Assembly: GCA_045658985.1 (NCBI GenBank)
Contig: JAZOWC010000068.1
Span: forward strand, 464 to 64,463
Origin: Oscillospiraceae bacterium
GTDB taxonomy: Bacteria; Bacillota; Clostridia; Oscillospirales; Butyricicoccaceae
Reading direction: 5' to 3'
Length of the DNA: 64,000 bases
Below the pieces are notes generated by a model. That model did no database searches. It saw only the letters and a program-made list of their open reading frames with translations, and was not told the DNA's origin. The position numbers were made by a program, and so were the translations under genes. This document shows, piece by piece, positions 1 to 64,000 of the stretch. Each line of letters starts with the position of its first letter. Within the stretch, counting starts at the first letter, position 1.

Positions 1-2051
1 AATGCCTTCTTTGCCTCGGCAATTTGCTCGTCGGTAGGTTCTGCTGTTGCAAACTGCTCCTGTGCCTTGTGAAGAATTGCGTCCTCGTCAAAGGCGTTCA
101 AAAGCTTTTCGGCAACTTGTCCTGCGCTATCGCCGACTTTTTCTGCAAACTCTTTCTTTTCACTCGGAGTCATTTGGCTATTCAACCGAATAACACGGTT
201 TGCAAGAGAGGTGAACGTATCCTCGCTCTTATCACCGAGAGCTACATTCATCATCAGTTCTCTCATACTGACAGACGGTTTGCGCTCGAGAGTACGAGTG
301 TCGGATTTCTTGGATTTGGTAACACCCACGGCATCCACGATAACAAAATGATCTTTGTTATCGGTTGCAGATGGAGTAACCTTTTGAAGATCGTCTTTAG
401 AGAGAGTTCTTGTTCCGCGACCTTTCATCTGCTCGAAATAGTTTTTGCTGCGAACATCGCGCATGAAGATTAAGCATTCGATAGGTTTAACATCCGTACC
501 AGTTGCAATCATGTCGACGGTAACGGCAATACGGGGATAGTAATCGTTACGGAAAGAGCTTAATACGCTTTCGGGGTTTTCTGCAGAATAAGTAATCTTT
601 TTGCAGAACTCGTTGCCTTCGCCAAACTCCTCACGGACGATTTGAATGATGTCGTCTGCGTGGCTATCGGTTTTAGCAAAAATCAGAGTTTTCGGCACTT
701 CTTTACGACGGGGGAACAACGATGTAAACACATTTTCTTTGAATGTGCGAATTACAGTGCGGATTTGGCTTGGATTGACAATGTCTCGGTCAAGCTGTGA
801 CGGTCTATAATCCACGTCCTCATCAAGCTGTTTCCAACGCTTTTCGCGCGATAAACGGCTACGCACCTCTATCATTTGCTTCATAATGTGCGTAGTATTT
901 TTGCCGATATTGGTTTCAATGAGAAAGATATCCTCCCCTACGTTTACGCCGTCAATGATAGCTTGTTCACGAGGATATTCGCTGACCACGTTCTCATTGA
1001 AAAACGCAAAGGTACGCTTATCGGGGGTGGCAGTCAGACCGATAATAAATGAATCGAAGTACTCGAGCACCTGATTCCACACGTTATAAATAGAACGGTG
1101 GCACTCGTCTACGATGATGCAATCAAAGAATTCGGGTGGATATTTCTCGTTGTAAACCACCTCTTTCGGTGCTTTGGAGTCTGCTGTTACAAATTCGTTG
1201 AACGATGTTTCCTCGGCAGATTCGTCAAGTTCGTCGCCTTTGAGGATGGAGTACATTCTCTGAATGGTGCTGATACAGATCTGAACACCATCGGGGATAT
1301 ACGAGGATTTGAGTCTATGTACGCCATAAATCTGCGAGAAGGAACGGTTATCATCTGTCGGTCTGTATGCCAAGAATTCGCGCTCTGCCTGCTCGCCAAG
1401 ACCTTTCGTATCCACGAGGAAAAGAATACGGTTCATTTTTCCGTATTTTAAAAGTCTGTATGCCGCAGTAATAGCCGTAAATGTTTTTCCAGCGCCCGTT
1501 GCCATTTGTACCAAAGCCTTGGGGCGGTTATCAGCAAAGGATTTATCAAGATTTTCGATAGCGGCAATCTGACACTTACGGAATCCCGTAGGATCGAACT
1601 CGGGGAAATGCTTCATATTGTTCCGCACGGTATCCGCCTGTTTCAAAAGAGCGTTTAGAGTTTCGGGACGATGGAAGGAAAAAACTGTTCTTGAACGATA
1701 TTTTACATCGTTATAGTCGGTAAAGCGTGTGAGCTTGTCCGTTGCTTCGTATGCAAATCGAATGCGGTAAATGTCTTTGATCCACTTGAACGTACTGTTC
1801 GCATAACGAGAAGACTGCCCCTCAACGGCAGTTATGTTCTCTCCCTCATCTGTTTTCTTGGCTTCTATAACACCTACAGGTACTCCTTCTATGAAAAGAG
1901 CATAATCCACAGGTCCCGTGCTCGTTGGGAACTCCCGAACAGCAACACCGAGAGAAGCTGACAAACTCAAGGATTTGACATCTTGAATCACCCATCCGGA
2001 TTCTATTAACTTTTTATCGATAGTTAATCGAGATTTTTCTTCAGGCTTCAT
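1..2051 (-). CDS. hsdR: Type I restriction enzyme R subunit (HsdR), C-terminal end runs off the window
   Basis: Hand translation of the minus strand from the ATG at 2049-2051 (GGAGG 7 nt upstream) stays open to position 1 (683 codons). N-terminus MKPEEKSRLTIDKKLIESGWVIQD (HsdR_N nuclease type). Helicase motifs QMATGAGKT, IIVDECHRS, GLTATP and QMKGRGTR. EcoEI-R-like C-terminal helical region. Absent from the ORF track because it is edge-truncated. Confidence 0.8.
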   Translation of the reverse strand, partial: MKPEEKSRLTIDKKLIESGWVIQDVKSLSLSASLGVAVREFPTSTGPVDYALFIEGVPVGVIEAKKTDEGENITAVEGQSSRYANSTFKWIKDIYRIRFAYEATDKLTRFTDYNDVKYRSRTVFSFHRPETLNALLKQADTVRNNMKHFPEFDPTGFRKCQIAAIENLDKSFADNRPKALVQMATGAGKTFTAITAAYRLLKYGKMNRILFLVDTKGLGEQAEREFLAYRPTDDNRSFSQIYGVHRLKSSYIPDGVQICISTIQRMYSILKGDELDESAEETSFNEFVTADSKAPKEVVYNEKYPPEFFDCIIVDECHRSIYNVWNQVLEYFDSFIIGLTATPDKRTFAFFNENVVSEYPREQAIIDGVNVGEDIFLIETNIGKNTTHIMKQMIEVRSRLSREKRWKQLDEDVDYRPSQLDRDIVNPSQIRTVIRTFKENVFTSLFPRRKEVPKTLIFAKTDSHADDIIQIVREEFGEGNEFCKKITYSAENPESVLSSFRNDYYPRIAVTVDMIATGTDVKPIECLIFMRDVRSKNYFEQMKGRGTRTLSKDDLQKVTPSATDNKDHFVIVDAVGVTKSKKSDTRTLERKPSVSMRELMMNVALGDKSEDTFTSLANRVIRLNSQMTPSEKKEFAEKVGDSAGQVAEKLLNAFDEDAILHKAQEQFATAEPTDEQIAEAKKA

Positions 2052-2071
2052 ATCCAAGCCTCCTTTAAGTT

Positions 2072-2968
2072 TCAATTCTCGTTATACGCTCTATCAATCA
2101 GCGGTTTGGCTTTTTCAAAGTCTGCAACAGTTTGAAGGTGGAGTTCAACTGCACCACAGCCCCAGTGACCAATGTTCGTTACATCTCTTGAAAAACCTTC
2201 TTCAAACTTAACAGTGTTTACATCCAAAGGCAAATTCAAAATGAGCTTTTTCTTTAACGCTACAACTGTTACAATGTTGCGGATCTTTTTGAATGCCGCA
2301 TAAAGTTTCAAGTGAGTTTCACACACGTCATCACCAAGGCTCAATATGTAATTGGTAAGATCTTGATACATTGTTTTGACTGAGGTATCAGCTGCTTTTA
2401 ATTGCTCATCAAAGGTTTTGTCGGTAGATTTAGCTTTGGTAACTGGAGTATCGGTATCGGGTATCGCGGCAGCAACGTTTTCGTTGATATGCTCGAACAT
2501 AAGCAAATCTTCGCCAAACTTCTTATACCGAATAAGGCTGACATTTCTATTCATTTGCTTAATTGCGGATTCATCATACTTGGTAAAATCTCCTGCAATA
2601 CACACAACACGAGGCATTGTCCAGTCGATATTGTCTGCTTCTTTAAGTCCTAGTTTCTCGATAACCAAAACCTTAAAGCTATCTTTGTGATCCAAGAGCC
2701 AGTTAAGATAGAACAGGCCTTGATTGATTACATTTTCTTTCATTGAGCGCTTATACTCAAATATAACAGGACAATGATTCTCATCAATTCCGATACTGTC
2801 CATGCGACCTCCATCGGTGGTTTTATACTCGGAGGCAAGGAAGGTAACGCCAAAGAATGTTTCCATATTGTTTTCAATTACGGTCTGCAACTCTTTTTCG
2901 AGAGTAACGTTCCCACTTTGTAATTCTGTTACTTTACCGTTTATATTAAATAATTTAATATCAGCCAT
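2072..2968 (-). CDS. DUF5655-type protein with an N-terminal NucS/PD-(D/E)xK-like nuclease fold
   Basis: 298-aa ORF. N-terminal pattern RMDSIGIDENHCPVIFEYKR fits a D...E-x-K nuclease core. Overall layout matches the NucS-like plus DUF5655 proteins often found beside type I R-M genes. Sits 20 nt upstream of hsdR on the same strand. Confidence 0.6.
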   Translation of the reverse strand: MADIKLFNINGKVTELQSGNVTLEKELQTVIENNMETFFGVTFLASEYKTTDGGRMDSIGIDENHCPVIFEYKRSMKENVINQGLFYLNWLLDHKDSFKVLVIEKLGLKEADNIDWTMPRVVCIAGDFTKYDESAIKQMNRNVSLIRYKKFGEDLLMFEHINENVAAAIPDTDTPVTKAKSTDKTFDEQLKAADTSVKTMYQDLTNYILSLGDDVCETHLKLYAAFKKIRNIVTVVALKKKLILNLPLDVNTVKFEEGFSRDVTNIGHWGCGAVELHLQTVADFEKAKPLIDRAYNEN

Positions 2969-3272
2969 TTTCTTTCTCCTTCAATTCCAACTTTGCAAGT
3001 TTTGCTTTTAGGAAATCTATTTGAAACTGGATATTTGTAATAATAAGCCTGTTGTCGGCTTGATAAAGATCAACACTGCCGAATTGTACCTGCTTGGCAA
3101 CGGTCGCTGTTGCCAATTCAATATCTGTAAATTGTATTGCTTTTATTCTTTCGATTGCATCGTTGCGATCAAGAAAACCGGTTGTTTGAAACTGATAAAC
3201 GATATTTTCACGCTCTACAATGTCATTTACGACAGACAACTTGTCATATTCTCTTTTTATGAGATTGCTCAT
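2961..3272 (-). CDS. Hypothetical small coiled-coil protein (start uncertain)
   Basis: ORF 2961..3389 in the track. I prefer the ATG at 3270-3272 (MSNLIKREYDK...) because GAGGGAAG lies about 7 nt upstream. Overlaps the downstream gene start by 8 nt (translational coupling). No recognisable domain. Confidence 0.4.
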   Translation of the reverse strand: MSNLIKREYDKLSVVNDIVERENIVYQFQTTGFLDRNDAIERIKAIQFTDIELATATVAKQVQFGSVDLYQADNRLIITNIQFQIDFLKAKLAKLELKEKENG

Positions 3273-3395
3273 TTTATCTTCCCTCATAATAGTTATACCC
3301 GTCAATCCTCTTTCCTTTATCAGTAGTTCTCTTTCTGATTCTAGATTACCACTTCTGGGATAGGATGAAAAAAGAGGATTTTTCAACACATACTG

Positions 3396-3611
3396 TTATT
3401 TCTCCGCTTCTTCCGGAATGAATTCCATAATATCATCCACGCCACAACCGAGGACTTTGCAGATTTTGCCAAGGGTTTCGACGGTGACGTTTTCGCCCTT
3501 GCTCATCTTGGTGATGGTATAGTTACTGATATCCGCCGCTTTCGCGAGGTCTTTCTTTTTCATATCGTGGTCGATCAAAAGCTTCCAAAGTTTTTTATAG
3601 CTGACAGCCAT
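3396..3611 (-). CDS. XRE-family helix-turn-helix transcriptional regulator
   Basis: MAVSYKKLWKLLIDHDMKKKDLAKAADISNYTITKMSKGENVTVETLGKICKVLGCGVDDIMEF is a textbook Cro/C1-type HTH. AAAGAGGTG RBS before the ATG at 3609-3611. Confidence 0.85.
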   Translation of the reverse strand: MAVSYKKLWKLLIDHDMKKKDLAKAADISNYTITKMSKGENVTVETLGKICKVLGCGVDDIMEFIPEEAEK

Positions 3612-3981
3612 AGTTGCACCTCTTTTGTTAAGGTATAGTTTGTTAATCATATTATATCACAAAACGTCGAATCTTCAAGAACATAATATAGCTATAACTA
3701 TATTTTTTATAGCTTTCCCGATAATTAACATCGTCATGTTAAGATTTCAAAAAACAACCTTTGTAATATATATCGTGTGTATATCTATCATTTCGAAATG
3801 AACCAATGAATCCGTACCTATATCAATCTCAAAACCACAAAACCGATATGGGTATCCATGCTGATCTTTTTAATTCTTTCCAAAGTGTTTTCCAGATCAC
3901 GACGGTCAGCGGTCAGTAAAAACGCTATTAAAAACTCGGGTTGCGATCGATATCCTAGACAGGACAGATTAGGATCACCTG

Positions 3982-4026
3982 CTCATAACCCGGAGGTCGT
4001 AGGTTCAAATCCTGCCTCCGCAACCA
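3982..4026 (+). other. Partial tRNA: 3' half of an initiator-type tRNA-Met(CAT), att-site-like fragment
   Basis: CTCATAACCCGGAGGTCGTAGGTTCAAATCCTGCCTCCGCAACCA gives the anticodon loop (CAT), 3' anticodon stem, variable loop, T arm, 3' acceptor strand and CCA. The 33 nt upstream cannot form the acceptor, D or 5' anticodon stems, so it is a fragment and not a gene. Confidence 0.75.
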
Positions 4027-4032
4027 TCTAGG

Positions 4033-4067
4033 AAAGCCTTGGAATCTCAATGATTCCAAGGCTTTTT
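4033..4067 (+). terminator. Rho-independent terminator directly after the tRNA fragment
   Basis: AAAGCCTTGGAATC-loop-GATTCCAAGGCTTT hairpin followed by a T-run. Confidence 0.6.
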
Positions 4068-4640
4068 CTTTGTGTTTGTCAGTGTTTTGCTCATATGCGG
4101 ATCGCACATAAAACCGAGCTATGTACATTTGACGCCAATTTTGACGCCGATTGCGTAACAAGCAATACCCCAAAACAGCACAATATATGTATTGTCTACG
4201 TTAATTTTTCGTGCTATAATAATATTGCGCACTGATAGGTGTCGAGGATAACTCACTGATTGCCACGGTGTTTTATGCCTTACTTATCAGTCGGCAGATA
4301 AGCGCAGATATATTACAATGCAGACTCCTATCTCTGCAATCACTGTCTTCAGAATCTGCAAACAGGTTAATCCTGTATATGGCAAACTAATTATTTCAAG
4401 AGAAAGATGTATCGTTTAATACTGAAGGCACGGTGCTGCCGGAAGTTCTTTGCGGTACATTTTTCTTTTTATATTATAAAAACATCGCGCAGGACATCAG
4501 TAGCTCATACGGAAATCCGAAGTCTACATTCCTACGCGATGTTTGTACTTGAATAATATCCCAAACAACAAAAATGGTCAATAATAGCCATTAATTCCTT
4601 ACCAGACCAAAATCTATCAGGGAATTTCCTGAACTACACC

Positions 4641-5387
4641 TCACTCTCCCCCATAAAATGCACTCATTTTTTCCATACTTTGTTTCTTGTGGTCGGGGAG
4701 TGCGTGGGCGTAGAGATTGAGTGTAGTTGAGGCTTGGGCGTGGCCTAAGATTGATGACAGCACTTTGATATCCATACCTGCTTCTAACGCTCTGGTTGCG
4801 AACGTGTGACGCAAGGCGTGGAAGTTAATATTCTTTACTCCCGCTGCCTTTAAAGTCCTTTTAAACAAATCCTGGTAAGTTCTGGGCTCGTAGAAAGTTC
4901 CCGAAACCGTGGAGAATATCGGCGTAGTGGACGATAAATACACGTTTTGTGTAACCAGCAGCTCTTTTTGTCTTTGGTGGTATATCATCAGGTCTTTCCA
5001 CACTTGAGGAAACAATGAGATGACCCTCTGCCCTGTTGTGGTTTTGGGTGTTCTTGCTACAATTTCTGTAGTGGTCTTCCCCGGCTTCTTGGCGACCAAT
5101 TTCCCGTTCTCATCTACTTTTTGTAAGCGGCCGACAGTTCGACGAATACGTATACAGTGATTGGTAAAATCTACGTCACCCCATTGCAGTCCCAACATTT
5201 CTCCACGCCTGACGCCGGTACTTAGGGTAAAAATTATTCCAAATGCCGCTAAAGATTCAGAGTTCGCTGCGGCTTTTTGTAGGGCCAGCTGTTCTTCTAT
5301 TGTGAGAATAGCGATTTCTTTTTTCCCTATTGACGAGATCTTGACACCGTTTATAGGTATCAATTCTGTCACACGAAACTGCACCAT
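4641..5387 (-). CDS. Tyrosine recombinase/phage integrase, catalytic domain only (N-terminally truncated, probably a remnant)
   Basis: 248 aa. R in TGVRRGEMLGLQW, HALRHTFAT (HxxR), ILGH and NLYAH (catalytic Tyr). Lacks the roughly 120-150 aa arm-binding/core-binding N-terminus of full-length integrases. Confidence 0.75.
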   Translation of the reverse strand: MVQFRVTELIPINGVKISSIGKKEIAILTIEEQLALQKAAANSESLAAFGIIFTLSTGVRRGEMLGLQWGDVDFTNHCIRIRRTVGRLQKVDENGKLVAKKPGKTTTEIVARTPKTTTGQRVISLFPQVWKDLMIYHQRQKELLVTQNVYLSSTTPIFSTVSGTFYEPRTYQDLFKRTLKAAGVKNINFHALRHTFATRALEAGMDIKVLSSILGHAQASTTLNLYAHALPDHKKQSMEKMSAFYGGE

Positions 5388-5511
5388 TACTTATCATCAC
5401 ACATATTAACCCTATAGCAATCATTACTGTCCCTTTTATTGTACATAGGATTCTGTATTATAAGAATATGTAAGCACCTCTATATCCGTAAAAACAGAAA
5501 GGATGTACATT

Positions 5512-5916
5512 ATGTTAAGAAAACTCATCGACCAAAGCCTATTCACTCGCATTATTCAAGCTCCCGAAAACAGAAACACTGTTATGAGTGTAACAATTTA
5601 TCCAGGCGGAAGATTCAATATGAACAGCCGTTTGTCTGCCAAATTACACGGCAAGCCACTGAACATTTCTTTTACGGAGGATGCCTTGCACTTTTTGTTA
5701 TGCGAAAGCACATCAAAGGATGGTTCCATAATTTTCCCCAAAAACGGTTCCAAACTTTTACCCTCCACTGCAGAAATCACAAAACAAGGAAAGTTAGACT
5801 TACCCGCCAAGTTCGAAGTGTGGCTCAGAGATGACGGAGCTTGGCAAGGAGATTGCATAGAAAACCCTTTTCCATCGCAATGCGAAAAGCTCCCCAACTC
5901 AAAGAAGAAGAAATAA
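5512..5916 (+). CDS. Hypothetical protein (mobile-element cargo)
   Basis: ORF 5503..5916. GAAAGGA RBS favours the ATG at 5512. No recognisable motif. AT-rich context. Confidence 0.4.
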   Translation: MLRKLIDQSLFTRIIQAPENRNTVMSVTIYPGGRFNMNSRLSAKLHGKPLNISFTEDALHFLLCESTSKDGSIIFPKNGSKLLPSTAEITKQGKLDLPAKFEVWLRDDGAWQGDCIENPFPSQCEKLPNSKKKK

Positions 5917-6206
5917 GATCACTAGAAAAATGCCATGTGGCCGTTATTTCGGAGTTTTTGAATGAATATACAACAGATGATGACTTCCACGATATGATCG
6001 AACTCTGCTATGAGGCATGGGAGCTCTCACGTGAAAATCCGGCAGACTTGGCGCGTCAAATGATTTCCAAGAATATCAAGGACAAAAAGTTTGAAGCAGC
6101 TGTTCTGTATAGCCGCAGAAACATATCCTTAGACCAGTGCTTTGGTGATAGCAAAACACCTGCAGGCGAGTTCCTGAATCTTTCAGACCAAGAAGAATGG
6201 GACTAA
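5880..6206 (+). CDS. Hypothetical small acidic protein, possibly a regulator or sigma-like fragment
   Basis: ORF 5841..6206. The internal ATG at 5880 (MRKAPQLKEEE...) overlaps the end of the previous ORF. Followed by a strong hairpin terminator. Confidence 0.4.
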   Translation: MRKAPQLKEEEIRSLEKCHVAVISEFLNEYTTDDDFHDMIELCYEAWELSRENPADLARQMISKNIKDKKFEAAVLYSRRNISLDQCFGDSKTPAGEFLNLSDQEEWD

Positions 6207-6262
6207 ATATGGTGGAGATACGCCGGTGTGATCCGCCAAGCTCTTGAAAGCCAAAACAATAC

Positions 6263-6301
6263 CCCTTGATGCAGTCCATATACTGCATCAAGGGGCTTTT
6301 T
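6263..6301. terminator. Bidirectional intrinsic terminator between the island ORFs and tdk
   Basis: CCCCTTGATGCAGT-loop-ACTGCATCAAGGGG followed by TTTTT. A-rich on the other side. Confidence 0.7.
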
Positions 6302-6339
6302 GTCTATTATTCAGCTGTCTCGGGGATTCTGTCCGCGCT

Positions 6340-6933
6340 TTATTCTTTGTTACACACGGTGTTTTGATTCTTTATCGCACGCTTCCAGCAGCTGTGGCAC
6401 ATAGCGATATAAGAATCATTGCCGCCGATCATGATTTGCCCGCCGTCTGTAAGCACACGTCCGTTTTTGTCTATACGTGCATTTACGATGGCTTTCTGCC
6501 CGCAGGAGCAGATGGTTTTTATCTCGGTGATCGAATCTGCAAGCTCAAACAGTCTGCGGCTTCCCTCAAACAAGTGTGTCAGAAAGTCTGTTCTCAATCC
6601 AAAACAAAGCACGGGGATATCATACTCGTCAACAATCTGTCTCAGCTGATCTATCTGGGCGGCTGTGAAAAACTGGCACTCATCGGCAATGATGACGTGG
6701 ATATCCTTTCGATCTTCGAACTCTTTCAGAATGTCGGTTTCGGGCAGTACAACGTATGCTTTTTCTTCAAGTCCGATTCTGGAACGCACCACACCCACAC
6801 CGTCTCGGTCATCCAGCGAGGGTTTGATAAGCCAAACTCGCATTCCGCGCTCCTCATAATTGAACTTTGTAATAAGCGCGCTTGCTGTTTTGGATGAGCC
6901 CATTGCTCCGTATTTAAAATAAAGTTTTGCCAT
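6340..6933 (-). CDS. tdk: Thymidine kinase
   Basis: MAKLYFKYGAMGSSKTASAL (P-loop), IADECQF, C-terminal zinc cysteines CSCG...CHSC. GGAAAGGA RBS before the ATG at 6931-6933. The track ORF extends further upstream to 7011. Confidence 0.92.
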   Translation of the reverse strand: MAKLYFKYGAMGSSKTASALITKFNYEERGMRVWLIKPSLDDRDGVGVVRSRIGLEEKAYVVLPETDILKEFEDRKDIHVIIADECQFFTAAQIDQLRQIVDEYDIPVLCFGLRTDFLTHLFEGSRRLFELADSITEIKTICSCGQKAIVNARIDKNGRVLTDGGQIMIGGNDSYIAMCHSCWKRAIKNQNTVCNKE

Positions 6934-7121
6934 TATGTATCCTTTCCGGCCGATGTATAAGCCAAAACGTCTTGTAAACAGTATAACATATTTTTTGCCC
7001 GTGACAACCAAAAAGCGTCATATTATTACGCACCGCCCCACTGTGAAGGTTGTTGAGGAAGAAACCGCCGCCCGCGAGCTGCCCTTCTATCTCTTCTGGA
7101 GAAAGTAAATACACACAGATA

Positions 7122-7158
7122 CATCCACCCGCACAAGCAGGCGGGTGGATGTTTTTTT
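7122..7158 (+). terminator. Orphan intrinsic-terminator-like hairpin in the tdk/lipoprotein intergenic region
   Basis: CATCCACCCGC-loop-GCGGGTGGATG followed by TTTTTTT. No upstream plus-strand gene to terminate. Confidence 0.35.
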
Positions 7159-7166
7159 GTCGGGGC

Positions 7167-7196
7167 TTTGATTTTTCGGTAAAGGCTTGGTATAAT
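7167..7196 (+). promoter_or_regulatory. Candidate sigma-70-type promoter of the Cys-repeat lipoprotein gene
   Basis: TTTGAT, 18-nt spacer, TATAAT with an upstream TGG (extended -10), about 50 nt before the ATG. Confidence 0.45.
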
Positions 7197-7243
7197 GTAT
7201 CAGTACAATATATCTGCAAATACTCTACGAAAAGAGAAATGAT

Positions 7244-7891
7244 ATGAAAGCAAAAGGAAAAATCCGCCTTGCCGCCGTATTTCTGCTCTGTATAGCGGTG
7301 CTTGCCGCCTGCTCACGGTCGGATGACGGCGGGCACAGCCATTATTTCCGCGCCGCGACCTGCTCTCTGCCAAAGGTCTGCGAGTGCGGCGCAACCAAAG
7401 GCGAAGCTATAGGACACAGATATTCGGAGGCTACCTGCACCGTGCCCAAGACCTGCTCGGTTTGCGGCGCTACCGAGGGCGAAGTTGCAGGACACAGCTG
7501 GAAGGATGCCACTTGCACAGCCCCCAAAACCTGCTCTATGTGCAGCGCCACCGAGGGTGAGACTACGGCGCACAGCTGGAAGAATGCCACCTGTACAGCT
7601 CCCAAGACTTGCTCTATGTGCGGCATCACCGAGGGTGAGACTACGGCGCACAGCTGGAAAGATGCCGATTACACCGCACCCAGAACCTGCACCGCCTGCG
7701 GAAAAACCGAGGGGCATCCCCTCGACGTGCCTGGCAAATCCAATTACCACGGGCACATATACACGGGCGGCCCGTCAAGCAAAAAATACCACTACGAGGC
7801 ATCCTGCCCGGGCAAAAACAGCCACGAAATAACCTGGGACGAGGTGGAAAGCCGCAAGCTCGGCCCATGCGGCACCTGCGTACTCAAGTGA
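7244..7891 (+). CDS. Lipoprotein with five 26-aa Cys-rich repeats and a C-terminal Cys/His cluster
   Basis: Signal peptide plus lipobox (LAAC). Repeats of the form HSWKDATCTAPKTCSMCxATEGETTA. C-terminus YHYEASCPGKNSH...GPCGTC. Confidence 0.75.
   Translation: MKAKGKIRLAAVFLLCIAVLAACSRSDDGGHSHYFRAATCSLPKVCECGATKGEAIGHRYSEATCTVPKTCSVCGATEGEVAGHSWKDATCTAPKTCSMCSATEGETTAHSWKNATCTAPKTCSMCGITEGETTAHSWKDADYTAPRTCTACGKTEGHPLDVPGKSNYHGHIYTGGPSSKKYHYEASCPGKNSHEITWDEVESRKLGPCGTCVLK
7334..7723 (+). repeat. 5 x 78-nt in-frame tandem repeat (units 3 and 4 nearly identical)
   Basis: Repeat units start at His codons at 7334, 7415, 7493, 7571 and 7649. Units 7493-7570 and 7571-7648 differ at only a few positions. 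Confidence 0.8.
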
Positions 7892-7909
7892 GAGGAAGTA
7901 CGGCTTTCC

Positions 7910-7930
7910 CTCGAGGGTTCGAATCCCTCC
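7910..7930 (+). other. tRNA-Ser T-arm fragment, a 21-nt exact inverted copy of part of tRNA-Ser(GGA)
   Basis: CTCGAGGGTTCGAATCCCTCC is the exact reverse complement of 8764-8784 inside the tRNA-Ser gene. The flanks (about 7891-7945) look like a variable arm and a diverged acceptor, but no 5' half exists. Confidence 0.6.
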
Positions 7931-7953
7931 ATACAAACTCCATGCCTAAATAC

Positions 7954-7981
7954 AAAAAGAACACCCGATCGGGTGTTCTTG
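7954..7981. terminator. Hairpin terminator (best for the minus-strand four-helix-bundle gene)
   Basis: AAGAACACCC-GATC-GGGTGTTCTT. On the minus strand it is followed by TTTTTGT. Confidence 0.55.
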
Positions 7982-7992
7982 TCATATTTACG

Positions 7993-8340
7993 TTATTTAA
8001 GATTATCTTTTGCTGTGTTCACAGATGCAATAAGAATACGGCGGATCGTGCCGCACTGATTATAAAGCTCAACAGCAGAATCCTTGGCTATAATATCCGA
8101 CTTGACAAAAAGTTCAATCCAGTATTCTGTTTCATAGCATTCCTTGAGTGCAATTTGAAGTTTTGAAATGAAATCGGCCTTTCCATGAGCGTAGTTAGCT
8201 TCACGAATATTGGCACCAATAGAGGTAGCCGACCTCTCAAGCTGATTTACAATAGAATAGTGGCCTTTGATCGATTCGCAAAGTCTTATAACCCTTACGG
8301 CAAAGTCGGTTGATAACTCCCGAAGTTTTGATTCTGCCAT
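7993..8340 (-). CDS. Four-helix-bundle protein (23S rRNA intervening-sequence protein family)
   Basis: MAESKLRELSTDFAVRVIRLCESIK...QLERSATSIGANIREA...ECYETEYWIELF matches the TIGR02436-type four-helix-bundle signature. GGTGGGA RBS before the ATG at 8338-8340. Confidence 0.8.
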   Translation of the reverse strand: MAESKLRELSTDFAVRVIRLCESIKGHYSIVNQLERSATSIGANIREANYAHGKADFISKLQIALKECYETEYWIELFVKSDIIAKDSAVELYNQCGTIRRILIASVNTAKDNLK

Positions 8341-8394
8341 ATTGATCCCACCTTTCTTAAATTTGATTATCACATTACCATTCAGATAATCCAA

Positions 8395-8541
8395 GTGAAA
8401 TATCCTTTGGACGTGAAATAATGACCAATGGTCATTGTGAAATATTCGGTATTTTACCGAATGTGAAATGAAATAAATCCATCCACGCCCGCAGGCATTT
8501 CACATTGCGGAGCAATATTTCACACGGGTCGCGTATTTCAC
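8395..8541. repeat. Array of seven GTGAAAT heptamers (4 forward, 3 reverse) interleaved with short palindromes
   Basis: GTGAAAT at 8395, 8413, 8447 and 8463. ATTTCAC at 8497, 8517 and 8535. Palindromes ATGACCAATGGTCAT, ATTCGGTA-TTTT-ACCGAAT and AAATCCC-GTGA-GGGATTT lie between them. Confidence 0.7.
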
Positions 8542-8567
8542 AAATCCCGTGAGGGATTTATTTCGTT

Positions 8568-8607
8568 GAAAAAGAAAGACAAGTCTTGCGACTTGTCTTT
8601 CTTTTTC
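8568..8607 (-). terminator. Intrinsic terminator (bidirectional geometry)
   Basis: AAAGAAAGACAAGTC-TTGC-GACTTGTCTTTCTTT flanked by an A-run and a T-run. Confidence 0.6.
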
Positions 8608-8709
8608 TGGCGGAGAAGGAGGGATTCGCCCGACTGCGGTCGGAGCGGTGGTCGGCTCTGACTGCCACCGGCAGTCATTCACTACCGACCCTTCGAATCC
8701 CTCTTCTCT
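8608..8709 (-). ncRNA. Candidate structured tRNA-derived element, about 100 nt, ending ...CTCCGCCA. Not a canonical tRNA.
   Basis: The 21 nt at 8608-8628 are identical to the 3' end of tRNA-Ser (8754-8774). They pair with 8694-8709 to give a roughly 15-bp stem with one bulge, enclosing hairpins GACTGCC-GGT-GGCAGTC and CCGAC-CGCA-GTCGG. Terminator hairpins lie on both sides. Confidence 0.3.
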
Positions 8710-8721
8710 TTTCGTCACACG

Positions 8722-8750
8722 AAAAAGGCACACCTTTCGGTGTGCCTTTT
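8722..8750 (-). terminator. Intrinsic terminator downstream of tRNA-Ser
   Basis: AAAAGGCACACC-TTTC-GGTGTGCCTTTT read on the minus strand gives a hairpin plus T-run immediately after the tRNA CCA end. Confidence 0.7.
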
Positions 8751-8753
8751 GTG

Positions 8754-8845
8754 TGGCGGAGAAGGAGGGATTCGAACCCTCGAGACGCTTTTGACGCCTA
8801 CACGATTTCCAATCGTGCGCGCTCGACCAACTACGCGACTTCTCC
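8754..8845 (-). tRNA. tRNA-Ser (anticodon GGA), long variable arm, encoded CCA
   Basis: Reverse complement GGAGAAGTCGCGTAGTTGGTCGAGCGCGCACGATTGGAAATCGTGTAGGCGTCAAAAGCGTCTCGAGGGTTCGAATCCCTCCTTCTCCGCCA folds as a cloverleaf. Anticodon loop TTGGAAA. Confidence 0.9.
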
Positions 8846-8889
8846 ATAGGTCAAGAGACTATTTATATCAAGTTTTGACTGATTTCAAA

Positions 8890-8966
8890 TGGTGGGCCTC
8901 CAGGGACTCGAACCCGGGACCGTCCGGTTATGAGCCGGATGCTCTAACCAACTGAGCTAGAGGCCC
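8890..8966 (-). tRNA. tRNA with CAT anticodon (elongator Met, or Ile2 if lysidine-modified)
   Basis: Reverse complement GGGCCTCTAGCTCAGTTGGTTAGAGCATCCGGCTCATAACCGGACGGTCCCGGGTTCGAGTCCCTGGAGGCCCACCA. 7-bp acceptor stem, TCCGG/CCGGA anticodon stem, CAT anticodon. Confidence 0.88.
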
Positions 8967-8996
8967 AAATACGCCGAACATTTGACAGCGTAGATA

Positions 8997-9025
8997 ATTA
9001 TACACCATACTTTTTACTTTTGCAA
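8997..9025 (-). promoter_or_regulatory. Candidate promoter of the tRNA-Met/tRNA-Ser unit
   Basis: Minus strand reads TTGCAA, 17-nt spacer, TATAAT, about 30 nt upstream of the tRNA 5' end. Confidence 0.55.
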
Positions 9026-9064
9026 GTACTATTTTGATATTTTTGTGAAAAAAGTTTTATTTTT

Positions 9065-9946
9065 TCACATAGTGCTCAATCCGGTGGCAGCAATCAGCAG
9101 CAGGATGGATATGCCCTGACTGAGGGTAAGCTTTTCGCGATAGAAAACCTTCGCCACCGCCACCGATGCCAGCATACCGACGGCACAGTTGATGATATTA
9201 TAGCTTGTTACGGGCACTATCGCCAGCAGGGCTATCGTGCACAGGTTCGTGGTCTGATTGATGCCGCTGCGTACGCCCAGCAGGCCGGACTGGGCAAAGC
9301 TGAGGCTTTTGGCGATCTGTTTGAGGGTATGCTTTTTGCCAAAAAGCAGGTATGCACAAAAAACGGCAGATACCGCCAGCAGATAAATATTGACGTGCAG
9401 ATAATACTCCCTGCCGTCCATATCGGGAAAAGCGGCAAACACCGAGCAGAGGATGTTCACCGCTGCCAAAAACACGAAATAAAAGGCACAGAACATAAAA
9501 TCCGACTTTTTCATCCTGCTCTTGCCCCGCAGGCTCTCAAGGGCCGGCAATATGACAGCCGCAATGACCGCCGCTGCGGCGATCAGGCGGTATACACTCA
9601 TCTGCTCGCCCAGAATAACGTAGCCAAACAGACTGGAGCCGATTATGGACGCCGAGGTGGAGATTATTGCCGCAAGGGGTATGCTCATATGTCTGTACTG
9701 GATTATTGCAAGGATCAGTCCCGCAAAACCCACTACTCCGTATATGCCGCCAAACAGCTCCATTTTGAGCTCGAAACGGAGGGGTACGCCTATTGCAAGA
9801 TAATAGACCACTCCCACAAAGGCGTTTACCACGTTAGCCATCAGTATCTGCGGCAGATCAAAGGCGGTGGACGTCTGCAGTTTTTTGCTGGACAGTCTCT
9901 CGGCGCTTGTCAGCGCAAAGATTGCCGAAAACAGTAAAAAAGCCAT
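9065..9946 (-). CDS. Polytopic membrane protein, DMT/EamA-like superfamily candidate
   Basis: 293 aa with about 10 hydrophobic segments in a two-halves arrangement. No soluble domain. Confidence 0.55.
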   Translation of the reverse strand: MAFLLFSAIFALTSAERLSSKKLQTSTAFDLPQILMANVVNAFVGVVYYLAIGVPLRFELKMELFGGIYGVVGFAGLILAIIQYRHMSIPLAAIISTSASIIGSSLFGYVILGEQMSVYRLIAAAAVIAAVILPALESLRGKSRMKKSDFMFCAFYFVFLAAVNILCSVFAAFPDMDGREYYLHVNIYLLAVSAVFCAYLLFGKKHTLKQIAKSLSFAQSGLLGVRSGINQTTNLCTIALLAIVPVTSYNIINCAVGMLASVAVAKVFYREKLTLSQGISILLLIAATGLSTM

Positions 9947-10055
9947 AACACTGTTCCTCTCAAATATATGCCGGATATACAGATCGATATTATCATAATG
10001 TGCATCAAAATCAAGATGAGTCCAAAAAATATTTTTGCTCCGCCGCCCCTAAGCA

Positions 10056-10086
10056 GAATAAAACGCCGCGGCATATGCCGCGACGC
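10056..10086 (-). terminator. Terminator downstream of rnpB
   Basis: GCGTCGCGGCATATGCCGCGGCG hairpin followed by TTTTATT on the minus strand. Confidence 0.5.
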
Positions 10087-10097
10087 TTGTAGTTTGA

Positions 10098-10438
10098 GGG
10101 TGTCGGTCGGTCTGTAAGCCGGGTTCTGTCTTAAACGACCATCTATCTGGGCAATGGGTCACCCCACGCCTCAAGCCACCTGTCCGAAGATTGGCCGAGC
10201 AAGCCGTGTCCCTCGAGTCGGTGTTGCATCGAATAGAGTTTACAGGACGGCGTAGTTACCTATGCCGGCGGTGAGGTCTTACCTCACCTTTCCACCCTTA
10301 CCCCAAAAAATGAGGCGGTATATCTCTGTTGCACTTGTCCGGAGATTGCTCTCGGCTGATGTTATCAGCTACCCTGCTCTGTGATGCCCGGACTTTCCTC
10401 GTCCGCTTACGCGAGCGCGGTCGTTCGGCCGGCCGACG
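10098..10438 (-). ncRNA. rnpB: RNase P RNA (bacterial, type-A-like)
   Basis: The minus strand contains the universal P4 halves GAGGAAAGTCCGGGC (complement of 10386-10400) and ACAGAACCCGGCTTA (complement of about 10113-10127). The 5'/3' ends pair as P1. A promoter lies just upstream. The ends are approximate. Confidence 0.9.
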
Positions 10439-10443
10439 AGGTG

Positions 10444-10472
10444 ATTATAACACAAGTTTATACTTTTATCAA
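10444..10472 (-). promoter_or_regulatory. Candidate rnpB promoter
   Basis: Minus strand reads TTGATA, 17 nt, TATAAT. Predicted start is about 7 nt downstream at the P1 5' strand. Confidence 0.55.
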
Positions 10473-10482
10473 GCATCATACC

Positions 10483-10511
10483 TTGTCAAAAATATGTGTT
10501 TGTAATATAAT
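10483..10511 (+). promoter_or_regulatory. Candidate murD promoter, divergent from rnpB
   Basis: TTGTCA, 17 nt, TATAAT. A second TATAAT follows at 10512-10517. Confidence 0.45.
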
Positions 10512-10548
10512 TATAATGTATAAATATCTTTTTTCGGAGGCGTTTTTG

Positions 10549-11907
10549 ATGCTGCGCGATTTTCTCGCTACACTGAAAGGCAAAAAGGTTTCGGTTATAG
10601 GCGCGGGAGTTTCCAACACTCCGCTTATCCGTATGCTGATCCCTTACTGTGAGCTTTTTGTCCACGACAAAAAGGTTGAATCGCAGTTTGACAGCGGCTT
10701 TATCGGTGAGCTTAAAGAACATAACGTAAAACTTATTCTTGGCGACGGGTATCTGGACTCTCTCGAGGGTGACGTGATATTCCGCACCCCCGGTGTGCGT
10801 CCCGACGTGCCTGCGCTTGAGGCTGCACGTGCCAGAGGTGCACAGATAACGTCCGAGATGGACGTGTTCTTCTCCCTCTGCCCCTGCCCCATCACCGCAA
10901 TAACCGGCTCGGACGGCAAGACCACCACCTCTACCATCATTGCCGAGCTGCTTAAAGCCGAAGGGTATGAGGTGTTCCTCGGCGGCAATATCGGCGCTCC
11001 CCTGCTCCCCCGACTGGACGAGATGAACCAAAACAGCCGCGTGGTGGTGGAGCTGTCCTCTTTTCAGCTGATGGATATGACCCACGCCCCGCAGGTGGCT
11101 GTAGTGACCAACGTCACTCCCAACCATCTGGACTGGCACCGCGGTATGGGTGAGTACGAAAGTGCCAAGTACAATCTGCTGCAGCGCCAGACATCGGACA
11201 GTATTGCCGTACTCAACTATGACGATATGACCACCCGTGCATTCGGTGAAAAATGCCCCGCCTCGGTCAGGTATTTTTCTCTCGGTGACTCTAGCGCTCA
11301 CTACAGCTTTGACGGAGAGAACATCTGCTTTGATGGCAAGCCTATACTCTCTGCATCCCGTCTGCGTATACCCGGCAGGCATAATATAGCCAACTACATG
11401 GCGGCCATCGCCGCCCCCGCTCACGAGGTCAGCGCAGAGAGTGTTGCCCGAGTTGCCGATACTTTTACCGGAGTTGAGCACCGTATTGAGTTTATACGCG
11501 AGCTTGACGGGGTAAAATACTATAACGACTCTATAGCAAGCAGTCCTACACGCTCTCAGGCGGGCCTGATGTGCTTTGACTGTCCCGTGGTGCTGATCGC
11601 GGGCGGCTATGACAAAAAGATCGCATTTGATGAGTTTGGTGAGCTGGTGTGCGAGCGGGTGGATACTCTGATGCTCTGCGGCGCCACCGCCGACAAGATC
11701 GAGGCGGCGGTTATAGGGGCAAAGAACCCAAAAAAACCCGCCATACACCGATTTGATGACCTCAAGACCACCGTTGAGGCCTGCCGCAGGCTGGCCGCAC
11801 CCGGCTCGGTGGTGCTATTCTCCCCTGCGTGTGCCAGCTTTGACCAGTTCCCCAATTTTATGGAGCGGGGCAGATTCTTCAAGCAGACAGTAAACGACCT
11901 TAAATAA
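10549..11907 (+). CDS. murD: UDP-N-acetylmuramoyl-L-alanine--D-glutamate ligase
   Basis: GGAGG RBS plus the ATG at 10549 (MLRDFLATLKGKKVSVIGAGVSN...). Mur ligase ATP motif GSDGKTTT. The track ORF begins at an upstream GTG that lies inside rnpB. Confidence 0.9.
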   Translation: MLRDFLATLKGKKVSVIGAGVSNTPLIRMLIPYCELFVHDKKVESQFDSGFIGELKEHNVKLILGDGYLDSLEGDVIFRTPGVRPDVPALEAARARGAQITSEMDVFFSLCPCPITAITGSDGKTTTSTIIAELLKAEGYEVFLGGNIGAPLLPRLDEMNQNSRVVVELSSFQLMDMTHAPQVAVVTNVTPNHLDWHRGMGEYESAKYNLLQRQTSDSIAVLNYDDMTTRAFGEKCPASVRYFSLGDSSAHYSFDGENICFDGKPILSASRLRIPGRHNIANYMAAIAAPAHEVSAESVARVADTFTGVEHRIEFIRELDGVKYYNDSIASSPTRSQAGLMCFDCPVVLIAGGYDKKIAFDEFGELVCERVDTLMLCGATADKIEAAVIGAKNPKKPAIHRFDDLKTTVEACRRLAAPGSVVLFSPACASFDQFPNFMERGRFFKQTVNDLK

Positions 11908-11922
11908 AGGAGTGTTGAGATT

Positions 11923-12951
11923 TTGGAACTTTTGAGCAAAATAAAAAAGCTCACCAGCGAGTTTGGCGTATCCGGTGACGAAAAGCGCGTCAGTGCCGTT
12001 GCCGCCGAGTTTTTGCGTGAATACACCGATCAGGTGGAGATCGACAAGTTCGGCAACGTGACGGGCTTTATACCCTGCGGCGTGGAGGGTGCTCCTACCC
12101 TGATGCTGGATGCACATATCGACCAGATCGGTTTTATCGTCACAGAGATCACCGACGGGGGATTTTTGAGATTTATGTCCATCGGTGTCGACCAGCGTAT
12201 GCTGCCCGGCAGCGAGCTTGCCGTGCTCACCCGCGACGGTGTCATCCGCGGTGTTGTGGGAACCATCCCCGCAATTATGCAGAAGGACGAAAGCGCCTCT
12301 ATCCCCCTCACCGACATGACCGTTGATATCGGCATGACCGGAGAGGAAGCACGCAAGGTTGTGCGTGTAGGCGACTATATGGTGTTCTGGAACGACGGCT
12401 TTGAGCTGCTGGGCGACAAACTGTGCTCCAAGGCGTTGGACGACAGAGCCTGCTTTGTGTGCATACTCCACGCCCTTGAGCTGCTGAAAAGCAAGCCTCT
12501 CAAGGTCAACCTGCTGGTCTGTGCAAGCATCAAGGAGGAGCTGGGCGGTCACGGCTCGCTGTACGTGGCATACCGCCACAGACCCGAGTTTGCCATCGCT
12601 GTGGACGTATCCCACGCAAAGACCCCGGACGCACCCGAGGTGGTCTGTGAGCTGGGCAAAGGCCCCATCGTCGATATCGGCTACAACGCACGCCCCGAGC
12701 TGTTTGAGCTCGTAAAGAAGTCCGCCGATGCCCGGAATATCCCCTATCAGGTCACCCCCTGCCCTGCAGGCAGCGGCACCAATGCCTGGAGCATTCAGCT
12801 GGCGGGCAAGGGCGTATCAACTATGGTAGTATCCCTGCCGCTTAAATACATGCATTCGCCCGTTGAGGTACTGCATATGAAGGACGTAGAAAATACCGGC
12901 GCACTGATCGCCGCCTTTGTATCTTCGTTTGATGGGAGGGTCGAGTTATGA
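11923..12951 (+). CDS. M42-family metallo-aminopeptidase (TET/FrvX/PepA-like), paralog 1
   Basis: GVSGDE, LDAHIDQIGF, ALDDR and KEELGGHG motifs. 342 aa. Confidence 0.8.
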   Translation: MELLSKIKKLTSEFGVSGDEKRVSAVAAEFLREYTDQVEIDKFGNVTGFIPCGVEGAPTLMLDAHIDQIGFIVTEITDGGFLRFMSIGVDQRMLPGSELAVLTRDGVIRGVVGTIPAIMQKDESASIPLTDMTVDIGMTGEEARKVVRVGDYMVFWNDGFELLGDKLCSKALDDRACFVCILHALELLKSKPLKVNLLVCASIKEELGGHGSLYVAYRHRPEFAIAVDVSHAKTPDAPEVVCELGKGPIVDIGYNARPELFELVKKSADARNIPYQVTPCPAGSGTNAWSIQLAGKGVSTMVVSLPLKYMHSPVEVLHMKDVENTGALIAAFVSSFDGRVEL

Positions 12952-13973
12952 TAGAGCTTATTCGTGATCTCAGCATGCTTGACGGTGTGCCCGGTTTTGA
13001 GACCGAGGTACGCAATTATATACGCGCCCGCGCAGAACAGGTCTGTGATCAGGTGAGTGTAGACAGTCAGGGCAATCTGTTTGCATTCAAAAAGGGTTCC
13101 CGCTCCCCCTCTCGCCCCATAATGCTCACCGCTCATATGGACGAGGTAGGTTTTTTGATCAAGAACATCCTGGAGGACGGTATGCTCAGGATAGTGGCTT
13201 CGGGCTCTGTAGATCCCCGCGTGCTCATCGGCCGCAAGATGAAGGTCGGCAAGAGCAAGCTGCCCGGAGTGATCTCCCTCAAGGCTATCCATCTGACCAA
13301 GCCCGACGAGCGCAAGAAAGCTCCCGACCTCAAGAGTCTGTATATCGATATCGGCGCATCCGGCCGCGAGGATGCCCTCAAATACGTCTCCATCGGTGAT
13401 ATGGCCGTGTTTGACAGCGAGTTTGCCCTCTTCGGCAATGACTGCATCAAGGGCAAGGCACTGGACGACCGTATAGGCTGTGCTGTGCTCCTCAAGCTGA
13501 TGGAGCAGGAACTCGGCTATGACACCTGGTTCGTCTTTACTGCCGCCGAGGAGATCGGCGCACGCGGCGCCATCAATGCCGTTCAGCACATCGATCCCGG
13601 CTTTATCGCTGCCGTGGACAGCACCGGTGCAGGCGATACTGCCGACACACCCGAGCATCTGCGCTCCTGCGAGATGCGTCGCGGCGCGGTCATCTCACTG
13701 ATCGACCGCGGCACGGTGTTCCATCGCGGTCTGCGCGAGAAGATCACAAAGGCACTGGACAGAGAGTGCATCAGCTGGCAGTACCGCACACGCAGCGAGG
13801 GCGCTACCGACGCTATGGCACACATCTACGGCACGGGTGCAAAGGTATTCGGGCTGAGCACACCCGTCAGGTACATTCACTGTGCCTGCTCGGTGGCATA
13901 TCTCCCCGACATTGATGCTGTGCTCAAAGCAGCAAAAATATTCATTGAGGAAGCAGGTGACGGCAATGCTTGA
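12948..13973 (+). CDS. M42-family metallo-aminopeptidase, paralog 2
   Basis: GVPGFE, LTAHMDEVGF, ALDDRIG, AAEEIGARGA. 4-nt overlap with paralog 1. Confidence 0.85.
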   Translation: MIELIRDLSMLDGVPGFETEVRNYIRARAEQVCDQVSVDSQGNLFAFKKGSRSPSRPIMLTAHMDEVGFLIKNILEDGMLRIVASGSVDPRVLIGRKMKVGKSKLPGVISLKAIHLTKPDERKKAPDLKSLYIDIGASGREDALKYVSIGDMAVFDSEFALFGNDCIKGKALDDRIGCAVLLKLMEQELGYDTWFVFTAAEEIGARGAINAVQHIDPGFIAAVDSTGAGDTADTPEHLRSCEMRRGAVISLIDRGTVFHRGLREKITKALDRECISWQYRTRSEGATDAMAHIYGTGAKVFGLSTPVRYIHCACSVAYLPDIDAVLKAAKIFIEEAGDGNA

Positions 13974-14979
13974 CATTTTTACACTCCATAACGAGCTGAT
14001 CTCGGCAGCATGCCTTTCGGGCAGCGAAAACGGCATTGCAAAGGTCATTGCCTCCTACGCACGCAAGCTGTGCGACGAGGTCACCCAGGACGTGCTGGGC
14101 AACCTCATCTGCCACAAAAAAGGCAAGGGCAAGCGCATTATGTGCGCCGCCCATATGGACGCTATCGGCCTGATGGTGAGATATATCGACGAGCAGGGTT
14201 TTGTCCGCGTCTATCCCATCGGCGGCCACTATCCCTATGAGCTGCTCAACACACGCGTCAGAGTCAACGACACCTACGGTATAGTCCGTCTGGCCAAAGC
14301 CGCAAAAAATATGGGCAAGACCGGCAAGGAGATCGGCTACGATGACATCTACGTGGACATCGGCGCAAAAGGCAAGGCTGACGCCGAAAAGCACCTGAAT
14401 ATAGGCAGCAATATGCTTTTTGAGGGGACTGCCCGCAAGCTGGCAGGCACAAGAGTCATGTCTCCCTATGCCGACGATCTCATCGGCTGTGTTATGCTCC
14501 TCTGCGCTCTGGAGCAGGCACAAAAGAGCCAGAACGACATCTGGGCGGTATTTACCGTGCAGGAGGAGCTGGGCTGCCGCGGCGCAAAGACTTCGGCATA
14601 CGCCATAGACCCCGACATCGCCGTGGCGGTGGATGTGACTACCGCAGGCGACTGTCCTATGGAGAACGAGCGTTTTAACCCCGTGCAGCTGGGCGCAGGC
14701 CCCGCGCTCAAGATCGTGGACTCCACCGTATATTGCTCTCAGGGACTCAATATGCTGCTTGAGAAGATCGCTCAGGCCGAGGGTATCCCCGTACAGAAGG
14801 AGATCCTCCGCGGCGGCGGCACCGACACCGGCGAGATAATTCTGTCCCGCGAGGGTGTGGCATCCACCTGTATTTCCATCGCTACACGCAATATTCATAT
14901 GCCCGTTGAGATCTACGATACCGAGGACGTCCGTCAGGGTGCTCAGCTGCTGTCCGCCCTGCTTAGGGCAAAGCTTTGA
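13966..14979 (+). CDS. M42-family metallo-aminopeptidase, paralog 3
   Basis: Start taken at the ATG at 13966 (MLDIFTLHNELI...), overlapping the stop of paralog 2. AAHMDAIGL, VQEELGCRGA. Confidence 0.8.
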   Translation: MLDIFTLHNELISAACLSGSENGIAKVIASYARKLCDEVTQDVLGNLICHKKGKGKRIMCAAHMDAIGLMVRYIDEQGFVRVYPIGGHYPYELLNTRVRVNDTYGIVRLAKAAKNMGKTGKEIGYDDIYVDIGAKGKADAEKHLNIGSNMLFEGTARKLAGTRVMSPYADDLIGCVMLLCALEQAQKSQNDIWAVFTVQEELGCRGAKTSAYAIDPDIAVAVDVTTAGDCPMENERFNPVQLGAGPALKIVDSTVYCSQGLNMLLEKIAQAEGIPVQKEILRGGGTDTGEIILSREGVASTCISIATRNIHMPVEIYDTEDVRQGAQLLSALLRAKL

Positions 14980-14993
14980 GGAGGTAGAGAGCT

Positions 14994-16013
14994 ATGCTGA
15001 ATATATTTGAGCTTCAGAAAGAACTGGTTGCCGCCGCTCTGCCCTCCGGACTGGAGAGCAGGCAGGCAGACGTGATCAAAAAATATGCCGTAAAATACTG
15101 CGACGAGCTGTACACCGACAGCGTGGGCAATCTGGTCTGCCACAAGCGCGGCCCGGGCAAAAAGCTTATGCTGGCAGCGCATATGGACGTAATCGGTTTT
15201 ATGGCAAACTTCATAGACGAGCGTGGTTTTGTGAGATTCGTGCCCGTGGGCGGCATCAGTCCCGTGCTGACCATCGGCTGCCCCGTGGTGTTTGAAAACG
15301 GTGTTTACGGCTGTGTGCTTCACGACGAAAAGGCTCAGCCCGGTTCTACTGCCCTGAACAAGGTGGAGATGCACAATATGTATATCGACATCGGCGCAAA
15401 GAACAAAGCCGAGGCCGAAAAGCTGATCTCGGTGGGTATGTGCGCTACCTTCTGCGCAGAGCCCGTGCAGATTGCGGGCGGCAATATTATGACCCCCTAT
15501 GCCGACAATCTCGTCAGCTGCGCCGTACTGCTTTCGGCCATGAGTGAGATAAGCTACCCCGCCAATGATCTGTACTGCGTATTTTCCGTGCAGGAGGAGG
15601 TAGGCTGCAGAGGCGCCAAGATGGCCGCCAACGCCATCAGACCCTACGCAGGTATTGCCATCGATCTGACCCGTACCGGCGACTCCCCCGCCGAGCTTGA
15701 CAATGAGCGAATGGCAGTAAAAATCGGCGGCGGTCCCACAGTCAAGATCCGTGACAGCTCGGCTATCTGCGACAAACCCGTTGTCGAGCATCTGCGCGCC
15801 TGCGCCGAAAAGGCAGGCATTGTATATCAGGATGAGGTGCTTATATCCGGCGGCACCGATACCAGCGCCATGCAGCGCTCCTATGAGGGTGTTCTGTCCG
15901 GCTGTATTTCCATCCCCGGCCGCAACATCCACTCCCCCGGCGAAATAATCAATCTGAGCGACGCCGACAACGCAGCCAAGCTGCTTGCCATCGCCGCTAT
16001 GACGGAGATATGA
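14994..16013 (+). CDS. M42-family metallo-aminopeptidase, paralog 4
   Basis: AAHMDVIGF, VQEEVGCRGA. 339 aa. Confidence 0.8.
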   Translation: MLNIFELQKELVAAALPSGLESRQADVIKKYAVKYCDELYTDSVGNLVCHKRGPGKKLMLAAHMDVIGFMANFIDERGFVRFVPVGGISPVLTIGCPVVFENGVYGCVLHDEKAQPGSTALNKVEMHNMYIDIGAKNKAEAEKLISVGMCATFCAEPVQIAGGNIMTPYADNLVSCAVLLSAMSEISYPANDLYCVFSVQEEVGCRGAKMAANAIRPYAGIAIDLTRTGDSPAELDNERMAVKIGGGPTVKIRDSSAICDKPVVEHLRACAEKAGIVYQDEVLISGGTDTSAMQRSYEGVLSGCISIPGRNIHSPGEIINLSDADNAAKLLAIAAMTEI

Positions 16014-16016
16014 CAC

Positions 16017-17243
16017 ATGGATCTTTATGCGCTGATGAGTGCCGCCGAAAAAAAGGCGGCGGCACAGTTTGAACACATTGACCGTGTAGCATTCAAAAAC
16101 ACCGAAAAGGTGCTGGACGCGTTCTCGGAGTACCGTGTGTCCGACTCTATGTTCGCCGGCACTACCGGTTACGGCTACGATGATATAGGCCGCGACACTC
16201 TGGAAAAAATCTACGCCAAGGTATTCGGCGCAGAGGCCGCGCTGGTGCGTCTCAATATAGTCAACGGCTCTCACGCCATTGCCTGCGCCATGCTGTCCTG
16301 CCTCAGCTGCGGCGATACCCTGCTGAGCGTGACCGGTGCGCCCTACGACACTCTGCAGACCCTCATCGGTCTGCGGGGCAAGATCGGCGGTACATTCCCC
16401 GAGTATGGCATCGGCTACAAACAGGTAGACCTCAAAAACGGCGAGCCCGATATGCCCGCCATCAAAGAGAGTGCCAAGGATGCCTCCGCCGTATTCATTC
16501 AGCGTTCCCGTGGCTACGGCATACGCCGCACCCTCTCCTGCGCCGAGATCGGCGAGATAGTGCAGGTGGTGCGCTCGGTCAACCCCACAGCGCCTATCAT
16601 CGTCGACAACTGCTACGGCGAGTTCTGTGAGGAGCAGGAGCCATTGAGCTTCGGCGCAGACCTGATCTGCGGCTCACTGATCAAGAACCCCGGCGGCGGA
16701 CTTGCCCCTTCGGGCGGCTACATAGCAGGCAGAGCCGATCTGGTGGAGAGAGCGGCTTTCCGTCTGACTCTGCCCGGAATCGGCGGCGAGTGCGGCGCGA
16801 CATTTGGGCAGAACAGGCTGCTCTTTCAGGGATTTTTCCTCGCACCTCACACCACCGCTCAGGCACTGAAGACGGCCGTATTCTGCGCCGCCGCTATGGA
16901 GGAGCTGGGTTATGACGTGTCCCCCGCATCCGATGAGATGCGCCACGACATCATTCAGACCATCAATTTCGGCGCTCCCGAGCCTCTGCTGGCATTCTGC
17001 CGCGGCGTGCAGGAGGGTGCGCCCGTAGACAGCTTTGCCACACCCGAGCCCTGGCCCATGCCCGGATACGATTGCCCGGTGGTTATGGCGGCAGGCGCGT
17101 TTATTCAGGGCTCGTCCATCGAACTGTCCTGCGATGCGCCCATGCGCGAGCCTTTTACCGCATATATGCAGGGCGGCCTGACCTACGAGTCAGGCAAGCT
17201 GGGCATACTCAAGGCGGTCAAGCGCCTGCTGGAGCTGAAATAA
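16017..17243 (+). CDS. YnbB-like PLP-dependent enzyme (Met_gamma_lyase / aluminium-resistance family)
   Basis: The N-terminal region FEHIDRVAFKNTEKVLDAFSEYRVSDSMFAGTTGYGYDDIGRDTLEKIYAKVFGAEAALVR is characteristic of this family. 408 aa. Confidence 0.75.
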   Translation: MDLYALMSAAEKKAAAQFEHIDRVAFKNTEKVLDAFSEYRVSDSMFAGTTGYGYDDIGRDTLEKIYAKVFGAEAALVRLNIVNGSHAIACAMLSCLSCGDTLLSVTGAPYDTLQTLIGLRGKIGGTFPEYGIGYKQVDLKNGEPDMPAIKESAKDASAVFIQRSRGYGIRRTLSCAEIGEIVQVVRSVNPTAPIIVDNCYGEFCEEQEPLSFGADLICGSLIKNPGGGLAPSGGYIAGRADLVERAAFRLTLPGIGGECGATFGQNRLLFQGFFLAPHTTAQALKTAVFCAAAMEELGYDVSPASDEMRHDIIQTINFGAPEPLLAFCRGVQEGAPVDSFATPEPWPMPGYDCPVVMAAGAFIQGSSIELSCDAPMREPFTAYMQGGLTYESGKLGILKAVKRLLELK

Positions 17244-17734
17244 TGGTTATACTCGGTATCGACCCCGGCTATGCCATAGTCGGTTACGGCGCCGTGGAAT
17301 CGGTGCGCGGCAATCACCGTATGCTCACCTACGGGGCAATAACCACCCCCGCTCACAAGCCGATGGAGCGCAGACTTCACGAGATATTCAACGATATGCG
17401 TACCCTGCTGGATACCATCAAACCTGATGCGGTGGCTATAGAGGAGCTGTTTTTTAACACCAATATCACCACCGGCATTCAGGTGGCGCAGGCAAGAGGG
17501 GTCATTCTGCTCGCCTGTGCCGAGCGCGGCGTATCCATCTACGAATACACACCTCTGCAGGTCAAGCAGGCGGTGGTGGGCTACGGCAGAGCCGAAAAGC
17601 ATCAGGTCATGGATATGACACGGATGATGCTCAAGCTCGAAAAGATCCCAAAACCCGACGATGCCGCCGACGCGCTGGCTATTGCACTGTGCCACGCTCA
17701 GGCCGCCGGAAGTCTGCTCCACGGACTCAAATAA
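17243..17734 (+). CDS. ruvC: Holliday junction resolvase RuvC
   Basis: MVILGIDPGYAIVGYG..., AIEELFF, DAADALAIALCH. TAATG overlap with the upstream stop. Confidence 0.92.
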   Translation: MVILGIDPGYAIVGYGAVESVRGNHRMLTYGAITTPAHKPMERRLHEIFNDMRTLLDTIKPDAVAIEELFFNTNITTGIQVAQARGVILLACAERGVSIYEYTPLQVKQAVVGYGRAEKHQVMDMTRMMLKLEKIPKPDDAADALAIALCHAQAAGSLLHGLK

Positions 17735-17747
17735 ACATACAAAAATA

Positions 17748-17775
17748 CACCCTGCAGACTGCCGTCTGCAGGGTG
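17748..17775. terminator. Bidirectional hairpin terminator between ruvC and the methyltransferase gene
   Basis: CACCCTGCAGAC-TGCC-GTCTGCAGGGTG. T-run on the minus-strand side. Confidence 0.6.
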
Positions 17776-17792
17776 TTATGCGTTAACGGGGA

Positions 17793-18896
17793 TTATTTAA
17801 AGTACATATAGAGATTGCACTTGATCATGCCGTTGTAGAGCTTGCGGCGCTTGTCGGCAGGTATGCCGAATATGCCCTCAAAGTCCTCGTCTGCAGAGAT
17901 GATGTATTTTTTGAGGGGACTGTTTTTCAGCGCCTCACCGAATTTATTGCACAGCATTCTTGCCTGCTTGAGGTCAAGCATACGCACGCCGTAGGGAGGG
18001 TCACACATAAGCACGCCGTTTTTGCTGCTCCAGTCGGTGGTCAGAGCGTTGGCTTTGTGCACGGTGATATAGTCCAGCACGCCTGCTCTGCGGGCATTCT
18101 CCTGCGTCAGTTCCACGGCTGCGGCATCGTTGTCGCTTGCAAATATAGGCAGCTTCTCCGATCTGGCTTTTGCCGCCGCGGCGTCTTTTTCAAAGGCGAA
18201 TGCAGCTGCCCAGCCGTCGCTCCACGAGCTTGCGTCAAACTCGCGCTTAAGGCCGGGAGCGATACCCAGCGCCGCCTGCGCTGCCTCTATGGCTATAGTT
18301 CCGCTGCCGCACATGGGATCATAAAAATCCTCCCTGCCGCGATAACGGGCGATCTTGACCATACTTGCCGCCAGCGTCTCACGAAGGCTTGCCTCGCTCT
18401 GCTCCAGCTTGTAGCCGCGCTTGTAGAGGGGTGCGCCCGAGGTGTCCAGATAGAGGGTGGCCATATCCTTCATGATAGCAAACTGTATCTGGTGCTTGCT
18501 GCCTGTTTCGGGCAGCTCGGTGCAGCCGTATTTTTCGCGCAGGCGCTCGACAACAGCTTTTTTGACTATACTCTGGCAGGCGGGCACACTCTTGAGCTGG
18601 GAGTTGAGGCTGTAGCCTTTGACGGGAAAGGCATCCCGAGAGCCGATGAAGTTCTCCCAGGGCAGAGCCTTGACATTCTCAAACAGAGCCTCAAAGGAGT
18701 GTGCCGAAAACCAGCCAAGTCTGATAAGCACACGCTCGCCGCAGCGCAGGGTGATATTGGCTCTGGCACAGTCGGACATATCGCCCTCAAAGCTGACACT
18801 GCCGTTTTCGGCATTGACACCCTCAAAGCCGCCGTAGCGCAGTTCGTCGGCCACCAGACCCTCGGTGCCCATAATGCAGGGTACTGTAAAAACCAT
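17793..18896 (-). CDS. THUMP-domain class I SAM-dependent RNA methyltransferase (RlmL/YpsC-like)
   Basis: N-terminal THUMP-like region, GSGT SAM motif (DPMCGSGTIAIEAA) and catalytic DPPYG. Confidence 0.8.
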   Translation of the reverse strand: MVFTVPCIMGTEGLVADELRYGGFEGVNAENGSVSFEGDMSDCARANITLRCGERVLIRLGWFSAHSFEALFENVKALPWENFIGSRDAFPVKGYSLNSQLKSVPACQSIVKKAVVERLREKYGCTELPETGSKHQIQFAIMKDMATLYLDTSGAPLYKRGYKLEQSEASLRETLAASMVKIARYRGREDFYDPMCGSGTIAIEAAQAALGIAPGLKREFDASSWSDGWAAAFAFEKDAAAAKARSEKLPIFASDNDAAAVELTQENARRAGVLDYITVHKANALTTDWSSKNGVLMCDPPYGVRMLDLKQARMLCNKFGEALKNSPLKKYIISADEDFEGIFGIPADKRRKLYNGMIKCNLYMYFK

Positions 18897-18964
18897 ATCT
18901 GTATCTCCGTTTATCCAAAGAATCAGGGCGGCTGTATAGCCGCCCTATAATAATATATTATATC

Positions 18965-19492
18965 TCAGTTTTTTGCAACAAGTAATCCGTAGCCGCCGTC
19001 GTTTCTGGCATAGACTACGCAGGGGGCTCCGCCCTTTTCGCTGTTGATAAAGAAGAAGAAGCTGTGACCCAAAAGATTCATCTGCAGAATAGCGTCCTCA
19101 ATAGTCATGGGCTTTACATCAAGGGTCTTTTCGCGGATGACCTCAAAAGACTCGTCGCTGTAGTCGGTCATTGCGCCCATTGCTTTGACAAATGACTCAT
19201 GACGGAGTCTCTTGGCCAGCTTGGTCTTGTTCTTCTGGATCTGCTTGTCGATGGATGCTATCGCGCCGTCGATGGATGCGTACATATTGCCTGTGCGCTC
19301 CTGGGCGCGGAAATAAAGTCCCTGAGTCTGCATTGTGATCTCCGCAGTAAACATACCTCTCTCAAAAGAGAAAGTTATCTGTACGGATACTTCTTTGTCG
19401 AAGTACGGAGTGAGCTTGGCGCATTTCTTCTCCGCGTATTCGCGGACCATGCCTGAGCTGTCCATCTTGCGGTCTGTAAAAGTGATATTCAT
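18965..19492 (-). CDS. hpf: Ribosome hibernation-promoting factor, long form
   Basis: MNITFTDRKMD...IDKQIQKNKTKL plus the C-terminal dimerisation domain KPMTIEDAILQMNLLGHSFFFFIN. Start taken at the ATG at 19492. Confidence 0.9.
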   Translation of the reverse strand: MNITFTDRKMDSSGMVREYAEKKCAKLTPYFDKEVSVQITFSFERGMFTAEITMQTQGLYFRAQERTGNMYASIDGAIASIDKQIQKNKTKLAKRLRHESFVKAMGAMTDYSDESFEVIREKTLDVKPMTIEDAILQMNLLGHSFFFFINSEKGGAPCVVYARNDGGYGLLVAKN

Positions 19493-19718
19493 ACGGTGCA
19501 CTCCTTTCGGGACTGTATATTGTGGTTTCTGTATCTATAATATACCACAGGTTGCACAAAAAATAAAGAAAAAAATTAAAAAGTTTACGCAATATTCAAC
19601 AATTTTCGCGCTTGCGTCCTGTTATACTCAATGGCGAAAGGATCCTCCTTTCAGGCAGAGCGCGGGTAAAACCGATGCTTTGCACCGTTCATATCTTTAT
19701 CCCCACAACCCAAGCTCA

Positions 19719-19761
19719 GGCATCTGCCGAAATCCAAAAACGGCAGATGCCACTTTTTTTG
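19719..19761 (+). terminator. Intrinsic terminator with no upstream plus-strand CDS (leader or sRNA end)
   Basis: GGCATCTGCCG-loop-CGGCAGATGCC followed by ACTTTTTTTGTG, 55 nt before the flavoprotein ATG. Confidence 0.6.
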
Positions 19762-19814
19762 TGCAGAAAAGTGTGGTATAATAGGCTCATAATAACTATT
19801 GGAGGGGCAAAGAT

Positions 19815-20432
19815 ATGAAGGTTCTGATTATAAACGGCAGTCCCCGCACAGACGGCAACACTGCCTGCGCAATAGGCGAGCTTGAAAAGACATTCGCCAA
19901 AAACGGCATCGAGACCGTGACCGTAGGCATAGGCACGCAACCTGTCTCGGGATGTATCGCCTGCATGAAGTGCAAGACCACGGGCAAATGCGTATTTGTT
20001 GACGTAGTCAACCAAATCGCCGAGATATTCGAGGGTTGTGACGGACTTGTGGTGGCATCCCCCGTCTACTACGCATCGGCCAACGGCACTCTCATCTCTC
20101 TGCTGGACAGACTGTTCTACAGCTCCGGCTTTGACAAGACAATGAAGGTCGGTGCAAGCGTAGCCATCGCCCGCCGCGGAGGATGTTCGGCAACATTCGA
20201 TCAGCTGAACAAGTATTTTACCATCTCGGGTATGCCCGTAGCATCCAGCCAGTACTGGAACAGTGTACACGGCAGAGCTCCCGGTGAGGCCAATGAGGAC
20301 GGCGAGGGTATGCAGACCATGCGGACGCTGGCCGACAATATGTCATTCCTCATCAAGAGCATCGCATTGGGAAAAGAAAAATTCGGTCTGCCCGAAAAAG
20401 AAAAGCGTATCTCCACACATTTTGTGAGATAA
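19815..20432 (+). CDS. Iron-sulfur flavoprotein / NADPH-dependent FMN reductase family
   Basis: MKVLIINGSPRTDGNT (FMN_red signature) and the Cys cluster SGCIACMKCKTTGKC. Confidence 0.75.
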   Translation: MKVLIINGSPRTDGNTACAIGELEKTFAKNGIETVTVGIGTQPVSGCIACMKCKTTGKCVFVDVVNQIAEIFEGCDGLVVASPVYYASANGTLISLLDRLFYSSGFDKTMKVGASVAIARRGGCSATFDQLNKYFTISGMPVASSQYWNSVHGRAPGEANEDGEGMQTMRTLADNMSFLIKSIALGKEKFGLPEKEKRISTHFVR

Positions 20433-20489
20433 CGCCGCACTCTTGCGCAGGACATGACAGCACGTCCTGCCCTGCTCTACATGCAAAAG

Positions 20490-20524
20490 AATCCCTGTCG
20501 GCATCAAAGCCGACAGGGATTTTA
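20490..20524. terminator. Bidirectional terminator
   Basis: AATCCCTGTCGGC-loop-GCCGACAGGGATTTT. Confidence 0.6.
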
Positions 20525-20525
20525 A

Positions 20526-22010
20526 TTAACCGTGGAAGAGTTTTTTGGTCTGGTATCTGGGCTCGCTGGTCAGGTTGATGCCCAGCTTGCGGTATATATC
20601 GGCGTCCACCTGAGTGAGGATGACCGTACTGTGTGCCTCGCAGCCGCGCAGCTGGGTCAGCGCGTCACAGCCGCGGCGGGCCTGCTCGCTGAGGGATGCA
20701 CTGACGGCCAGAGCAAGCAGCACCTCGTCCGAATGCAGGCGGGGGTTATGATTGCCCAGCACGTCGGTCTTGAGCTTCTGGATAGGCTCTATAACGCTGG
20801 GCGCTATCAGGTGCACCTCTTTGGGTGTGCCGGAGATGGTCTTGACCGCATTGAGCAGAGCGGCGGCGGAGGGGCCCAGCAGGTCGCTGGTTTTGCCGGT
20901 GATTATTCTGCCGTCGGGAAGCTCTATTGCTACGGCAGGCTTGCCGGTTTCTTCCTCCCGCCTGATTGCTGCCTGAGCAACTTTTCGGTCGGAGACCGAG
21001 ATACCGGCCTGCTTCATAATAAGTTCAATTTTCTGTACCGTTTCGCCGTCGGATTTGCCCATACGCACATCGCACTTGGCGCTGTAATAACGTCTGACGA
21101 TTTCCATACGGGATGCATCTCTGCAGGCTTCGTCATCCGAAATTGCAAAGCCGACCATATTAACGCCCATATCGGTGGGAGACTTGTAGAGGCAAGAGCC
21201 CGAAATACGCTCGAATATGGCGCTGAGCACGGGAAAAACCTCTACGTCGCGGTTGTAGTTGACGGTAGTCTGGCCATAAGCCTCAAGATGATAGGGATCT
21301 ATCATATTGACGTCGTTGAGGTCGGCTGTTGCGGCCTCATAGGCGAGATTGACGGGGTGCTTGAGAGGGAGATTCCACACGGGGAAGGTCTCAAACTTGG
21401 CGTAACCTGCTTTGACACCTCTGAGATCCTCGTGATACAGCTGGCTGAGGCAGGTTGCCATCTTGCCGCTGCCGGGGCCGGGAGCGGTGACCACTACCAG
21501 AGGACGGGTGGTCTCGATATACTCATTCTTGCCAAAGCCGTCCTGACTGACGATCTTCTGGATATTATAGGGATAACCCTCGATGGGGTAATGTACGTAG
21601 ACTTTGATGCCCAGACGCTCAAGCTTCTGCTTGAATGCCATAGCCGAGGACTGACCGCAGTACTGGGAGATGACCACACTGCCAACATACAGTCCGATGC
21701 CGCGGAATGCGTCAATAAGACGAAGCACGTCGGCGTCGTAGGTGATGCCGAGGTCGCCGCGGGTCTTGTTCTTTTCGATATCGCCCGAATTGATGACGAT
21801 GACGATCTCGGCTTGGTCAGCCATGTTCTTGAGCATCTGCACCTTGGTATCGGGTTTGAATCCGGGAAGGACGCGTGAGGCATGATAATCGTCAAAAAGT
21901 TTGCCGCCAAACTCCAGATACAGCTTGCCGCCAAACCTGCCGATAGCTTTGTTGATGCTTTCGGTCTGCTTCTCTATATACAGTTGGTTGTTAAAGCCAA
22001 TTTTCGCCAT
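20526..22010 (-). CDS. DUF1846 (UPF0371) family protein
   Basis: N-terminus MAKIGFNNQLYIEKQTESI...GGKLYLEFGGKLFDDYHASRVLPGF is the hallmark of UPF0371. 494 aa. Confidence 0.85.
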   Translation of the reverse strand: MAKIGFNNQLYIEKQTESINKAIGRFGGKLYLEFGGKLFDDYHASRVLPGFKPDTKVQMLKNMADQAEIVIVINSGDIEKNKTRGDLGITYDADVLRLIDAFRGIGLYVGSVVISQYCGQSSAMAFKQKLERLGIKVYVHYPIEGYPYNIQKIVSQDGFGKNEYIETTRPLVVVTAPGPGSGKMATCLSQLYHEDLRGVKAGYAKFETFPVWNLPLKHPVNLAYEAATADLNDVNMIDPYHLEAYGQTTVNYNRDVEVFPVLSAIFERISGSCLYKSPTDMGVNMVGFAISDDEACRDASRMEIVRRYYSAKCDVRMGKSDGETVQKIELIMKQAGISVSDRKVAQAAIRREEETGKPAVAIELPDGRIITGKTSDLLGPSAAALLNAVKTISGTPKEVHLIAPSVIEPIQKLKTDVLGNHNPRLHSDEVLLALAVSASLSEQARRGCDALTQLRGCEAHSTVILTQVDADIYRKLGINLTSEPRYQTKKLFHG

Positions 22011-22069
22011 ACTATCCCCTCCGTTTACATACTGTTAATATTAACACATCCCTCGCGCTTTTTCAAGCA

Positions 22070-22098
22070 AAAACCGCACCCTGAGGTGCGGTTTTGAT
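22070..22098 (-). terminator. Terminator ending the secreted-protein gene series
   Basis: AAAACCGCACC-CTGAG-GTGCGGTTTT. T-run on the minus strand. Confidence 0.6.
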
Positions 22099-22117
22099 AT
22101 ACGGGAAAATTAAATTT

Positions 22118-24508
22118 TCAAAATACCAGCGACGGGCGCAGCACGCAGAAGGCGTTCTTGCCCAGAATGGAGTTCATAAGGCTTACGGCTTTTTCGGCGT
22201 TCATTATTTTTGCGCCTCCCGACGTCATATAGAGCAGTTCGCAGCCGTCAAGCACCAGATACACGCTGCAGGAGCTTCCGTCCGAGCTGCTTGAGACAAG
22301 CAGGATATCTCCGGTGAGGAGCATGGACGGCTTGAGCATCTGTATACGGTCTTTTTGATAGGACGAATTATCCACGTACCATCCGCCGTAGAGCGAGGGC
22401 ACCACGAGAGGATCGGCGCGGAGATTGAGGTACTCCCCTACTCTCGATGCCGAGAACAGACGGTCAAACAGAGCCTTCTCGTTGGTCAGGCGGATATTGT
22501 CACCCACTACCGAAGTGTATACGCTGTTGATTATCTGACCCATTGTGGCTCGGGAGCCTGTTTGCGCCCGTGCGGCTTTGTCCAAAGCCGCCATCTGCGA
22601 GGTTGTAAGGGTATTGGCAACGTAAATATCGGCGCAGTACAGCTCGATGCCGTTGACGGCAGTATATCCGCTGCCGATGCTGCTGCCCAGACCAACGTCA
22701 CCGTTGACCGTGACCGTGTAGCTGACCTCATATCTCTCGCCGGGTTCAAGCGCGGTGCTCCAGCTGAGAGTTCTGCCGCTGACCCGATCGCCGCCGCTGA
22801 CGAGAGTGGTATTGTCGGGCAGGGTCGCGGTAACAGAGATAAATCTGCTCTTGGCGGACGTGTTCTCCACGCTGACAGTATAGGACACCCTGTCACCGGG
22901 GTTGGCGCTCTTGCCCTGAGGATGGCTGGTCAGCTTCTGCGCGATGATACCCGTCATACCCGACATACGGTCGAGGGTCTTTTGGGGAATAGGAACGTGG
23001 ATGACATTGAGGGGGCGGAGGATGGCGAATCGGCCGGTTTTGGGCAGGTAGCGGCTTGAGGAGGGATTGAAGTAGGTCTCGCTCAGCTCATCATAGCGGA
23101 TGCTGCCGTTTTTTTCAAAAACCTCGCCCGAGCCGTAATTATAATTGCTGCCCGTACTGTGGACGTATCTGCCGTTGCCCACGTACATAATAATATGTCC
23201 GTTGCTCTCGTCTGCCAGACGGGTAACTATCATATCTCCGGGCAGGAGCAGGGATTTGACCCGATCGATGAGGGATTGTTTCTCCCCCTCGGTCTCGCTG
23301 CCCGTATTGTCATAATAGAACACGGTCATATCCTTGCGCTCAATAAAGTCTGCAGTATACCACGACACGATATCATAGTCAAAGGTCTCGCGGATCAGGG
23401 TGTTGATAAAGCAGGCGCAATTGGTATATACGGTGTTCTGATCGGTGGCAAGTTCGGGTGACTGCAGGCCGTGGCGGTGGCGGTACACAGCGGACATATT
23501 GCTGTGGCGCTTGACAAGACGGGTGTCGTCGTACTGTATTCGGCTGCCGCGGTTAACGTAGGCATCGGCGGTGGCAATAAGAGCGCGGGCGCCCTCCGAG
23601 TAATACTCGTCACCGCTCCAGAGGCTATCCGTGTCATCGGGCACGATGGGATCGGCAGGTGTGACGGGTATATGGGGAGGATCATCGGGTTGCCCGGGGG
23701 CAGGATCGGGGACAGCGGGCGTGGGATCGGGGACAGCGGGGGTGTCTGCAGGAGGCTGCACGGTGCCCGAACCGACTATAATGATCTCCACCGCCGCAGA
23801 TACCGTATATGCCGAGCCGCCCGTAGACTTGTCAACGCCCGTGATGCGGCAATATACAAAATAGTGGTCTCCCATCTCGTGATCGAGGGGCAGGTTCAGC
23901 GCGGATGTATCTGTCTGCTCCAGAAAGCTGCCGCCGACAGAGTCGGAGTTTGAATCTATATACCAGTCATAGGTGTATAGCGTACCCGACTGCTCCTTGA
24001 CGGCAAGCTTGAGTACGCCGCCGTTTGATGCGGAGGCGGTAAGTTTTTTGGGTATCTCGTCGATCTCAGGCGGGGTGAGAGTGATCTCCTGCCAGAGAGC
24101 AGTGATAGTCAGGTCGGATACAACGGGAGAGTCAAAGCCGTACTCCTCCCCTGCTGACGTCCATCCGCAGAAAGCATAGCCTTGGCGCACCGGATCGGAG
24201 GGTCTCTGAACCCTATCCCCCTCGGTCACCGACCGAATGAAGGCAGCATCACCGTTCTGCAGATCAAAGGTCACGGTAAACACCGACGGGACAGAAGGCT
24301 CGGGATCATCTGCTGTGGGAGGTACAGGTGTGGGATCGTCGGGCAGAGGCGGTGTGACGGGCGCGTCGGGTGTATCGGGAAGATCGGCCGAGGTCTTGTC
24401 CCCGTCTGCCGCGGGTGCCTGATGGGTATCATCGCTCGAGCAGGCGTACATAAACACAAGCAGCATACAGAGGATGATGGATATATATTTTTTGAATACT
24501 GTGCTCAT
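22118..24508 (-). CDS. 796-aa secreted lipoprotein: Pro-rich linker, Listeria-Bacteroides (InlB B-type) repeat, Ig-like module, papain-fold (NlpC/P60-like) domain, DUF11-like repeat
   Basis: Signal peptide plus lipobox (VFMYACSS). GYAFCGWTSAGEEYGFDSPVVSDLTITALW repeat. YTNCACF ... GDMIVTRLADESNGHIIMYVGNGRYVHS suggests a Cys/His hydrolase. GDRVSYTVSVENTS resembles a DUF11 repeat. Confidence 0.7.
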   Translation of the reverse strand: MSTVFKKYISIILCMLLVFMYACSSDDTHQAPAADGDKTSADLPDTPDAPVTPPLPDDPTPVPPTADDPEPSVPSVFTVTFDLQNGDAAFIRSVTEGDRVQRPSDPVRQGYAFCGWTSAGEEYGFDSPVVSDLTITALWQEITLTPPEIDEIPKKLTASASNGGVLKLAVKEQSGTLYTYDWYIDSNSDSVGGSFLEQTDTSALNLPLDHEMGDHYFVYCRITGVDKSTGGSAYTVSAAVEIIIVGSGTVQPPADTPAVPDPTPAVPDPAPGQPDDPPHIPVTPADPIVPDDTDSLWSGDEYYSEGARALIATADAYVNRGSRIQYDDTRLVKRHSNMSAVYRHRHGLQSPELATDQNTVYTNCACFINTLIRETFDYDIVSWYTADFIERKDMTVFYYDNTGSETEGEKQSLIDRVKSLLLPGDMIVTRLADESNGHIIMYVGNGRYVHSTGSNYNYGSGEVFEKNGSIRYDELSETYFNPSSSRYLPKTGRFAILRPLNVIHVPIPQKTLDRMSGMTGIIAQKLTSHPQGKSANPGDRVSYTVSVENTSAKSRFISVTATLPDNTTLVSGGDRVSGRTLSWSTALEPGERYEVSYTVTVNGDVGLGSSIGSGYTAVNGIELYCADIYVANTLTTSQMAALDKAARAQTGSRATMGQIINSVYTSVVGDNIRLTNEKALFDRLFSASRVGEYLNLRADPLVVPSLYGGWYVDNSSYQKDRIQMLKPSMLLTGDILLVSSSSDGSSCSVYLVLDGCELLYMTSGGAKIMNAEKAVSLMNSILGKNAFCVLRPSLVF

Positions 24509-24542
24509 CTGATCACTCCAAAACCGGGATTTAGATGAATAT

Positions 24543-24571
24543 ATTCTACCATAGTTAAGAGTGTATTACAA
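24543..24571 (-). promoter_or_regulatory. Candidate promoter of the 796-aa lipoprotein gene
   Basis: Minus strand reads TTGTAA, 17 nt, TAGAAT, about 35 nt upstream of the start. Confidence 0.5.
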
Positions 24572-24585
24572 TAAATTAATATGTA

Positions 24586-24618
24586 AAAAGTCCTGCATGT
24601 CAGACATGCAGGACTTTT
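24586..24618 (-). terminator. Terminator after the 2405-aa gene
   Basis: AAAAGTCCTGCATG-TCAGA-CATGCAGGACTTTT. Confidence 0.7.
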
Positions 24619-24632
24619 ATTAAAGCTTGATA

Positions 24633-27600
24633 TCAGCCGAGGATTGCCATAACTGCGGCATTCTGGATGGCAGCTGCGTCGGCAGCGCTGATGCCCTCAG
24701 GAACGTAGACCACAGTTGCGGGAGTTGCCTGGAAGATCTCTGCGTATACAGAGCAAGCCAGGAGGTAGCCGCCCTCGATATCGATGGTGTCGGAGATGCT
24801 GTTTGTGTAGGGATTGACGCCCTGTGCAAGACAAGCTTCGACAGCGGTTGCGTAGCTGATGACGATATCGGTATCGCCTGCCAGCTTCTTGGTGTTTGCC
24901 TCGATCAGATCGGCATAATCGGTTCTGTCGGAGATACCGTTATTGTTGACCTGATCACGGAAGTACTGGCTGACGGTGTTCTGTCTTGCTGCGGGAGCAA
25001 CGATCATGACCTTGGCCTTTGCATTGTTCTGCAGAGCAAGCTCGCGGACAGCCTTGGCTGCGGCGGCTTCTGCGTCGAATGCTGCGGTGTCGAACAGAAC
25101 CTTGTCCTTGCCTGCTTCGACGATGACGTAATCGTACTCAACGCCGCTGTACAGAAGCTGAGTGCTCAGTGCGGCATTCTGTGCTGCCTGCTCCAGAGAC
25201 TCGATACCGGGGATAGCCATAACGTACAGCTCCTTGCCGGTCTCCTCTGCGATTTCGGCGAGCATATCTGCAACGTCACTGTCGGTCAGAGCTGCACCTG
25301 CAAGCAGGACGTTGGTTACTGTGCGCTCCTTGTAGCTGTCGGTTACGGGAGCGGGATCGACCTTGTCCAGATCAAGTACGACCTCTGCGGCGATAGCCTG
25401 AAGCTTTGCGCCGACGGTGGGCTTGACCGAATAGTTGTCGCTCTCAAATCTCATAATGCCAACGGGGCTCTTGCCGGTGATTGCGGTATACATACAGCAG
25501 GCGATAAGATAGCTGCCCTCGTTGCTTGCGTGGTCAACACTGAGGCTGACATAGGGATCGATCTCGGTGTTGGCAATACATCTCTCAAATGCGTTTGCAA
25601 GGCTCATAACGGTCACGTCGGTTCCGACTGCGGGGAGAACCTTCTCCTTGACAAGCTTGTTGATGGCATCGGCATGCTCGGTGCGGGTGGTGATGTTTAC
25701 ATCAGCAAACTTGTACTTGGTCAGATCCTGACGGGCAAACATAACGTCCAGAACGATCTTGACGTTGGGGTTGTATGCCTTTGCCAGATCGATGATGCCC
25801 TTGAGAGCGGTGATATCGCTGTTAGCGGTAGAGCTGTGGATAACGGCGTTGTCACGGCCGACCTGCAGGACGATGACGTCAACTTCGCCATCCTGCAGCT
25901 GTGCGCGGACTTTGCTGTAGCCGTCGCCTACAAGACCGGTCTCCCAGATGTTCCATGCGCCGTTGCCGACAACAGTTCTGATCTCGGCCTCATAGCCTGC
26001 TTTTTCAAGCAGCTCACCGACATACTCGGTGGTGTCAAAGCTGTAGGATGTGCTGGAGTAGGTCATAGACAGAGAACCAACCATCAAAACGGTCAGATCG
26101 GTGTCATTGTACTCCTTGGCATTGGGTGCTACCCAATATGCGGGACGGGTGGCTTCTTTCTCGGTGAGCCACTTTGCGCGGAGGGTAAGTCCGCCGTAGG
26201 GCATCACTGCGCCGTCAAAGGAGAACTCGTTATTAAGAGCGGCATCTGTGTACCAGCCCTTGAATACGTAGCCTGCCTTGACAGGGGTCTCGGGAGCGGT
26301 GAGGGCGGTGCCCATCTCGGCTGTGACGGCCTCAATCTCGCCTGCGCCGTCGGTGTCAAAGGTTACGGTAAAGGCAGTGGCAGCCTCGACCTCGATACCG
26401 AGGACGAACTTGGTTGCCAGCTTCTGCAGTGCGATAGCTGTCTCAACGTCGACTGTTGCGTCAACGCCGCCGATGTTGGAGCCGAGAGCGCCTACGCCGA
26501 CGGGGGTCTCACCGAACATTGCAGCGTAAATAGCGCTGGCGGTCAGGTAGGAGCCCTTGGGGGTAGAACGGTTACCGACGTTTGCACGGGTGGCAACGTC
26601 ATTGGGTTCGCGGAACAGATCAGCCTTGATGACTGCTGCGTCGTCGCTGTATGCCTCAAACAGATCGGCGATAGAAACGACCACTACGTTGGCGATACCC
26701 TTGTCCTTGATGAACTGAGCCATCTCCTCTGCCTCTGCGGTGATCAGAGCGGCATGGGTCTTGTGATCGGTAACGGTAACGTTGGTGAAATCAGCAAAGT
26801 TTGCCTGATGACCGTAGGGAGCTGCGATGATGACCTTGACGTTGGGGTTCTTGTCATAGGCGATCTTTGCCAGCTTGTATGCGGAAAGGATGTTCTGGGT
26901 CTTGCTGCTCTCGCTGTTGATGGAGAAATCTCTGCCCGACTGCAGAACGATATAATCGAACTTGGTGGATGCAAAGCCGTTCTTGGTGTCGGTGCTGGAG
27001 ATGGTCATATCGGTCTCGGAGGAACGTGCGGAGGATGCGAACAGCTCATACAGATTGTATGTTGTCCATGTGGTACCGTGGGTTGCCTGAGCCTTGACGA
27101 TGTTGACGGGCTTGCCCTGACCTGCCTCGATCATCTGAACGAGTGTGTCGGTCATGTTGTAAGAGCCCATCATCATGCCGCCGAATACGTACATATTGAC
27201 AGCACCTTCTACGGTCTTGTCCTCGACCTCCTGAGGCTTCTCGGGAGTGGGATCAACGGGCTTGGGCTGAGCGGTGCCGCCGGACACCACCTGAGCAGCC
27301 AAAGCCTGAAGCTTGGCTGCTGTAGCGGCGTCAACGTTGGCGTCCCAGGTGATTTCGCCTGCGCTGTTTTTGCCTACTGTACCGGTGGTCTTGAGGCCAA
27401 CGGGGCTCTGATCGAGCATTGCGGTGAAGATACCGCAGGCTGCCAGATAGGAACCTGCAGGGTTGGAGCGGTTGCCGACGTTCTTTCTGCCGGTTTCTGC
27501 ATCGGGCTCACGGAACAGTTCAGCCTTGATGACTGCTGCGTCATCGCTGTAAGCCTCGAACAGGCTGCCCAGAGAAACGATCTCAACGTTCTTGGCATAG

Positions 27601-30600
27601 CCCTGGCTGAGGATGTAGCCTGCTACGGATGCGGCTTCCTGATCGATGTACTTGACGTGAGTCTTGTGGTTGGTCACAACGGGATTGGTCAGGTCTGCAA
27701 AGTTTGCCTGATGGCCGTAGGGAGCAACCAGAATGATCTTGACGTTGGGGTTCTTCTGAGCTGCCAGCTTGGCGATCTTGGCGGCTGCGTACTCAACCAT
27801 ACCGTCATAGGAGCTGCCCTCTACCAGAGAGAAGTCTCTGCCGGTCTGGATAAGAACGTAGTCAAAGCTGACTTCCTGAAGCTTCTGCATAGCCTTCTGT
27901 GCGGAAGAGCCGCTGCCGAAGGTCATATCGGTAGCCGAGTTACGTGCGGAAGATACGAACAGCTCCCATACGTTATAGGTAGTAGCTGTGGAAGTATGAC
28001 CCAGATATGCATCAACGTGGACTTTGACTTCCTTGCCGGTAGCTTCTTTGAGCATATTGGTCAGGGTAGCTGTTGTGCCGTAGGAGCCCATGGGATGGCC
28101 GCCGAATACAAAGATATCAACGATATCATCGGGCTCGGTGGGGACAACTGTGGGAGGAGTTACGGGGTCAGCGGGTTCGGGGGTCAGGGTGACCTTCTGG
28201 TCGGGCTTCTCGGTGGGAACCTTGCCGCCGAGGACGTAGTCTGCTGCCAGCTTCTGCAGTGCTGCAGCGGTGGTGGCGTCGACCTTGCAGTCGGTGGTGA
28301 TTCCGCCCTCTGCGTTGAGGATATCTCTGCCCAGAGTGGTCAGACCCTCGGGGCTCTTGTCAAACATTGCGGCATAGATACCTGCTGCTGCGAGGTAGGA
28401 ACCCTTGGCAGAAGCACGGTTGCCGGTGTTGCCGCGGCTGGTAACTGTGTTGGGCTCGCGGAACAGATCCTTGTAGATGTCCACAGCCTTGTCGCTGTAG
28501 CACTCAAACAGATTACCGACGGAGACGATCTCTACGTTGGCAATGCCGTCATTCTTGAGAGCCTCGTATGCACGGAATGCCTCGTAGTTGATGAACTTGA
28601 CGTGCTTTGCGTGGTTGTCGATGTTGTAGGTCTTGAAATCTTCCCAGGTTGCGGTGTGACCGTAAGGAGCAACAAGCAGAACTTTGACGTTGGGGTTCTT
28701 GGCTGCTGCCAGCTTGGCGATCTTGCGAACTGCGATGACGTTCTTGTTGTAGGAAGTGCTGCCCTCGATCAGAGAGAAGTCTCTGCCCATCTGGATAACC
28801 AGAACGTCATATGCGTTGGTTGTCAGTTCTTCGTTGACGCGCTTGCCGGTGGTGGAAGAGGAGAACTTGATCTCGTCTTCTTTGCTCTGAACGCTGCTGT
28901 CAAACAGCTCGTAGAGGTTCCATGTAGTGCTGGTGGTATTGTGTACCAGATATGCCTCTGTATCTGCAATGACTTCCTTGCCGGTGCCTTCTTTGATCAT
29001 CTCGGTCAGAGTGTTGATCATATTGTAGGAGCCGAACATGGGGCCGCCGAAAGACCATACGCGGATGCTGTCGCCGTCTGTGGAGACGGGAGCGGTAGTG
29101 TCTGCAGGCAGAGTGTAGGTGGGAGCGGGGGTCTTGTCAACAGGCTTCTCCTGAACGATACCGTCCTTGTTTGCCCATGCGCCGTAGATGGTCACGTTGC
29201 CCAGAGGCATCTTGCCGGACATAAAGCTGAAACGGGTATTGAAATCGGGATCGTAGAACCAGCCTGCAAAGAGCAGATCGCCCTTGGTGGGATCCTTGGG
29301 AGCTTCGATGACCGAGCCGGCCTCAGCGGTGATGGAAGCAACCTCGCTGCCGCCGTTGGTGTAGAAGTTCAGGGTGGACTGGGTAGAAACCGTGCCCTCA
29401 TACTCGGTGCCGAAGACGGTCTTGTGAGCGGTCTTCTGGAGCTTGAGGAGCATTGCGCCGTCTGTGACAACACCGGGAGCGTTCTGGCTGCCGCCTGCAT
29501 AACCGCTGTAGGTCATGCCAACGGGAGACTTGTCATAGATGGTGGAGTAGATGGTTGCTGCTGCCAGATATGCACCGGCCTCGCTTGCACGGTTACCGGT
29601 GTTTGCGCGGGTTGCGATAACGTTCTTCTTCTGATACAGATCGTTGGTGATGTCGTCGGGGTTATCGCTGTAGTTGAGGAATGCATCGGAAACGTATGCG
29701 ATCTTGACCTGAGAAGCAGGCAGATAGCCGCCGTTGACGATGGAGTCTCTCATTGCTTCGGCCTCGGAGTTGATGAAGGGTACGTGCTGCTCAAGGCTGC
29801 CGATGGTGTAGAAGTCGGAGAAGTTTGCGTTATGTCCGTAAGGAGCATAGATGATGAACTTGACGTCGGGGTTCATCTTGGCTGCCAGAATAGCAAACTT
29901 GGTTGCGGAGATGATGTTGTTGGTTCTGGAGTTGTCGTTCTCCATGGAGAAGTCACGACCAGACTGAATAATAACATAGTCCAGCTTCTTGGAAGTAAGA
30001 GCATCCTGCATCTTGGCTCCGTAAGAACCGAAGCTGATGGTGTTGATATCGCTTCTGGAAGAAGATTCAAACAGCTCGTAGAGGTTATAAGTGGTGGATT
30101 CACTGGAGTGGCCCAGCCATGTGATAGTGAGGTTGACCTTCTTGTTTTCTTCCTTTTCCATCATTTCGACAAGGGTCTTTTCCATGTTATAAACGCCGAT
30201 GGGGTATCCGCCGAACATCAGGACGTTCATCTCGCCGCCGGTGGGCTTGGTTACGGGATAGGTGCTGAGCTCGGTGGGATTGGGATACTTGTAAGCAGGG
30301 TCAAGATCCTTGGGATCTACGGGAGCGTCGGGATCTACCCATGTATCAACGTACTTGACGTAGCCGGATACATCGGGCAGGGTCTCGGTCTCGATACCCA
30401 GAACATGCTTTGCGGCCAGAGCCTGCAGCTTGACGCCCTTGGCAGGCTCAACGGAGAAGTTGCCTGCGTCGAAGCACATAACGCCTACGGGGCTCTCGTC
30501 AAAGATAGTTGCATACAGACCGCAGGCCATCAGGTAGCTGCCGTATACGTCTGCAAAGTCGGAAACGTCATTGCCCCAGGGGTTGATATCGGTCTCTTCG

Positions 30601-31142
30601 AGGCAAGCCTCAAACAGAGTGTTCATATCGGAGGTCAGGTAGGGCATCTTGAGCAGCTCGGACTTTTCGTCCCAGTACATCTGGATAGCCTCAGAGTGCT
30701 CCTTGCGGTTGGTGATGACGGGGTTGTGCTTTGCATAGGGATCGGTGTAGTACTTGCTGGAGGTATCCTGACGTGCGTAGGAGATCATGGGAACGACTAC
30801 GACGCCGGGGTTCATCTCCTTGCAGATGGAGTAGATGCTGTCGATAGCTGCAAAGTCGGAGTTTCTGGTGCTGGAGCTCTGTACCATACAGTAGTCACGG
30901 CCGAGCTGCATAACGATGAAGTCATAATGTCTCAGCTCGTACATAGCCTGAACGGTAAGGAAGCCGTCACCGACAAGGCCGCTCTCCCAGATGTTGTAGT
31001 TGGAGCCGACGGTCAGCTTGTCAACGGTAACGCCCTTGCCGCTGGCGCGGGCCAGAGTCTGCAGGAACAGAGCCGAGTCGTGAGCTGCGCCCTCGGTGGT
31101 GCGGTGCATAACGCCCGAACCGATCATCAGGACGGAGATGGT
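24633..31142 (-). repeat. Tandem array of about 300-350-aa protein-coding modules (A-B-B-B-B-A-A' order)
   Basis: Module starts recognisable at ISVLMIGSG, MNVLMFGGYP, IRVWSFGGPM, VDIFVFGGHP, VNMYVFGGMM, LTVLMVGSLS and VTNVLLAGAA. Divergent at the DNA level, so these are not recent duplicates. Confidence 0.7.
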
Positions 31143-31850
31143 GCGGTCCTCGACCTCGACCTTGATGGTGTCGGACATGCTGCTTGCTGTAGCGCCGCTG
31201 GCGTTACGGGTACCTGTTACCTCACAGTATACCCAGTATTCCTTGCCCTTTTCCAGATTTCTGGGGAGGGCTGCGCCTGCTGCGGTCTGGCCCTCGATGA
31301 GAGTGCCGCCGCTGTTCTCGTTCTTGTCGTTGATGTACCACTTGAAGGTGTAGGAGTAACCACGGGTCTCCTTGACCTTGACCTCAACGCTGCCGCCTGC
31401 GAAGGGAGCAGCCTTGACGACCTCGGGCAGCTCCTCAAGTACGGGAACTACTGCGGGATCCATAGTCCAGGTTGCGGTGACGGTAAAGGGAGCTTCGACA
31501 GCCTTGCTGAAGTCATAAGCTTTGCCGTCTACCTGCCACTCTTTGAAGGTGAAGCCGGTACGGGAAGGATCATAGGGTTTTTCCAGCTTCTCGCCCTTTT
31601 CAACCTTCTTGGTTGTGGGAGCGGAGCCGTCAGCCAGATCGATGGTGACCTCGATCTTCTCGGCCTTGGGAGGTTCGGGATCAACGGGGGGCTTGGGATC
31701 TACGGGCGGATTGGGGTCTACGGGATCCTGAGTGCCGGGATCTACTGTGCCGGGTTCTTCTGTCTTGTCGCCGCAGGCGAAGGAAAACAGCAGAGCGCCG
31801 CAGAGCAGAACGAGCAGGCTCAGCTTGAGAATGCTTTTCAGTCTTTTCAT
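24633..31850 (-). CDS. 2405-aa surface lipoprotein built from about 7 SGNH-hydrolase-like modules plus InlB-type repeats and an Ig-like module
   Basis: MKRLKSILKLSLLVLLCGALLFSFACG (lipobox) and a PxDP linker. Recurring module pattern hhhFGG..MGSYN / hhIQ.GRDFS / NPNVKhhhhAPYGH / GNRAs..GSYLAA..hYaamF..sPvG, read 4 times. Variant modules occur at both ends. Confidence 0.8.
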   Translation of the reverse strand: MKRLKSILKLSLLVLLCGALLFSFACGDKTEEPGTVDPGTQDPVDPNPPVDPKPPVDPEPPKAEKIEVTIDLADGSAPTTKKVEKGEKLEKPYDPSRTGFTFKEWQVDGKAYDFSKAVEAPFTVTATWTMDPAVVPVLEELPEVVKAAPFAGGSVEVKVKETRGYSYTFKWYINDKNENSGGTLIEGQTAAGAALPRNLEKGKEYWVYCEVTGTRNASGATASSMSDTIKVEVEDRTISVLMIGSGVMHRTTEGAAHDSALFLQTLARASGKGVTVDKLTVGSNYNIWESGLVGDGFLTVQAMYELRHYDFIVMQLGRDYCMVQSSSTRNSDFAAIDSIYSICKEMNPGVVVVPMISYARQDTSSKYYTDPYAKHNPVITNRKEHSEAIQMYWDEKSELLKMPYLTSDMNTLFEACLEETDINPWGNDVSDFADVYGSYLMACGLYATIFDESPVGVMCFDAGNFSVEPAKGVKLQALAAKHVLGIETETLPDVSGYVKYVDTWVDPDAPVDPKDLDPAYKYPNPTELSTYPVTKPTGGEMNVLMFGGYPIGVYNMEKTLVEMMEKEENKKVNLTITWLGHSSESTTYNLYELFESSSRSDINTISFGSYGAKMQDALTSKKLDYVIIQSGRDFSMENDNSRTNNIISATKFAILAAKMNPDVKFIIYAPYGHNANFSDFYTIGSLEQHVPFINSEAEAMRDSIVNGGYLPASQVKIAYVSDAFLNYSDNPDDITNDLYQKKNVIATRANTGNRASEAGAYLAAATIYSTIYDKSPVGMTYSGYAGGSQNAPGVVTDGAMLLKLQKTAHKTVFGTEYEGTVSTQSTLNFYTNGGSEVASITAEAGSVIEAPKDPTKGDLLFAGWFYDPDFNTRFSFMSGKMPLGNVTIYGAWANKDGIVQEKPVDKTPAPTYTLPADTTAPVSTDGDSIRVWSFGGPMFGSYNMINTLTEMIKEGTGKEVIADTEAYLVHNTTSTTWNLYELFDSSVQSKEDEIKFSSSTTGKRVNEELTTNAYDVLVIQMGRDFSLIEGSTSYNKNVIAVRKIAKLAAAKNPNVKVLLVAPYGHTATWEDFKTYNIDNHAKHVKFINYEAFRAYEALKNDGIANVEIVSVGNLFECYSDKAVDIYKDLFREPNTVTSRGNTGNRASAKGSYLAAAGIYAAMFDKSPEGLTTLGRDILNAEGGITTDCKVDATTAAALQKLAADYVLGGKVPTEKPDQKVTLTPEPADPVTPPTVVPTEPDDIVDIFVFGGHPMGSYGTTATLTNMLKEATGKEVKVHVDAYLGHTSTATTYNVWELFVSSARNSATDMTFGSGSSAQKAMQKLQEVSFDYVLIQTGRDFSLVEGSSYDGMVEYAAAKIAKLAAQKNPNVKIILVAPYGHQANFADLTNPVVTNHKTHVKYIDQEAASVAGYILSQGYAKNVEIVSLGSLFEAYSDDAAVIKAELFREPDAETGRKNVGNRSNPAGSYLAACGIFTAMLDQSPVGLKTTGTVGKNSAGEITWDANVDAATAAKLQALAAQVVSGGTAQPKPVDPTPEKPQEVEDKTVEGAVNMYVFGGMMMGSYNMTDTLVQMIEAGQGKPVNIVKAQATHGTTWTTYNLYELFASSARSSETDMTISSTDTKNGFASTKFDYIVLQSGRDFSINSESSKTQNILSAYKLAKIAYDKNPNVKVIIAAPYGHQANFADFTNVTVTDHKTHAALITAEAEEMAQFIKDKGIANVVVVSIADLFEAYSDDAAVIKADLFREPNDVATRANVGNRSTPKGSYLTASAIYAAMFGETPVGVGALGSNIGGVDATVDVETAIALQKLATKFVLGIEVEAATAFTVTFDTDGAGEIEAVTAEMGTALTAPETPVKAGYVFKGWYTDAALNNEFSFDGAVMPYGGLTLRAKWLTEKEATRPAYWVAPNAKEYNDTDLTVLMVGSLSMTYSSTSYSFDTTEYVGELLEKAGYEAEIRTVVGNGAWNIWETGLVGDGYSKVRAQLQDGEVDVIVLQVGRDNAVIHSSTANSDITALKGIIDLAKAYNPNVKIVLDVMFARQDLTKYKFADVNITTRTEHADAINKLVKEKVLPAVGTDVTVMSLANAFERCIANTEIDPYVSLSVDHASNEGSYLIACCMYTAITGKSPVGIMRFESDNYSVKPTVGAKLQAIAAEVVLDLDKVDPAPVTDSYKERTVTNVLLAGAALTDSDVADMLAEIAEETGKELYVMAIPGIESLEQAAQNAALSTQLLYSGVEYDYVIVEAGKDKVLFDTAAFDAEAAAAKAVRELALQNNAKAKVMIVAPAARQNTVSQYFRDQVNNNGISDRTDYADLIEANTKKLAGDTDIVISYATAVEACLAQGVNPYTNSISDTIDIEGGYLLACSVYAEIFQATPATVVYVPEGISAADAAAIQNAAVMAILG

Positions 31851-31983
31851 ACGCTTTCTCCTTTTTTGTAATGAGTTTGCGATTGTTTTTCGTGCTTTTG
31901 GTTTGCGGGACAGTGTTTGCTGTAGGTTGTATCCGTCGGGGTATCGGGGTTCAATACCCCGACGGATGAATTGGAATCAAAAC

Positions 31984-34900
31984 TTAGTCGATGACGTGAG
32001 TGTCAACGAGAACGTCTGCCCAGTACTTGATGATGGAGCCGACGAAGTAGTCGGATACGCTCCAGGAGTTTCCGCTTTCGCTGGAGTTCTTGAATCCGGA
32101 AGGAGCGGCAACTGCATCAAGATCGATGTCTACCATCATCTTTGCAACCATGTTGTACAGCATTGCTGCGCCTGCGGGGCCCATGTTGCGCTTGTTGGCA
32201 TCGCTGTAGTTGTTGACCAGCAGCGAGTAGCTTGCGGTGGAGCTGCTTGCCATATTGGATGCATCTGCTGCGGCAACGTTTGCTGCTTCGCCGAATCTGA
32301 GCAGCTTGATATCGATGTCAACCTCGTTGCTCTCGAGGGCTGCCTTGATCTTGTCGGCATTTGCGCTGATCTTGGTTACCTGCGCTGCAGCAGAACCGTA
32401 CTTGCTGATATCATCTGCGTGGCCGGAGCCGGTTGTTGCCAGAATGATCATCTCACCGTCGGGGTTGTGATCATACAGCATTTTTTCCAGACGGGCAATA
32501 TTGGTAAGCTCGCTGTTGTAGGTGCTGGTGTAGATCAGACCGCCTCTGCGGTTTACAGCCACAAGTACGTAGTCCCACTTGAATACGCCGTAATCCACGT
32601 CATTGTGAACGGTGTTGTTGTCTACTGCATCCAGGAACTTGCCGACCGATCCGCCTGTGGAGAACTCGCCGTCATCCTTGACGGTGAACAGCTCGCTCAT
32701 CAGGTACAGACCGCCGGTTGCGGTATTGTTGACTGTGGGAGTGTAGCCTGCGTTGATGAGCAGGTCTCTCAGCCACTTGTGAGCATTCATATAAGATGCT
32801 GTTGCATAGCTGTCACCGACCATCATAAGGTTGATTGTCAGCTTTGCGGTATCAGCAACCTTGACTGTGAAGGTATCAACTGCGGTCTCGTTGGAAACGG
32901 TGACCTTGATTGTATCCTTGTCGGGAGTTACGGGTACGCTGATGATAGCTGTGCCGTCTTCGCCCACTGTTGCAAAGCCTACGCCTGCTTCGCTCTGTCC
33001 GATGACGGTTGCGCCCTCGGGGCCGGTTGCGATCAGCTCAACGGTGTGGCTGTTCTGCTTGCCGTTGTAACGGAGAGTGCCGTCCAGAGTCATTGTCTCG
33101 CCCGCTGCGATCGCATCGCCGCCTGTGAGACCTGCGTTGAGTGCATTGGGTGCCAGAGCAACTGTTGCGCCCAGTCCGTCGCCCTCTACGGTGAACTGAC
33201 CGAGAGCAATGTTCTTGGCATAACCGTAAGCTGCGCCGCCTGTTACGTCAGCGGTGACTGTGTATGTGCCGGGTCTGGTGGGAACGCCTGCTGCGCCGTT
33301 GAACTTGACGGTGACTTCGCCAACGCCCTCAGCGGCTTCTACTGCGCCGGTTGCGCTGTCAAAGGTCAGCTGTGCAGCGGTGACTGCAGGCTTGCCGGTT
33401 ACGAACATATCTGCGATCTGCAGAAGCAGGGTTGCTGTATCCTGAGCAATTGTATAACCCTCAGAGCCCAGAGTCTCGATGTCGAGAACGCTCTCGCTGA
33501 GGATAGCACCTGTCAGAACGGCTGCGTTCAGATATGCGCCGCTTGCGCTGGGTCTGTTGCGCTTTGCGGAGAATGCTCTGCCGCCCTTGCCTTCTGCGGT
33601 GGAGTAGAGATCGTCTTCGACGCCTTCGTTGAGGATGTAGTACTCGACTGCATCGACTACGTTGGCGATCTTGACCTCGACCTTGTTCTCTGTGTCGGCT
33701 GCATTCAGCTTGTCACGGATCATCTGTGCACGGCACTGAACAACGTCTGCGCTCTTTTCACGGCTGTTAAGTGCGAACCAAGCGGTGCTTCTCAGATAGG
33801 GGAAGTCAGTATTCTGCTTGTACTCATAGCCGCGCAGGTTGTAGCTGGTTTCGGAGAAGCCCTGTCTGATACCCATCTGTGCAAAGAGGATGAGTTCTGC
33901 GCCGGGCTGATTCTCAGCGATAAGCTCCTGCAGGCAAAGCAGAGCATTGTCCTCGAGCTTGATATAGTCGCCCTTCATACCTGTATAGGTATTGTTTACT
34001 TCCATGATGTAGTAATCATAGGGCTTGGCGCCGGTAAGGGTATTCTTGAGTGTGGAGTTGGAGACACCGCTCACTGTAGTGCCGGAGCGGCTGAAGAGCT
34101 CCCAGGAGTTGTAGCTCGAAGAAGTAGAATCCCAGCTGAGACCGTTGGCAGCTATGTCAACGCTTGTGCCGAGCTTTTCTTCCAGCATAGCTTCCATAGT
34201 TCTCATAAGGCCGTTGCTGTACAGCATCCATGTGCTATGCATATAGATGTTGATGTCTGCCCAGAGTTCTGCGCTGACACCGACGATCAGCTCTGCTGCC
34301 ATCTCGTTGTCCTCGTCATAGACGTAGACGGTAACGGTGGTCTCGCCGCTTTCGAAGGCGTACAGAACCTCTGCAGTACCCTCTGCGGATGCGGTGAACT
34401 CACGGACATCGGTCTCACCGTTCTTAAGGCCGATCAGCTCAAACTTGGCATTGGGGATCAGCTTGCTCAGCTTGAGGACTGCGGCGTGATGCTCGGTTGC
34501 ATCGAAGCCTGCGCCTGTCAGGTCGGCTGCATATTCCATGTAGCCCTTGACGGTTTCTTCCTCAAAGCGAACGCCGTTTGCCAGAGTCTCGTTGGTAAAT
34601 CCGTCAACCTCGGTGGTTGTGTCGATCTCAACGACGGGGTTCTCAACACCGGTCTTGGACCACTTGCCGGTGAAGGTTGCGCCGCCCAGAGGCATTGTGA
34701 AGGTGCCGTCTGCAACATCTGCATCGTAGGTTACCCAGCCGCCGAATGCGTAGCCTTCCCATACGGGATCAGCTTCGACAGAGACGGTGGAGCCCCACAT
34801 GTAGGACTTGGTCTCGGGGAGATTGGGCTTGTTGGTATTGTTGAAGTAGTTGCCGTAGGCATAATCTACTGTGTAGTACTGTCTGTCATAGTATACTTTG

Positions 34901-37710
34901 AATACTGCGCTGCCATCGTTCTCCAGCAGGCCAACACGTCTGCCGTCGGGATGGTTTGCATTCTCCTGATAGCCGTCGATGTACTTTGCCTCGGCATAGA
35001 AGACGGAGCCGTCAGCCTTGCCAAGGAGGTTATCGGTATAGCCCAGGGTGTAGGTCTCACCGTCTGCATTCTGCAGGTAGTGCTCGACCTTGTAGGTTAC
35101 GTACTTGGAAGAAACATACTGCTGGATCATCAGCGCTGCTTCCGCAGGGGTCAGACCCAGTCTCTCAAGGTCTTCCACAGTCTCTGCCTCATCGGCTTTG
35201 TCGAGAGCGCCCACGCCGTTGCCCAGATACTGGACACCTACAGGAGATTCTTCGGTCACGGCCTCATAGAGGAGGCAGGCCAGCAGGTAGGAGCCCAGAG
35301 CGCTTGCGCGGTTACCGGTATCAAGACCTCTGTGGTAGCCGGCGCTGGTGGTGGCGTTGTTGGAGGGACGGTAGAGATCATCGGTGATCTTGTCAAGATC
35401 GGTGCTGTAGTTTGCAAAAGAGTTGGATGCATACACGAGCTTGACGGGCTTGTTGAGGTAGCCGTCTGCGTCGATATCGGCCTTCATCTGATCGGCCTCA
35501 ATATTGATAGCCGCTACGTGCTCATAGTATGTATCGATGTGGGTGTTCTTGGTACCTGCGCTGAAGTCCTTTGCCAGACCGACGGTATGAGCATAAGGAG
35601 CGATCAGGATCACCTGACAGTCGGGATTGATGTCGGCTGCCATCTTGGCGATCTTGCGGACTGCGTAATTGTTGTATCTGGAGTCGCCTGCCCACATCAG
35701 AGAGATGTTCCTGCCTGTGTCAAGAATGACGTAGTCAAAAGCTTTGGACTCCAAAGCGGCCTTGAAAGTCTGAGCGGTGGAGCCTGTACCGAAGGTATAA
35801 TCGTTGAGATTATCTCTTGCGGAGGAGGCAAACAGCTCGTATACGTTCCAGGTGCCGGAGGTGCTGGTATGACCGCAATAGTCGATTGTGGTGTTGTACT
35901 TGACGCCCTTCTCGGTCAGCATATTTCTGAATGTGCTGTGTGCGTTGTAGGAACCAAGTATATGGTCACCGAACATAAAGATGTTGAGAGCCTCGTCCTT
36001 GACTGTGACGGAAGCGATCTCAGAATTGCTGGTGGCGGTCTTTTCGCCCAGATAGGATGTAGCTTCGCAGTAGTAGTAGAAGGTCTGGCCGAGCTTGGAG
36101 CTGTCGGTGGGCTTGATAACCAGATTTCTGGAGGTTGCGCCCGATACGGGTACGCCTTCGTACTCGGGGGTCAAGCTCATGTACCACTGATAGGTATAGC
36201 CGTGATCCTTCTCCTCATCGACTGCGGCGGTGAGGGTGATGTCCTTGCCGTAGTACTTGGTGGAGGATTCGGCGGGATTTACGGTGAATACTGCGGGAAC
36301 GGGATCGGGGGTGATAACGGGACGCTCAACTGTGGGAGCAGAACCGGGCAGGGCTGTACTGCTGCCTGCTGCGACTGCGCCGCCGTTGGCGGTAACGTTG
36401 GCGGACTCTGCGCCTGCTGCAACGACTGTACCGAAGGTGCTTACTGCGATGTCGGTGCCGTTGGCGGTAACTGTGCCTACGCTGCCCCAGCCGGAAACCT
36501 CAACGCCTGTGCCGTTGGCGGTAACTGCGCCGATGTCTGCGCCGATCTCAGCCTTGACGGTGGTATCGGTTGCGGTCTTGTCGTCTGCGATCAGGCCAAC
36601 AACGCCCACGACGGACACCTTGCTGCCATCGCCGCTGACGCTGACTGTATCAATGATGCCGTGAACGCCGACGTTCAGTACCGAGCTGTCAACTGCAACG
36701 CTGTCTGCCTTGCCGTTGATATTCAGAGCGGCATTCTTGCCGTTTGCCACGGCTGCGGTGACGGTTGCACCCTCTGCAACGGTGACGGATGCACCTGCGT
36801 TGGCTGTAACGATGTCTGCCTCGCCCTTGACAGTGACCTTGCCGCCGTTGGCAACAAGGCTGCGGAGGTCTGCAAAGTCAGCGGTAACGCTGCCTGCCAC
36901 GCCGCCCACTACCAGAGTGCCGTCAAAGGTACCCTTTACGGTAACAGCCTCGTCTGTGGCGATAACTGCCAGACCTGTGCCGCTGACGGTGTGTGTGCCG
37001 CCCTCGGTGATGTAGTCGGTAATCAGACGGTCGGAAATAACTGCCATCTCGCCGCGTACGATGGAGCCCTGTGCGTTGATATAGCCGTTCTCATCGCCCT
37101 TGATGATTCCTGCTGCGATGAATGCGCCCATATAACCGGCTGCCCAGTCGGAGACCTCTTCTTTGCCGCTCAGGGAGCAGAAACGGAGAGCCGACTTGTT
37201 CTCGGTCACACCGAGAGCACGGCCTTTGAGGGTGACGTACTCTTCACGGGTGAGCTGATCCTCGGGACGCATGGAGCTGATGCCGTCACCCTGCATGATG
37301 CCCTCAAGATACAGAGCATAGATGTAAGGAGCGTACCAGGCGTCTGCGGGAACGTCTGTAAACTTGGCAAAGAAGTCGGCAGGTACGTCCTGCAGCTTGA
37401 TGCCGGCGGTAAGTACGATAACTTTGGCTGCCTCTCCGCGCTTGGCGGTATTGCCGCCTGCAAAGAGGTTGTCGCCGACGCCGTTGAGAACGCCGACTTC
37501 TGCCCATCTCTGAGCAGCAGCCTCATAATATGTGCCTGCCGTATCCGCAAATGCGCCCTCTTCGGGAGCTGCGGTACCGGGGGCAGTGCCTGTAACAGGT
37601 GCAGCCGTAGTCACAAAGAATGTGTCTGCCTCTGTCGCCGCTGCGGTCGGCATTACCGAGAGCAGCATGGCAATGGCAAGTACCAATGCCGAAATGCGTT
37701 TTTTCATCAT
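31984..37710 (-). CDS. 1908-aa S-layer-homology (SLH)-anchored surface protein with a beta-helix-like repeat region, Ig-like modules, an InlB-type repeat and 3 SGNH-like modules
   Basis: Signal peptide, then three SLH repeats (FADTAGTYYEAAAQRWAEVGVLNG, FTDVPADAWYAPYIYALYLEGIMQG, VSDWAAGYMGAFIAAGIIKG). Modules LNIFMFGDHILGSYN...GNRASALGSYLLAC, INIYMHSTW...NRPSASGAYLNAA and LMMVGDSYATASY. Confidence 0.8.
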   Translation of the reverse strand: MMKKRISALVLAIAMLLSVMPTAAATEADTFFVTTAAPVTGTAPGTAAPEEGAFADTAGTYYEAAAQRWAEVGVLNGVGDNLFAGGNTAKRGEAAKVIVLTAGIKLQDVPADFFAKFTDVPADAWYAPYIYALYLEGIMQGDGISSMRPEDQLTREEYVTLKGRALGVTENKSALRFCSLSGKEEVSDWAAGYMGAFIAAGIIKGDENGYINAQGSIVRGEMAVISDRLITDYITEGGTHTVSGTGLAVIATDEAVTVKGTFDGTLVVGGVAGSVTADFADLRSLVANGGKVTVKGEADIVTANAGASVTVAEGATVTAAVANGKNAALNINGKADSVAVDSSVLNVGVHGIIDTVSVSGDGSKVSVVGVVGLIADDKTATDTTVKAEIGADIGAVTANGTGVEVSGWGSVGTVTANGTDIAVSTFGTVVAAGAESANVTANGGAVAAGSSTALPGSAPTVERPVITPDPVPAVFTVNPAESSTKYYGKDITLTAAVDEEKDHGYTYQWYMSLTPEYEGVPVSGATSRNLVIKPTDSSKLGQTFYYYCEATSYLGEKTATSNSEIASVTVKDEALNIFMFGDHILGSYNAHSTFRNMLTEKGVKYNTTIDYCGHTSTSGTWNVYELFASSARDNLNDYTFGTGSTAQTFKAALESKAFDYVILDTGRNISLMWAGDSRYNNYAVRKIAKMAADINPDCQVILIAPYAHTVGLAKDFSAGTKNTHIDTYYEHVAAINIEADQMKADIDADGYLNKPVKLVYASNSFANYSTDLDKITDDLYRPSNNATTSAGYHRGLDTGNRASALGSYLLACLLYEAVTEESPVGVQYLGNGVGALDKADEAETVEDLERLGLTPAEAALMIQQYVSSKYVTYKVEHYLQNADGETYTLGYTDNLLGKADGSVFYAEAKYIDGYQENANHPDGRRVGLLENDGSAVFKVYYDRQYYTVDYAYGNYFNNTNKPNLPETKSYMWGSTVSVEADPVWEGYAFGGWVTYDADVADGTFTMPLGGATFTGKWSKTGVENPVVEIDTTTEVDGFTNETLANGVRFEEETVKGYMEYAADLTGAGFDATEHHAAVLKLSKLIPNAKFELIGLKNGETDVREFTASAEGTAEVLYAFESGETTVTVYVYDEDNEMAAELIVGVSAELWADINIYMHSTWMLYSNGLMRTMEAMLEEKLGTSVDIAANGLSWDSTSSSYNSWELFSRSGTTVSGVSNSTLKNTLTGAKPYDYYIMEVNNTYTGMKGDYIKLEDNALLCLQELIAENQPGAELILFAQMGIRQGFSETSYNLRGYEYKQNTDFPYLRSTAWFALNSREKSADVVQCRAQMIRDKLNAADTENKVEVKIANVVDAVEYYILNEGVEDDLYSTAEGKGGRAFSAKRNRPSASGAYLNAAVLTGAILSESVLDIETLGSEGYTIAQDTATLLLQIADMFVTGKPAVTAAQLTFDSATGAVEAAEGVGEVTVKFNGAAGVPTRPGTYTVTADVTGGAAYGYAKNIALGQFTVEGDGLGATVALAPNALNAGLTGGDAIAAGETMTLDGTLRYNGKQNSHTVELIATGPEGATVIGQSEAGVGFATVGEDGTAIISVPVTPDKDTIKVTVSNETAVDTFTVKVADTAKLTINLMMVGDSYATASYMNAHKWLRDLLINAGYTPTVNNTATGGLYLMSELFTVKDDGEFSTGGSVGKFLDAVDNNTVHNDVDYGVFKWDYVLVAVNRRGGLIYTSTYNSELTNIARLEKMLYDHNPDGEMIILATTGSGHADDISKYGSAAAQVTKISANADKIKAALESNEVDIDIKLLRFGEAANVAAADASNMASSSTASYSLLVNNYSDANKRNMGPAGAAMLYNMVAKMMVDIDLDAVAAPSGFKNSSESGNSWSVSDYFVGSIIKYWADVLVDTHVID
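36990..37550 (-). other. Triple SLH cell-wall anchoring region of the 1908-aa protein
   Basis: Three roughly 55-aa SLH repeats at about aa 55-240. Coordinates are approximate. Confidence 0.7.
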
Positions 37711-37869
37711 GGTGCCTCCTTTATTTTTCTCCTAATGACGGGTAGGAGTTATATACAATCGCGAGCCGCCGTACGGTGTGCCTTACGACAAAAACAGACA
37801 ACAACTCACTATAATTGTAGTTAAAAATATAATACCATAATTAATTTTTTATTACAAGATTTTTACCAG

Positions 37870-37924
37870 TTGTACACCCCTGCCAAAATGTACAATTTGA
37901 CAGGCTTTTTTTGTGCAATTTGAC
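37870..37924. promoter_or_regulatory. Operator-like repeats upstream of the SLH giant gene
   Basis: Inverted repeat TTGTACA (37870-37876) / TGTACAA (37889-37895). Direct repeat CAATTTGAC at 37893-37901 and 37916-37924, spaced 23 bp. Located 160-215 nt upstream of the ATG. Confidence 0.35.
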
Positions 37925-37991
37925 GATAAAATCGTATGGTCAGGCTCAAAAACCCCAAAAATATTTTAAGAATTCTTAATTTTTACTTGTA

Positions 37992-38030
37992 ATAAAGCCG
38001 CCTGTTCGGCGGAGAACAAGCGGCTTTATT
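37992..38030 (-). terminator. Terminator after the substrate-binding protein gene
   Basis: AAAGCCGC...GCGGCTTT extended hairpin with T/A-rich flanks. Confidence 0.55.
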
Positions 38031-38046
38031 ATATAATTGTTAAGAA

Positions 38047-39897
38047 TTAGTCCACAAACTTGGCGTATCTGTCGCCGAAGCCGTAGTTGATGACGTAGCC
38101 GTTGCCGGGCAGTTCGATGTTCTCGGCGTACAGCTGCTTGGTGGGGATCTCATAGATGGGGATCTGCTGCATAGCTTCCATAACCAGGATGCGCTCGCTC
38201 TCCAGACACTTTTCTACCATCTCGGCTTCCTTGCCCTCGTCATTGAGGAGGATAGCTTCCTGATAGAGCTTGTCGTGAGCGGCCAGCATGGACTCGTCGT
38301 TCCAGAAGAAACGCAGGGGCTGGTAGTTGCTGCCGTAGAACTTCAGAGTCTCCAGAGGCTCGTTGTTGGGCAGCAGAGAACCGATGTTGAAATCAAAGGA
38401 ATCGGGATCGTTGGGGTTCCAGCGGCGGAGGGAGTATGCCTGAGCCTGAGGAACTGCACGGAGCTTGATGTTGACGCCTTCCAGATTCTTGGTCAGCTGA
38501 CGCTGCATGATCTCGGTAGCGGCGCGGGTGTGGGTACCGTCTTCTTTGTAGTAGATCTCGAACTCAACGTTGACGTTCTTGGTCTCCTCGAATGCTTTGT
38601 CTACATACTCGCTTGCCAGCGCGGGCTGGAATGCGGTGTAGGGATCGACCTCCCAATCGCAGGGCAGATCGAGGATGGAGGTACCGGTGTCGGAGTTACC
38701 TACGACAGAGCGGCGGAACAGACGGGTGATGGGGTAGCCGCCCAGGATGGATGCGAACTCGTTACGGTCGATGCCGTAGAACAGAGCCTTGCGGAAGTTG
38801 TAGTTGCCCAGCATGCCGTTGAACTTGGGGTTGCCGGTGTTGACCCACAGGAACATTGTGGAGTCGTTCCAGTACTCGTATACACGGGGGTCATCCTCGT
38901 AATCTTCCCACTGAGCATAAGCGATAGCAGCGGTGTGCAGCTCGCCGTTGAGGAACAGCTCGAGAGCGGTGTTTGCATCGGGAACGGTGCGGATCTCCAT
39001 ACCTGCAAACCAGATCATATCGGCATGGACGTAGTCCTGATTCTTCTTGTAGGTGAACTGGGAGTCGGGGATCCAGTCGGTGAGGATGTACTCGCCGGAG
39101 CTCATCCAGTACTCCATGCTGGTGCCGTAGAGGGTGCTGGAGCCGTCGGGGCTGATAGCCTTGTCCCAAGTGGGTTTGTGGATCATAGCGGTACCCATGA
39201 ACTTGGTCAGACCAAGCTGGGTGGTGGGCTTGACGGTATGTACCTCGATGGTGTAATCATCGATCTTCTTGAGGCCGGTCTCGCTGAAGTCAACCATGAT
39301 ACCCAGCATATTCTGCTGTGCATACTCGGCAAACATCTCGACCTGAACAAAGGTGTTGTTGTAGATGTTGGGAGCGGAGACGTTCATCAGCAGGGGGTCA
39401 ATAGCGGTCTGATAGCTGAACAGAACGGTGTCTGCGTTCATCTCGTCGCCGTTTTCCCACTTGTAGCCCTGACGGAGCTTGATGCGCCAGTGCTTGCCCT
39501 CGGCATCAAGCTGCTCGGGCAGCTCGGCGGCCAGCATGGGCTCGTAGTAATATGCATCGCCGGTCTCGTCGATGATGGCTCTGTACAGATAGCTGGAGCA
39601 GGGAGAGGTTACGGTGCTGACAACGGGGTCAGAGCTGGAAACGCCGTACAGAGTGGTTGCGCTGGTGGAGATATACTTCTTGAAGATGCCGTTGCCTGCC
39701 AGAGGAGCCTTCTCCTTGGTGGGCTCATCGGTGCCTGTCTGACCGGGATCAGAGGGCTTGGTCGGGTCTGTGACGCCGGGATCGGGTTTGGCGGGAGTCT
39801 TGCCGGGATCGTCGGAAGTTGCTCCATTGTCACCGCAGCCTGCGAATGCAGCAGCAAGCATCATCAGTGCAAGAAGCAATGCTAACATTTTTTTCAT
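38047..39897 (-). CDS. ABC-transporter substrate-binding lipoprotein, family 5 (OppA/DppA/MppA-like peptide binding)
   Basis: MKKMLALLLALMMLAAAFAGCG lipobox, a Pro/Thr linker, and a 616-aa SBP_bac_5-like body. No permease or ATPase genes anywhere in the window. Confidence 0.8.
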   Translation of the reverse strand: MKKMLALLLALMMLAAAFAGCGDNGATSDDPGKTPAKPDPGVTDPTKPSDPGQTGTDEPTKEKAPLAGNGIFKKYISTSATTLYGVSSSDPVVSTVTSPCSSYLYRAIIDETGDAYYYEPMLAAELPEQLDAEGKHWRIKLRQGYKWENGDEMNADTVLFSYQTAIDPLLMNVSAPNIYNNTFVQVEMFAEYAQQNMLGIMVDFSETGLKKIDDYTIEVHTVKPTTQLGLTKFMGTAMIHKPTWDKAISPDGSSTLYGTSMEYWMSSGEYILTDWIPDSQFTYKKNQDYVHADMIWFAGMEIRTVPDANTALELFLNGELHTAAIAYAQWEDYEDDPRVYEYWNDSTMFLWVNTGNPKFNGMLGNYNFRKALFYGIDRNEFASILGGYPITRLFRRSVVGNSDTGTSILDLPCDWEVDPYTAFQPALASEYVDKAFEETKNVNVEFEIYYKEDGTHTRAATEIMQRQLTKNLEGVNIKLRAVPQAQAYSLRRWNPNDPDSFDFNIGSLLPNNEPLETLKFYGSNYQPLRFFWNDESMLAAHDKLYQEAILLNDEGKEAEMVEKCLESERILVMEAMQQIPIYEIPTKQLYAENIELPGNGYVINYGFGDRYAKFVD

Positions 39898-39952
39898 GTG
39901 GTTTTCCTCCTATGACTGTTATTTGTAATATATCTCACTGTAAGTTAGGATA

Positions 39953-39981
39953 ATTATAGCAAAGGCTAATTACAAAAGCAA
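39953..39981 (-). promoter_or_regulatory. Candidate promoter of the SBP gene
   Basis: Minus strand reads TTGCTT, 17 nt, TATAAT, about 55 nt upstream of the ATG. Confidence 0.5.
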
Positions 39982-40230
39982 GAAGTTTTTTATTAAATCC
40001 TTAACAATTAACGAAAGTTTTTAATAAATATTTTGGTGTTTTTATCCTAAGATATGTCATTATTTGCTCGTGCAATTATGCAGTTTTCACAGTCTGTTGT
40101 GCAAATTGCATAATTTTTGTCTCATATTTTTTACATAACCCAGAGGCGGTACTTAACAATTTCGATCCCCTCCCCTGTCCCGCAGTCTTCTGCCGCCAAA
40201 GTATCGGAGGATACCTATTATATAATATAC

Positions 40231-40263
40231 AAAAACGGCGTGAGCTGCTGCCCACGCCGTTTG
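40231..40263 (-). terminator. Terminator closing the amidohydrolase operon
   Basis: AAACGGCGTG-loop-CACGCCGTTT followed by TTTGTAT on the minus strand, 17 nt after the stop at 40280. Confidence 0.65.
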
Positions 40264-40279
40264 ATTCGTATATTATTCT

Positions 40280-41473
40280 TTATGCTTCTACGCCTTTTTC
40301 GCGCAGGCGGAACTTGAACTCATCCTTGACAGCCTGACGGAAGTCTGCATCGGTGACAAAATCATAGGTCACGCCTGCCATAATGGCGGCGCACTCTCTG
40401 ATAAAGTCGGTGGCCTTCTGAGTCTTGCCCAGCGCAACGTGCTCGGGAGAATGGCCTGCAACGCCTTTGTTGTACTCGGCGCGGACAAGGATACCGGGGC
40501 ACACATAGGACACGTTGCCGAAATCGGTAGCACCGCCGCCGCAGACCTGCAGGGCTGCTTCGTCCAGATGCTGAACGTCGTCAAAACCGAACAGTCTGGC
40601 ATTGTTCTCCGATGCGTCGCACAGAGGCTTGTTGACCACGGTATCGTAGAACACGGGGTTGCGGGTGACTTTGACCTGAGTCTCGGTCATCATTGCGCTG
40701 CCCTCCATGACCTTGAGCATACGGCGCACCATATCCTCCAGATAGGTTTTGTCGGAGGCACGCATGGTTACCCATGCCTTGGCTTTGGGGTGAACGATGT
40801 TGGCGGCACCTGTACCCTCCATAACGGTATAGTGGATACGCGAGCCGGTCCTGACGTGCTCACGCATACACTCAAGGCCGTGGAATGCCAGCATCATAGC
40901 GTCCAGAGCGCTGCGGCCTTTTTCGGGTGAGCCGCCTGCGTGGGCATTGATGCCTGTCCACTCAACGATAGATGATGCCAGCGCCACGTTGGTGCCGCTG
41001 CCGCCTGTGTGAGTGCCGGTATGGTTGGAGAATACCATGTCCAGCTCCTTAAAGCAGCCTGCCTCAACCATATTGATCTTGCCGCCCTTGTTTTCTTCGG
41101 CGGGAGTGCCGTAGATAACCAGCTTGTAGGGGACGTCCTTGAGATTGTCACGAATGGCGAGGGCTGCACCGATGGCGGCAGGGGTCTGCAGATGATGTCC
41201 GCATCCGTGGCCCAGATTGGCCAGTGCATCATACTCGCCGAGGAATCCAACGACGGGGCCGCCCGTTCCCTGCTCGTACTCAGCGCGGAATGCGGTAGGC
41301 AGTGTGCCTGTTCCGATCTCAACCTTGAAGCCCTTGTCCTTGAGGTAATCGGTGAGGACCTTGCAGGCGTATTCCTCCTCAAAGCCTATTTCGGGATGGT
41401 CAAATATATCATCGCTGAGTGCTCTCAGCTCGGTCATATAACCGTCGATGGACTGCAAAAACTTCTGTTTCAT
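40280..41473 (-). CDS. M20-family amidohydrolase, AbgB-like, paralog 2
   Basis: DDIFDHPEIGFEE, GEYDALANLGHGCGHHLQ, GTPAEE. 397 aa. Confidence 0.8.
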   Translation of the reverse strand: MKQKFLQSIDGYMTELRALSDDIFDHPEIGFEEEYACKVLTDYLKDKGFKVEIGTGTLPTAFRAEYEQGTGGPVVGFLGEYDALANLGHGCGHHLQTPAAIGAALAIRDNLKDVPYKLVIYGTPAEENKGGKINMVEAGCFKELDMVFSNHTGTHTGGSGTNVALASSIVEWTGINAHAGGSPEKGRSALDAMMLAFHGLECMREHVRTGSRIHYTVMEGTGAANIVHPKAKAWVTMRASDKTYLEDMVRRMLKVMEGSAMMTETQVKVTRNPVFYDTVVNKPLCDASENNARLFGFDDVQHLDEAALQVCGGGATDFGNVSYVCPGILVRAEYNKGVAGHSPEHVALGKTQKATDFIRECAAIMAGVTYDFVTDADFRQAVKDEFKFRLREKGVEA

Positions 41474-41490
41474 AGCCGTTGCTCCTCCTC

Positions 41491-42684
41491 TTATGCTTCT
41501 ATGCCCTTTTCGTGCAGGCGGCGAAGGTATTCGTCCTTGACATTCTTGGCAAACTCCTCGTCATTGATGAAATCATAGCTGACGCCCGCCATGATCTTGG
41601 CGCAGTTTTTGAGGTAATTGGATGCTTCCTCGGTCTTGCCAAGAGCCACGTATTCGGGGGTGTGGGCCACTACGTTATCGCCGTACTCCACGTAGAACAT
41701 AACGCCGGGGCAAACGTAGGATACGTTGCCGTAGTCGGTAGCGCCGCCGCCTGTGACGTTGATCTGAGCTTCGGTCTTGTGAACCAGCTTTTTGACGTCC
41801 AGCAGTGCTGCATTCTCCTCAACGGCGTTGTGCAGAGCCATATTGATGATAGTGTCGTAGAACATGGGATCGTGGGTGACCTTGACCTGTGTCTCGGTCA
41901 TCATTGCGCTGCCCTCAACCACCAGGCGCATACGTCTCAGCATATCCTCAAGATAGGTTTTGTCGGCGCTGCGGCAGGTGATTCGTGCGCGGGCTTTGGG
42001 GTGGACGATGTTGGCGGCGCCTGTTCCCTCGAGAATGGTGTAGTGGATCCTCGAGCCGGTCTTTACGTGCTCGCGCAGGCACTCAAGGCCGTGAAAAGCC
42101 AGCACCATAGCGTCCAGAGCGCTTCTGCCCTTCTCGGGAGAGCCGCCTGCGTGGGCATTGATGCCTGTCCACTCCACCACAGAGGATGCCAGCGCAACGT
42201 GGTTGTTGCTGCCTGCGGTGGTGTTGGCGGTATGGTTGGAAAACACCATATCAAGCTCTTTAAAACAGCCTGCGTTGGCCATATTGATCTTGCCGCCGCG
42301 GGTCTCCTCTGCGGGTGTGCCGTAGATGACCAGCTTGTAGGGGCGGTCTTTGACACAGTCACGGATGGCCAGAGCCGCACCGATGGCGGCGGGAGTCTGC
42401 AGATGATGTCCGCAGCCGTGGCCCAGATCGGCCAGCGCGTCATACTCGCCGAGGAAGCCGATGACGGGGCCGCCCGTTCCCTGCTCGTACTCGGCGCGGA
42501 ATGCGGTAGGCAAGCCGCCTGTGCCTATCTCTACCTTGAAGCCCTCTTTTTTGAGGTAATCTGTGAGGGTTTTGCAGGCATACTCCTCCTCAAAGCCGAT
42601 TTCGGGATGATCGAATATATCATCGCTGAGGGCTTTGAGCTGAGGCAGGTATGTGTCAACTGCGGCGAAAATTTTATTCTTCAT
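41491..42684 (-). CDS. M20-family amidohydrolase, AbgB-like, paralog 1
   Basis: Same motifs as paralog 2 (GEYDALADLGHGCGHHLQ). Long identical stretches when aligned by eye. Start taken at the ATG at 42684 (MKNKIF...), 2 nt after the upstream stop. Confidence 0.8.
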   Translation of the reverse strand: MKNKIFAAVDTYLPQLKALSDDIFDHPEIGFEEEYACKTLTDYLKKEGFKVEIGTGGLPTAFRAEYEQGTGGPVIGFLGEYDALADLGHGCGHHLQTPAAIGAALAIRDCVKDRPYKLVIYGTPAEETRGGKINMANAGCFKELDMVFSNHTANTTAGSNNHVALASSVVEWTGINAHAGGSPEKGRSALDAMVLAFHGLECLREHVKTGSRIHYTILEGTGAANIVHPKARARITCRSADKTYLEDMLRRMRLVVEGSAMMTETQVKVTHDPMFYDTIINMALHNAVEENAALLDVKKLVHKTEAQINVTGGGATDYGNVSYVCPGVMFYVEYGDNVVAHTPEYVALGKTEEASNYLKNCAKIMAGVSYDFINDEEFAKNVKDEYLRRLHEKGIEA

Positions 42685-42686
42685 AA

Positions 42687-44093
42687 TTACCACTCCATCT
42701 CGTTCAATCTAAGCAGCGCACGGGCATAAATACGCATACCCCGCTGCAGTCTGTCAAGTGATACACTCTCGTCCTTGCCGTGAGCGCTGCCAAAGCCGGG
42801 TGCAAAATCCTCGGGAGGCAGACAGCCGCTCATACCGTAGACCAGAGCGTTGGGCAGCACATGGGCATAGGTGCCGCCGCCTACGGTGTAGGGCTTGCTG
42901 TCGGAGCCACACTGCTCGTTGGCGATCTTTGTCAGCTCCCTGATAACGTCCCAGTCTCTGTCCAGCAGATAGGGGTCCGTTCCCCGCTGAATACCCGCTA
43001 TCTCAAAGCCGTTGGCCTCGGCAAGGGTTCTGAGTCCCTCGGCGATACGCTCATAGGTGATCTCCATGGGATAACGGATATTGATGCCCATCTCGGGTCT
43101 GCCGTTTTTGTGCCGCACATCCACCATGGCAAGAGTCAGGTTGCCCATGATCCCATTTTGGCAGGCGATGCCGAACATCTCGCCCGCCACGTCGGTAGAG
43201 ACTGCTTTGAGGAAGGCGGCTTTTTTTGCATCATTTTCGCTGAGCAGTCCGCTTTTGAGCATAGCGTCGGTGATGACGGTGATCATATTGCCCTCACGCT
43301 GGGGATGGGCGCAATGGACGGGGGCGGTGTTGGCGGTAAGCTTGATGCCACCATTATATTTTTCGGTATCACAGCCCTGTGCCTCTATATATGAGTCGGT
43401 GCTTATCCACGCCTCGGCCTTGCCGGGTGAATCGTCCCTGCCCGCCTCAAGTCTGACCGCATCCCAGGGGGTTTTGGCTATAATGCGTGCGCGGACGCAG
43501 CCTTTGCCGCCGTAGCCCACGGGAAAACCGCTGTCGGGCACAAGGGACAGTCTGGGTGCGGGATAGCGGCGGAGGAACTCTTTGACATCGGCCTTTTCGG
43601 GGGTGTTTTCCACCTCGGCCATTGCAGTTTCTTCGTTGCTGCCCACAAACAGGGCGGGATTGTATCTGAGCGAGATGCCCAGTTTTTTGAATATCTCAAG
43701 CAGGCGCAGGATGGCTACCAGCTGACCTTTGTTGTCGGTGACGCCGCGGCCGATGATGCAGCCTTTTTACTCAACGGCGTTGTAGGGGTCATAGTTCCAG
43801 CCGATGCCCTCATGCACAACGTCGCCGTGTGCCCAGATACCGAGGTCGATCTCACCCTCATCAGGCGAAAGGCTGACCACGCCCGTGCCGTAATCACGGG
43901 TGACAAATCCGCGGTCTGCGCCCAGCGCCATAACCTCTTCCAGCAGGCGCTGAGGGCCCTCGCCGAAGGGTGCGCCCGGCAGGGGTGCTTCCCTCACCGA
44001 GCGGATGTTGACGAGGCGGATGACGTCAGCTGCAATATTGGCACGATCGGCATCTATCAGTTCGTCGATCTGCCTGATCAGTTGCTCGTCCAT
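42687..44093 (-). pseudogene. PepV/Sapep-like M20 dipeptidase interrupted by one in-frame TAA (codon at 43767-43769)
   Basis: Track ORFs 43767..44105 and 42687..43646 are in the same frame. Reading through gives ...YNAVE*KGCIIGRGVTDNKGQLV..., where both intact paralogs have AVEYKGC (TAC). A single TAC to TAA change. Confidence 0.75.
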
Positions 44094-44098
44094 AATTT

Positions 44099-45526
44099 TT
44101 ACCATTCCATATCGTTGAGAGCCAGCATGGAACGTGCGTAGATACGCATACCTCTCTGCAGGCGGTCAAGCGACACGCTCTCGTCCTTGCCGTGAGCACC
44201 GCCGTGGCCTTTGGGGAAATCTTCGGGGGTCTTGTTGCCGCTGAAGCCAAAGGCGAGGCCGTTGGGCAGGCAGTGTGCATAGGTGCCGCCGCTGAGGGTG
44301 TAGGGAGCTTTGTCGTCGCCTGTGATCTCGTTGGAGATCTTGTTGAGCTCTGTGATGATCTCCCAGTCCTTGTCCAGCAGGTAGGGACGCACGCCGCAAT
44401 AGGTGTCAACCACCTCAAAGCCGTTGGCGGCTGCGGTGGCGGTAACCTTGGCAAGTACCTCCTCATAGGTGGTACCCATAGGATAGCGCATATTGATGCC
44501 GAACTCGATCTTGCCGTCAACCTCGATGATATCCAGCAGAGCAAGGGTAAGGTCGCCCATACCCACGCCCACGGTCTTGACGCCGAACATCGCACCGTCA
44601 ACGTCCAGAGAAACGGCTTTGAGGAAGGCGGCTTTTTTGGCATCCGCCTCGGTCAGCAGATTATTGTCCAGCAGAGCACCGGTCACGATGGTGACCATAT
44701 TTCCGCCGGGCTTGGGGTGTGCGGAGTGGATGGGAGGGGTCTCGGCGGTGACTTTGACGCCGTCTGCGCATTTTTCGGTGGTGCAGTTTTCAAACTCGGC
44801 ATACTGTGCGCCGGGGAGGATAGCTACTGCCCTGCCGGGAGCGTCGGGTGTGCCTGCGGTGAAAGCAAGCTTCTCCCAGCCGTCAAAGCTCCGAAAACGC
44901 ACGCGCATAGAGCCTTTGCCGCCGTAGCCTACGGGGAAGCTGCTGTCGGGAACCAGCGACAGACGGGGTGCTTTGAACTTGTTGATAAAGCCCACAGCCT
45001 CATCATTGCCGGGCAGACCCATCATGTCGGCCATACCGGCTTCTTCGTCGCTGCCCACGAACAGAGCGGGGTTGTATTTGAGGGGTGTGCCGAGCTTTTT
45101 GAACATGGTGAGCAGGTGCAGTGCCGATACCAGCTGGCCTTTGTTGTCGGTGGAGCCGCGGCCGACGATGCAGCCTTTGTACTCCACTGCGTTGTAGGGC
45201 TCAAAGTTCCAGCCCGAGCCCTCGTGGACAACGTCGCCGTGTGCCCAGATGCCCATATCTATCTCACCCTCGCGGAGGGCAAGGCTGATAACACCGGTGT
45301 TCTCGTACTCACGGACTACAAAGCCCAGCTCTCTGCCCATTTCCATAACCGTATCGAGCACCTTGCGGGGGCCTGCGCCGAAAGGCGCACCGGGCAGAGG
45401 ATTTTCACGAACAGAGCGGATATTGACAAGCTTGATAACGTCGGCGGCGATATTGGCACGGTCTGCATCAATAAGCTCGTCGATCTGTTTGATAATATCG
45501 TTATTCATATCGGTATGTTTCTCCAA
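44099..45526 (-). CDS. PepV/Sapep-like M20 dipeptidase, paralog 2
   Basis: WAHGDVVHEG, GRGSTDNKGQ, GSDEE, HGKDE. 475 aa from a TTG. Alternative ATG start at 45508. Confidence 0.8.
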   Translation of the reverse strand: MEKHTDMNNDIIKQIDELIDADRANIAADVIKLVNIRSVRENPLPGAPFGAGPRKVLDTVMEMGRELGFVVREYENTGVISLALREGEIDMGIWAHGDVVHEGSGWNFEPYNAVEYKGCIVGRGSTDNKGQLVSALHLLTMFKKLGTPLKYNPALFVGSDEEAGMADMMGLPGNDEAVGFINKFKAPRLSLVPDSSFPVGYGGKGSMRVRFRSFDGWEKLAFTAGTPDAPGRAVAILPGAQYAEFENCTTEKCADGVKVTAETPPIHSAHPKPGGNMVTIVTGALLDNNLLTEADAKKAAFLKAVSLDVDGAMFGVKTVGVGMGDLTLALLDIIEVDGKIEFGINMRYPMGTTYEEVLAKVTATAAANGFEVVDTYCGVRPYLLDKDWEIITELNKISNEITGDDKAPYTLSGGTYAHCLPNGLAFGFSGNKTPEDFPKGHGGAHGKDESVSLDRLQRGMRIYARSMLALNDMEW

Positions 45527-45529
45527 AGT

Positions 45530-46939
45530 TTACCACTCCATCTCGTTGAGAGCGAGGAATGCACGTGCATAGATGCGCATAGCTCTCTGCAGACGGTCGA
45601 GGGATACACATTCGTCCTTGCCGTGTGCGCCGCCGTGGCCTACGGGGAAATCTTCGGGCTTCTTGTTGCCGTTCATACCGTAGACCAGAGCGTTGGGCAG
45701 ACGGTGTGCATAGGTGCCGCCGCCGAGGGTGTAGGGAGCCTTGTCCTCACCTGTCACGTCGTTGGATACCTGATTGAGCACCTTGATAACATCCCACTCA
45801 CTGTCCAGCAGGTAGGGGTTGGTGCCGCGGGTTGCGGCAGTGAGCTCAAAGCCGTTCTCCTCTGCGAAAGCGGCAAGCTGCTCGGTGATCTTCTCGTATG
45901 TAGTCTCGATGGGGTAACGGATGTTGACAGCAAACTCGGGCTTGCCGTCCACGTCGGTGACAGATACCAGAGCAAAGGTCAGGTTCTTGGTAGCGCCGCC
46001 GCCTGCTGCGACACCGAACTTCTCGCCTGCGATGTCCAGAGATGCCATGTTGAGGAATGCGGCCTTCTTGGCGTCCTCCTCGCTGAGCAGATTGTTCTGG
46101 AGCAGGGCTCTGGTGATAAAGGTGACCATATTGCCCTCTGCCTTGGGGCTGGAGGTGTGGATGGGAGCGCTCTCTGCGGTGACCTTGAGGACTTCGCCGC
46201 GCTCGACTGTGCAGCCTTCCATATCGGGGCAGTCTTTGAGGGTCTTGAACCATACTTCTGCCAGACCGGGAGCACCCGTCTGACCTGCGATCATCTTGAT
46301 GCCCTCCCAGGGGGTCTTGGCTCTGAATCTTGCGCCTACGGAGCCCTTGCCGCCGTAGCCTACGGGGAAGCCGCCGTCGGGAACCAGAGACAGCTTGGGG
46401 CACTTGTATACGTTGATAAAGCCCTGAGCATCCTCATTGCCGGGAACGCCGATCATATCGCCCATACCGGTCTCCTCGTTGCTGCCGATGTACAGAGCGG
46501 GGTTGTACTTGAGCTCAACACCCAGCTTCTTGAAGATCTCCAGCAGGCGCAGGATGGCTACCAGCTGACCCTTGTTGTCGGTGGAGCCGCGGCCGATGAT
46601 ACAGCCCTTGTACTCGATGGCGTTGTAGGGCTCGTAGATCCAGCCGATACCCTCGTGAACAACGTCGCCGTGTGCCCATACGCCCAGATCGATCTCACCG
46701 GGCTTGAGTGCTACGCTGGCAACGGCTGCCTTATCGTAGAAGAAGGTCTCCAGACCGCGATCTGCGCCCATCTCGAGCACGGTGTCAAGCACCTTGCGGG
46801 GGCCTGCGCCGAAGGGTGCGCCGGGCAGGGGTTCTTCTCTGACCGAACGGATATTGACCAGCTTTATAACGTCGGCTGCAATATTGGCACGGTCGGCATC
46901 TATAAGTTCGTCGATTTTTTTGATAAGCTCCTGATTCAT
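45530..46939 (-). CDS. PepV/Sapep-like M20 dipeptidase, paralog 1
   Basis: Same motif set. 469 aa. Confidence 0.85.
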   Translation of the reverse strand: MNQELIKKIDELIDADRANIAADVIKLVNIRSVREEPLPGAPFGAGPRKVLDTVLEMGADRGLETFFYDKAAVASVALKPGEIDLGVWAHGDVVHEGIGWIYEPYNAIEYKGCIIGRGSTDNKGQLVAILRLLEIFKKLGVELKYNPALYIGSNEETGMGDMIGVPGNEDAQGFINVYKCPKLSLVPDGGFPVGYGGKGSVGARFRAKTPWEGIKMIAGQTGAPGLAEVWFKTLKDCPDMEGCTVERGEVLKVTAESAPIHTSSPKAEGNMVTFITRALLQNNLLSEEDAKKAAFLNMASLDIAGEKFGVAAGGGATKNLTFALVSVTDVDGKPEFAVNIRYPIETTYEKITEQLAAFAEENGFELTAATRGTNPYLLDSEWDVIKVLNQVSNDVTGEDKAPYTLGGGTYAHRLPNALVYGMNGNKKPEDFPVGHGGAHGKDECVSLDRLQRAMRIYARAFLALNEMEW

Positions 46940-46979
46940 GGTTTGTGATCCTTTCTTTATGTACGTATCAAAGTATTAT

Positions 46980-48548
46980 TCAAAGCTCGCGGGTGATGAC
47001 TCTGCCGCCCTTTTCGCCGGTAGCTTCGCCGTCTACAGCGGCTATTTTACCGCCGACGATGACGTAATTGAGGCCCTCGTTCTTCAGGGTGCAGTCAACG
47101 AATGTAGCGCCGTCGATGATCTTGTTTTCGTCAAAGATGCAGATGTCGGCATCCATACCGGCACGGATGAGACCCTTGGTGTCCAGGCCGTAGACGGCGG
47201 CGGGCATGCTGGTCATCTTGCGGATCATCTCGGGCAGTGTGCAGGCGCCCTTTTCGCGGACGTATCTGCCCAGCACTCTGGGGAAGGAGCCGCGCAGGCG
47301 GGGATGGTATTTGCGCAGGGTGGGTCTGCCCACACCGCTGTCGGTGCCGATCATTGCCCGCTCGTAGCCCATAATGGCGCATACGTCATCATCGGAGATA
47401 CCGAAGTAGCAGGCCATACCCTTGAGGTCGTTGAGAATAAGCAGGTCAAAGAGTGCCTCGTAGTGATCCTCTTTGCCCATCATAGCGGCGACCTCACTCA
47501 TACGCTTGCCCTCGTACTGAGGAGCGTTGGCGATGGTGTTGAGCTGTACCCAGTCCAGATCCTCTCTGCCGTAGCGCTCTACGTTGCGACGGCGGAGTGC
47601 GGCGCGGACTTCGGGCTTTTTGAGTTCCTCCAGCATTACATCGTGGGAGTTGGCTCTGAACTCGATAGTGCCGAAAATAGGCAGCAGGGAGGTATTGTAG
47701 GCGTTATAGGGATAAACGTCGGCATAGACGTCCAGTCCCTCGGCGTTGGCCTCGTCAATGAGTCGCATCAGGTTGTACACCTTGCCCCAGTTTTCTTCTC
47801 TGTCGCTGGACTTGAGGTGGGAGACGACGCCTCTGGCGCCGCTCTCGCGCAGTACCTGCAAAAACTCCTTGACGGCGGCGGCAACGTTGTCACCCTCGTT
47901 GCGGATATGTGCGGTAACCACGCCGCCGTACTCGGCGGCCACCTTGGCAAGCGCCGACATCTCGGGCACTTCGCTGTAGCAGCCGGGGTTGTAGCCCAGA
48001 CCGAAGGACAGACCCAGCGCACCCGCCTCCATGGCGTCGCGGACATAGTCTTTCATTTTTTCCAGTTCTTCCTCGGTGGGGGTGCGGAAGGCATTGCCCA
48101 TTACTGCGTCGCGGATGGAGTTGTGGCCTACAAGCACCATACTGTTGGCGCCCTGAGGCACGGTCCTGGCAATGCTCAAAAATGTGCTCATATCCTTGTA
48201 GACATCGCACTCGAGACCGAACTCACCGATCTGCTCGGCTTTCTCACGGCTGCCGCTGTAGGGAGCGGGAGAGCCGCCGCACTGACCGCCGATGGAGGTG
48301 GTGATGCCCTGCTCGATCTTCTCTTTCTGCAGAGGCTGCAAAAGTACCCAGCCGTCATTGTGGGAGTGAGAGTCGATAAAGCCGGGGGTGACGGTGAGGC
48401 CGCGGGCGTCTATCTCCCGCTGGGCAGATTCACGGATGATTTTGGAGACCTTGGCTATTTTGCCGTCTTTGACAGCGATATCGGCATAAAAAGAAGGGCC
48501 GCCGGTACCGTCAAGGATCTTGCCGTTTCTGATAATAATATCGTACAT
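46980..48548 (-). CDS. N-acyl-D-amino-acid deacylase (D-aminoacylase) family amidohydrolase, paralog 6
   Basis: MYDIIIRNGKILDGTG, GFIDSHSHND, GGQCGGS, AHIRNEGD, VSHLK, GTDSG. 522 aa. Confidence 0.8.
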   Translation of the reverse strand: MYDIIIRNGKILDGTGGPSFYADIAVKDGKIAKVSKIIRESAQREIDARGLTVTPGFIDSHSHNDGWVLLQPLQKEKIEQGITTSIGGQCGGSPAPYSGSREKAEQIGEFGLECDVYKDMSTFLSIARTVPQGANSMVLVGHNSIRDAVMGNAFRTPTEEELEKMKDYVRDAMEAGALGLSFGLGYNPGCYSEVPEMSALAKVAAEYGGVVTAHIRNEGDNVAAAVKEFLQVLRESGARGVVSHLKSSDREENWGKVYNLMRLIDEANAEGLDVYADVYPYNAYNTSLLPIFGTIEFRANSHDVMLEELKKPEVRAALRRRNVERYGREDLDWVQLNTIANAPQYEGKRMSEVAAMMGKEDHYEALFDLLILNDLKGMACYFGISDDDVCAIMGYERAMIGTDSGVGRPTLRKYHPRLRGSFPRVLGRYVREKGACTLPEMIRKMTSMPAAVYGLDTKGLIRAGMDADICIFDENKIIDGATFVDCTLKNEGLNYVIVGGKIAAVDGEATGEKGGRVITREL

Positions 48549-48562
48549 TTTTAACTCCTGAT

Positions 48563-50125
48563 TTATTCCTCTCTGAGCAGGACTCTGCCTGCTCTCGTGC
48601 CGTTGTATACGGCGTTTTCGGCGGCGACCTTGCCGCCCACTATAACGTAATTAAGTCCGTCTGCAGGCGCTCTGCAGTCATCAAAGGATGCGTTGTCGAT
48701 GATCGTGTCGGGATCGATGATGCAGATGTCGGCGTCAAAGCCGTCCCAGATGAGACCCTTGGTCTTGAATCCGTATACGGCGGCGGGCATTGCGGTCATT
48801 TTGCGGATCATCTCGGGCAGAGTGGTGACTCCCCTCTCGCGGACGTATCTGCCCAGCACTCTGGTGAAGGAGGCCGACATACGGGGATGGAAGAATATCT
48901 GCTCGCCCGCAACGCCCGAATCGGTGCAGATCATGGCTCGCTTGTGTGCCATAACCGTCTCAACGTCCTCCTCGCACATAGTGAAGAAGCAGGCGGAGGT
49001 GACCATATTGCAGTCGATCATTATATCGAACATCACGTCGTAGTGATCCTGACCCTTCTCGCGGGCGATATCGCCCACAAGTCTGCCCGAATACTCGGGA
49101 TGGGCAGGACAGACGGTGATCTGCACCCAGTCGAGATCTTCTTTGCCGTAGTGGTCTACGTTGATCCTGCGGACTTTGGCGCGATACTCGGGATCACGCA
49201 GCATCTCGCTGAGCCTGTCATTGCCCACGCTGCGGTCAGCTCGGGGGATGAACATACTCAGCATATTGGTATGTGATGCCGTAAAGGGATAAACATCGCA
49301 GTACACGTCATAGCCCTCGGCATTGGCCTCATCTATCATACGCAGGGTGTGGGAGACCTTGCCCCAGTTTTCTTCTTTCTGATAGCATTTGTGGTGGGAG
49401 ATAACGCCGCGGCAGCCGGAAGCTTTTATAATGGACAGGTATTCTTTGGTAGCGCGGATAAGATAGTCTGCCTCGTCGCGCATATGAGCGGCCAGCACGC
49501 CCTCGTACTCTTTGACCACCTTGGCAAGCTCGATGCACTCCTCTGTGGAGGCATAGCAGCCGGGGGCATAAAAGAGGCCGAAGGACATACCGAACGCGCC
49601 GTGCTCGAGAGCATCGCGGAGGAGGACTTTCATCCCGGCCATCTCTTCTGCGGTGGGTGCGCGGTTGTCCAGACCCATAACGGCGCGTCTCAGCTGACCA
49701 TGACCTACAAGCAGAGCCATATTGCTGCCCAGAGGCACGTCTTTGGCAATATCAAGCAGGCTGCCCATGGTCTTGTAGACCACCTGACGGTCACCGAAAT
49801 CGCCAACCGGCTTGGAGAGTGTGTCAGTCTTGGCCAGCGGTGCAATGCTGCCGCCGCACTGACCGGACAAAGTGGTGGTAATGCCCTGCTGAACCTTTTC
49901 GATCTGGTCGGGATAGGGCAGCAGCTCGCGGTCACTGTGTCCGTGAGAGTCAATAAAGCCGGGGGTGACTGTCAGGCCGCGGGCATCGATGACGCGGGTG
50001 GCGTCGCCCTGTATGCCCTTTTTGACCTTGACTATTTTGCCGTCTTTGACGGCTACGTCGGCAAAGTATGACGGCGAGCCTGTGCCGTCGATTATTTTGC
50101 CGTTTTTGATAAGCAGATCAAACAT
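48563..50125 (-). CDS. D-aminoacylase family amidohydrolase, paralog 5
   Basis: GFIDSHGHSD, SGQCGGS, AHMRDEAD, ISHHK, CTDSG. 520 aa. Confidence 0.8.
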   Translation of the reverse strand: MFDLLIKNGKIIDGTGSPSYFADVAVKDGKIVKVKKGIQGDATRVIDARGLTVTPGFIDSHGHSDRELLPYPDQIEKVQQGITTTLSGQCGGSIAPLAKTDTLSKPVGDFGDRQVVYKTMGSLLDIAKDVPLGSNMALLVGHGQLRRAVMGLDNRAPTAEEMAGMKVLLRDALEHGAFGMSFGLFYAPGCYASTEECIELAKVVKEYEGVLAAHMRDEADYLIRATKEYLSIIKASGCRGVISHHKCYQKEENWGKVSHTLRMIDEANAEGYDVYCDVYPFTASHTNMLSMFIPRADRSVGNDRLSEMLRDPEYRAKVRRINVDHYGKEDLDWVQITVCPAHPEYSGRLVGDIAREKGQDHYDVMFDIMIDCNMVTSACFFTMCEEDVETVMAHKRAMICTDSGVAGEQIFFHPRMSASFTRVLGRYVRERGVTTLPEMIRKMTAMPAAVYGFKTKGLIWDGFDADICIIDPDTIIDNASFDDCRAPADGLNYVIVGGKVAAENAVYNGTRAGRVLLREE

Positions 50126-50132
50126 TATACGA

Positions 50133-51695
50133 TCAGTCCTCTCTCAAAAGCACCTTTCCGCAGCATTTGCCATTGAATACGGCGTTCTCTGCAACTACCT
50201 CACCGCCGATGATGACGTAATTCAGACCCTCGGCACGTGCTTTGCAGTCGGTGAAGGATGCTTTGTCCACGATCTTGTCGGCATCAAAGATGCAGATGTC
50301 AGCGTCAAAGCCGTCCCAGATGATGCCCTTGGATTTGAGGCCGTAGACGGCGGCGGGCATTGCGGTCATCTTGCGGATCATCTCGGGCAGAGTGGTGACT
50401 CCCCTCTCGCGGACGTACTCACCCAGTGTTCTGGTGAAGGATGCGGTCAGTCTGGGATGGAAGAACACCTTGCCTGCGGTGATGCCGCTGTCGGTGCAGA
50501 TCATTGCACGGGGATGTGCCATGATGGTCTCCACGTCTTCTTCGCACATTGTGAAATAGCAGGCCGAGCAGGCGACTTTGCTGTCGTGCATAATGTCAAA
50601 CAGCATCTCATAGGGCTCCTTGCCCTTTTCGCGGGCGATGTCTCCAACTACCCTGCCCGAATACTCGGGGTTGCCGGGGCAGATGGTGACCTGAACCCAG
50701 TCAAGATCTTCTTTGCCGTAGTAGCTGACGTTGATGTTGCGTACTCTCTCGCGGTACTGAGGATCTTCCAGCATCTTGGTCAGACCGTCAAGACCTGCCG
50801 CTCTGTCCTCGCGGGGGATGAACATACTCTGCATATTGGTATGGGATGCGATGTAGGGGTATACGTCGCAGTAGAGGTCGTAGCCCTCGGCGTTGGTCTC
50901 GTCGATCATACGCAGGGTGTGGCTGACCTTGCCCCAGTTTTCTTCTTTCTCATAGCATTTGTGGTGGGAGATAACGCCGCGGCAGCCCGAGTCTTTGACG
51001 ATGGCGATAAACTCCTTGGTAGAGCGGATGAGATAGTCTGCCTCGTCACGGATGTGGGAGGTAATAACGCCCTCGTACTCCTTGACGATTTTGGCAAGCT
51101 CGATGCACTCATTGACCTCGGCATAGCAGCCGGGAGCATAAAACAGACCAAAGGACACGCCCATTGCGCCGTGCTCCATACCCTCGCGTACCAGAGCTTT
51201 CATCTGATCCATTTCGCTCTCGGTGGGTGCGCGGTTTTCAAGACCCATAACGGCACGTCTCAGCTGGCTGTGACCCATCAGGATGCCCGTGTTGCTGCCC
51301 TGAGGCACGTCTTTGGCTATATCAAGCAGGGTGCCCATGGTCTTGTACAGATCAAGCTGGATGCCGAAGTTGCCCACCTGCTTGGGGGTGGTTGCGTACT
51401 TCGAAATAGGTGCGATACTGTCGCCGCACTGGCCTGCAATGGTGGTGGTGATGCCCTGCTCGACCTTTTCGGTCTGATCGGGGTGGGACAGCACAAAGCT
51501 GTCGTTGTGACCGTGAGAATCGATAAAGCCGGGGGAAACGATCAGGCCGGTGGCGTCAATGATCTGCTTGGCATCGCCGCAGATGCCCTTTTTGACCTTG
51601 ACGATCTTGCCATCCTTGACGGCTACGTCGGCCTGATAAGAAGGCGAGCCTGTGCCGTCGATAACTTTGCCGTTTTTGATAAGTATGTCAAACAT
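50133..51695 (-). CDS. D-aminoacylase family amidohydrolase, paralog 4
   Basis: GFIDSHGHND, AGQCGDS, SHIRDEAD, ISHHK, CTDSG. 520 aa. Confidence 0.8.
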   Translation of the reverse strand: MFDILIKNGKVIDGTGSPSYQADVAVKDGKIVKVKKGICGDAKQIIDATGLIVSPGFIDSHGHNDSFVLSHPDQTEKVEQGITTTIAGQCGDSIAPISKYATTPKQVGNFGIQLDLYKTMGTLLDIAKDVPQGSNTGILMGHSQLRRAVMGLENRAPTESEMDQMKALVREGMEHGAMGVSFGLFYAPGCYAEVNECIELAKIVKEYEGVITSHIRDEADYLIRSTKEFIAIVKDSGCRGVISHHKCYEKEENWGKVSHTLRMIDETNAEGYDLYCDVYPYIASHTNMQSMFIPREDRAAGLDGLTKMLEDPQYRERVRNINVSYYGKEDLDWVQVTICPGNPEYSGRVVGDIAREKGKEPYEMLFDIMHDSKVACSACYFTMCEEDVETIMAHPRAMICTDSGITAGKVFFHPRLTASFTRTLGEYVRERGVTTLPEMIRKMTAMPAAVYGLKSKGIIWDGFDADICIFDADKIVDKASFTDCKARAEGLNYVIIGGEVVAENAVFNGKCCGKVLLRED

Positions 51696-51700
51696 AGTGA

Positions 51701-53269
51701 TTATTCCTCTCTAAGTATAATTTTTCCGTTGCGTTTGCCGTTGTGTACGGCGTTCTCTACTACTACCTCACCTGCCACAAGGACATAATTGAGTCCCTCG
51801 GCACGTTTCTGACAATCGGTAAACTCGGAGCGGTCGATAAGCTTGTCGGGATCAAAGATGCACAGATCGGCATCGAATCCGTCCCAAACGAGACCCTTGG
51901 AGCGCAGATCGTATACTGCGGCGGGCATGGCGGTCATCTTGCGGATCATCTCGGGCAGCGAGACCACGCCCTTTTCGCGGACGTATCTGCCGATGGCACG
52001 GGGGAAGGATGCTTTGAGTCTGGGGTGGTAGACAGAAGCTTTGCCTGCCACACCGCCGTCGGTGCAGATCATTGCCCTCTCGTATGCAAGAACGGTCTCA
52101 ACGTCCTCCTCGGCTATGGAGAAGTAGACGCCCGTAACCGCAAGCTCGCTGGCTATGAGGATGTCATAGACCATATCGTAGGGGTCTTTGCCCTCCATGC
52201 GGGCGATATCGTCCATACGCATACCCAGATACTGGGGATAGGCACTGCTCTTGACGAGCTGAACCCAATGGAGGTCGTTCTGCCACTTCTGACGTGCCCA
52301 CTCGGTGATCTCGGCGCGCTTTTGGGGGTCTCTCAGCTGCTCAAGCTGGGCAGCCGTGCTCTGCGCGCGGAATGCCTGAGGCAAGAAGGAGGTGTTGATG
52401 CCCGTGCTTGCTGCGTGATAGGGGTACACGTCGCAGTATATCTCCACGCCCTGCTCGTTGGCCTCCCTGAGCATACGGATGGTGTGGGTGACTTTGCCCC
52501 AGCTCTCCTCGAGGCCTGCGGCTTTGTGGTGGGACAGAACGCCGCGGGCGCCGCCTGATGCGCGGATGATGGTGATAAACTCCTTGACGGCGCGCACCAG
52601 AGTCACGCCCTCACTGCGGATATGGGCGGCGACAACCGCGTTGTACTCGCCTGCCACCTTGGCAAGCTCGATACACTCATCTGTATCGGCATAGCAGCCG
52701 GGGGTATAGATGAGTCCCAGCGACAGACCAAGCGCACCCGCCTCGATACCCTCACGCAGGAGAGCTTTCATTCTTTCAAGCTCCTCCAAAGTAGGCTTGC
52801 GGTTTTCTACGCCCATAACGGCGCGGCGGAGAGAACACTGACCCACGAGCATTGCGATATTGCTGCCCTGAGGCTTGTCTTTGGCGCAGGAGAGGAAGGT
52901 GCCCATAGTCCGGTACACCTCGTCCTCTCTGCCCACGCCGTCTATCATCTTGATCTTGCTCTCGGGAATATCGCAGCCGAAGGGTGCCTGAGATGTGCCG
53001 CACTGGCCTGCGATGGAGGTGGTTATACCCTGCTCGATCTTCTCCCGCTGATCGGGAAAGGTGAATATTGCCGAGTCATTGTGGGCGTGGGAATCTATAA
53101 AACCCGGGGTAACCACAAGTCCCTGAACGTCGATGGTTTCTTTGGCCTCGCCGCGGATGCCCTTTTTGACCTTGACGATCTTGCCGTCGCGGATGGCAAC
53201 GTCGGCAAAATATGAGGGAGAGCCGGTACCGTCGATTATTCGTCCGTTTTTGATGAGCAGGTCAAACAT
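51701..53269 (-). CDS. D-aminoacylase family amidohydrolase, paralog 3
   Basis: GFIDSHAHND, AGQCGTS, AHIRSEG, LSHHK, CTDGG. 522 aa. Confidence 0.8.
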   Translation of the reverse strand: MFDLLIKNGRIIDGTGSPSYFADVAIRDGKIVKVKKGIRGEAKETIDVQGLVVTPGFIDSHAHNDSAIFTFPDQREKIEQGITTSIAGQCGTSQAPFGCDIPESKIKMIDGVGREDEVYRTMGTFLSCAKDKPQGSNIAMLVGQCSLRRAVMGVENRKPTLEELERMKALLREGIEAGALGLSLGLIYTPGCYADTDECIELAKVAGEYNAVVAAHIRSEGVTLVRAVKEFITIIRASGGARGVLSHHKAAGLEESWGKVTHTIRMLREANEQGVEIYCDVYPYHAASTGINTSFLPQAFRAQSTAAQLEQLRDPQKRAEITEWARQKWQNDLHWVQLVKSSAYPQYLGMRMDDIARMEGKDPYDMVYDILIASELAVTGVYFSIAEEDVETVLAYERAMICTDGGVAGKASVYHPRLKASFPRAIGRYVREKGVVSLPEMIRKMTAMPAAVYDLRSKGLVWDGFDADLCIFDPDKLIDRSEFTDCQKRAEGLNYVLVAGEVVVENAVHNGKRNGKIILREE

Positions 53270-53274
53270 AATGA

Positions 53275-54840
53275 TTATTCCTCTCTAAGGATGATTTTGC
53301 CCAGACGCTTGCCGTTGTGAACAGCGTTCTCAACAACGACCTCGCCTGCCATCAGGACATAGTTGAGTCCCTCGGCACGCTTCTGGCAATCGGTAAACTC
53401 GCTGCGGTCGATGATCTTGTCGGGATCGAAGATGCACAGGTCGGCATCAAAGCCTTCCCACACCAGACCCTTGGAGCGCAGGTTGTAGACTGCGGCGGGC
53501 ATTGCGGTCATCTTGCGGATCATCTCGGGCATGGAAACCACACCCTTTTCGCGGCAGAATCTGCCCAGTGCGCGGGGGAAGGAGCCCTTGTTGCGGGGGT
53601 GGAAGACGGTTGCATTGCCTGCAACGCCGCCGTCGGTGCAGATCATTGCGCGGTCATATGCCATGACGGTGGCGATGTCTTCTTCGCAGATGGTGAAGTA
53701 GCAGGCTGTGCCGCCCATATTGTCGCTGGTGAGGATCTCAAAGACCATATCGTACTCATCTCTGCCCTCTTTTTCTGCGATCTTGTCCATACGCATACCC
53801 AGATACTGGGGATAGGAGCCGCTGCGGGCAAGCTGTACCCAGCTGAGGTCTCTGCCCCATTTTTTGAGGTTCCACTGGAGGATCTCCTCGCGCTTCTGAG
53901 GATCATTGAGCTGCTCGATCTGTGCAGCGGCGCTCTGTGCGCGGAAGGGGCCGGGCAGGAAGGTAGATGCCAGACCCGTGTGGGATGCGTGGTAGGGGTA
54001 TACGTCGCAGTAGATCTCCACGCCCTGCTCGTTGGCTTCCTTGAGCATACGGATGGTGTGGCTGACCTTGCCCCATGTCTCGTCACGGGTTGCGGCCTTG
54101 TGGTGAGACAGCACGCCTCTGGCGCCCGACTCACGGATGATGGTGATAAACTCCTTGACAGCCTTGATGAGGTAGTCGCCCTCGTCACGGATGTGTGCGG
54201 CAACAACTGCGTTGTACTCGCCTGCTACCTTGGCGATCTCGATGAGCTCGTCGGTCTCGGCATAGCAGCCGGGGGTGTAAATGAGGCCCAGCGACAGACC
54301 CAGTGCGCCTGCTTCGATGCCCTCGCGCAGGAGGGATTTCATTTTCTCAAGCTCCTCGGCGGTAGGCTTGCGGTCTGCAACGCCCATAACGGCACGGCGG
54401 AGAGAGCCGTGACCTACCAGCATGCAGACGTTGCTGCCCTGGGGGACCTTCTGTGCATTCTCGAGGAAGGAGCCCATGGTCTTGTATACGTCGCACTCGG
54501 GGCCGAAGCCCTCGATATTCTTGATCTTCTCGGCGGGAACGTCCTTGCCGTAGGGTGCCTGAGAGCCGCCGCACTGACCTGCGATGGTGGTGGTGATGCC
54601 CTGCTCGATCTTCTCGCGCTGATCGGGGAAAGAGAATATGGCAGAGTCATTGTGTCCGTGAGAATCTATAAAGCCGGGGGTTACTACCAGACCCTGTGCG
54701 TCCAGGATGTCTTTTGTGTCGCCGCGGATGCCTTTTTTGACCTTGACGATCTTTCCATCCTTGATGGCAACGTCGGCAAAATAGGAGGGAGAACCGGTAC
54801 CGTCGATAATTCTTCCGTTTTTGATAATAAGATCGTACAT
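53275..54840 (-). CDS. D-aminoacylase family amidohydrolase, paralog 2
   Basis: GFIDSHGHND, AGQCGGS, AHIRDEGD, LSHHK, CTDGG. 521 aa. Confidence 0.8.
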   Translation of the reverse strand: MYDLIIKNGRIIDGTGSPSYFADVAIKDGKIVKVKKGIRGDTKDILDAQGLVVTPGFIDSHGHNDSAIFSFPDQREKIEQGITTTIAGQCGGSQAPYGKDVPAEKIKNIEGFGPECDVYKTMGSFLENAQKVPQGSNVCMLVGHGSLRRAVMGVADRKPTAEELEKMKSLLREGIEAGALGLSLGLIYTPGCYAETDELIEIAKVAGEYNAVVAAHIRDEGDYLIKAVKEFITIIRESGARGVLSHHKAATRDETWGKVSHTIRMLKEANEQGVEIYCDVYPYHASHTGLASTFLPGPFRAQSAAAQIEQLNDPQKREEILQWNLKKWGRDLSWVQLARSGSYPQYLGMRMDKIAEKEGRDEYDMVFEILTSDNMGGTACYFTICEEDIATVMAYDRAMICTDGGVAGNATVFHPRNKGSFPRALGRFCREKGVVSMPEMIRKMTAMPAAVYNLRSKGLVWEGFDADLCIFDPDKIIDRSEFTDCQKRAEGLNYVLMAGEVVVENAVHNGKRLGKIILREE

Positions 54841-54849
54841 ATTTTCACC

Positions 54850-56391
54850 TTATGCCTTTCTGATAGGTTTGCCTGCCAGAGCGCCGTTGTACTTGTCGTG
54901 CTCGACGGTGATAACGCCGTTGACCAGCACGTATTCAACACCCACGTTGGGCTTGCCGGGTTCAACAAAAGTGGAGAGGGGGCCGTACTTGTCAGCATCG
55001 ATGATGCAGATGTCTGCGTCTCTGCCCACCTCAAGCAGACCCTTGGTGTTGAGGTCATAGACCTCGGCTGCCAGAGAGGTCATCTTGCGGATCATCTCCT
55101 CAAACTCAACAGCCTTGAGCTCTCTGACAAAACGGGATACGGCGCGGGGGAATGTGCCGTAGTTGCGGGGATGAGCGGGAGCGCGGGAAACGCTGCCGTC
55201 CGAGCCGATCATTGCATAGGGCTTGGAGATAACGTTCCGGACGTCCTCTTCGTTCATGGTGAACAGAACGCCGCGGCCGACGCACTCGTTGGCTGCCAGC
55301 ACGTCGAACAGAGTCTCAAACTCGTCCTTGCCGTACTTCTCTGCGGCTTCGTTGATGCGCAGACCGTTGAGCTCGCTCAGCTCGGTAAGGCCGCACATAA
55401 GGCACCAGGACAGGCCCTTTTCGTGCCAGGAATGATTGATAAATGTCTCCTCGATCCACTCGCGTGCTTCCTTGCGGTATTCGGGAGTCTTGAGCATTTC
55501 GGCGATCTTCTTCTTGCCCAGAGCCTGACGCTCGGGGGAGATAAAGGTTGCCCACAGGCTGGTGGAGCAAGCCTCATAGGGGTATACGTCGCACCAGATG
55601 GGTACACCCTGCTCGCGTGCTTCTTCGATCAGCTTGGTGGTGATCTTGGTGCGTCCCCAGTAGTTGGGGCCGCCTGCTGCTTTGTGGTGGGAGACAACGG
55701 TCTTGGCGCCGGTGCGGCGGGCGATCTCGATCATCTCCTCCACAGACTCGACCAGTCTGACACTCTCAGAACGGATGTGGCTGGAGATAACGCCGCCTCT
55801 TTCGCCAACGACCTTGCCGATCTCAACGATCTCGTCGGTGGTTGCGTATGCGCCGGGGGTGTAGTAGATGCCCAGGTTCATGCCCTTGGCGCCCTCGTCC
55901 ATGCACTTGGCCATGAGAGCCTTCATCTGCTCCATCTCCTCAGCGGTGGGGGCGCGGTTTGCCAGATCGCCCATAACCATATCGCGGATGGTGCTGTGGC
56001 CTGCCAGCAGAACTACGTTGCTGCCCAGACCGCTCTCCTCCAGAGCATCAAACCAATCCTTGACGGTCTTGCGCTTTTCGTAATTCTTGGCATCACACTT
56101 GCCGCAGGGAGCGTCGGAGCCGCCGCACTGGCCGCCGATGATGGTGGTAACGCCCTGAAGCACGATGTTGTCCATATCGGGCATCTCAAGCACACTGCCG
56201 TCGCCGTGGCTGTGAGAATCGATAAAACCGGGTGTTGCGGTCAGGCCGGTGGCGTCGATGATCTGCTTTGCCTCGCCCTCTACTTTGCCCATTGCGGCGA
56301 TCTTGCCGTCCTTGACAGCGATGTCGCCCTGATAGCCTTTTTTGCCGCTGCCGTCTACGATATTGGCGTTCTTAATGATAATATCAAACAT
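54850..56391 (-). CDS. D-aminoacylase family amidohydrolase, paralog 1 (most divergent)
   Basis: Start taken at the ATG at 56391 (MFDIIIKNANIVDG) with an AAAGAGG RBS. GFIDSHSHGD, GGQCGGS, SHIRSES, VSHHK, GSDGS. Confidence 0.8.
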   Translation of the reverse strand: MFDIIIKNANIVDGSGKKGYQGDIAVKDGKIAAMGKVEGEAKQIIDATGLTATPGFIDSHSHGDGSVLEMPDMDNIVLQGVTTIIGGQCGGSDAPCGKCDAKNYEKRKTVKDWFDALEESGLGSNVVLLAGHSTIRDMVMGDLANRAPTAEEMEQMKALMAKCMDEGAKGMNLGIYYTPGAYATTDEIVEIGKVVGERGGVISSHIRSESVRLVESVEEMIEIARRTGAKTVVSHHKAAGGPNYWGRTKITTKLIEEAREQGVPIWCDVYPYEACSTSLWATFISPERQALGKKKIAEMLKTPEYRKEAREWIEETFINHSWHEKGLSWCLMCGLTELSELNGLRINEAAEKYGKDEFETLFDVLAANECVGRGVLFTMNEEDVRNVISKPYAMIGSDGSVSRAPAHPRNYGTFPRAVSRFVRELKAVEFEEMIRKMTSLAAEVYDLNTKGLLEVGRDADICIIDADKYGPLSTFVEPGKPNVGVEYVLVNGVITVEHDKYNGALAGKPIRKA

Positions 56392-56437
56392 AATTTTTAC
56401 CTCTTTCAGTGATTTTTCTGTGTTTTCGGTGATTTTG

Positions 56438-56487
56438 AAAAAAGAGGACCCAAACAAACGCATTTTCCCGTTTGCCTGAATCCTCTT
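56438..56487 (-). terminator. Imperfect hairpin plus T-run between the PrpD-like gene and the first D-aminoacylase (possible attenuator)
   Basis: Minus strand reads AAGAGGA-ttcagg-CAAACG-ggaaaatg-CGTTTG-tttggg-TCCTCTTTTTTC, within the only long (104-nt) gap of the operon. Confidence 0.4.
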
Positions 56488-56495
56488 GTTTTTGT

Positions 56496-57839
56496 TTATC
56501 GGTCGGTCCAGTTTTCCTTGCGGTTTACGAGAGCAACGATGTCACGGACCTTGACGTTGAGGTCGCCCTTGAGCACTTCCATAATGTCCTTGAGAGCCTT
56601 CTCGGTCATAACAGCCTTGCTCATACGCATAAACTTCTCCTCGATCCACTCAAAGCCGAAGCCCTCGTGTGCCTCGCCTCTGGGCTCGCACAGGCCGCCT
56701 TCCAGCACGGTGCCGTCCTTGAGGGTGATGACAGCCTTGCAGCAGCGGTGCTCGGGGAACATTGCGTCGATCTCGTCGTCCTTTTCAAAGCTCAGGCGGC
56801 TCATCATCTCGATGACTCTGGGATCGCCCAGGTTCTCGTCTCTGGCCTGCTCAAAGCCGAAGTCGCCCCATACGATACCGCAGGCGGTGGGATATGCGAT
56901 GTTGTACTGGGATTCGTCGGTGGTCTTGGGAACGATCTTGGACAGACGGGTTGCCTGATAGAAGGTCTTGATGACGACTTTTTCGATATCCTGCCACTTG
57001 ATGCCGTGGTCTCTCATCAGGAATACGACGGCGTCGATTGCGGGGTGACCCCAGCGGCAGCCTGCGTAGGGTTTGAAGTACAGATCCAAGATCTCGTACT
57101 TTTTGCCCAGATCGTCGGCGTACTTCTTGTACTCCTCGCCGTCCATCAGGTGGCAGTTGGAAACGAAGCCGCACTTCTCGGAGGCCATTGCCATAGCACC
57201 GACCATAGCGCCGTAAGGAACACCGTCCTTGTTCATGGAGGGGTACTCAACACTTCTGCCGCCGGGAGCGAAGGGGCTGTTGAACTCGGCGATTGCCAGA
57301 GCGTTGTTCAGTCTCTCTCTGTCCCAGCCCTTGAGCTTGCCTGCGCCTGCTACGATACCCCAGGGTCCGAAGGAGCCGCTGGAATGGTAGTAGTTGTTGT
57401 AGTGCTCGATCATGGCGGCGCCCGAACGGATGGTGGTCTCGTAGGCGGCTACCAGAGCCTCAAGCAGCTCTTTGTATGTGCTGTCCTCTTCCCAAGCGGC
57501 GGCAAGAATACCGCTGATGAATGCTGTACCGGGATGAGCACGGATGATCTTGTGTCCGTCGTCAAGGTCGTAGGCGTTGGAGGAGTGACCCATGGCGGTG
57601 GTTGCACCGTAGTAGTTGAAGGTCTCCTGAATGCCGATTACGGGGATATCGCCCTTGCCGAACATTTCTTTTGCAGTCTTGACGCCTGCATCGAACTGTG
57701 CGCTGTGGCTGCCCAGGATCAGAGCATTCAGCAGGTCGGCAAAGCACATCTTTGCTCTCTCCTGAACCTTCTCGGGCAGGTTCTCCCATTTGAGGTTGAT
57801 GATAAAGTCCTCAAACTTGTAGTCTCTCGAATAAATCAT
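56496..57839 (-). CDS. MmgE/PrpD-family protein (2-methylcitrate dehydratase superfamily, function not assignable)
   Basis: 447 aa. The N-terminal pattern ...LPEKVQERAKMCFADLLNALILGS... and HSSNAYDLDDGH... are typical of MmgE/PrpD. GGAGAG RBS. Confidence 0.75.
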   Translation of the reverse strand: MIYSRDYKFEDFIINLKWENLPEKVQERAKMCFADLLNALILGSHSAQFDAGVKTAKEMFGKGDIPVIGIQETFNYYGATTAMGHSSNAYDLDDGHKIIRAHPGTAFISGILAAAWEEDSTYKELLEALVAAYETTIRSGAAMIEHYNNYYHSSGSFGPWGIVAGAGKLKGWDRERLNNALAIAEFNSPFAPGGRSVEYPSMNKDGVPYGAMVGAMAMASEKCGFVSNCHLMDGEEYKKYADDLGKKYEILDLYFKPYAGCRWGHPAIDAVVFLMRDHGIKWQDIEKVVIKTFYQATRLSKIVPKTTDESQYNIAYPTACGIVWGDFGFEQARDENLGDPRVIEMMSRLSFEKDDEIDAMFPEHRCCKAVITLKDGTVLEGGLCEPRGEAHEGFGFEWIEEKFMRMSKAVMTEKALKDIMEVLKGDLNVKVRDIVALVNRKENWTDR

Positions 57840-57888
57840 TATGTTTCTCTCCTCACATAATAATAGTTTTTATTTACATCTGCCATTG

Positions 57889-57918
57889 ATTTTACCATAA
57901 TACCGCCTTCAATTGCAA
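57889..57918 (-). promoter_or_regulatory. Candidate promoter of the amidohydrolase operon
   Basis: Minus strand reads TTGCAA, 18 nt, TGgTAAAAT (extended -10), about 50 nt upstream of the PrpD-like ATG. Confidence 0.5.
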
Positions 57919-57962
57919 GCCTTTTAGATATTATATTTACTTATATTTAATATAGCGTACGA

Positions 57963-57992
57963 TTGACTTTGGCGGGAGATTTATAGTATAAT
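57963..57992 (+). promoter_or_regulatory. Candidate divergent promoter of the EamA transporter pair
   Basis: TTGACT, 18 nt, TATAAT, about 40 nt upstream of the ATG at 58034. Confidence 0.5.
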
Positions 57993-58033
57993 GGTCTGCA
58001 GAAAAACTTCAGTCTCTGTGCGAGGTGTGTTAT

Positions 58034-58954
58034 ATGAATATGAAAACTCTCCGTGCCAATCTGCTTCTGGTGCTCACCGCCGCTTTGTGGGGTGCCGCAT
58101 TCGTAGCCCAGAGCACGGCTATGGACGCTATCGGCCCCTTTACCTTCAACGGTGTGCGTATGCTCATCGGCTCTCTGGTGCTTCTGCCCCTCATCTGGGT
58201 GATGAACCTGCTTGACCGCAAAAAGCCCGAGTACAAGCCTATGAAGAAAGCCGATTGGAAACTGCTGATCACCGGCGGCGTGCTCTGCGGCATCGCACTG
58301 TTTTTTGCAAGCACATTCCAGAACTACGGCATCATCTACACCACCGCAGGCAAGGCAGGCTTTATTACCACCATCTACGTTGTGCTGGTACCCATTCTTG
58401 CTCTGGTGTTCCTCAGACAGAAATCCCACTGGCTCACCTGGATCTACGCCGCGATAGCCATGGTCGGCTTCTATCTGCTGGCGCTGGGCGGCGGATTCGG
58501 CAACATCAACAAGGGCGACCTTCTGGTGCTGGTATGTGCCGTACTGTTCGCCGTACATATCCTCATCATCGACCGCTATTCCCCCCACGTTAACGGCGTT
58601 GCCCTGTCCAGCATACAGTTCTTTGTATGTGCTGTGCTGTCGCTGATAGCTGCGCTGGTTATGGAGGATATTTCTTTTGCTGATATAACCCGCGCCGCAG
58701 TACCCATTCTGTATGCGGGTATATGCTCCTGCGGCATTGCCTACACACTGCAGGTAATAGCACAGAAGGACACCGACCCCACGGTAGCTGCCCTGCTGAT
58801 GAGTCTGGAGAGCGTGTTCTCGGTGCTCTTTGGCTGGCTGATCCTCCACGAAAAACTGACCGTGAGCGAATATGCAGGCTGTGCCGTGGTATTCCTCGCC
58901 GTAGTGCTCAGCCAGATCCCTCCCGAAAAACTCAAGCTGAAAAAGAACAAATAA
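58034..58954 (+). CDS. EamA/DMT-family transporter 1
   Basis: 10-TM pattern. LTAALWGAAFVAQ and the duplicated EamA halves. GAGGTG RBS 6 nt before the ATG at 58034. Confidence 0.8.
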   Translation: MNMKTLRANLLLVLTAALWGAAFVAQSTAMDAIGPFTFNGVRMLIGSLVLLPLIWVMNLLDRKKPEYKPMKKADWKLLITGGVLCGIALFFASTFQNYGIIYTTAGKAGFITTIYVVLVPILALVFLRQKSHWLTWIYAAIAMVGFYLLALGGGFGNINKGDLLVLVCAVLFAVHILIIDRYSPHVNGVALSSIQFFVCAVLSLIAALVMEDISFADITRAAVPILYAGICSCGIAYTLQVIAQKDTDPTVAALLMSLESVFSVLFGWLILHEKLTVSEYAGCAVVFLAVVLSQIPPEKLKLKKNK

Positions 58955-59004
58955 TCTATCTGTGAAAGCTCCGTATCTGGAGCTTTCGCCTTAATCGGAG
59001 ATAT

Positions 59005-59925
59005 ATGAACAAACGTAAACTGACAGGAAACCTCATGCTGCTGGTTGCCGCTGCCGTATGGGGCGGCGGATATATCGCCAACGATGCGGCAATACAGCAT
59101 ATCGGCGTATTCACCTATGAGATGCTGCGTATGTTTCTGGGCGGGCTTCTGCTCCTCCCCCTGTGCATAGCTCTGCGCTCAAAGGAGAAAAAACGCGCCG
59201 CCTCGGAATCTCTCGCGGCCGAACCCATCCCATTCAAGCTGCTTTTTGCAGGCGGCGTTCTCTGCGGCGTGGCGCTGGTGTTTGCCTCGGCTCTGCAGGG
59301 CTTCGGCCTGCTCTACACCACCCCCGGCAAAGGCTCCTTTATAGCCGCGCTGTATATCGTCATAGTGCCCATTATCACGTCGACCCTCCACCGCAAAGCG
59401 CCCGGAATATTTATATGGCTGGGCGTTGCGGCGGCGCTGGGCGGATTTGCTCTGCTGTCTCTCAGCGGTGAAGAGGGCGGCATCAACAAGGGCGACCTGA
59501 TCATGCTGGCCTGCGCCGCGGTGTACTCGGTGCAGATATGTCTGCTGGAGCATTTTTCTCCAAAGGTCAACGGCGTGTTTCTGGCCTGCGTGGAGTTTTT
59601 TACCGCATCGCTGACGGCACTGGTGCTGGCGCTGATATTCGACGATATTTCCATCGCCACCATTGCTCGGGCGGCTCTCCCTCTGCTCTATTCGGCCGTG
59701 ATATCCTGCTGCATAGGCTTTACCCTGCAGTCGGTGGCGCTGCGCATGACCGACGCGTCGGTAGGCTCGCTGATAATGAGCCTTGAGAGCGTGTTTGCCC
59801 TGCTTTTTTCCTGGCTGATAACAAGCGAAACTCTGCTCCTGCGCGAGTACATGGGCTGTGCGCTGGTGTTTGCCGCCGTTATCCTGTCCCAGCTGCCTTC
59901 ACCAAAGCTAAGCAGGCGCAACTGA
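59005..59925 (+). CDS. EamA/DMT-family transporter 2
   Basis: Paralog of the preceding gene (LLVAAAVWGGGYIAND...). 306 aa. Confidence 0.8.
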   Translation: MNKRKLTGNLMLLVAAAVWGGGYIANDAAIQHIGVFTYEMLRMFLGGLLLLPLCIALRSKEKKRAASESLAAEPIPFKLLFAGGVLCGVALVFASALQGFGLLYTTPGKGSFIAALYIVIVPIITSTLHRKAPGIFIWLGVAAALGGFALLSLSGEEGGINKGDLIMLACAAVYSVQICLLEHFSPKVNGVFLACVEFFTASLTALVLALIFDDISIATIARAALPLLYSAVISCCIGFTLQSVALRMTDASVGSLIMSLESVFALLFSWLITSETLLLREYMGCALVFAAVILSQLPSPKLSRRN

Positions 59926-60044
59926 TATTAACAAACATTTTACGACTGTATACTGTGGAAAAATCCGTATAATAGTGTTATACTGAAAGCTAATGACAAA
60001 TCCGCCGCAAAAAGCGGCCTATCAAATATAAGGAATGATAAAAA

Positions 60045-62762
<2,718 letters not shown>

Positions 62763-62811
62763 TAAGCAAAATCTCGGGCAAAATATAAAAAAAGGAAAAG
62801 GAGAACAAACT

Positions 62812-63345
62812 ATGGAACTCAAAGGAAGCAAGACCGAACAGAACCTCCGCGCCGCATTCTCGGGCGAGAGCGAGGCAAGAAACAAGTATACCTACTTTGC
62901 ATCCGCCGCAAAAAAGGCAGGCTACGAGCAGATAGCTGACTTTTTCCTCAAGACCGCCGAGAACGAAAAAGAACACGCAAAGCTGTGGTTCAAGGCTCTC
63001 AACGGTATCGGCAACACCGAGCAGAATCTGCAGGCTGCCGCCGACGGCGAAAACTGGGAGTGGACCGATATGTACGCAAAGTTTGCCAAAGAGGCCGAGG
63101 AAGAAGGCTTCTATGAGCTGGCAAAGCAGTTCAGAGGTGTTGCCGCTATCGAAAAGAGCCACGAGGAGCGCTATCTGGCTCTGCTTAATAACCTCAAGAG
63201 CGGCACAGTATTCGCAAAGGACACCGAGCAGGTATGGGAGTGCCGCAACTGCGGTCATATGCACACCGGCGCCACCGCTCCTCAAGTCTGCCCCGTATGC
63301 AACCATCCTCAGGCATACTTCGAGCTGAGAAAAGAAAATTACTGA
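62812..63345 (+). CDS. rbr: Rubrerythrin
   Basis: The ferritin-like ExxH motifs ([16 protein letters not shown]) plus the C-terminal rubredoxin CRNCGH...CPVCNH. Confidence 0.9.
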
Positions 63346-63357
63346 TAAGCAAAACAC

Positions 63358-63388
63358 AAAAAAGACCGCCCGTGGGCGGTCTTTTTTG
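63358..63388 (+). terminator. rbr terminator
   Basis: AAAAAGACCGCC-CGTG-GGCGGTCTTTTTTG. Confidence 0.75.
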
Positions 63389-63544
63389 TATTGGATCATT
63401 TTTGCACGGACATGCGCCGGGCAAAAATACCGTGACCCGCCGTTTTTCCGCAGAAAAACGGTGAAACCGCACCGCAGTGCGGGGCCAAAAATGTCGAAGA
63501 GAGCCCAGCTTTGCGCAGCAAAGCGGGTCTCTGACAGCTTCACC

Positions 63545-63573
63545 AAAAAGACCGCCACAGGCGGTCTTTTTTG
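63545..63573. terminator. Second, near-identical hairpin terminator (serves the convergent gene)
   Basis: AAAAAGACCGCC-ACAG-GCGGTCTTTTTTG. The stem sequence is the same as at 63358-63388. Confidence 0.65.
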
Positions 63574-63595
63574 CTGATTATTGGAGAGGCGGCGC

Positions 63596-64000
63596 TTATC
63601 TCGCAACGTCTTTGAAAAACTCGTGCCCGAGCACGTCTTCATAATCGTGCCACTCGATATTGGGTGCATCAAAATAGGTCTGCAGAAAATCTCTCAGCTC
63701 ACCTTTTGTTGCATTGCAGGGACGCTGCACGTATTCGCCGTTTACAAGGTCATAGAAAATGCGGTATCTGGCGAGGTCGGTATCGTCCTTGGACGGTTGG
63801 GTTTCGCAAGCCAGCATAAGCTGATATTTGTACTCTGCAGGTGCAAATTGCTCCAGATAGTAATATCTGAGATCAATCATATAATCCGCATCATACATGC
63901 AGAATCCGTTGGCTTTCATCTCGAGGTCGGCAGTGCCGGCCATCAGGCCGATATACAGCTCACCGTCAACCCAGTACAGCACAAAGGGCTGTGAAGTGCT
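63596..64000 (-). CDS. Hypothetical protein, N-terminus probably beyond the window
   Basis: 128-aa ORF in the track. The frame stays open from 63982 to the window edge. No recognisable domain. Confidence 0.45.
   Translation of the reverse strand, partial: STSQPFVLYWVDGELYIGLMAGTADLEMKANGFCMYDADYMIDLRYYYLEQFAPAEYKYQLMLACETQPSKDDTDLARYRIFYDLVNGEYVQRPCNATKGELRDFLQTYFDAPNIEWHDYEDVLGHEFFKDVAR

Follow-up and report, generated by a model that had tools for sequence, protein, structure and literature searches.

Known loci for the catabolism of murein peptides include dppA-E with ykfABCD in B. subtilis, ykfBC-oppA in B. cereus, and MppA/OppBCDF together with MpaA, YcjG, and PepD in E. coli; these combine a peptide-type binding protein with an NlpC/P60 endopeptidase, which B. 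cereus secretes, and with D-specific hydrolases plus a stereoinverting enzyme (PMC2954226). An earlier note read the region described here by the same logic, as one coherent locus for capture, uptake, and hydrolysis. Our analysis indicates instead a mosaic of separate modules, in which the operon, the binding protein, and the surface proteins are present or absent independently of one another in relatives. The account that we favor, with a probability of about 0.6, is one of at least three separately inherited and separately transcribed modules (A, 40280-59925; B, 24633-39897; C, 22118-24508) on a conserved backbone, with the functional readings given below.

Layout and transcription units of the region

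The window (the whole 64,000-nucleotide stretch of DNA analyzed) comes from an uncultured ruminant-gut Clostridia bacterium, and its backbone runs from SecA to DUF1846, RlmL, and an M42 array. This array consists of four tandem genes (11923-16013) and is also kept in a relative; judging by it, peptidase arrays are a genome-wide habit. All genes of the earlier note were recovered at the positions it had given, with the NlpC protein, two giant proteins, the binding protein, and the operon on the minus strand and a pair of EamA genes on the plus strand. Its view that each unit has its own promoter and terminator likewise held: strong hairpins lie 3′ of the operon, the binding protein, both giants, and NlpC (z-scores −3.2 to −8.3), all with a U-tract except that of the 1908-aa giant. 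These make up five separate transcription units. Comparison of six upstream regions identified no common motif beyond chance, and a search of the entire window returned no ABC permease or ATPase.

The amidohydrolase operon and its conserved core

The operon (40280-57839, minus strand) is a single transcription unit of 12 genes, closed by an intrinsic terminator (40233-40262, minus strand) with a 13-bp stem, eight GC pairs, and a U-tract (−36.4 kcal/mol, z = −8.3). An "amidohydrolase operon" had been proposed here and is present, but its gene content required correction to one MmgE/PrpD-like, six Amidohydro_3, three PepV/Sapep-like M20, and two M20D genes. Two EamA (DMT-family) membrane transporter genes (58025-58954 and 59005-59925, plus strand; Pfam EamA E = 3e-43 and 1.7e-29), whose products are 45% identical, diverge from it across a control region of 185 bp (57840-58024), close to the 200 bp first described. 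One promoter-like site faces each way: TTGACT-18-TATAAT toward EamA (57963-57992, plus strand) and TTGCAA-18-TAAAAT with TG toward the operon (57918-57889, minus strand). Both hexamer pairs are kept in an alignment with four related loci.

Related loci share a core made up of a PrpD-like gene, an amidohydrolase array, and PepV, near which EamA is found. The divergent EamA pair also adjoins PrpD in three related loci (L005, L011, L087), while in L098, whose PrpD is 69% identical to that of the window, one EamA gene lies ~2.6 kb downstream of the core. The core comprises PrpD, three amidohydrolases, and one PepV in L098, and PrpD, four, and one in L087, as compared with six amidohydrolases, three PepV, and two M20D genes in the window. 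Copy number shifts by lineage-specific duplication, since amidohydrolase pairs within a genome are 73-82% identical but pairs between genomes at most 60%, against 91% for PrpD.

The six amidohydrolases (46980-56463, minus strand; Pfam Amidohydro_3) are mutually 40-78% identical. Their closest solved proteins are N-acyl-D-Glu deacylase (3gip, E = 1e-80) and D-aminoacylase (1m7j, E = 4e-75). The HxH motif, bridging Cys, two His, Asp, and HPR do not vary among the six copies; YPY occurs in five and is YPF in the other. By the motif roles assigned in the D-aminoacylase family (PMC12149444), every copy retains the predicted metal/catalytic and alpha-carboxylate ligands. All belong to the Cys-bridged subtype, whose characterized members either show D-stereospecificity or take N-acetyl-glucosaminic acid as substrate; the D-specificity of the window enzymes is assumed from this family membership, and they score under the NCBIfam PRK09061 cutoff (208 vs. 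340 bits). A Phe in all six apparently occupies the position of the D-Glu-selecting Arg295 of Bb3285, where the alignment is uncertain, so that substrate class cannot be read from the sequence.

The first gene (56496-57839, minus strand; Pfam MmgE_PrpD_N and _C) encodes a protein whose nearest solved relative is iminodisuccinate (IDS) epimerase (PDB 2hp0/2hp3, E = 7e-19). Aligned on the published residue list of that enzyme (PMC12290011), D91, H102, Y147, H152, and K256 correspond to D88, H99, Y145, H150, and K266, and two residues depart (H85 to N88 and K198 to R195). The protein is assigned to the epimerase/isomerase type. In more distant homologs (55-62% identity), the genomic partner is an AlaDh_PNT dehydrogenase.

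The three PepV/Sapep-like M20 dipeptidase paralogs (45530-46939, 44099-45526, and 42687-44105, all minus strand) yielded TIGR01887 scores of 223 (cutoff 208) and 202 bits; the closest solved proteins are of the Sapep/PepV type (Sapep, PDB 3khx, E = 1e-30). The third is interrupted by one TAC-to-TAA stop (43767-43769); alignment with the intact RGIG2138 ortholog runs end to end at 85% identity, with this as the lone such change. The two M20D amidohydrolases (41491-42693 and 40280-41473, minus strand; mutually 73% identical) exceed the TIGR01891 cutoff of 154 (181 and 177 bits), and their closest solved proteins are Xaa-Arg dipeptidase (8xzc, E = 1e-51) and HmrA (3ram, E = 4e-46).

Surface proteins and the oligopeptide-binding protein

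A papain-fold, NlpC/P60-like lipoprotein had been reported at 22118-24508 (minus strand), and the 796-aa product indeed carries an NLPC_P60 domain (27.7 bits, cutoff 23) with its triad kept, alongside Flg_new and DUF11/DUF7927; across 23 homologs, Cys364, His438, and His450 show little or no variation. A hydrophobic stretch at the N-terminus ends in YAC|SSD, the terminator falls within 22011-22117, and the N-terminal Flg_new/Ig module shares 31% identity with its counterpart in the 2405-aa giant. Homologs at 32-35% identity lie in unrelated gene neighborhoods. A SASA esterase abuts one distant homolog, and 2.6 kb separate a second from an Amidohydro_3 gene; these are weak hints of an association with esterases or amidohydrolases.

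Giant 1 (24633-31850, minus strand) is a 2405-aa lipoprotein with three Flg_new repeats, an Ig-like domain, and seven SGNH-fold modules; its Pfam hits are Flg_new, Lipase_GDSL_2, and DUF4886, the latter two falling on the last modules. Giant 2 (31984-37710, minus strand), 1908 aa and SLH-anchored, has two SLH domains, its sole Pfam hits, and three SGNH-fold-like modules (aa 575-830, 1152-1418, and about 1625-1908), with DUF4886 below threshold (E = 2e-4); it is 41% identical to giant 1 over 259 aa. An AlphaFold model of module 6 of giant 1 (pLDDT 82) superposes on the DUF4886 structure 4i8i with a TM of 0.72, and the Foldseek match to this structure has E = 4e-8; the peptidoglycan O-acetylesterase Ape1 is also among the fold matches. 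The label "SGNH-like" therefore stands at the level of fold but fails at that of catalysis for most modules: in six of the ten, Gly replaces the nucleophile Ser and Arg the block-V His. Because most modules appear non-catalytic, the giants more probably serve in binding or adhesion and would have no more than one or two esterase sites. DUF4886 itself is without known activity (PMC9487903).

The 616-aa OppA-type lipoprotein (38047-39897, minus strand; SBP_bac_5, E = 1e-46; lipobox-like AFAGC), hereafter SBP, is encoded by a monocistronic gene with its own terminator at about 37990-38020. Nothing specific supports its description as MppA-like; among solved proteins, its best relatives are Gram-positive ones of the OppA/PrgZ type. 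No OppBCDF genes were identified in the window or beside homologs at least 36% identical to the SBP; homologs at 35% identity or less have OppBCDF downstream in nearly all cases. Six of these distant loci carry an Amidohydro_3 homolog downstream of OppF. Among the distant operons, one (L032) also contains an M55 D-aminopeptidase, another (L055) a class-A beta-lactamase-like gene and an M20 gene, and a third (L035) AstE/AspA between OppF and the amidohydrolase. These data support in part a link between the SBP clade and D-aminoacylase-family amidohydrolases that recurs in other architectures. In RGIG2162-type genomes, three to four SBP paralogs adjoin EamA-PrpD, and two genomes contain at least seven and at least 11 orphan copies, none with a permease nearby. 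MppA, as outlined in PMC3173086, is an established case of an orphan binding protein working through a borrowed OppBCDF.

Inheritance of the modules and competing explanations

The pattern of presence and absence was drawn from four or five related genomes, all draft MAG contigs, in which "absent" means absent at that site rather than genome-wide. In L087/L093, a single 124-kb contig (PrpD 91% and SecA ~83% identical to the window), the order is SecA, three SBP genes, YitT, two EamA genes, PrpD, four amidohydrolases, and one PepV, followed by SIS, TIM, YjbQ, NlpC, and DUF1846; neither the binding protein nor the giants were found between operon and NlpC. RGIG3513 (L010) has redox genes, SIS, TIM, SBP, an SLH giant, and a second giant, with no amidohydrolase or M20 homolog in the 6.9 kb upstream of SIS. 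In RGIG2138 (SBP 87% identical), the unrelated genes SIS, TIM, and YjbQ separate operon and SBP. Adjacency of operon and SBP in the window thus reflects a recent 2.2-kb deletion of these genes, the window having about 70 bp (40140-40210) in place of positions 7546-9747 of the RGIG2138 locus (L009); this deletion and the presence of cassette B account for the tight packing. Modules A and C without B, B without A at the site, and A and B split are all observed. Independent occurrence of the blocks in relatives had been named beforehand as a refutation of the single-locus proposal, and this is the pattern observed. The related genomes are close enough for shared order to hide a real, loose functional association. 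Modules A and B may still cooperate, given that SBP paralogs recur near A and that the SBP and giants co-occur in three genomes.

Under the mosaic reading, module A would be a cytoplasmic enzyme battery acting on small N-acyl-amino acids or dipeptides brought into the cell, among them D-configured and other unusual forms. The enzymes would split off the C-terminal amino acid, and the paralogs would cover different side chains. More speculatively, the PrpD-like enzyme might then invert or rearrange a released C4-dicarboxylate-type product, and EamA might carry substrate or product through the membrane. Module B would be an insertion/deletion cassette in the backbone, joining the SBP to two wall- or membrane-anchored giants; the SBP is probably one of many orphan paralogs feeding a shared Opp translocator encoded elsewhere, which may supply module A. 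The NlpC of module C appears to be a backbone gene that stays beside DUF1846 with or without B, and, being active-looking, would most simply be the host's own cell-wall hydrolase. Cell-wall or D-peptide specificity is suggested by family resemblance only.

Ordinary nutrition of a peptide and amino acid fermenter, with no special D- or cell-wall role, is the strongest competitor, though an unlikely one. The many OppA paralogs, four M42, five M20, and six amidohydrolases would then make up a general set for using L-peptides and N-acetyl-L/D-amino acids, derived from feed and microbial protein, by dipeptidase and aminoacylase action. The commonness of peptidase arrays such as the tandem M42 genes, the resemblance of the M20 paralogs to the general dipeptidases Sapep, PepV, and Xaa-Arg dipeptidase, the generic oligopeptide binders among SBP relatives, and Phe rather than Arg at the uncertainly aligned Bb3285 position are consistent with this. 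The Cys-bridged subtype of all six amidohydrolases and the M55 or beta-lactamase-like genes of distant SBP operons speak against it, and a PrpD-family gene heading the operon is unexpected for plain peptide digestion.

Harvesting of cell-wall or lipopeptide material by all units as one pipeline is more doubtful still. At the surface, NlpC/P60 would cut gamma-D-Glu stem peptides, and the giants would de-O-acetylate peptidoglycan; an MppA-like protein would import the fragments, and D-aminoacylases and M20 enzymes complete their hydrolysis in the cytoplasm. The required enzyme classes are all present, with an intact-looking NlpC triad and amidohydrolase motifs; Ape1 is a fold match, the SBP clade is tied elsewhere to D-stereospecific peptidase families, and secreted YkfC beside oppA and an epimerase provides a precedent for murein-peptide use in B. 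cereus (PMC2954226). Against this stand the independent inheritance of the blocks, an NlpC also found without SBP or giants, six SGNH modules without Ser and His and a best fold match to an uncharacterized family, an SBP not specifically MppA-like in a locus without permease, and five transcription units without a common motif. Action of module A on non-peptide amides, such as OngB-like de-N-acetylation of amino-sugar acids or acidic N-acetylated metabolites whose dicarboxylate-like product PrpD would process, is the least probable. In its favor are the strong match to OngB, a carbohydrate de-N-acetylase from the family of the amidohydrolases (9kb1 and 9kb3, both with E about 1e-68), the known PrpD-family substrates, all of which are C4-dicarboxylate derivatives rather than amino acids (PMC12290011), and the carbohydrate-esterase-type fold of the neighboring giants. 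Against it, the operon holds five M20 dipeptidase/aminoacylase genes, the associated binding-protein clade is of peptide type, and genes for a sugar kinase, dehydratase, or aldolase are missing from the operon and its flanks.

In contrast to the murein-peptide loci, the components here are transcribed as separate units and are not inherited together. The SBP has no close relationship to MppA, and the region's domain annotation contains no YkfB/YcjG enolase-type epimerase, LD-carboxypeptidase, or NlpC SH3b domain, nor is there a permease. Many orphan oligopeptide-binding lipoproteins share one Opp translocator in S. pneumoniae (AmiA/AliA/AliB) and Borrelia (OppA1-5). The window lineage resembles these in its many SBP_bac_5 lipoprotein paralogs per genome with no adjacent permease, though here translocator sharing is inferred. 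The giants share the fold of the SGNH superfamily, DUF4886, and multi-domain carbohydrate esterases but have seven and three modules per protein, most with the Ser and His replacements. The PrpD-like protein, a distant relative of MmgE/PrpD isomerases such as IDS epimerase and (S)-(R)-methylsuccinate isomerase, has both Pfam domains, the catalytic His/Tyr pair, and most carboxylate ligands; known members occur among itaconate or IDS pathway genes, whereas this one partners an amidohydrolase array. Solved D-aminoacylase-family relatives are similar to the window enzymes over their full length (E = 1e-80 to 1e-67), but the latter are longer by ~40 residues within the mobile alpha/beta domain, apparently have Phe at the Arg295/Leu298 specificity position, and occur as six diverged tandem copies in one operon. 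This copy-number-variable operon of D-aminoacylase-like enzymes is the part worth following.

Gene content and transcription units

The gene inventory proposed in the earlier note was confirmed by ORF listing combined with profile searches (Pfam, NCBIfam). On the minus strand, reading upward in coordinates, a DUF1846 gene (20526-22010) is followed by a gene whose 796-aa product combines Flg_new, NlpC/P60, and DUF11/DUF7927 domains (hereafter NlpC; 22118-24508), two genes for giant proteins (giant 1, 2405 aa with Flg_new, Lipase_GDSL_2, and DUF4886 domains, 24633-31850; giant 2, an SLH protein of 1908 aa, 31984-37710), a gene for an SBP_bac_5 protein of 616 aa that carries AFAGC, a lipobox-like motif (hereafter SBP; 38047-39897), and a run of 12 genes (40280-57839). 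In transcription order, this run encodes one MmgE/PrpD-like protein, six Amidohydro_3 proteins of ~520 aa each, three PepV/Sapep-like M20 enzymes, and two M20D enzymes. Two EamA genes (58025-58954 and 59005-59925) and secA (60045-62762) lie on the plus strand.

A stop (TAC to TAA at 43767-43769, minus strand) interrupts the third PepV gene; it is codon 113 of the upstream ORF, which spans 43767-44105. The rest of the gene shows no damage and aligns over its full length, at 85% identity, with the ortholog in RGIG2138, a goat colon MAG, which reads TAC at this position. As the lesion is a single in-frame substitution, a frameshifted pseudogene is ruled out, and the gene is either a very recent pseudogene or the product of a sequencing error.

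The minus-strand genes form five separate units, each with a terminator. A GC-rich 13-bp hairpin with a U-tract lies 18 nt past the final M20D gene and constitutes the operon terminator; comparable hairpins occur downstream of SBP, giant 1, and NlpC. The 185-bp PrpD-EamA intergenic region contains one promoter-like site per direction, both conserved in four related loci, and alignment of this divergent control region revealed nothing conserved beyond the two promoters and no obvious palindrome. These hairpins and promoters bear out the earlier claim of a separate promoter and terminator for every unit, an arrangement that argues against a single regulon. The six upstream regions contain no common word of 11 nt or longer, the 9- and 10-mers they share fall within shuffle range, and an Rfam scan of 22-60 kb returned no riboswitch or leader. 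Behind giant 2, in the interval between the giant genes (31851-31983, minus strand), the hairpin is a perfect 16-bp stem, CCGUCGGGGUAUUGAACCCCGAUACCCCGACGG, and has no U-tract (z = −5.5 versus shuffles).

Elsewhere in the window, four M42 aminopeptidase paralogs (11923-16013, within 10381-17243, plus strand) form a second tandem peptidase array, bordered by a Mur-ligase-like gene on one side and a gene resembling Met-gamma-lyase (PF06838) on the other; the array also occurs in a related locus (L093). RNA genes near 2000-10436 include RNase P RNA (10099-10436, minus strand), a Gut-1 sRNA (8492-8568, minus strand), and two tRNAs (8757-8966, minus strand). A phage-type integrase gene (4641-5387, minus strand) adjoins these RNA genes, and GC content dips to 37-41% at 2-6 kb; the stretch has the appearance of an element that integrated next to the tRNAs.

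Linkage of the blocks in related genomes

Loci from relatives were anchored on SBP, the PrpD-like protein, and the C-terminal part of NlpC, and homologs of all window genes were placed on them by tblastn. In the window, the order is SecA, two EamA genes, the operon (six amidohydrolases, three PepV, and two M20D), SBP, two giants, NlpC, and DUF1846. On a 124-kb contig of one relative (L087 and L093; PrpD 91% and NlpC 43% identical), SecA is followed by three SBP genes, YitT, two EamA genes, PrpD, four amidohydrolases, and one PepV, and then by SIS, TIM, YjbQ, NlpC, and DUF1846, with RlmL and the Met-gamma-lyase/M42 array further along; the backbone is as in the window, and neither SBP nor a giant is present in the operon-NlpC interval. 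In RGIG2138 (SBP 87% identical), amidohydrolase, three PepV, and two M20D genes are followed by SIS (minus strand), TIM-like, and YjbQ genes, SBP, and two giants. In RGIG3513 (SBP 52% identical), genes for Fe-ADH, flavodoxins, AKR, HD, FMN reductase, and cytochrome b precede SIS, TIM, SBP, an SLH giant of 2309 aa, and a second giant; no homologs of the amidohydrolases, M20 enzymes, or PrpD were found in the 6.9 kb upstream of SIS.

SBP and the giants occur together in three genomes, and the SIS/TIM-like/YjbQ segment lies, in three related genomes, either between the operon and SBP or between the operon and NlpC. DNA alignment indicates that ~70 bp of the window (40140-40210, in the operon-SBP interval 39898-40279) replaces 2.2 kb of RGIG2138 carrying SIS, TIM, and YjbQ (L009, 7546-9747). 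More distant NlpC homologs (32-35% identity) have unrelated neighbors: Trk potassium-uptake genes at one locus, EutH and SASA at a second, and glycogen phosphorylase and RF3 at a third.

The operon, the SBP-plus-giants cassette, and NlpC are each present or absent at this chromosomal site independently of the others, and the modules are separable by gene order; the tight packing in the window is partly the result of a recent deletion. The earlier note had read the region as one coherent locus for surface capture, uptake, and hydrolysis of D-amino-acid or N-acyl peptides and had itself named independent occurrence in relatives as evidence to the contrary; because the blocks vary in just this way, the single-locus pipeline is not borne out. 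Part of that interpretation is supported, in that an SBP-amidohydrolase association and the theme of D- or unusual amides are plausible. The case is a cautionary one: tight adjacency, a common strand, and suggestive domains arose here from synteny of the backbone, a cassette subject to insertion and deletion, and the recent loss of 2.2 kb rather than from functional coupling.

Operon enzymes, binding proteins, and giants

The conserved core of the operon comprises the PrpD-like gene, the amidohydrolase array, and PepV, with EamA nearby. Copy numbers of amidohydrolase and PepV are four and one in L087 and three and one in L098 (a locus with PrpD 69% identical), as compared with six and three, plus two M20D, in the window. 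In close relatives, the two EamA genes run divergently from PrpD; in L098, a single EamA gene lies ~2.6 kb downstream of the core. YitT also adjoins the EamA-PrpD cluster in L005 and L087. The first amidohydrolase behind PrpD forms an orthologous group (57-58% identity across genomes). The others have best within-genome identities of 73%, 78%, and 82% and do not exceed 60% identity when compared across genomes that share 91% identity in PrpD and 83% in SecA; this greater similarity within than between genomes indicates repeated lineage-specific duplication and fast divergence.

The closest solved proteins to the amidohydrolases are the Bb3285 N-acyl-D-Glu deacylase (E = 1e-80), the A. faecalis D-aminoacylase, and OngB. 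When aligned to 3gip and 1m7j, all six paralogs share invariant DSHxHxD, GQCG, (A/S)H(I/M)R, SH(L/H)K, and (T/S)D(S/G)G motifs and keep the metal ligands (HxH, bridging Cys, two His, Asp); HPR is likewise present in every paralog, together with YPY in five and YPF in one. In this family, the HxH/Cys/His/Asp motifs make up the metal site and YPY/HPR the alpha-carboxylate site (PMC12149444), and the predicted catalytic residues are intact. All six proteins lack a signal peptide. They pass Pfam Amidohydro_3, a model spanning the whole superfamily, and miss the NCBIfam PRK09061 cutoff (208 and 204 bits vs. 340). Sequence variation among the paralogs is greatest in the mobile alpha/beta domain. The position of the D-Glu-selecting Arg295 of Bb3285 is Phe in all six if the alignment is extended; since the HMMER alignment ends two residues short of it, this Phe is weak evidence and, if anything, may speak against specificity for acidic D-residues. 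Among the M20 genes, 44099-45526 scores 223 bits and 45530-46939 scores 202 bits, slightly under the cutoff, against TIGR01887 (cutoff 208), and the M20D genes score 181 and 177 bits against TIGR01891 (cutoff 154); the former are similar to S. aureus Sapep and PepV, the latter to human Xaa-Arg dipeptidase and S. aureus HmrA.

The lead gene product contains both MmgE/PrpD Pfam domains (E = 2.5e-35 and 6e-31), and its closest solved relative is iminodisuccinate epimerase (E = 7e-19). The epimerase residues His99 and Tyr145, proposed to perform a two-base stereoinversion, are retained, as are D88, H150, and K266, while H85 is replaced by Asn and K198 by Arg; in the window protein, D91, H102, Y147, H152, and K256 are conserved, and the substituted ligands are N88 and R195. 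All known substrates of the MmgE/PrpD family are C4 1,4-dicarboxylates substituted at C2 or C3, and stereoinversions account for two of its four known reactions (PMC12290011). Distant PrpD-like homologs (55-62% identical) lie beside genes for a LysR regulator, an AlaDh_PNT dehydrogenase, and a transporter of either the YitT or the Na/H antiporter type, and none of them has an amidohydrolase beside it. This LysR-transporter-AlaDh_PNT-PrpD cassette is widespread, occurring in L089, L090, and L091, one of which also carries a PF00144 beta-lactamase-family gene; the cassette may point to the real substrate of the PrpD-like protein.

Among solved proteins, SBP is most similar to 5kzt, PrgZ, and OppA, and MppA is not among matches at E ≤ 1e-5. 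Homologs at 35% identity or less are nearly all followed by canonical OppBCDF. Downstream of OppF, six SBP-homolog loci carry an Amidohydro_3 gene (~34% identical to the window paralogs). In L032, the neighbors of this gene encode a D-aminopeptidase of family M55 (DppA-type) and a LysR regulator; a class-A beta-lactamase-like gene and M20 are added in L055; and in L035, an AstE/AspA-family deacylase lies between OppF and the amidohydrolase, with a second amidohydrolase thereafter. Homologs at 36% identity or more are all orphans, with permease and ATPase absent within 10 kb, and tblastn with OppB, OppC, OppD, and OppF found nothing in the window or beside close SBP homologs. An ABC permease at 10-17 kb of the window was ruled out, the genes there being Mur-ligase-like, four M42, and Met-gamma-lyase-like.

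The SBP clade is greatly expanded in L009-L031 and L040 (RGIG2138, RGIG2162, RGIG3513, RGIG7229, and Oscillospiraceae SRP315200_co2_206): RGIG2138 has at least seven copies and RGIG2162 at least 11, and some copies stand in tandem, two to four in a row. RGIG2162-type genomes hold three to four SBP paralogs in the secA-EamA interval; their SBP beside the operon was ruled out as a true ortholog, as these paralogs are 43-49% identical, compared with 83-84% for SecA and 93% for PrpD. One hydrolase-rich SBP-homolog locus (L073) contains M20D, SBP, two Amidohydro_1 genes, an octopine/nopaline-type dehydrogenase, M20, AlaDh_PNT, and an Amidohydro_3 gene whose product is 55-59% identical to window paralogs 1-5 and 43% to the sixth; its composition hints at opine-like N-carboxyalkyl amino-acid metabolism.

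NlpC scores 27.7 bits against NLPC_P60 (Pfam cutoff 23), and its predicted catalytic triad is intact, with Cys364 and His438 invariant and His450 at least 90% conserved across 23 homologs. It has no SH3b domain, its accessory domains being Flg_new, Ig-like, and DUF11/DUF7927, and does not show the YkfC-type SH3b and acidic-residue signature of a gamma-D-Glu-diamino-acid endopeptidase. Its N-terminal Flg_new/Ig module is 31% identical to the counterpart in giant 1. At one distant locus (L096, 9233-11821), SASA, a sialate O-acetylesterase of the SGNH superfamily, abuts an NlpC/DUF7927 homolog, the sole hint of an NlpC-esterase pairing outside the lineage of the window.

The giants contain a module of ~270 aa, in seven copies in giant 1 and three in giant 2. 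A structural model of giant-1 module 6 (pLDDT 82) best matches 4i8i (DUF4886; TM 0.72), followed by GDSL lipases and carbohydrate esterases, with the peptidoglycan O-acetylesterase Ape1 lower in the list; the predicted fold is the SGNH alpha/beta/alpha type. In the repeat alignment, six of the 10 modules have Gly-Gly at the position of the GDS serine, and their block-V DxxH is replaced by a conserved G-N-R-(A/S); judged by this sequence alignment, a Ser is plausibly placed close to the canonical site in three modules and a His in only one. A profile of the 10 repeats returned nothing significant against solved structures, and Pfam searches with single degenerate modules gave only sub-threshold hits to DUF4886, a family with no known activity (PMC9487903). 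The SGNH label given earlier to the giants therefore appears apt for the modeled fold but not for the catalytic Ser and His, which are degenerate in most modules as aligned. The GG/GNR pattern suggests a conserved non-catalytic, perhaps anion-binding, use of the fold, and giants with mostly non-catalytic SGNH modules offer a separate lead on pseudo-enzyme domains as surface binding modules.

Proposed function and comparison with murein-peptide systems

From these family resemblances, we infer that the operon may encode a cytoplasmic enzyme battery that acts on small N-acyl-amino acids or dipeptides and releases their C-terminal residue. The amidohydrolase paralogs would cover different side chains, probably of D- or otherwise unusual residues, and substrates would enter via an Opp-type translocator encoded elsewhere and served by the many orphan SBPs. 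More speculatively, the PrpD-like enzyme would invert or rearrange the released product, and the EamA pair would export product or import substrate. On the simplest view, the giants would serve in binding or adhesion at the surface and have few esterase sites, if any, and NlpC would be a wall hydrolase acting on the cell itself.

A more far-reaching form of this reading, to which we assign a probability of roughly 0.15, is a dedicated system in gut Clostridia for salvaging small amides that contain D-amino acids: rapidly duplicating D-aminoacylase paralogs would each handle different D-residues, the PrpD-like protein would be a cofactor-independent racemase or epimerase of a released 2-amino-C4-dicarboxylate (e.g., D-Asp) or an N-substituted derivative, and the greatly expanded orphan OppA array would provide capture. 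If true, racemization or epimerization of such a substrate would be a new reaction type for the PrpD family. In the ruminant gut, D-amino acids are supplied by bacterial cell-wall turnover. D-aminoacylase-family enzymes are chiefly known as biocatalysts, and to our knowledge, their physiological role is poorly understood; an operon stacking three to six diverged D-aminoacylase-like copies behind PrpD, with M20 and EamA, offers a natural context for finding their real substrates. The single proteins are new members of known families; literature searches on this operon type, and on D-aminoacylase combined with gene clusters or peptidoglycan, turned up no account of the PrpD, D-aminoacylase array, and PepV arrangement, which is weak negative evidence. 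Two leads deserve to be kept: the D-aminoacylase operon with its expanding copy number and the giants with their pseudo-SGNH modules.

No gene between 20526 and 62762 matched a Pfam or NCBIfam family for L-Ala-D/L-Glu epimerase, LD-carboxypeptidase, or MpaA, and the independent presence of the blocks in relatives and the five separate terminators differ from the co-inheritance and co-transcription of a murein-peptide locus. The model of the earlier note is essentially that of B. cereus ykfBC-oppA or B. subtilis dpp-ykfABCD (PMC2954226); the parts that define those systems, namely an enolase-type L-Ala-D/L-Glu epimerase, an LD-carboxypeptidase, an SH3b-bearing YkfC, and an in-locus transporter, are here either absent or not co-inherited.

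Follow-up and report, generated by a model that had tools for sequence, protein, structure and literature searches.

Repeated DUF4886-related SGNH modules without canonical catalytic residues in two giant predicted surface proteins of a gut Clostridia bacterium

The nearest described relatives of the modules reported here belong to the DUF4886 family (PF16227), whose canonical members are single-domain proteins of ~250 aa that carry GNS (Ser), LQE(Q/N) and DxxHPS (Asp/His) at the three catalytic blocks. Even in this parent family block III departs from the SGNH norm, its canonical form being LQE(Q/N)(S/T). Our literature search found no characterised DUF4886 member, a review lists the family as uncharacterised, and the two solved structures (4s1p and 4i8i) are likewise uncharacterised.

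Some SGNH esterases also, or only, bind polysaccharide through their active-site cleft, as is the case for CE2 (e.g. CtCE2). What CE2 has in common with the modules is the concept of an SGNH catalytic cleft serving as a glycan-binding site; CE2 enzymes, however, keep the catalytic dyad and form a different SGNH family, and the likeness shown is one of fold only (4xvh, a weak Foldseek match). A second parallel is provided by the OSK family, in which the SGNH fold is non-catalytic and ligand-binding; the OSK domain (PF17182) of Drosophila Oskar has this fold without the catalytic residues and binds its ligand (PMC9487903). The modules resemble OSK in concept and at the level of the fold, whereas OSK is eukaryotic, intracellular and single copy and binds RNA, and the modules are bacterial, tandemly repeated and predicted to be extracellular. 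A direct precedent for non-catalytic SGNH binding modules was not found in the literature search.

Two giant anchored proteins and their ten modules

We analysed a stretch of 64,000 nucleotides (the 64-kb window) from an Oscillospiraceae bacterium, in which a preliminary description had located two giant ORFs, one with a lipoprotein anchor and one with an SLH anchor. Both ORFs were found where that description had placed them, on the minus strand, with a lipobox in the first product and Pfam SLH repeats in the second. Protein A (24633..31850, minus strand) is, from its ORF and translation, a predicted lipoprotein of 2405 aa, to which the NCBI protein P0156 is 100% identical. Its N-terminus, MKRLKSILKLSLLVLLCGALLFSFAC followed by GDK, reads as a signal peptide and then the lipobox Cys (aa 1-26, 31773..31850, minus strand; ...LLFSFAC26), and the orthologue of protein A in a goat-colon MAG (L003) starts with an identical signal peptide and lipobox. 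Lipobox position -3 is non-canonical both here and in the product of the adjacent gene C (...LVFMYAC23), and lipidation is predicted from sequence; the motif is kept in the orthologues, and many relatives, as well as the neighbouring SBP, have '..FAAC' or '..FAGC' lipoboxes resembling those of A and C. Behind the lipobox, protein A continues with a Pro-rich linker, Flg_new, an Ig-like domain, modules A1 and A2, a second Flg_new, modules A3-A5, a third Flg_new and modules A6 and A7, with Flg_new (three copies), DUF4886 and Lipase_GDSL_2 as its Pfam domains.

Protein B (31984..37710, minus strand) is, again from its ORF and translation, a secreted protein of 1908 aa. Its hydrophobic N-terminus, MMKKRISALVLAIAMLLSVMPTAAA, is a signal peptide and is followed by three SLH repeats (37006..37557, minus strand; ~aa 52-235, with approximate boundaries; Pfam SLH E = 6.4e-20 in three stretches), which together make it a predicted SLH-anchored cell-wall protein. 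A repetitive Gly/Val/Thr-rich region, an Ig-like domain, module B1, several middle domains, module B2, further Ig-like domains and module B3 complete the protein. Many of the module-bearing relatives are also lipoproteins or SLH proteins.

A phmmer search seeded with one module recovered seven mutually homologous modules in A and three in B, matching the approximately ten that had been proposed, and an HMM of all ten detected no further copy elsewhere in the window. Their pairwise identity is 16-52%, and at about 235-310 aa they are slightly shorter than the 300-350 aa originally given. The motifs quoted in the preliminary description are all literally present in the translations: FGG..(M/F)GSYN, IQ.GRDFS, GNRAS/GNRSN and GSYLAA..IYAAMF..SP(V/E)G, together with MMVGDSYA in B3 and SVDHAS in A6.

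Half of the modules, all encoded on the minus strand like the others, are of a central type: A2 (29385..30245, aa 536-822; FGGYP, GVYN, GRDFS, PYGH and GNRAS; dN/dS 0.13), A3 (28167..29087, aa 922-1228; FGGPM, GSYN, GRDFS, PYGH and GNRAS; dN/dS 0.21), A4 (27216..28133, aa 1240-1545; FGGHP, GSYG, GRDFS, PYGH and GNRSN), A5 (26373..27212, aa 1547-1826; FGGMM, GSYN, GRDFS, PYGH and GNRST; dN/dS 0.23) and B1 (35071..36003, aa 570-880; FGDHI, GSYN, TGRNIS, PYAH and GNRAS; dN/dS 0.18). Type II comprises A1 (30336..31157, aa 232-505; IGSGV, GRDYC, SYARQ and VSDFAD), which lacks both Ser and His at the catalytic columns, and A6 (25347..26117, aa 1912-2168; VGSLS, GRDNA, MFARQ and SVDHAS), which matches Pfam Lipase_GDSL_2/DUF4886 weakly. 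A7 (24636..25346, aa 2169-2405; LAGAA, AGKDK, PAARQ and ISDTID) is of type III and gives the best Pfam DUF4886 match among the modules; it is joined to A6 without a linker, and this pairing is conserved. B2 (33346..34269, aa 1148-1455; HSTWM, EVNNTY, QMGIR and KRNRPS; dN/dS 0.33) and B3 (31987..32853, aa 1620-1908; dN/dS 0.14) are divergent, B3 containing the only GDS among the ten (VGDSY) and lacking the block V His.

The whole locus is syntenic in the goat-colon MAG, which encodes the same seven-module and three-module proteins at 79% (protein A) and 66% (protein B) identity and a dN/dS of ~0.22-0.26. The architecture, which the preliminary description did not recognise from elsewhere, is indeed rare but not unique, as uncultured Clostridia of one small clade also have multi-module relatives. 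Recovering the module family, which comprises 213 cluster representatives, required an exhaustive HMM search; when A4, A6 or the 10-module alignment served as query, word-indexed protein searches gave only P0001, P0002 and P0003, and P0002 was discarded as a spurious relative, being an ABC_tran protein.

Fold, family membership and catalytic columns

An AF2 model of A4, the sole module modelled, has a pLDDT of 82.4, a pTM of 0.85 and the strand/helix order b1-a-b2-...-b5. The best Foldseek matches of this model in the PDB (among them 4h08, 8ik1, 7e16, 3skv and 4q9a; probability 1.00, TM by target 0.6-0.65) are nearly all SGNH/GDSL esterases, and on this predicted structure we confidently assign to A4 the three-layer alpha/beta/alpha SGNH fold and its five parallel strands (Pfam clan CL0264). 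Comparing the central-module alignment by hhalign with DUF4886, represented by 16 bona fide family proteins that all match PF16227 (best E = 5e-23), resulted in a probability of 99.8% and E = 3.1e-28 over 225 columns. Model, structural matches and profile comparison back the SGNH/DUF4886 relationship put forward in the preliminary description, and an absence of SGNH similarity was not what we saw.

This fold link comes solely from structure prediction and profile-profile comparison; when PDB sequences were searched with the profile of all ten modules, no match reached significance (best E = 0.38). Taken whole, protein A scores 61.5 bits against DUF4886, above the Pfam gathering threshold of 26.7, through A6 and A7, and protein B scores 14.6 bits. 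When the modules are scanned singly, A7 (26.0 bits), A6 (24.6), A2 (21.6) and B1 (20.6) fall just short of the same threshold and A1, A3, A4, A5, B2 and B3 have no match to Pfam DUF4886, so that the central modules all lie below it.

The modules and DUF4886 have the same fold, are homologous over the ~225 aligned columns and have in common a 'DYVxxQ' strand, an 'NP' turn and the block V helix 'G(S/A)YLxAxxxY...SPxG'. Among the family signatures only this GSYLxA...SPxG helix is kept, whereas GNS, QE and D..HPS are replaced in the modules: the Ser position is variable, Asp has become Val or Thr, His has become Arg and block III is G-R-D. The central modules furthermore possess a conserved insertion of ~25 aa (TTYNxxELFxSSxR) after beta2 and next to block II, which canonical DUF4886 proteins lack; hhalign left this region (block II, oxyanion-hole Gly) largely unaligned in the central modules. 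In contrast to the single-domain canonical members, up to seven copies occur per protein. The modules are a rare, unannotated and divergent branch of DUF4886.

In the ten-module alignment B3 alone has Ser at the nucleophile column, where the other nine modules carry G, Y, P, H, M, L, A, H and W. Only A6 has the block V His, and its Asp column is Ser; the other modules have Arg (A2-A5, B1 and B2), Phe (A1), Thr (A7) or a gap (B3) at the His column. None of the ten contains both Ser and His, and none has an intact triad. At block III, A1-A6 have Q-x-G-R-D-(F/Y/N)-S, B1 has TGRNIS, A7 AGKDK, B2 VNNTY and B3 VNRRG, and the oxyanion-hole Asn of this block (GxND) is absent from the modules. The set of residues that defines an SGNH catalytic site, namely block I Ser, block III Asn and block V Asp-x-x-His, is lacking. 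A wider set of 30 central-type modules gives the same picture, with Y (7), F (7), H (6), Q (3), M (2) and others at the nucleophile column and R (26), K (2), C (1) and G (1) at the block V His column. The alignment therefore bears out the earlier claim that most modules are missing the canonical catalytic residues.

Hints of catalysis had been pointed out in the His of A6 and the GDS of B3, and neither holds up in the orthologues. If A6 were a leftover active esterase it would have to act with Leu at the Ser column, and its His is Leu in both P0003 and the goat-colon orthologue; B3 is without the block V His, and the goat-colon orthologue reads GDG where B3 reads GDS. As neither feature is conserved, no module is credible as a canonical esterase. 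A relocated Ser nucleophile in 'GSYN' is likewise unlikely, since the position is Val in A2 and Thr, Asn or Ala elsewhere and is 70% conserved.

Relative to the goat-colon orthologues every module has a dN/dS of 0.13-0.33, and judged by these ratios the modules are maintained by purifying selection and are not decaying. Missing catalytic residues combined with purifying selection point to pseudo-enzymes with a retained function or to enzymes with a non-canonical site; the preliminary description had offered both options, and both fit. Across the 30 central-type modules N221, Y229, G227, P138 and R/K99 are conserved at 100%, N54 and H159 at 97%, E57 and R/K222 at 93%, H46 at 87%, H141 at 83% and D100 at 80%. 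The conserved residues are located in the loops that follow beta1-beta4 and precede the block V helix, and the polar set among them (Arg/Lys99, Asp100, Asn54, Glu57, His46/141/159, Asn218/221 and Arg/Lys222) occupies loops that in active relatives make up the catalytic cleft. Homology to the SGNH block positions suggests that these residues form one pocket.

An NlpC/P60 cassette beside and within module proteins

Directly downstream of A lies gene C (22118..24508, minus strand), which encodes a predicted lipoprotein of 796 aa composed, according to Pfam, of Flg_new, an Ig-like domain, NlpC/P60, DUF11/DUF7927 and a C-terminal domain. Part of this protein, identified by BLAST to P0009/P0010 and others, is a cassette that spans residues 293-796 (nt 22121-23632, minus strand). 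The Pfam NLPC_P60 match has E = 2.7e-6 and 27.7 bits (threshold 23 bits), C72, H146 and H158 do not vary among 13 cassette sequences, and the AF2 model (pLDDT 86.4) has Foldseek matches to the bacterial peptidases 7v6t/7v6u (TM by target 0.66-0.68) as well as to transglutaminases. On this model the cassette is an intact NlpC/P60 cysteine peptidase with a papain-like fold, its activity being predicted.

Of 161 proteins examined, 29 align with the cassette over ~500 aa at 25-46% identity (45% for both P0009 and P0010), and nearly all of these 29 carry modules. Fusion of a module to the NlpC/P60 + DUF11 cassette, a point absent from the preliminary description, occurs in ~29 relatives and is the commoner module context. 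Fusion relatives such as P0009, P0010, P0012, P0014 and P0025 are mostly lipoproteins and combine the same module family and the same cassette as in gene C within one polypeptide, usually with one copy of each; some of them keep the Ser and/or the His. In the window, by contrast, a gene of its own encodes the cassette, and two dedicated giant scaffolds carry the amplified modules. The goat-colon orthologue of gene C has an extra central-type module fused to the cassette; this natural fusion lies at 13678-16869 of L003 (RGIG2138).

Directly upstream of B, a gene on the minus strand (38047..39897) encodes an SBP_bac_5 (Opp/Mpp-type peptide-binding) lipoprotein, recognised by Pfam and its lipobox, that is possibly linked to the module system. 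It also adjoins the locus in L004 and L005 but not in L008 and L009. We considered a conserved peptide-uptake neighbourhood (SBP_bac_5, M14 and M20), which is seen in the window and in L004 and L005 but not in L008 and L009, and keep it as a weak hint.

Proposed binding modules and alternative readings

The reading that we favour, with moderate confidence, is that the modules are putative non-catalytic, ligand-binding units derived from SGNH enzymes and shown multivalently on the cell envelope. As the catalytic residues have been lost and the copies are nevertheless kept by selection, they most likely bind rather than cut. DUF4886-type SGNH esterases would have given rise to catalytically dead descendants that were kept as ligand-binding units. 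Going by the anchors, protein A would present seven modules from the lipid anchor and protein B three modules from an SLH anchor bound to cell-wall polymer, with Flg_new and Ig-like spacers between the modules; this arrangement would make a multivalent binding surface in the envelope of this monoderm Clostridia bacterium from the gut. The intact NlpC/P60 + DUF11 cassette is the recurrent partner of the modules, fused to them in many relatives and encoded by the next gene in the window. The ligand may be a cell-wall-type glycan or muropeptide, a proposal drawn solely from the NlpC/P60 association and the envelope location, and it may bear an anionic group, as suggested by the two conserved basic residues. 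By binding, the modules may capture substrate or bring it into place for the NlpC/P60 enzyme.

Were the modules instead pure structural spacers of an S-layer-like lattice without a specific ligand, their conserved residues would serve folding and packing. The giant size, the many domains and the SLH and lipid anchors of these envelope proteins agree with such a role, as do the conserved, linker-free fusion of A6 to A7 and the structural appearance of D91, K119, N128-P129, SPxG and GxYL, which are common to canonical DUF4886. We nonetheless regard it as unlikely, because R/K99, N221, R/K222, N54 and E57 are surface-loop residues that are conserved across genomes and across paralogues only ~35-50% identical to each other, and because the recurrent fusion to an enzyme cassette suggests a functional partnership. 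That the giant ORFs are artefacts, be it of mis-assembled, collapsed or expanded repeats or as shadow ORFs, is a reading to which we give practically no credence. The sequence is internally repetitive and ORFs of >2000 aa do lie on both strands over the same span, but signal peptides, Pfam domains and homologues are confined to the minus-strand translations, and the plus-strand ORFs (24627-31871 and 31732-37824) were rejected as genes because their low-complexity translations mark them as shadow ORFs. The inter-module DNA repeats, whose possible misassembly had been raised in the preliminary description, are merely 60-90% identical over <100 nt, and the independent goat-colon MAG has the same syntenic 3 + 7 layout at the identities given above; a locus that is syntenic in a second MAG is not an assembly artefact.

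It is also conceivable, if quite improbable, that the central modules are still enzymes with a relocated, Ser-independent site built from some of His46, His141, His159, Glu57, Asp100, Arg99 and Arg222. In favour of this, the candidates show strong conservation and are found in loops on the face where the active site used to be, purifying selection acts on every module, and the ~25-aa insertion TTYNxxELFxSSxR could supply new catalytic groups. On the other side, no candidate acid/base residue is invariant (H141 83%, D100 80%, H46 87%), a conserved Ser, Cys or Thr nucleophile is absent (S17 is 70% conserved and Val in A2), and A1, A6, A7, B2 and B3 are without the candidate residues. Seven tandem copies per polypeptide are typical of binding repeats and not of enzymes, which counts against such a site as well. 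Its more elaborate version, in which Arg99/Asp100, His46/141/159, Glu57 and Asn221/Arg222 together with the TTYNxxELF insertion would make the central modules Ser-independent enzymes that act in a processive manner on a cell-wall polymer, from a surface scaffold with multiple sites, strikes us as very improbable.

At 1900-2400 aa, these proteins are among the largest surface proteins of their hosts, uncultured ruminant-gut Clostridia, and they expose an annotation gap, as public records name such proteins only by their SLH or InlB-repeat parts. The recurrent partnership with NlpC/P60 at the Gram-positive surface provides a functional handle on DUF4886. Within this one family a full evolutionary gradient can be followed, from canonical GNS/DxxH through intermediate GD(S/A)/(H/Y)PS to dead FGG/GNR sequences, and, if the modules are indeed binding units, they would be a natural example of enzyme-to-binder conversion, in which a hydrolase fold was made non-catalytic and then amplified.

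Two giant proteins and their ten modules

Region 24633-37710 contains two long ORFs on each strand, and only the minus strand gives protein-like translation. We rejected the plus-strand frames 24627-31871 and 31732-37824 as shadow ORFs because their translations are not protein-like. Where the window is GC-rich, nearly all real genes have a long antisense shadow ORF opposite them, the longest (2414 aa) facing protein A, which is a trap when genes are called from ORFs. Protein A (24633-31850, minus strand, 2405 aa), for which an NCBI protein of 100% identity exists, carries an N-terminal signal peptide closed by a lipobox (…LLFSFAC). Beyond it lie a Pro-rich linker, a Flg_new (Listeria-Bacteroides) repeat and an Ig-like domain. 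Protein B (31984-37710, minus strand, 1908 aa) starts with a signal peptide followed by three SLH repeats (Pfam E = 6e-20). Residues 236-470 of B (window 36301-37005) have no Pfam match, are rich in Gly, Val, Thr and Ala with short periodic repeats resembling 'VTANG..V.VSG' (DNA repeats spaced by 63-66 nt at 36382-36543), and may form a beta-helix or stalk-like spacer.

A phmmer search seeded with one module located seven modules in protein A and three in protein B, and an HMM of all ten modules found no further copy in the window. The five central modules, A2-A5 (protein A residues 536-822, 922-1228, 1240-1545 and 1547-1826) and B1 (protein B residues 570-880), share 37-52% pairwise identity. 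A1 (232-505) and A6 (1912-2168) form a second type (type II, 38% identity), and A7 (2169-2405, type III) and the divergent B2 (1148-1455) and B3 (1620-1908) are each distinct, with 16-26% identity to the other modules. Every motif string quoted in the preliminary description is found in these modules.

That the giant ORFs are assembly artefacts, a caveat raised at the outset, is extremely improbable, as DNA repeats between modules reach only 60-90% identity over spans of <100 nt and the gene order of the window recurs in a goat-colon MAG, Clostridia bacterium RGIG2138 (locus L003). Here the orthologues of B (1925 aa, 66% identity) and A (2413 aa, 79% identity) carry three and seven modules, respectively, alongside a gene C orthologue and DUF1846. 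The goat-rumen MAG RGIG3513 (locus L004) encodes two tandem giants with four and six modules. Between the window and L003, dN/dS (Nei-Gojobori) is 0.13-0.33 across individual modules, 0.22 for whole A and 0.26 for whole B. Together, repeat divergence, orthologous loci and dN/dS demonstrate that A and B are real genes under purifying selection.

SGNH fold and catalytic positions

Pfam DUF4886 matches whole protein A at 8e-17, a score driven by A6 and A7, and single modules give sub-threshold DUF4886 matches or none. From an alignment of 11 sequences, AF2 predicted A4 with confidence (pLDDT 82.4, pTM 0.85), and when Foldseek compared this model with the PDB, nearly all matches were SGNH/GDSL esterases and acyltransferases, at probability 1.00 (including 4h08, 8ik1, 7e16, 3skv and 4q9a). 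Aligning the central-module profile with 16 bona fide DUF4886 proteins gave 99.8% probability (E = 3e-28, 225 columns), and the SGNH/DUF4886 kinship proposed earlier is thus borne out. Canonical DUF4886 proteins lack a ~25-aa insertion after beta2 (TTYNxxELFxSSxR) that the central modules conserve. DUF4886 is without any characterised member (PMC9487903), and its solved relatives 4s1p and 4i8i are uncharacterised.

Mapping canonical columns onto the modules through the profile alignments confirmed that the catalytic motifs are missing, as the preliminary description had it. The IGNS nucleophile block of canonical DUF4886 reads FGG-x in the central modules, LQE(Q/N)(S/T) reads Q-x-G-R-D-F-S, and D-x-x-H-P-S reads (V/T)-G-N-R-A-S, with the His column becoming Arg. 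Among the ten window modules only B3 has Ser in the nucleophile column, only A6 has His in the block V column, and none has both. These catalytic hints did not hold up in relatives: Leu replaces the A6 His in a homologous fragment (P0003) and in the orthologue at L003, where the B3 GDS also changes, to GDG. Across 30 central-type modules from several genomes the former nucleophile column holds Tyr (7), Phe (7), His (6), Gln (3), Met (2) and others, and the former His column Arg (26), Lys (2), Cys (1) and Gly (1). As Ser and His are never paired, the lone residues are unconserved and the columns are replaced, none of the ten modules is, judged by sequence, a canonical esterase.

The same 30 modules conserve a different set of residues. 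N221, G227, Y229, P138, P244 and D91 are 100% conserved and position 99 is always Arg or Lys, followed by N54 and H159 (97%), E57 and R/K222 (93%), H46 (87%), H141 (83%) and D100 (80%). Across the set no position is an invariant Ser, Cys or Thr; the Ser of 'GSYN', S17, is kept in 70% of the modules and gives way to Val in A2. On the A4 model the conserved residues fall in the loops after beta1-beta4 and just before the block V helix, and by homology these would be the elements forming the SGNH active-site cleft.

Gene C and the neighbourhood

Gene C (22118-24508, minus strand, 796 aa), 124 nt downstream of A, encodes a lipoprotein with the N-terminal lipobox, linker, Flg_new and Ig-like layout of A (31% identity). 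C-terminal to its Ig-like domain lies a cassette of NlpC/P60, DUF11/DUF7927 and C-terminal part (Pfam). This ~500-aa cassette is alignable in 29 of 161 proteins examined, almost all of them module-bearing, at about 45% identity in two homologues (P0009 and P0010) and 25-32% in many others. The L003 orthologue (13678-16869, 1063 aa) carries a central-type module between Ig-like domain and cassette that gene C of the window lacks, a recent gain or loss between sister species. Cys72, His146 and His158 are invariant across 13 cassette sequences, and the confident model of the cassette (pLDDT 86.4) matches NlpC/P60-type bacterial peptidases (7v6t/7v6u), transglutaminases and beta-sandwich adhesin/CBM-like domains. 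The module-cassette fusions in relatives provide a Rosetta-stone type link that joins the dead SGNH module to a cysteine peptidase which appears to be active. Immediately after gene C comes a DUF1846 (UPF0371) gene, a synteny conserved between the window (20526-22010, minus strand) and L003 (16953-18455).

An SBP_bac_5 peptide-binding lipoprotein gene adjoins B directly upstream, and such genes also flank the relatives at L004 and at L005, a second RGIG2138 contig. At L005 (7501-12688) a three-lipoprotein cluster, in the order M14 zinc carboxypeptidase (515 aa), single-module SGNH-like protein (556 aa) and SBP_bac_5, hints at a link to peptide or muropeptide processing. Two other module and cassette loci (L008 and L009) are without this neighbour, which leaves the SBP_bac_5 link no more than suggestive.

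Peptidases and amidohydrolases abound in the remainder of the window. Immediately upstream of the SBP_bac_5 gene are two adjacent M20/M25/M40 peptidase paralogues (40280-42693, minus strand, 397 and 400 aa). An unusual local gene amplification comprises six paralogous ORFs in tandem (46980-56463, minus strand), each ~520 aa and all Amidohydro_3/Amidohydro_1, with an M20 peptidase (45530-46939) and an MmgE/PrpD protein (56496-57839) at its two sides. M42 glutamyl-aminopeptidases form a tandem set of four paralogues (11923-16013, plus strand), with a Mur-ligase-like gene (10381-11907) before it and a Met gamma-lyase-family gene (16017-17243) after it. The region with these M20, M42 and amidohydrolase genes is strongly enriched in hydrolases of peptides and amino-acid derivatives. 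GC content is markedly lower in the first ~10 kb (window 1-10000; 0.375-0.50 vs 0.52-0.58 elsewhere), which may be a foreign or mobile segment.

Family and proposed role

When 1.84 billion cluster representatives were searched exhaustively with an HMM, 213 module-family proteins scored E ≤ 1e-3, of which 38 reached E ≤ 1e-10 and 14 reached E ≤ 1e-30. The matches form a gradient from small canonical DUF4886-like proteins (~250 aa, Ser and His present) through an intermediate group with GD(S/A), (G/S)RD and (H/Y/T)PS to the dead central type. Ser and His are both present in 34 of 117 full-length module instances and both absent from 65. The multi-module architecture, which the preliminary description proposed to seek elsewhere, recurs with 2-7 modules per protein. 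All named relatives come from MAGs of unclassified Clostridia, and their annotations go no further than 'S-layer homology domain-containing', 'InlB B-repeat-containing' or 'hypothetical'. One homologue, P0001 (267 aa, no signal peptide), is probably part of a larger protein, cut short by a wrong start call or a frameshift, since its reading frame (L001 399-1448, L002 435-1484) continues for 80 codons upstream of the called start, into the end of the gene called before it.

We lean towards a reading in which the modules are DUF4886-derived SGNH folds that would have lost catalysis and kept a polar, partly basic cleft, displayed multivalently in the cell envelope on a lipid-anchored and an SLH-anchored scaffold and cooperating with the NlpC/P60 peptidase through predicted ligand binding. 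The putative ligand would most plausibly be a cell-wall-type glycan or muropeptide with an anionic group; we infer its nature, as well as a single binding pocket and a targeting role. The analysis establishes the SGNH fold, the missing catalytic residues, purifying selection, the anchor signals and the connection to the peptidase through fusion and gene neighbourhood. That the modules are instead enzymatic through a non-canonical active site seems quite unlikely, and a purely structural role is improbable.

The fold, its parent family and non-catalytic SGNH domains are already known, OSK being the precedent for an SGNH domain without catalysis (PMC9487903). What appears to be undescribed and unannotated is the dead subfamily, together with its amplification in tandem on giant surface scaffolds and its link to NlpC/P60. 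The dead-module family makes a well-defined lead and offers a way into the function of DUF4886.

Follow-up and report, generated by a model that had tools for sequence, protein, structure and literature searches.

Why would a gut bacterium keep a dozen hydrolase genes in one row, most of them copies of one another? The stretch of DNA analysed here (the window, 64,000 nucleotides) derives from an uncultured ruminant-hindgut Clostridia lineage, and on its minus strand, from 57839 to 40280, the 12-gene tandem hydrolase array proposed by a first-pass annotation was recovered at the positions annotated (Table 1). The co-directional ORFs run in the order of one MmgE/PrpD-family gene, six D-aminoacylase genes (DA1-DA6), three PepV/Sapep-like M20 genes (PV1-PV3) and two M20D genes (AH1, AH2), followed by a strong terminator, and profile searches (MmgE_PrpD, Amidohydro_3 and Peptidase_M20/M20_dimer) bore out the families first assigned. 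Re-measured gaps were likewise as annotated, i.e. -7 to 40 nt apart from that between the PrpD-like gene and DA1, which measures 104 nt when 56391 is taken as the DA1 start, the one that gives a product of the same length as the DA1 calls in other assemblies. The enzyme families are all known and it is the copy number that is unusual; no description of such an array was found in the literature searched. The answer favoured here, with moderate confidence, is that the array would be a cytoplasmic scavenging or catabolic battery of metallo-amidohydrolases for D-terminated or N-acylated amino acids and non-standard dipeptides. The 'finishing battery' originally suggested is thus the most reasonable reading, as an interpretation rather than a result.

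Table 1. Features of the array and its flanks; the last column gives the residues equivalent to AfDam F191, M254 and M346
Feature	Coordinates	Strand	Description	Evidence	F191, M254, M346
PrpD-like	56496..57839	-	MmgE/PrpD-family protein, 447 aa	Pfam, PDB matches, model	
DA1	54850..56391	-	D-aminoacylase type I, 513 aa, first hydrolase gene	Amidohydro_3, residue alignment	Y, A, T
DA2	53275..54840	-	D-aminoacylase type II, 521 aa	Amidohydro_3, 1M7J match, AlphaFold model	I, A, T
DA3	51701..53269	-	D-aminoacylase type II, 522 aa	Amidohydro_3, residue alignment	I, A, S
DA4	50133..51695	-	D-aminoacylase type II, 520 aa	Amidohydro_3, residue alignment	F, Y, T
DA5	48563..50125	-	D-aminoacylase type II, 520 aa	Amidohydro_3, residue alignment	F, Y, T
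DA6	46980..48548	-	D-aminoacylase type II, 522 aa, last copy	Amidohydro_3, residue alignment	G, S, G
PV1	45530..46939	-	PepV/Sapep-like M20 dipeptidase, 469 aa	Peptidase_M20, TIGR01887	
PV2	44099..45526	-	PepV/Sapep-like M20 dipeptidase, 475 aa	Peptidase_M20, TIGR01887	
PV3	42687..44093	-	PepV/Sapep-like gene, broken by in-frame TAA	L087 comparison	
AH1	41491..42684	-	M20D amidohydrolase, 397 aa from ATG, PM20D2/HmrA-like	TIGR01891	
AH2	40280..41473	-	M20D amidohydrolase, 397 aa, 73 % identical to AH1	TIGR01891	
EamA pair	58025..59925	+	Two EamA (drug/metabolite transporter family) carriers, divergent from array	Profile match	
OppA-type	38047..39897	-	SBP_bac_5 solute-binding protein, 616 aa, downstream of terminator	Matches 5kzt, PrgZ, OppA	
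Promoter-like site	57889..57918	-	TTGCAA, 18 nt, TG-n-TAAAAT, upstream of PrpD-like gene	9/12 match	
Hairpin	56436..56487	-	19-bp hairpin, then U-run, in PrpD-DA1 gap	Folding and conservation	
Terminator	40233..40262	-	Intrinsic terminator at array end	13-bp stem, 8 GC pairs, T-rich tail	

An Amidohydro_3 domain (Pfam) is present in all six D-aminoacylase genes, and DA2 matches both the D-aminoacylase 1M7J (E 5e-78) and PpOngB (E 2.5e-63). The AlphaFold model (pLDDT 95) aligns with 3GIP/1M7J at TM 0.83-0.92, against only about 0.55 for the hydantoinases and dihydroorotases, to which reassignment had been considered. The catalytic motif set previously read in every copy withstood alignment: H67, H69, C96, H220, H250 and D366 (AfDam numbering), metal ligands included, are kept in 6/6, as are Y192, K252, Y283, R377 and T290. 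Published work assigns these residues to metal binding, catalysis and alpha-carboxylate anchoring (PMC12149444, PMC12017989). DA1-6 thus look intact and functional. In the proposed mechanism they would use a Cys-bridged Zn site, with Asp366 as general base, to cut the amide bond preceding a C-terminal residue whose free alpha-carboxylate is gripped by Tyr283, Lys252 and Arg377. Such a grip points to N-acyl-D-amino acids or Xaa-D-Xaa dipeptides as the likely substrates, their D-stereospecificity being assumed from family membership.

The paralogs are 42-78 % identical among the D-aminoacylases, 60-64 % among the PepV-like proteins and 73 % for the M20D pair. DA2 and DA3 share 78 % identity and DA4 and DA5 73 %, while DA1 is only 42-45 % identical to DA2-6; it is closer, at 58-64 % identity, to the D-aminoacylases that come first in the related loci L009, L090, L180 and L011, and on these sequence comparisons it belongs to a clear ortholog group that spans genera. 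In a neighbour-joining tree DA6 clusters with the final copies from L009 and L090. The copies differ in loop 2 of the insertion domain and at three side-chain-pocket positions (Table 1), differences that suggest that the set jointly accepts a variety of side chains, neutral or hydrophobic for the most part. Diversification of the pocket is made less clear-cut by the Phe common to all six at the specificity-deciding position (AfDam L298, BbDam R295, OngB Q298), a position aligned across an insertion domain that exceeds that of AfDam by about 35 residues.

The three PepV-like genes match Peptidase_M20, TIGR01887 (the Sapep family) and PepV itself, and in an alignment PV2 keeps as identical residues what we take to be PepV H87, D119, E153/E154, D177, R350 and H439, i.e. 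the ligands and the carboxylate-binding Arg. PV3 is interrupted by an in-frame TAA at 43767-43769, where PV1, PV2 and the unbroken 469-aa ortholog in L087 have TAC (Tyr), and its dN/dS against L087 is 0.26; the stop marks either a gene recently turned pseudogene or an error in the sequence. The earlier view that every copy is functional was advanced for the D-aminoacylases, for which ligands and dN/dS uphold it, and does not extend to PV3. Gene spacing in L087 makes 42684 and 44093 the more likely starts of AH1 and PV3, respectively. AH1 and AH2 carry Peptidase_M20 and M20_dimer domains, and AH1 is closer to the Xaa-Arg dipeptidase PM20D2 (8xzc, E 6e-54) and HmrA (3ram, E 1e-50) than to AbgB (3io1, E 1e-15), after which these genes had first been named. 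The closest solved relatives of the M20D proteins are dipeptidases or peptidases acting on non-standard substrates. The PepV/Sapep-like enzymes may cleave leftover dipeptides, and the M20D enzymes Xaa-basic dipeptides or N-acyl-L-amino acids; the gamma-linked substrates once suggested found no support in this analysis.

The leading gene has both MmgE_PrpD_N (E 2.5e-35) and MmgE_PrpD_C (E 6e-31) domains in Pfam and matches 2hp3 (E 7e-19) and 7bra (E 2.5e-15) in the PDB. Its model (pLDDT 91) aligns with iminodisuccinate (IDS) epimerase and cis-aconitate decarboxylase at TM 0.77-0.80 and with 2-methylcitrate dehydratases at 0.63-0.71, placing the protein in the IDS-epimerase / B. subtilis IRG1 (YxeQ-like) subgroup; YxeQ, the B. 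subtilis relative, has no established function. The residues put forward as catalytic bases of IDS epimerase, H99 and Y145, are matched here by H102 and Y147, which are invariant across 46 homologs, and the enzyme would most likely invert or isomerise a carboxylate-bearing substrate or product, a role guessed from these two residues and the neighbouring genes. Homologs at about 55-62 % identity occur in roughly 75 other Clostridia metagenome-assembled genomes (MAGs), where they adjoin genes for Opp-type ABC, AlaDH-like, NlpC/P60-like, Orr-like racemase, M20 or PF00144 (D-peptidase family) proteins, neighbours that fit a role in peptide or D-amino-acid catabolism.

The hairpin between the PrpD-like gene and DA1 (-30.9 kcal/mol, z -4.3) was equalled by none of 200 shuffles. 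A hairpin with a U-tract lies at the equivalent site in L001, L002, L007, L008, L087, L009, L010 and L090; the stem differs in sequence in L009/L010 and again in L090, and L011 lacks the hairpin. Its recurrence with changed stems argues for an internal terminator or attenuator that sets the PrpD-like gene apart from the hydrolases, at odds with the single transcription unit proposed before. A leaky terminator here would set or regulate the ratio of the PrpD-like enzyme to the hydrolases; alternatively, transcription may end completely at the hairpin and the hydrolases be expressed from a promoter that was not recognised. As for the promoter and terminator initially annotated, the terminator is sound, whereas the promoter is only a weak consensus match with an extended -10; no Rfam element was found in the leader of the PrpD-like gene.

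Signal peptides appear to be absent from the array proteins, whose translations, read by eye, begin at the catalytic fold, and a cytoplasmic location, as originally suggested, would follow. The window contains no regulator, no ABC permease or ATPase and no enzyme using released D-amino acids (racemase, transaminase). The first-pass annotation had reported no permease; however, the EamA carriers, which match TIGR00950 (carboxylate/amino acid/amine transporter) below its curated cut-off, lie beside the array in all related loci long enough to include that side. OppA-type genes lie beside the module in the window and in L009 (four copies) and L090 (two copies), the related loci having 2-4 of them adjoining. 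The OppA-type protein is a probable uptake partner of the array, linked to it by proximity only since its gene lies beyond the strong terminator. Small peptides or N-acyl amino acids may enter through an Opp-type ABC system with the adjacent OppA-like protein(s) or through the EamA carriers, which may alternatively export the released products.

Alternatively, the array could serve a peptidoglycan stem-peptide pathway fed by the cell's own turnover or by dead neighbours. Tri- to pentapeptides would be taken up and trimmed to L-Ala-D-Glu, Xaa-D-Ala and D-Ala-D-Ala, to be split by the D-aminoacylases and M20 enzymes, and the step that the pathways of E. coli and B. subtilis assign to an L-Ala-D/L-Glu epimerase would fall to the PrpD-like enzyme. 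PrpD-like homologs elsewhere do stand with signal-less NlpC/P60-like, Orr-like racemase, AlaDH-like and Opp genes, neighbourhoods that we take to resemble the logic of ykfABCD and mpaA-ycjG-mppA. A large NlpC/P60 protein is encoded at 22118-24508 in the window and another directly after the array region in L090, and a GH20 hexosaminidase gene adjoins a D-aminoacylase homolog in L097/L098. The pathway is nevertheless unlikely: the BbDam Arg that confers N-acyl-D-Glu specificity is found in 0/6 copies (Phe at the aligned position), the operon has no NlpC/P60, LD-carboxypeptidase or amidase gene, and six paralogs exceed the need of a few stem-peptide products.

Somewhat less plausible still is hydrolysis of non-peptide N-acyl amino-acid conjugates from host or diet (N-acyl-glycines, bile-acid amidates, plant N-malonyl-D-amino acids, hormone-amino-acid conjugates), with either the amino acid or the acyl part as the gain. 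Enzymes that hydrolyse N-acyl amino acids or hormone conjugates are among the members of the M20D family, the hosts of the array are herbivores, and each of the six copies has Gly or Ser in place of the acetyl-methyl-packing residue (AfDam L368, OngB L370), suggesting space for a larger acyl group. Recent reports also place gut-bacterial bile salt hydrolases among Amidohydro_3 metallo-enzymes (PMC13081902, PMC13081988), but these are taurine-specific and of the NfdA/3ICJ-like rather than the D-aminoacylase branch. Furthermore, the PepV/Sapep-like genes and OppA-type binding proteins indicate peptides, and no nearby gene would use an acyl or steroid moiety. That DA1-6 are OngB-type carbohydrate de-N-acetylases acting on N-acetylated amino-sugar acids is very improbable: PpOngB is structurally close (TM 0.83-0.91) and most copies share with OngB a small or polar residue at the M254 and M346 positions, yet the signature Ser292 is Thr in 6/6, as in D-aminoacylases, Gln298 is Phe in 6/6, and genes for a sugar-acid kinase, dehydratase or aldolase are missing from the operon.

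The module of two EamA genes, PrpD-like gene, D-aminoacylases, PepV-like and M20D genes turned up nowhere outside a narrow clade of MAGs from ruminant guts, in which the D-aminoacylases number 3, 4 or 6: six also in L007, L008 and L087, four in L090, and three in L180 and L009/L010. Elsewhere, among 30 metagenome loci that carry a homolog and span 12 kb or more, 27 have a single copy and three have two, confirming that the amplification is unusual; D-aminoacylase homologs of other Clostridia adjoin M20 and peptide ABC genes. The varying copy number and the nonsense codon in one PepV-like gene might suggest a recent, neutral dosage expansion in decay, its copies having no division of labour, but this is just as improbable as the OngB-type activity, given that the copies are old (42-78 % identity) with all catalytic residues intact and each has an ortholog in other assemblies. 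Against the orthologs in three of these, the PrpD-like gene, DA1-6 and PV1-2 show dN/dS values of 0.03-0.15, indicative of purifying selection. Under the favoured reading of a scavenging battery, the array would have started as a smaller conserved core and grown by tandem duplication; this core would comprise the PrpD-like gene, a single type-I D-aminoacylase, at least two of type II and one PepV-like dipeptidase.

Twelve co-directional ORFs run along the minus strand of the window, and their Pfam matches place them in the families first assigned to them: an MmgE/PrpD-family gene is followed by six D-aminoacylase paralogs (DA1-DA6), three PepV/Sapep-like paralogs (PV1-PV3) and two M20D amidohydrolases (AH1 and AH2). 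The measured intergenic gaps are -7 to 40 nt, except for the 104 nt that separate the PrpD-like gene from DA1; for that value the DA1 start was taken at 56391, which gives the 513-aa product called in other assemblies. A promoter-like site, a weak match, precedes the first gene and a terminator with a GC-rich 13-bp stem follows the last, so ORFs, gaps, family matches and terminator together confirm the row as it was described in the first-pass annotation. An Rfam search returned no riboswitch, T-box or other element in the leader or in or near the array, and no regulator lies next to the array in the window. The paralogs share 42-78 % (D-aminoacylases), 60-64 % (PepV-like) and 73 % (M20D) identity, and these values mark them as old duplicates and not as a recent amplification. 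Literature searches turned up neither this array nor a pairing of a PrpD-family gene with aminoacylases; every component comes from a known family, and the role proposed for the array is one of ordinary catabolism.

Positions of the array genes and of other features of the window
Feature	Coordinates	Strand	Remarks
Low-GC stretch	1-9000		GC 0.375-0.45, about 0.55 elsewhere
DUF5655 gene	2072-2968	minus	in low-GC stretch
Phage-integrase gene	4641-5387	minus	in low-GC stretch
Gut-1 RNA	8492-8568		adjoins low-GC stretch
Two tRNA genes	8757-8966		adjoin low-GC stretch
RNase P RNA class A (bacterial)	10099-10436	minus	257 bits
Mur-ligase-domain protein	10381-11907		ahead of M42 row
Four tandem Peptidase_M42 genes	11923-16013	plus	29-44 % identical mutually
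Met_gamma_lyase/YnbB-like protein	16017-17243		after M42 row
NlpC/P60 protein	22118-24508	minus	796 aa
Giant predicted surface protein	24633-31850	minus	2405 aa; Listeria-Bacteroides repeats, GDSL lipase domain, DUF4886
Giant predicted surface protein	31984-37710	minus	1908 aa; SLH domains
Hydrolase array	57839-40280	minus	12 co-directional ORFs
Gene 1, MmgE/PrpD-family protein		minus	Pfam
Internal hairpin	56436-56487	minus	19 bp, then U-run
Genes 2-7, six Amidohydro_3 proteins (DA1-DA6)		minus	Pfam
Genes 8-10, three Peptidase_M20 proteins		minus	PepV/Sapep kind
In-frame TAA of PV3	43767-43769		
Genes 11-12, two M20D amidohydrolases	41491-42693; 40280-41473	minus	dimerisation domain; last in row

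Sequence and fold comparisons place DA1-DA6 in the D-aminoacylase branch of the amidohydrolase superfamily, with active sites that appear intact. In a PDB sequence search DA2 matched the Alcaligenes D-aminoacylase 1M7J (E 5e-78), and the DA2 model (pLDDT 95) gave TM scores of 0.83-0.92 to 3GIP, 1M7J and 9G5M, against about 0.5-0.6 to allantoinase, hydantoinase and dihydroorotase. The modelled fold is D-aminoacylase-like, i.e. a (beta/alpha)8 barrel with a beta-sandwich and an inserted alpha/beta domain; structure was modelled for DA2, and the other five copies are placed by their 44-78 % identity to it. A hydantoinase or dihydroorotase identity, which the first-pass annotation had named as the check on its assignment, is ruled out along with allantoinase by the sequence matches and the DA2 fold, and the assignment survives. 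When the six copies were aligned to the 1M7J sequence, H67, H69, C96, H220, H250 and D366 were found in every one, so the metal ligands proposed earlier are retained and the subtype-V metal centre (HxH, bridging Cys, two His, catalytic Asp) is complete throughout. Tyr192, Lys252, Tyr283, Arg377 and Thr290, the anchors that bind the acyl oxygen and the alpha-carboxylate (PMC12149444, PMC12017989), are likewise kept in 6/6 copies. D-stereospecific deacylation by DA1-DA6 is predicted from family membership. The fold, the Cys-bridged metal site, the catalytic Asp and the carboxylate and acyl-oxygen anchors are common to the array's enzymes and the characterised D-aminoacylases, but identity is only 29-32 %, the insertion (mobile) domain exceeds that of AfDam (the characterised D-aminoacylase whose numbering is used here) by about 35 residues, pocket residues 191, 254, 346 and 368 are changed and a Phe stands at the L298/R295 site. 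The array's enzymes also come from strict-anaerobe Firmicutes and form six tandem paralogs; the characterised ones are, to our knowledge, single genes in Proteobacteria and Actinobacteria.

The pockets also differ among the six copies. Read from DA1 to DA6, the equivalent of AfDam F191 is Y, I, I, F, F and G, that of M254 is A, A, A, Y, Y and S, that of M346 is T, T, S, T, T and G, and that of L368 is S followed by five G; loop 2 of the insertion domain varies as well. In all six, a Phe aligns with L298 of AfDam, R295 of the N-acyl-D-glutamate deacylase BbDam and Q298 of the GlcNAc1A deacetylase PpOngB, a placement of moderate certainty as the alignment crosses a variable loop there. R295 is the r-site Arg that pairs with the gamma-carboxylate in the BbDam type, and Ser292 and Gln298 are the sugar-hydroxyl binders of the OngB type; the Phe, together with a Thr at the Ser292 site in 6/6 copies, argues against both an N-acyl-D-glutamate-specific and an OngB-type enzyme. 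PpOngB (9KB1) does have the D-aminoacylase-like fold and the anchoring residues in common with the array's enzymes, and small residues at 254 and 346, but with its signature residues replaced and no sugar-acid catabolic genes beside the array, a role of the DA genes as sugar-acid deacetylases is unlikely. Metal-dependent bile salt hydrolases (mBSH) were also considered and rejected. They belong to the NfdA/3ICJ branch of Amidohydro_3, to which DA2 does not appear to be homologous: its PDB matches at E <= 1e-5 are D-aminoacylases, then cyclic amidases, and 3ICJ is not among them. Two preprints of 2026 put D-aminoacylases in a separate reaction class and describe a Ser/Gln/Asn/His set that binds sulfonate as a feature of mBSH (PMC13081902, PMC13081988).

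Of the PepV/Sapep-like proteins, PV2 aligns with PepV (1LFW) over its whole length and has the S. aureus Mn-dipeptidase Sapep (3KHX) as its nearest solved structure. The M20 fold family, the His/Asp/Glu/Asp/His ligands for two metals, the catalytic Glu and the lid-domain Arg for the C-terminal carboxylate are common to PV2 and these enzymes, but identity is low, and in the array the gene is present in a tandem of three, one of which is interrupted. Against the TIGR01887 cut-off of 207.95, PV2 scores 223 and PV1 falls just under at 201.8. The interrupted gene is PV3, where the in-frame TAA stands in place of a TAC in both paralogs and in the ortholog on L087, a conspecific JGI contig and the one other assembly with which this codon was compared, where the gene is intact and encodes 469 aa; the TAA is either a recent nonsense mutation or a sequence error. 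The M20D genes carry Peptidase_M20 and M20_dimer domains and pass the TIGR01891 cut-off of 153.75 with 177.5 and 181.5 bits. Their nearest matches, over full length, are PM20D2 (Xaa-Arg dipeptidase, 8XZC; E 6e-54) and S. aureus HmrA (3RAM; E 1e-50), far closer than AbgB (3io1), which matches in part only (residues 88-270; E 1e-15), so 'AbgB-like', as these genes were initially called, proves to be a loose label. No AbgA-like second M20D subunit or AbgT-type transporter was noted among the window's ORFs in the Pfam scan, and an exact-sequence look-up found neither M20D protein on record. AH1 is 84 % identical to a partly covered M20D gene of L087, a strain otherwise 93-99 % identical. By this comparison with the one other assembly that covers it, the distal end of the array is more variable between strains than the proximal end.

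The product of the first gene has the MmgE_PrpD_N and MmgE_PrpD_C domains (Pfam) and the two-domain fold of that family. Its model gave TM scores of 0.77-0.80 to 2HP0, 6R6T and 7BRA, on the side of IDS epimerase and cis-aconitate decarboxylase, versus 0.63-0.71 to 2-methylcitrate dehydratases. PrpD proper, i.e. 2-methylcitrate dehydratase, was rejected on this lower TM score, on 27 bits against the NF042438 cut-off of 950 and on the lack of prp genes nearby; neither 2-methylcitrate nor itaconate pathway genes were found near the array. H102 and Y147, which are invariant in 46 homologs, correspond to H99 and Y145 of IDS epimerase, and the H151 equivalent is also kept. H99 and Y145 are the proposed bases of that enzyme and are common only to the B. 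subtilis protein, not to the mammalian enzymes (PMC7347537). The PrpD-like protein therefore has both the fold (TM 0.77-0.79) and the proposed bases in common with iminodisuccinate epimerase (2HP0) and B. subtilis 'IRG1' (7BRA), albeit at about 19-20 % identity. We take 7BRA to be YxeQ, and YxeP, discussed next, to be an M20D enzyme. In B. subtilis, the deacetylase YxeP and an amino-acid ABC transporter are encoded in one operon with the PrpD-family gene yxeQ, to which no function has yet been assigned (PMC9706529).

A further set of about 75 Clostridia MAGs encodes PrpD-like homologs at 52-57 % identity, none of which has a D-aminoacylase gene in its vicinity. The commonest neighbour of these homologs is an AlaDH/PNT-family gene, usually immediately adjacent (56/75 loci), followed by Opp-type ABC ATPase genes (20/75), a signal-less NlpC/P60-like gene (17/75), an Orr-like gene of alanine-racemase fold (14/75), an M20 gene (11/75) and an SBP_bac_5 binding-protein gene (7/75). 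Flanking one homolog, of 62 % identity, are an AlaDH-like gene and a gene of PF00144, a family that includes D-stereospecific peptidases. These neighbours place the PrpD-like family in peptide or D-amino-acid catabolism, and do not reveal the reaction itself. The Opp-type ABC genes, the AlaDH/PNT-family gene and the PrpD-like gene make up a conserved, apparently uncharacterised module of these roughly 75 MAGs (for example L032 13006-14175, L066 8800-9912 and L021 8405-9931), in which the AlaDH/PNT gene reaches 260 bits where the alaDH cut-off is 392, and the Orr-like gene, often present as is the signal-less NlpC/P60-like gene, 356 bits where it is 480. It is conceivable, if on the unlikely side, that the PrpD-like protein acts in the clostridial breakdown of D-amino acids and peptides as an epimerase or isomerase that needs no cofactor and has so far gone unrecognised, and that it is part of a widespread module that captured a hydrolase cassette in one ruminant-gut lineage. 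In that case about 75 or more MAG species would carry the module, made up of the PrpD-like gene, the gene of an AlaDH-like partner and those of peptide ABC transporters, and the enzyme's candidate substrates would be released D-amino acids, N-carboxyalkyl amino acids and N-acyl or peptidyl amino acids. The captured cassette would consist of fast-evolving D-aminoacylases and dipeptidases behind a conserved terminator, and both the number of copies (3 to 6) and the residues of their pockets would follow how much D-peptide or N-acyl-D-amino acid is locally available.

The array's layout, with two EamA genes divergent from PrpD-like, D-aminoacylase, PepV-like and M20D genes, was found only in a narrow clade. 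An identical PrpD-like protein sequence is present on ten metagenome contigs, and MAGs assigned to Clostridia and Oscillospiraceae, recovered from the colon of goats and the cecum of water buffalo (L007-L010), encode proteins 93-98 % identical to it. Copy number varies within these relatives: L007, L008 and L087 have six D-aminoacylase genes, L087 also having three intact PepV-like genes and an M20D gene; L090 has four, with one PepV-like gene, no M20D gene and two SBP genes plus a YitT gene upstream; L009 and L010 have three, with four SBP genes upstream in L009; and L180, whose PrpD-like protein is 69 % identical, has three and one PepV-like gene. The first (type I) D-aminoacylase forms a clear ortholog group, with 58-64 % identity across genera versus 38-47 % to all other copies. 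The type II copies share 49-60 % across genera, where their orthology was not resolved by a neighbour-joining tree or an identity matrix. Outside the clade, D-aminoacylase homologs at 55-62 % identity are abundant in gut Clostridia and are single genes in every context examined, next to an M20 gene, peptide ABC genes, a TauE and LysR pair or a GH20 gene; more distant homologs, on metagenome loci of at least 12 kb, are present in one copy in 27/30 loci and in two in 3/30. Within that sample, arrays of three to six copies are therefore rare. In another Clostridia lineage (L097/L098), a single homolog (60 % identical) shares a row with genes for a GNAT acetyltransferase, an M20 peptidase, a MatE exporter and a GH20 hexosaminidase, with PGA_cap and Amidohydro_2 genes upstream, a context that may connect it with amino-sugar or cell-wall turnover.

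Measured against the orthologs in L007, L008 and L087, dN/dS is 0.03-0.15 for the PrpD-like gene, DA1-DA6, PV1 and PV2, and 0.26 for PV3. By this estimate the genes so compared, PV3 aside, are maintained by selection, and neutral decay of amplified copies is unlikely.

The genes are co-directional, as was expected of the one transcription unit originally proposed, but that description needs qualification because a terminator-like hairpin (folding energy -30.9 kcal/mol, z -4.3) separates the PrpD-like gene from the hydrolases. A hairpin with a U-tract is found at the same place in eight related loci and is absent only in L011; its stem sequences are quite different in L009/L010 and in L090, and this conservation of structure but not of sequence argues that the element is functional. 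No promoter-like sequence was seen in the roughly 50 nt between hairpin and DA1. Most simply read, the hairpin is a terminator, leaky or regulated, that would separate the PrpD-like enzyme from the hydrolases, which would be reached by read-through. Divergence from L009 and L090 also shifts sharply at this boundary (56496-57839 versus 46980-56391): the PrpD-like protein is 91-93 % identical to its counterparts there, the adjacent D-aminoacylases 53-60 %. Between genera, dN is 0.05-0.07 for the PrpD-like gene, 0.33-0.42 for the hydrolases and 0.18-0.27 for the carriers. The idea that the PrpD-like gene was recently acquired by horizontal transfer or altered by gene conversion was rejected, since synonymous sites are saturated throughout, including in that gene (dS 1.1-1.9). 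The step is attributed to very unequal constraint, though a past exchange of the hydrolase cassette may also have a part in it.

Divergent from the array and upstream of it lie two EamA-family carriers and then secA, and a 616-aa OppA-type SBP_bac_5 protein is encoded downstream, past the terminator; no ABC permease or ATPase was found within the window. In L090 only three small genes stand between the hydrolase array and the NlpC/P60 and DUF1846 genes, so the lineage of the window has the giant genes and the SBP gene in addition. A second row of peptidase paralogs, the four M42 genes, is present in the window, and this genome may tend in general to carry its peptidases as tandem paralogs. At the head of that row, the Mur-ligase-like ORF as called mechanically begins inside the RNase P RNA, and its true start must therefore lie further downstream. 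The low-GC stretch at the beginning of the window is probably an element integrated at a tRNA.

The best-supported reading of the array is a cytoplasmic battery that would finish off small amide-linked amino-acid compounds. DA1-DA6 would act on substrates with a free C-terminal alpha-carboxylate, probably on a D (or achiral) residue, and the PepV/Sapep-like and PM20D2/HmrA-like enzymes would take dipeptides poorly handled by ordinary peptidases. The PrpD-like enzyme would perform an epimerase-type step, and the adjoining carriers and binding proteins would serve uptake or efflux. Murein-peptide recycling offers a parallel: ykfABCD of B. subtilis and mpaA-ycjG-mppA of E. coli combine a peptide binding protein or ABC uptake with cytoplasmic peptidases for D-containing peptides and an epimerase. 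The array, compared with them through the neighbours of the L012-L086 modules, follows a like logic of uptake, D-peptide peptidases and epimerase, but the enzyme families differ, with an enolase-superfamily epimerase and an LD-carboxypeptidase in murein recycling and the PrpD-like protein and D-aminoacylases here. The likeness is one of gene logic and does not imply that the substrates are murein peptides; a narrower version of the proposal, in which the array serves cell-wall peptides only, is doubtful, and one that restricts it to host- and plant-derived N-acyl conjugates is less probable still.

D-aminoacylases are known mainly as industrial enzymes of aerobes and their natural role is largely obscure. 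Here, one lineage of strictly anaerobic gut bacteria keeps three to six diverged copies under purifying selection, linked to dipeptidases, carriers, peptide-binding proteins and a conserved PrpD-family enzyme. This suggests that the herbivore hindgut offers a real pool of D-terminated or N-acylated amino acids that can serve as nutrients. Furthermore, specificity could be studied on the array's naturally occurring set of related enzymes whose pockets differ, and the array gives a testable lead on the function of the YxeQ/IDS-epimerase-like MmgE/PrpD branch. The natural substrates of the anaerobes' D-aminoacylases and the role of that PrpD branch are the most promising questions it raises.
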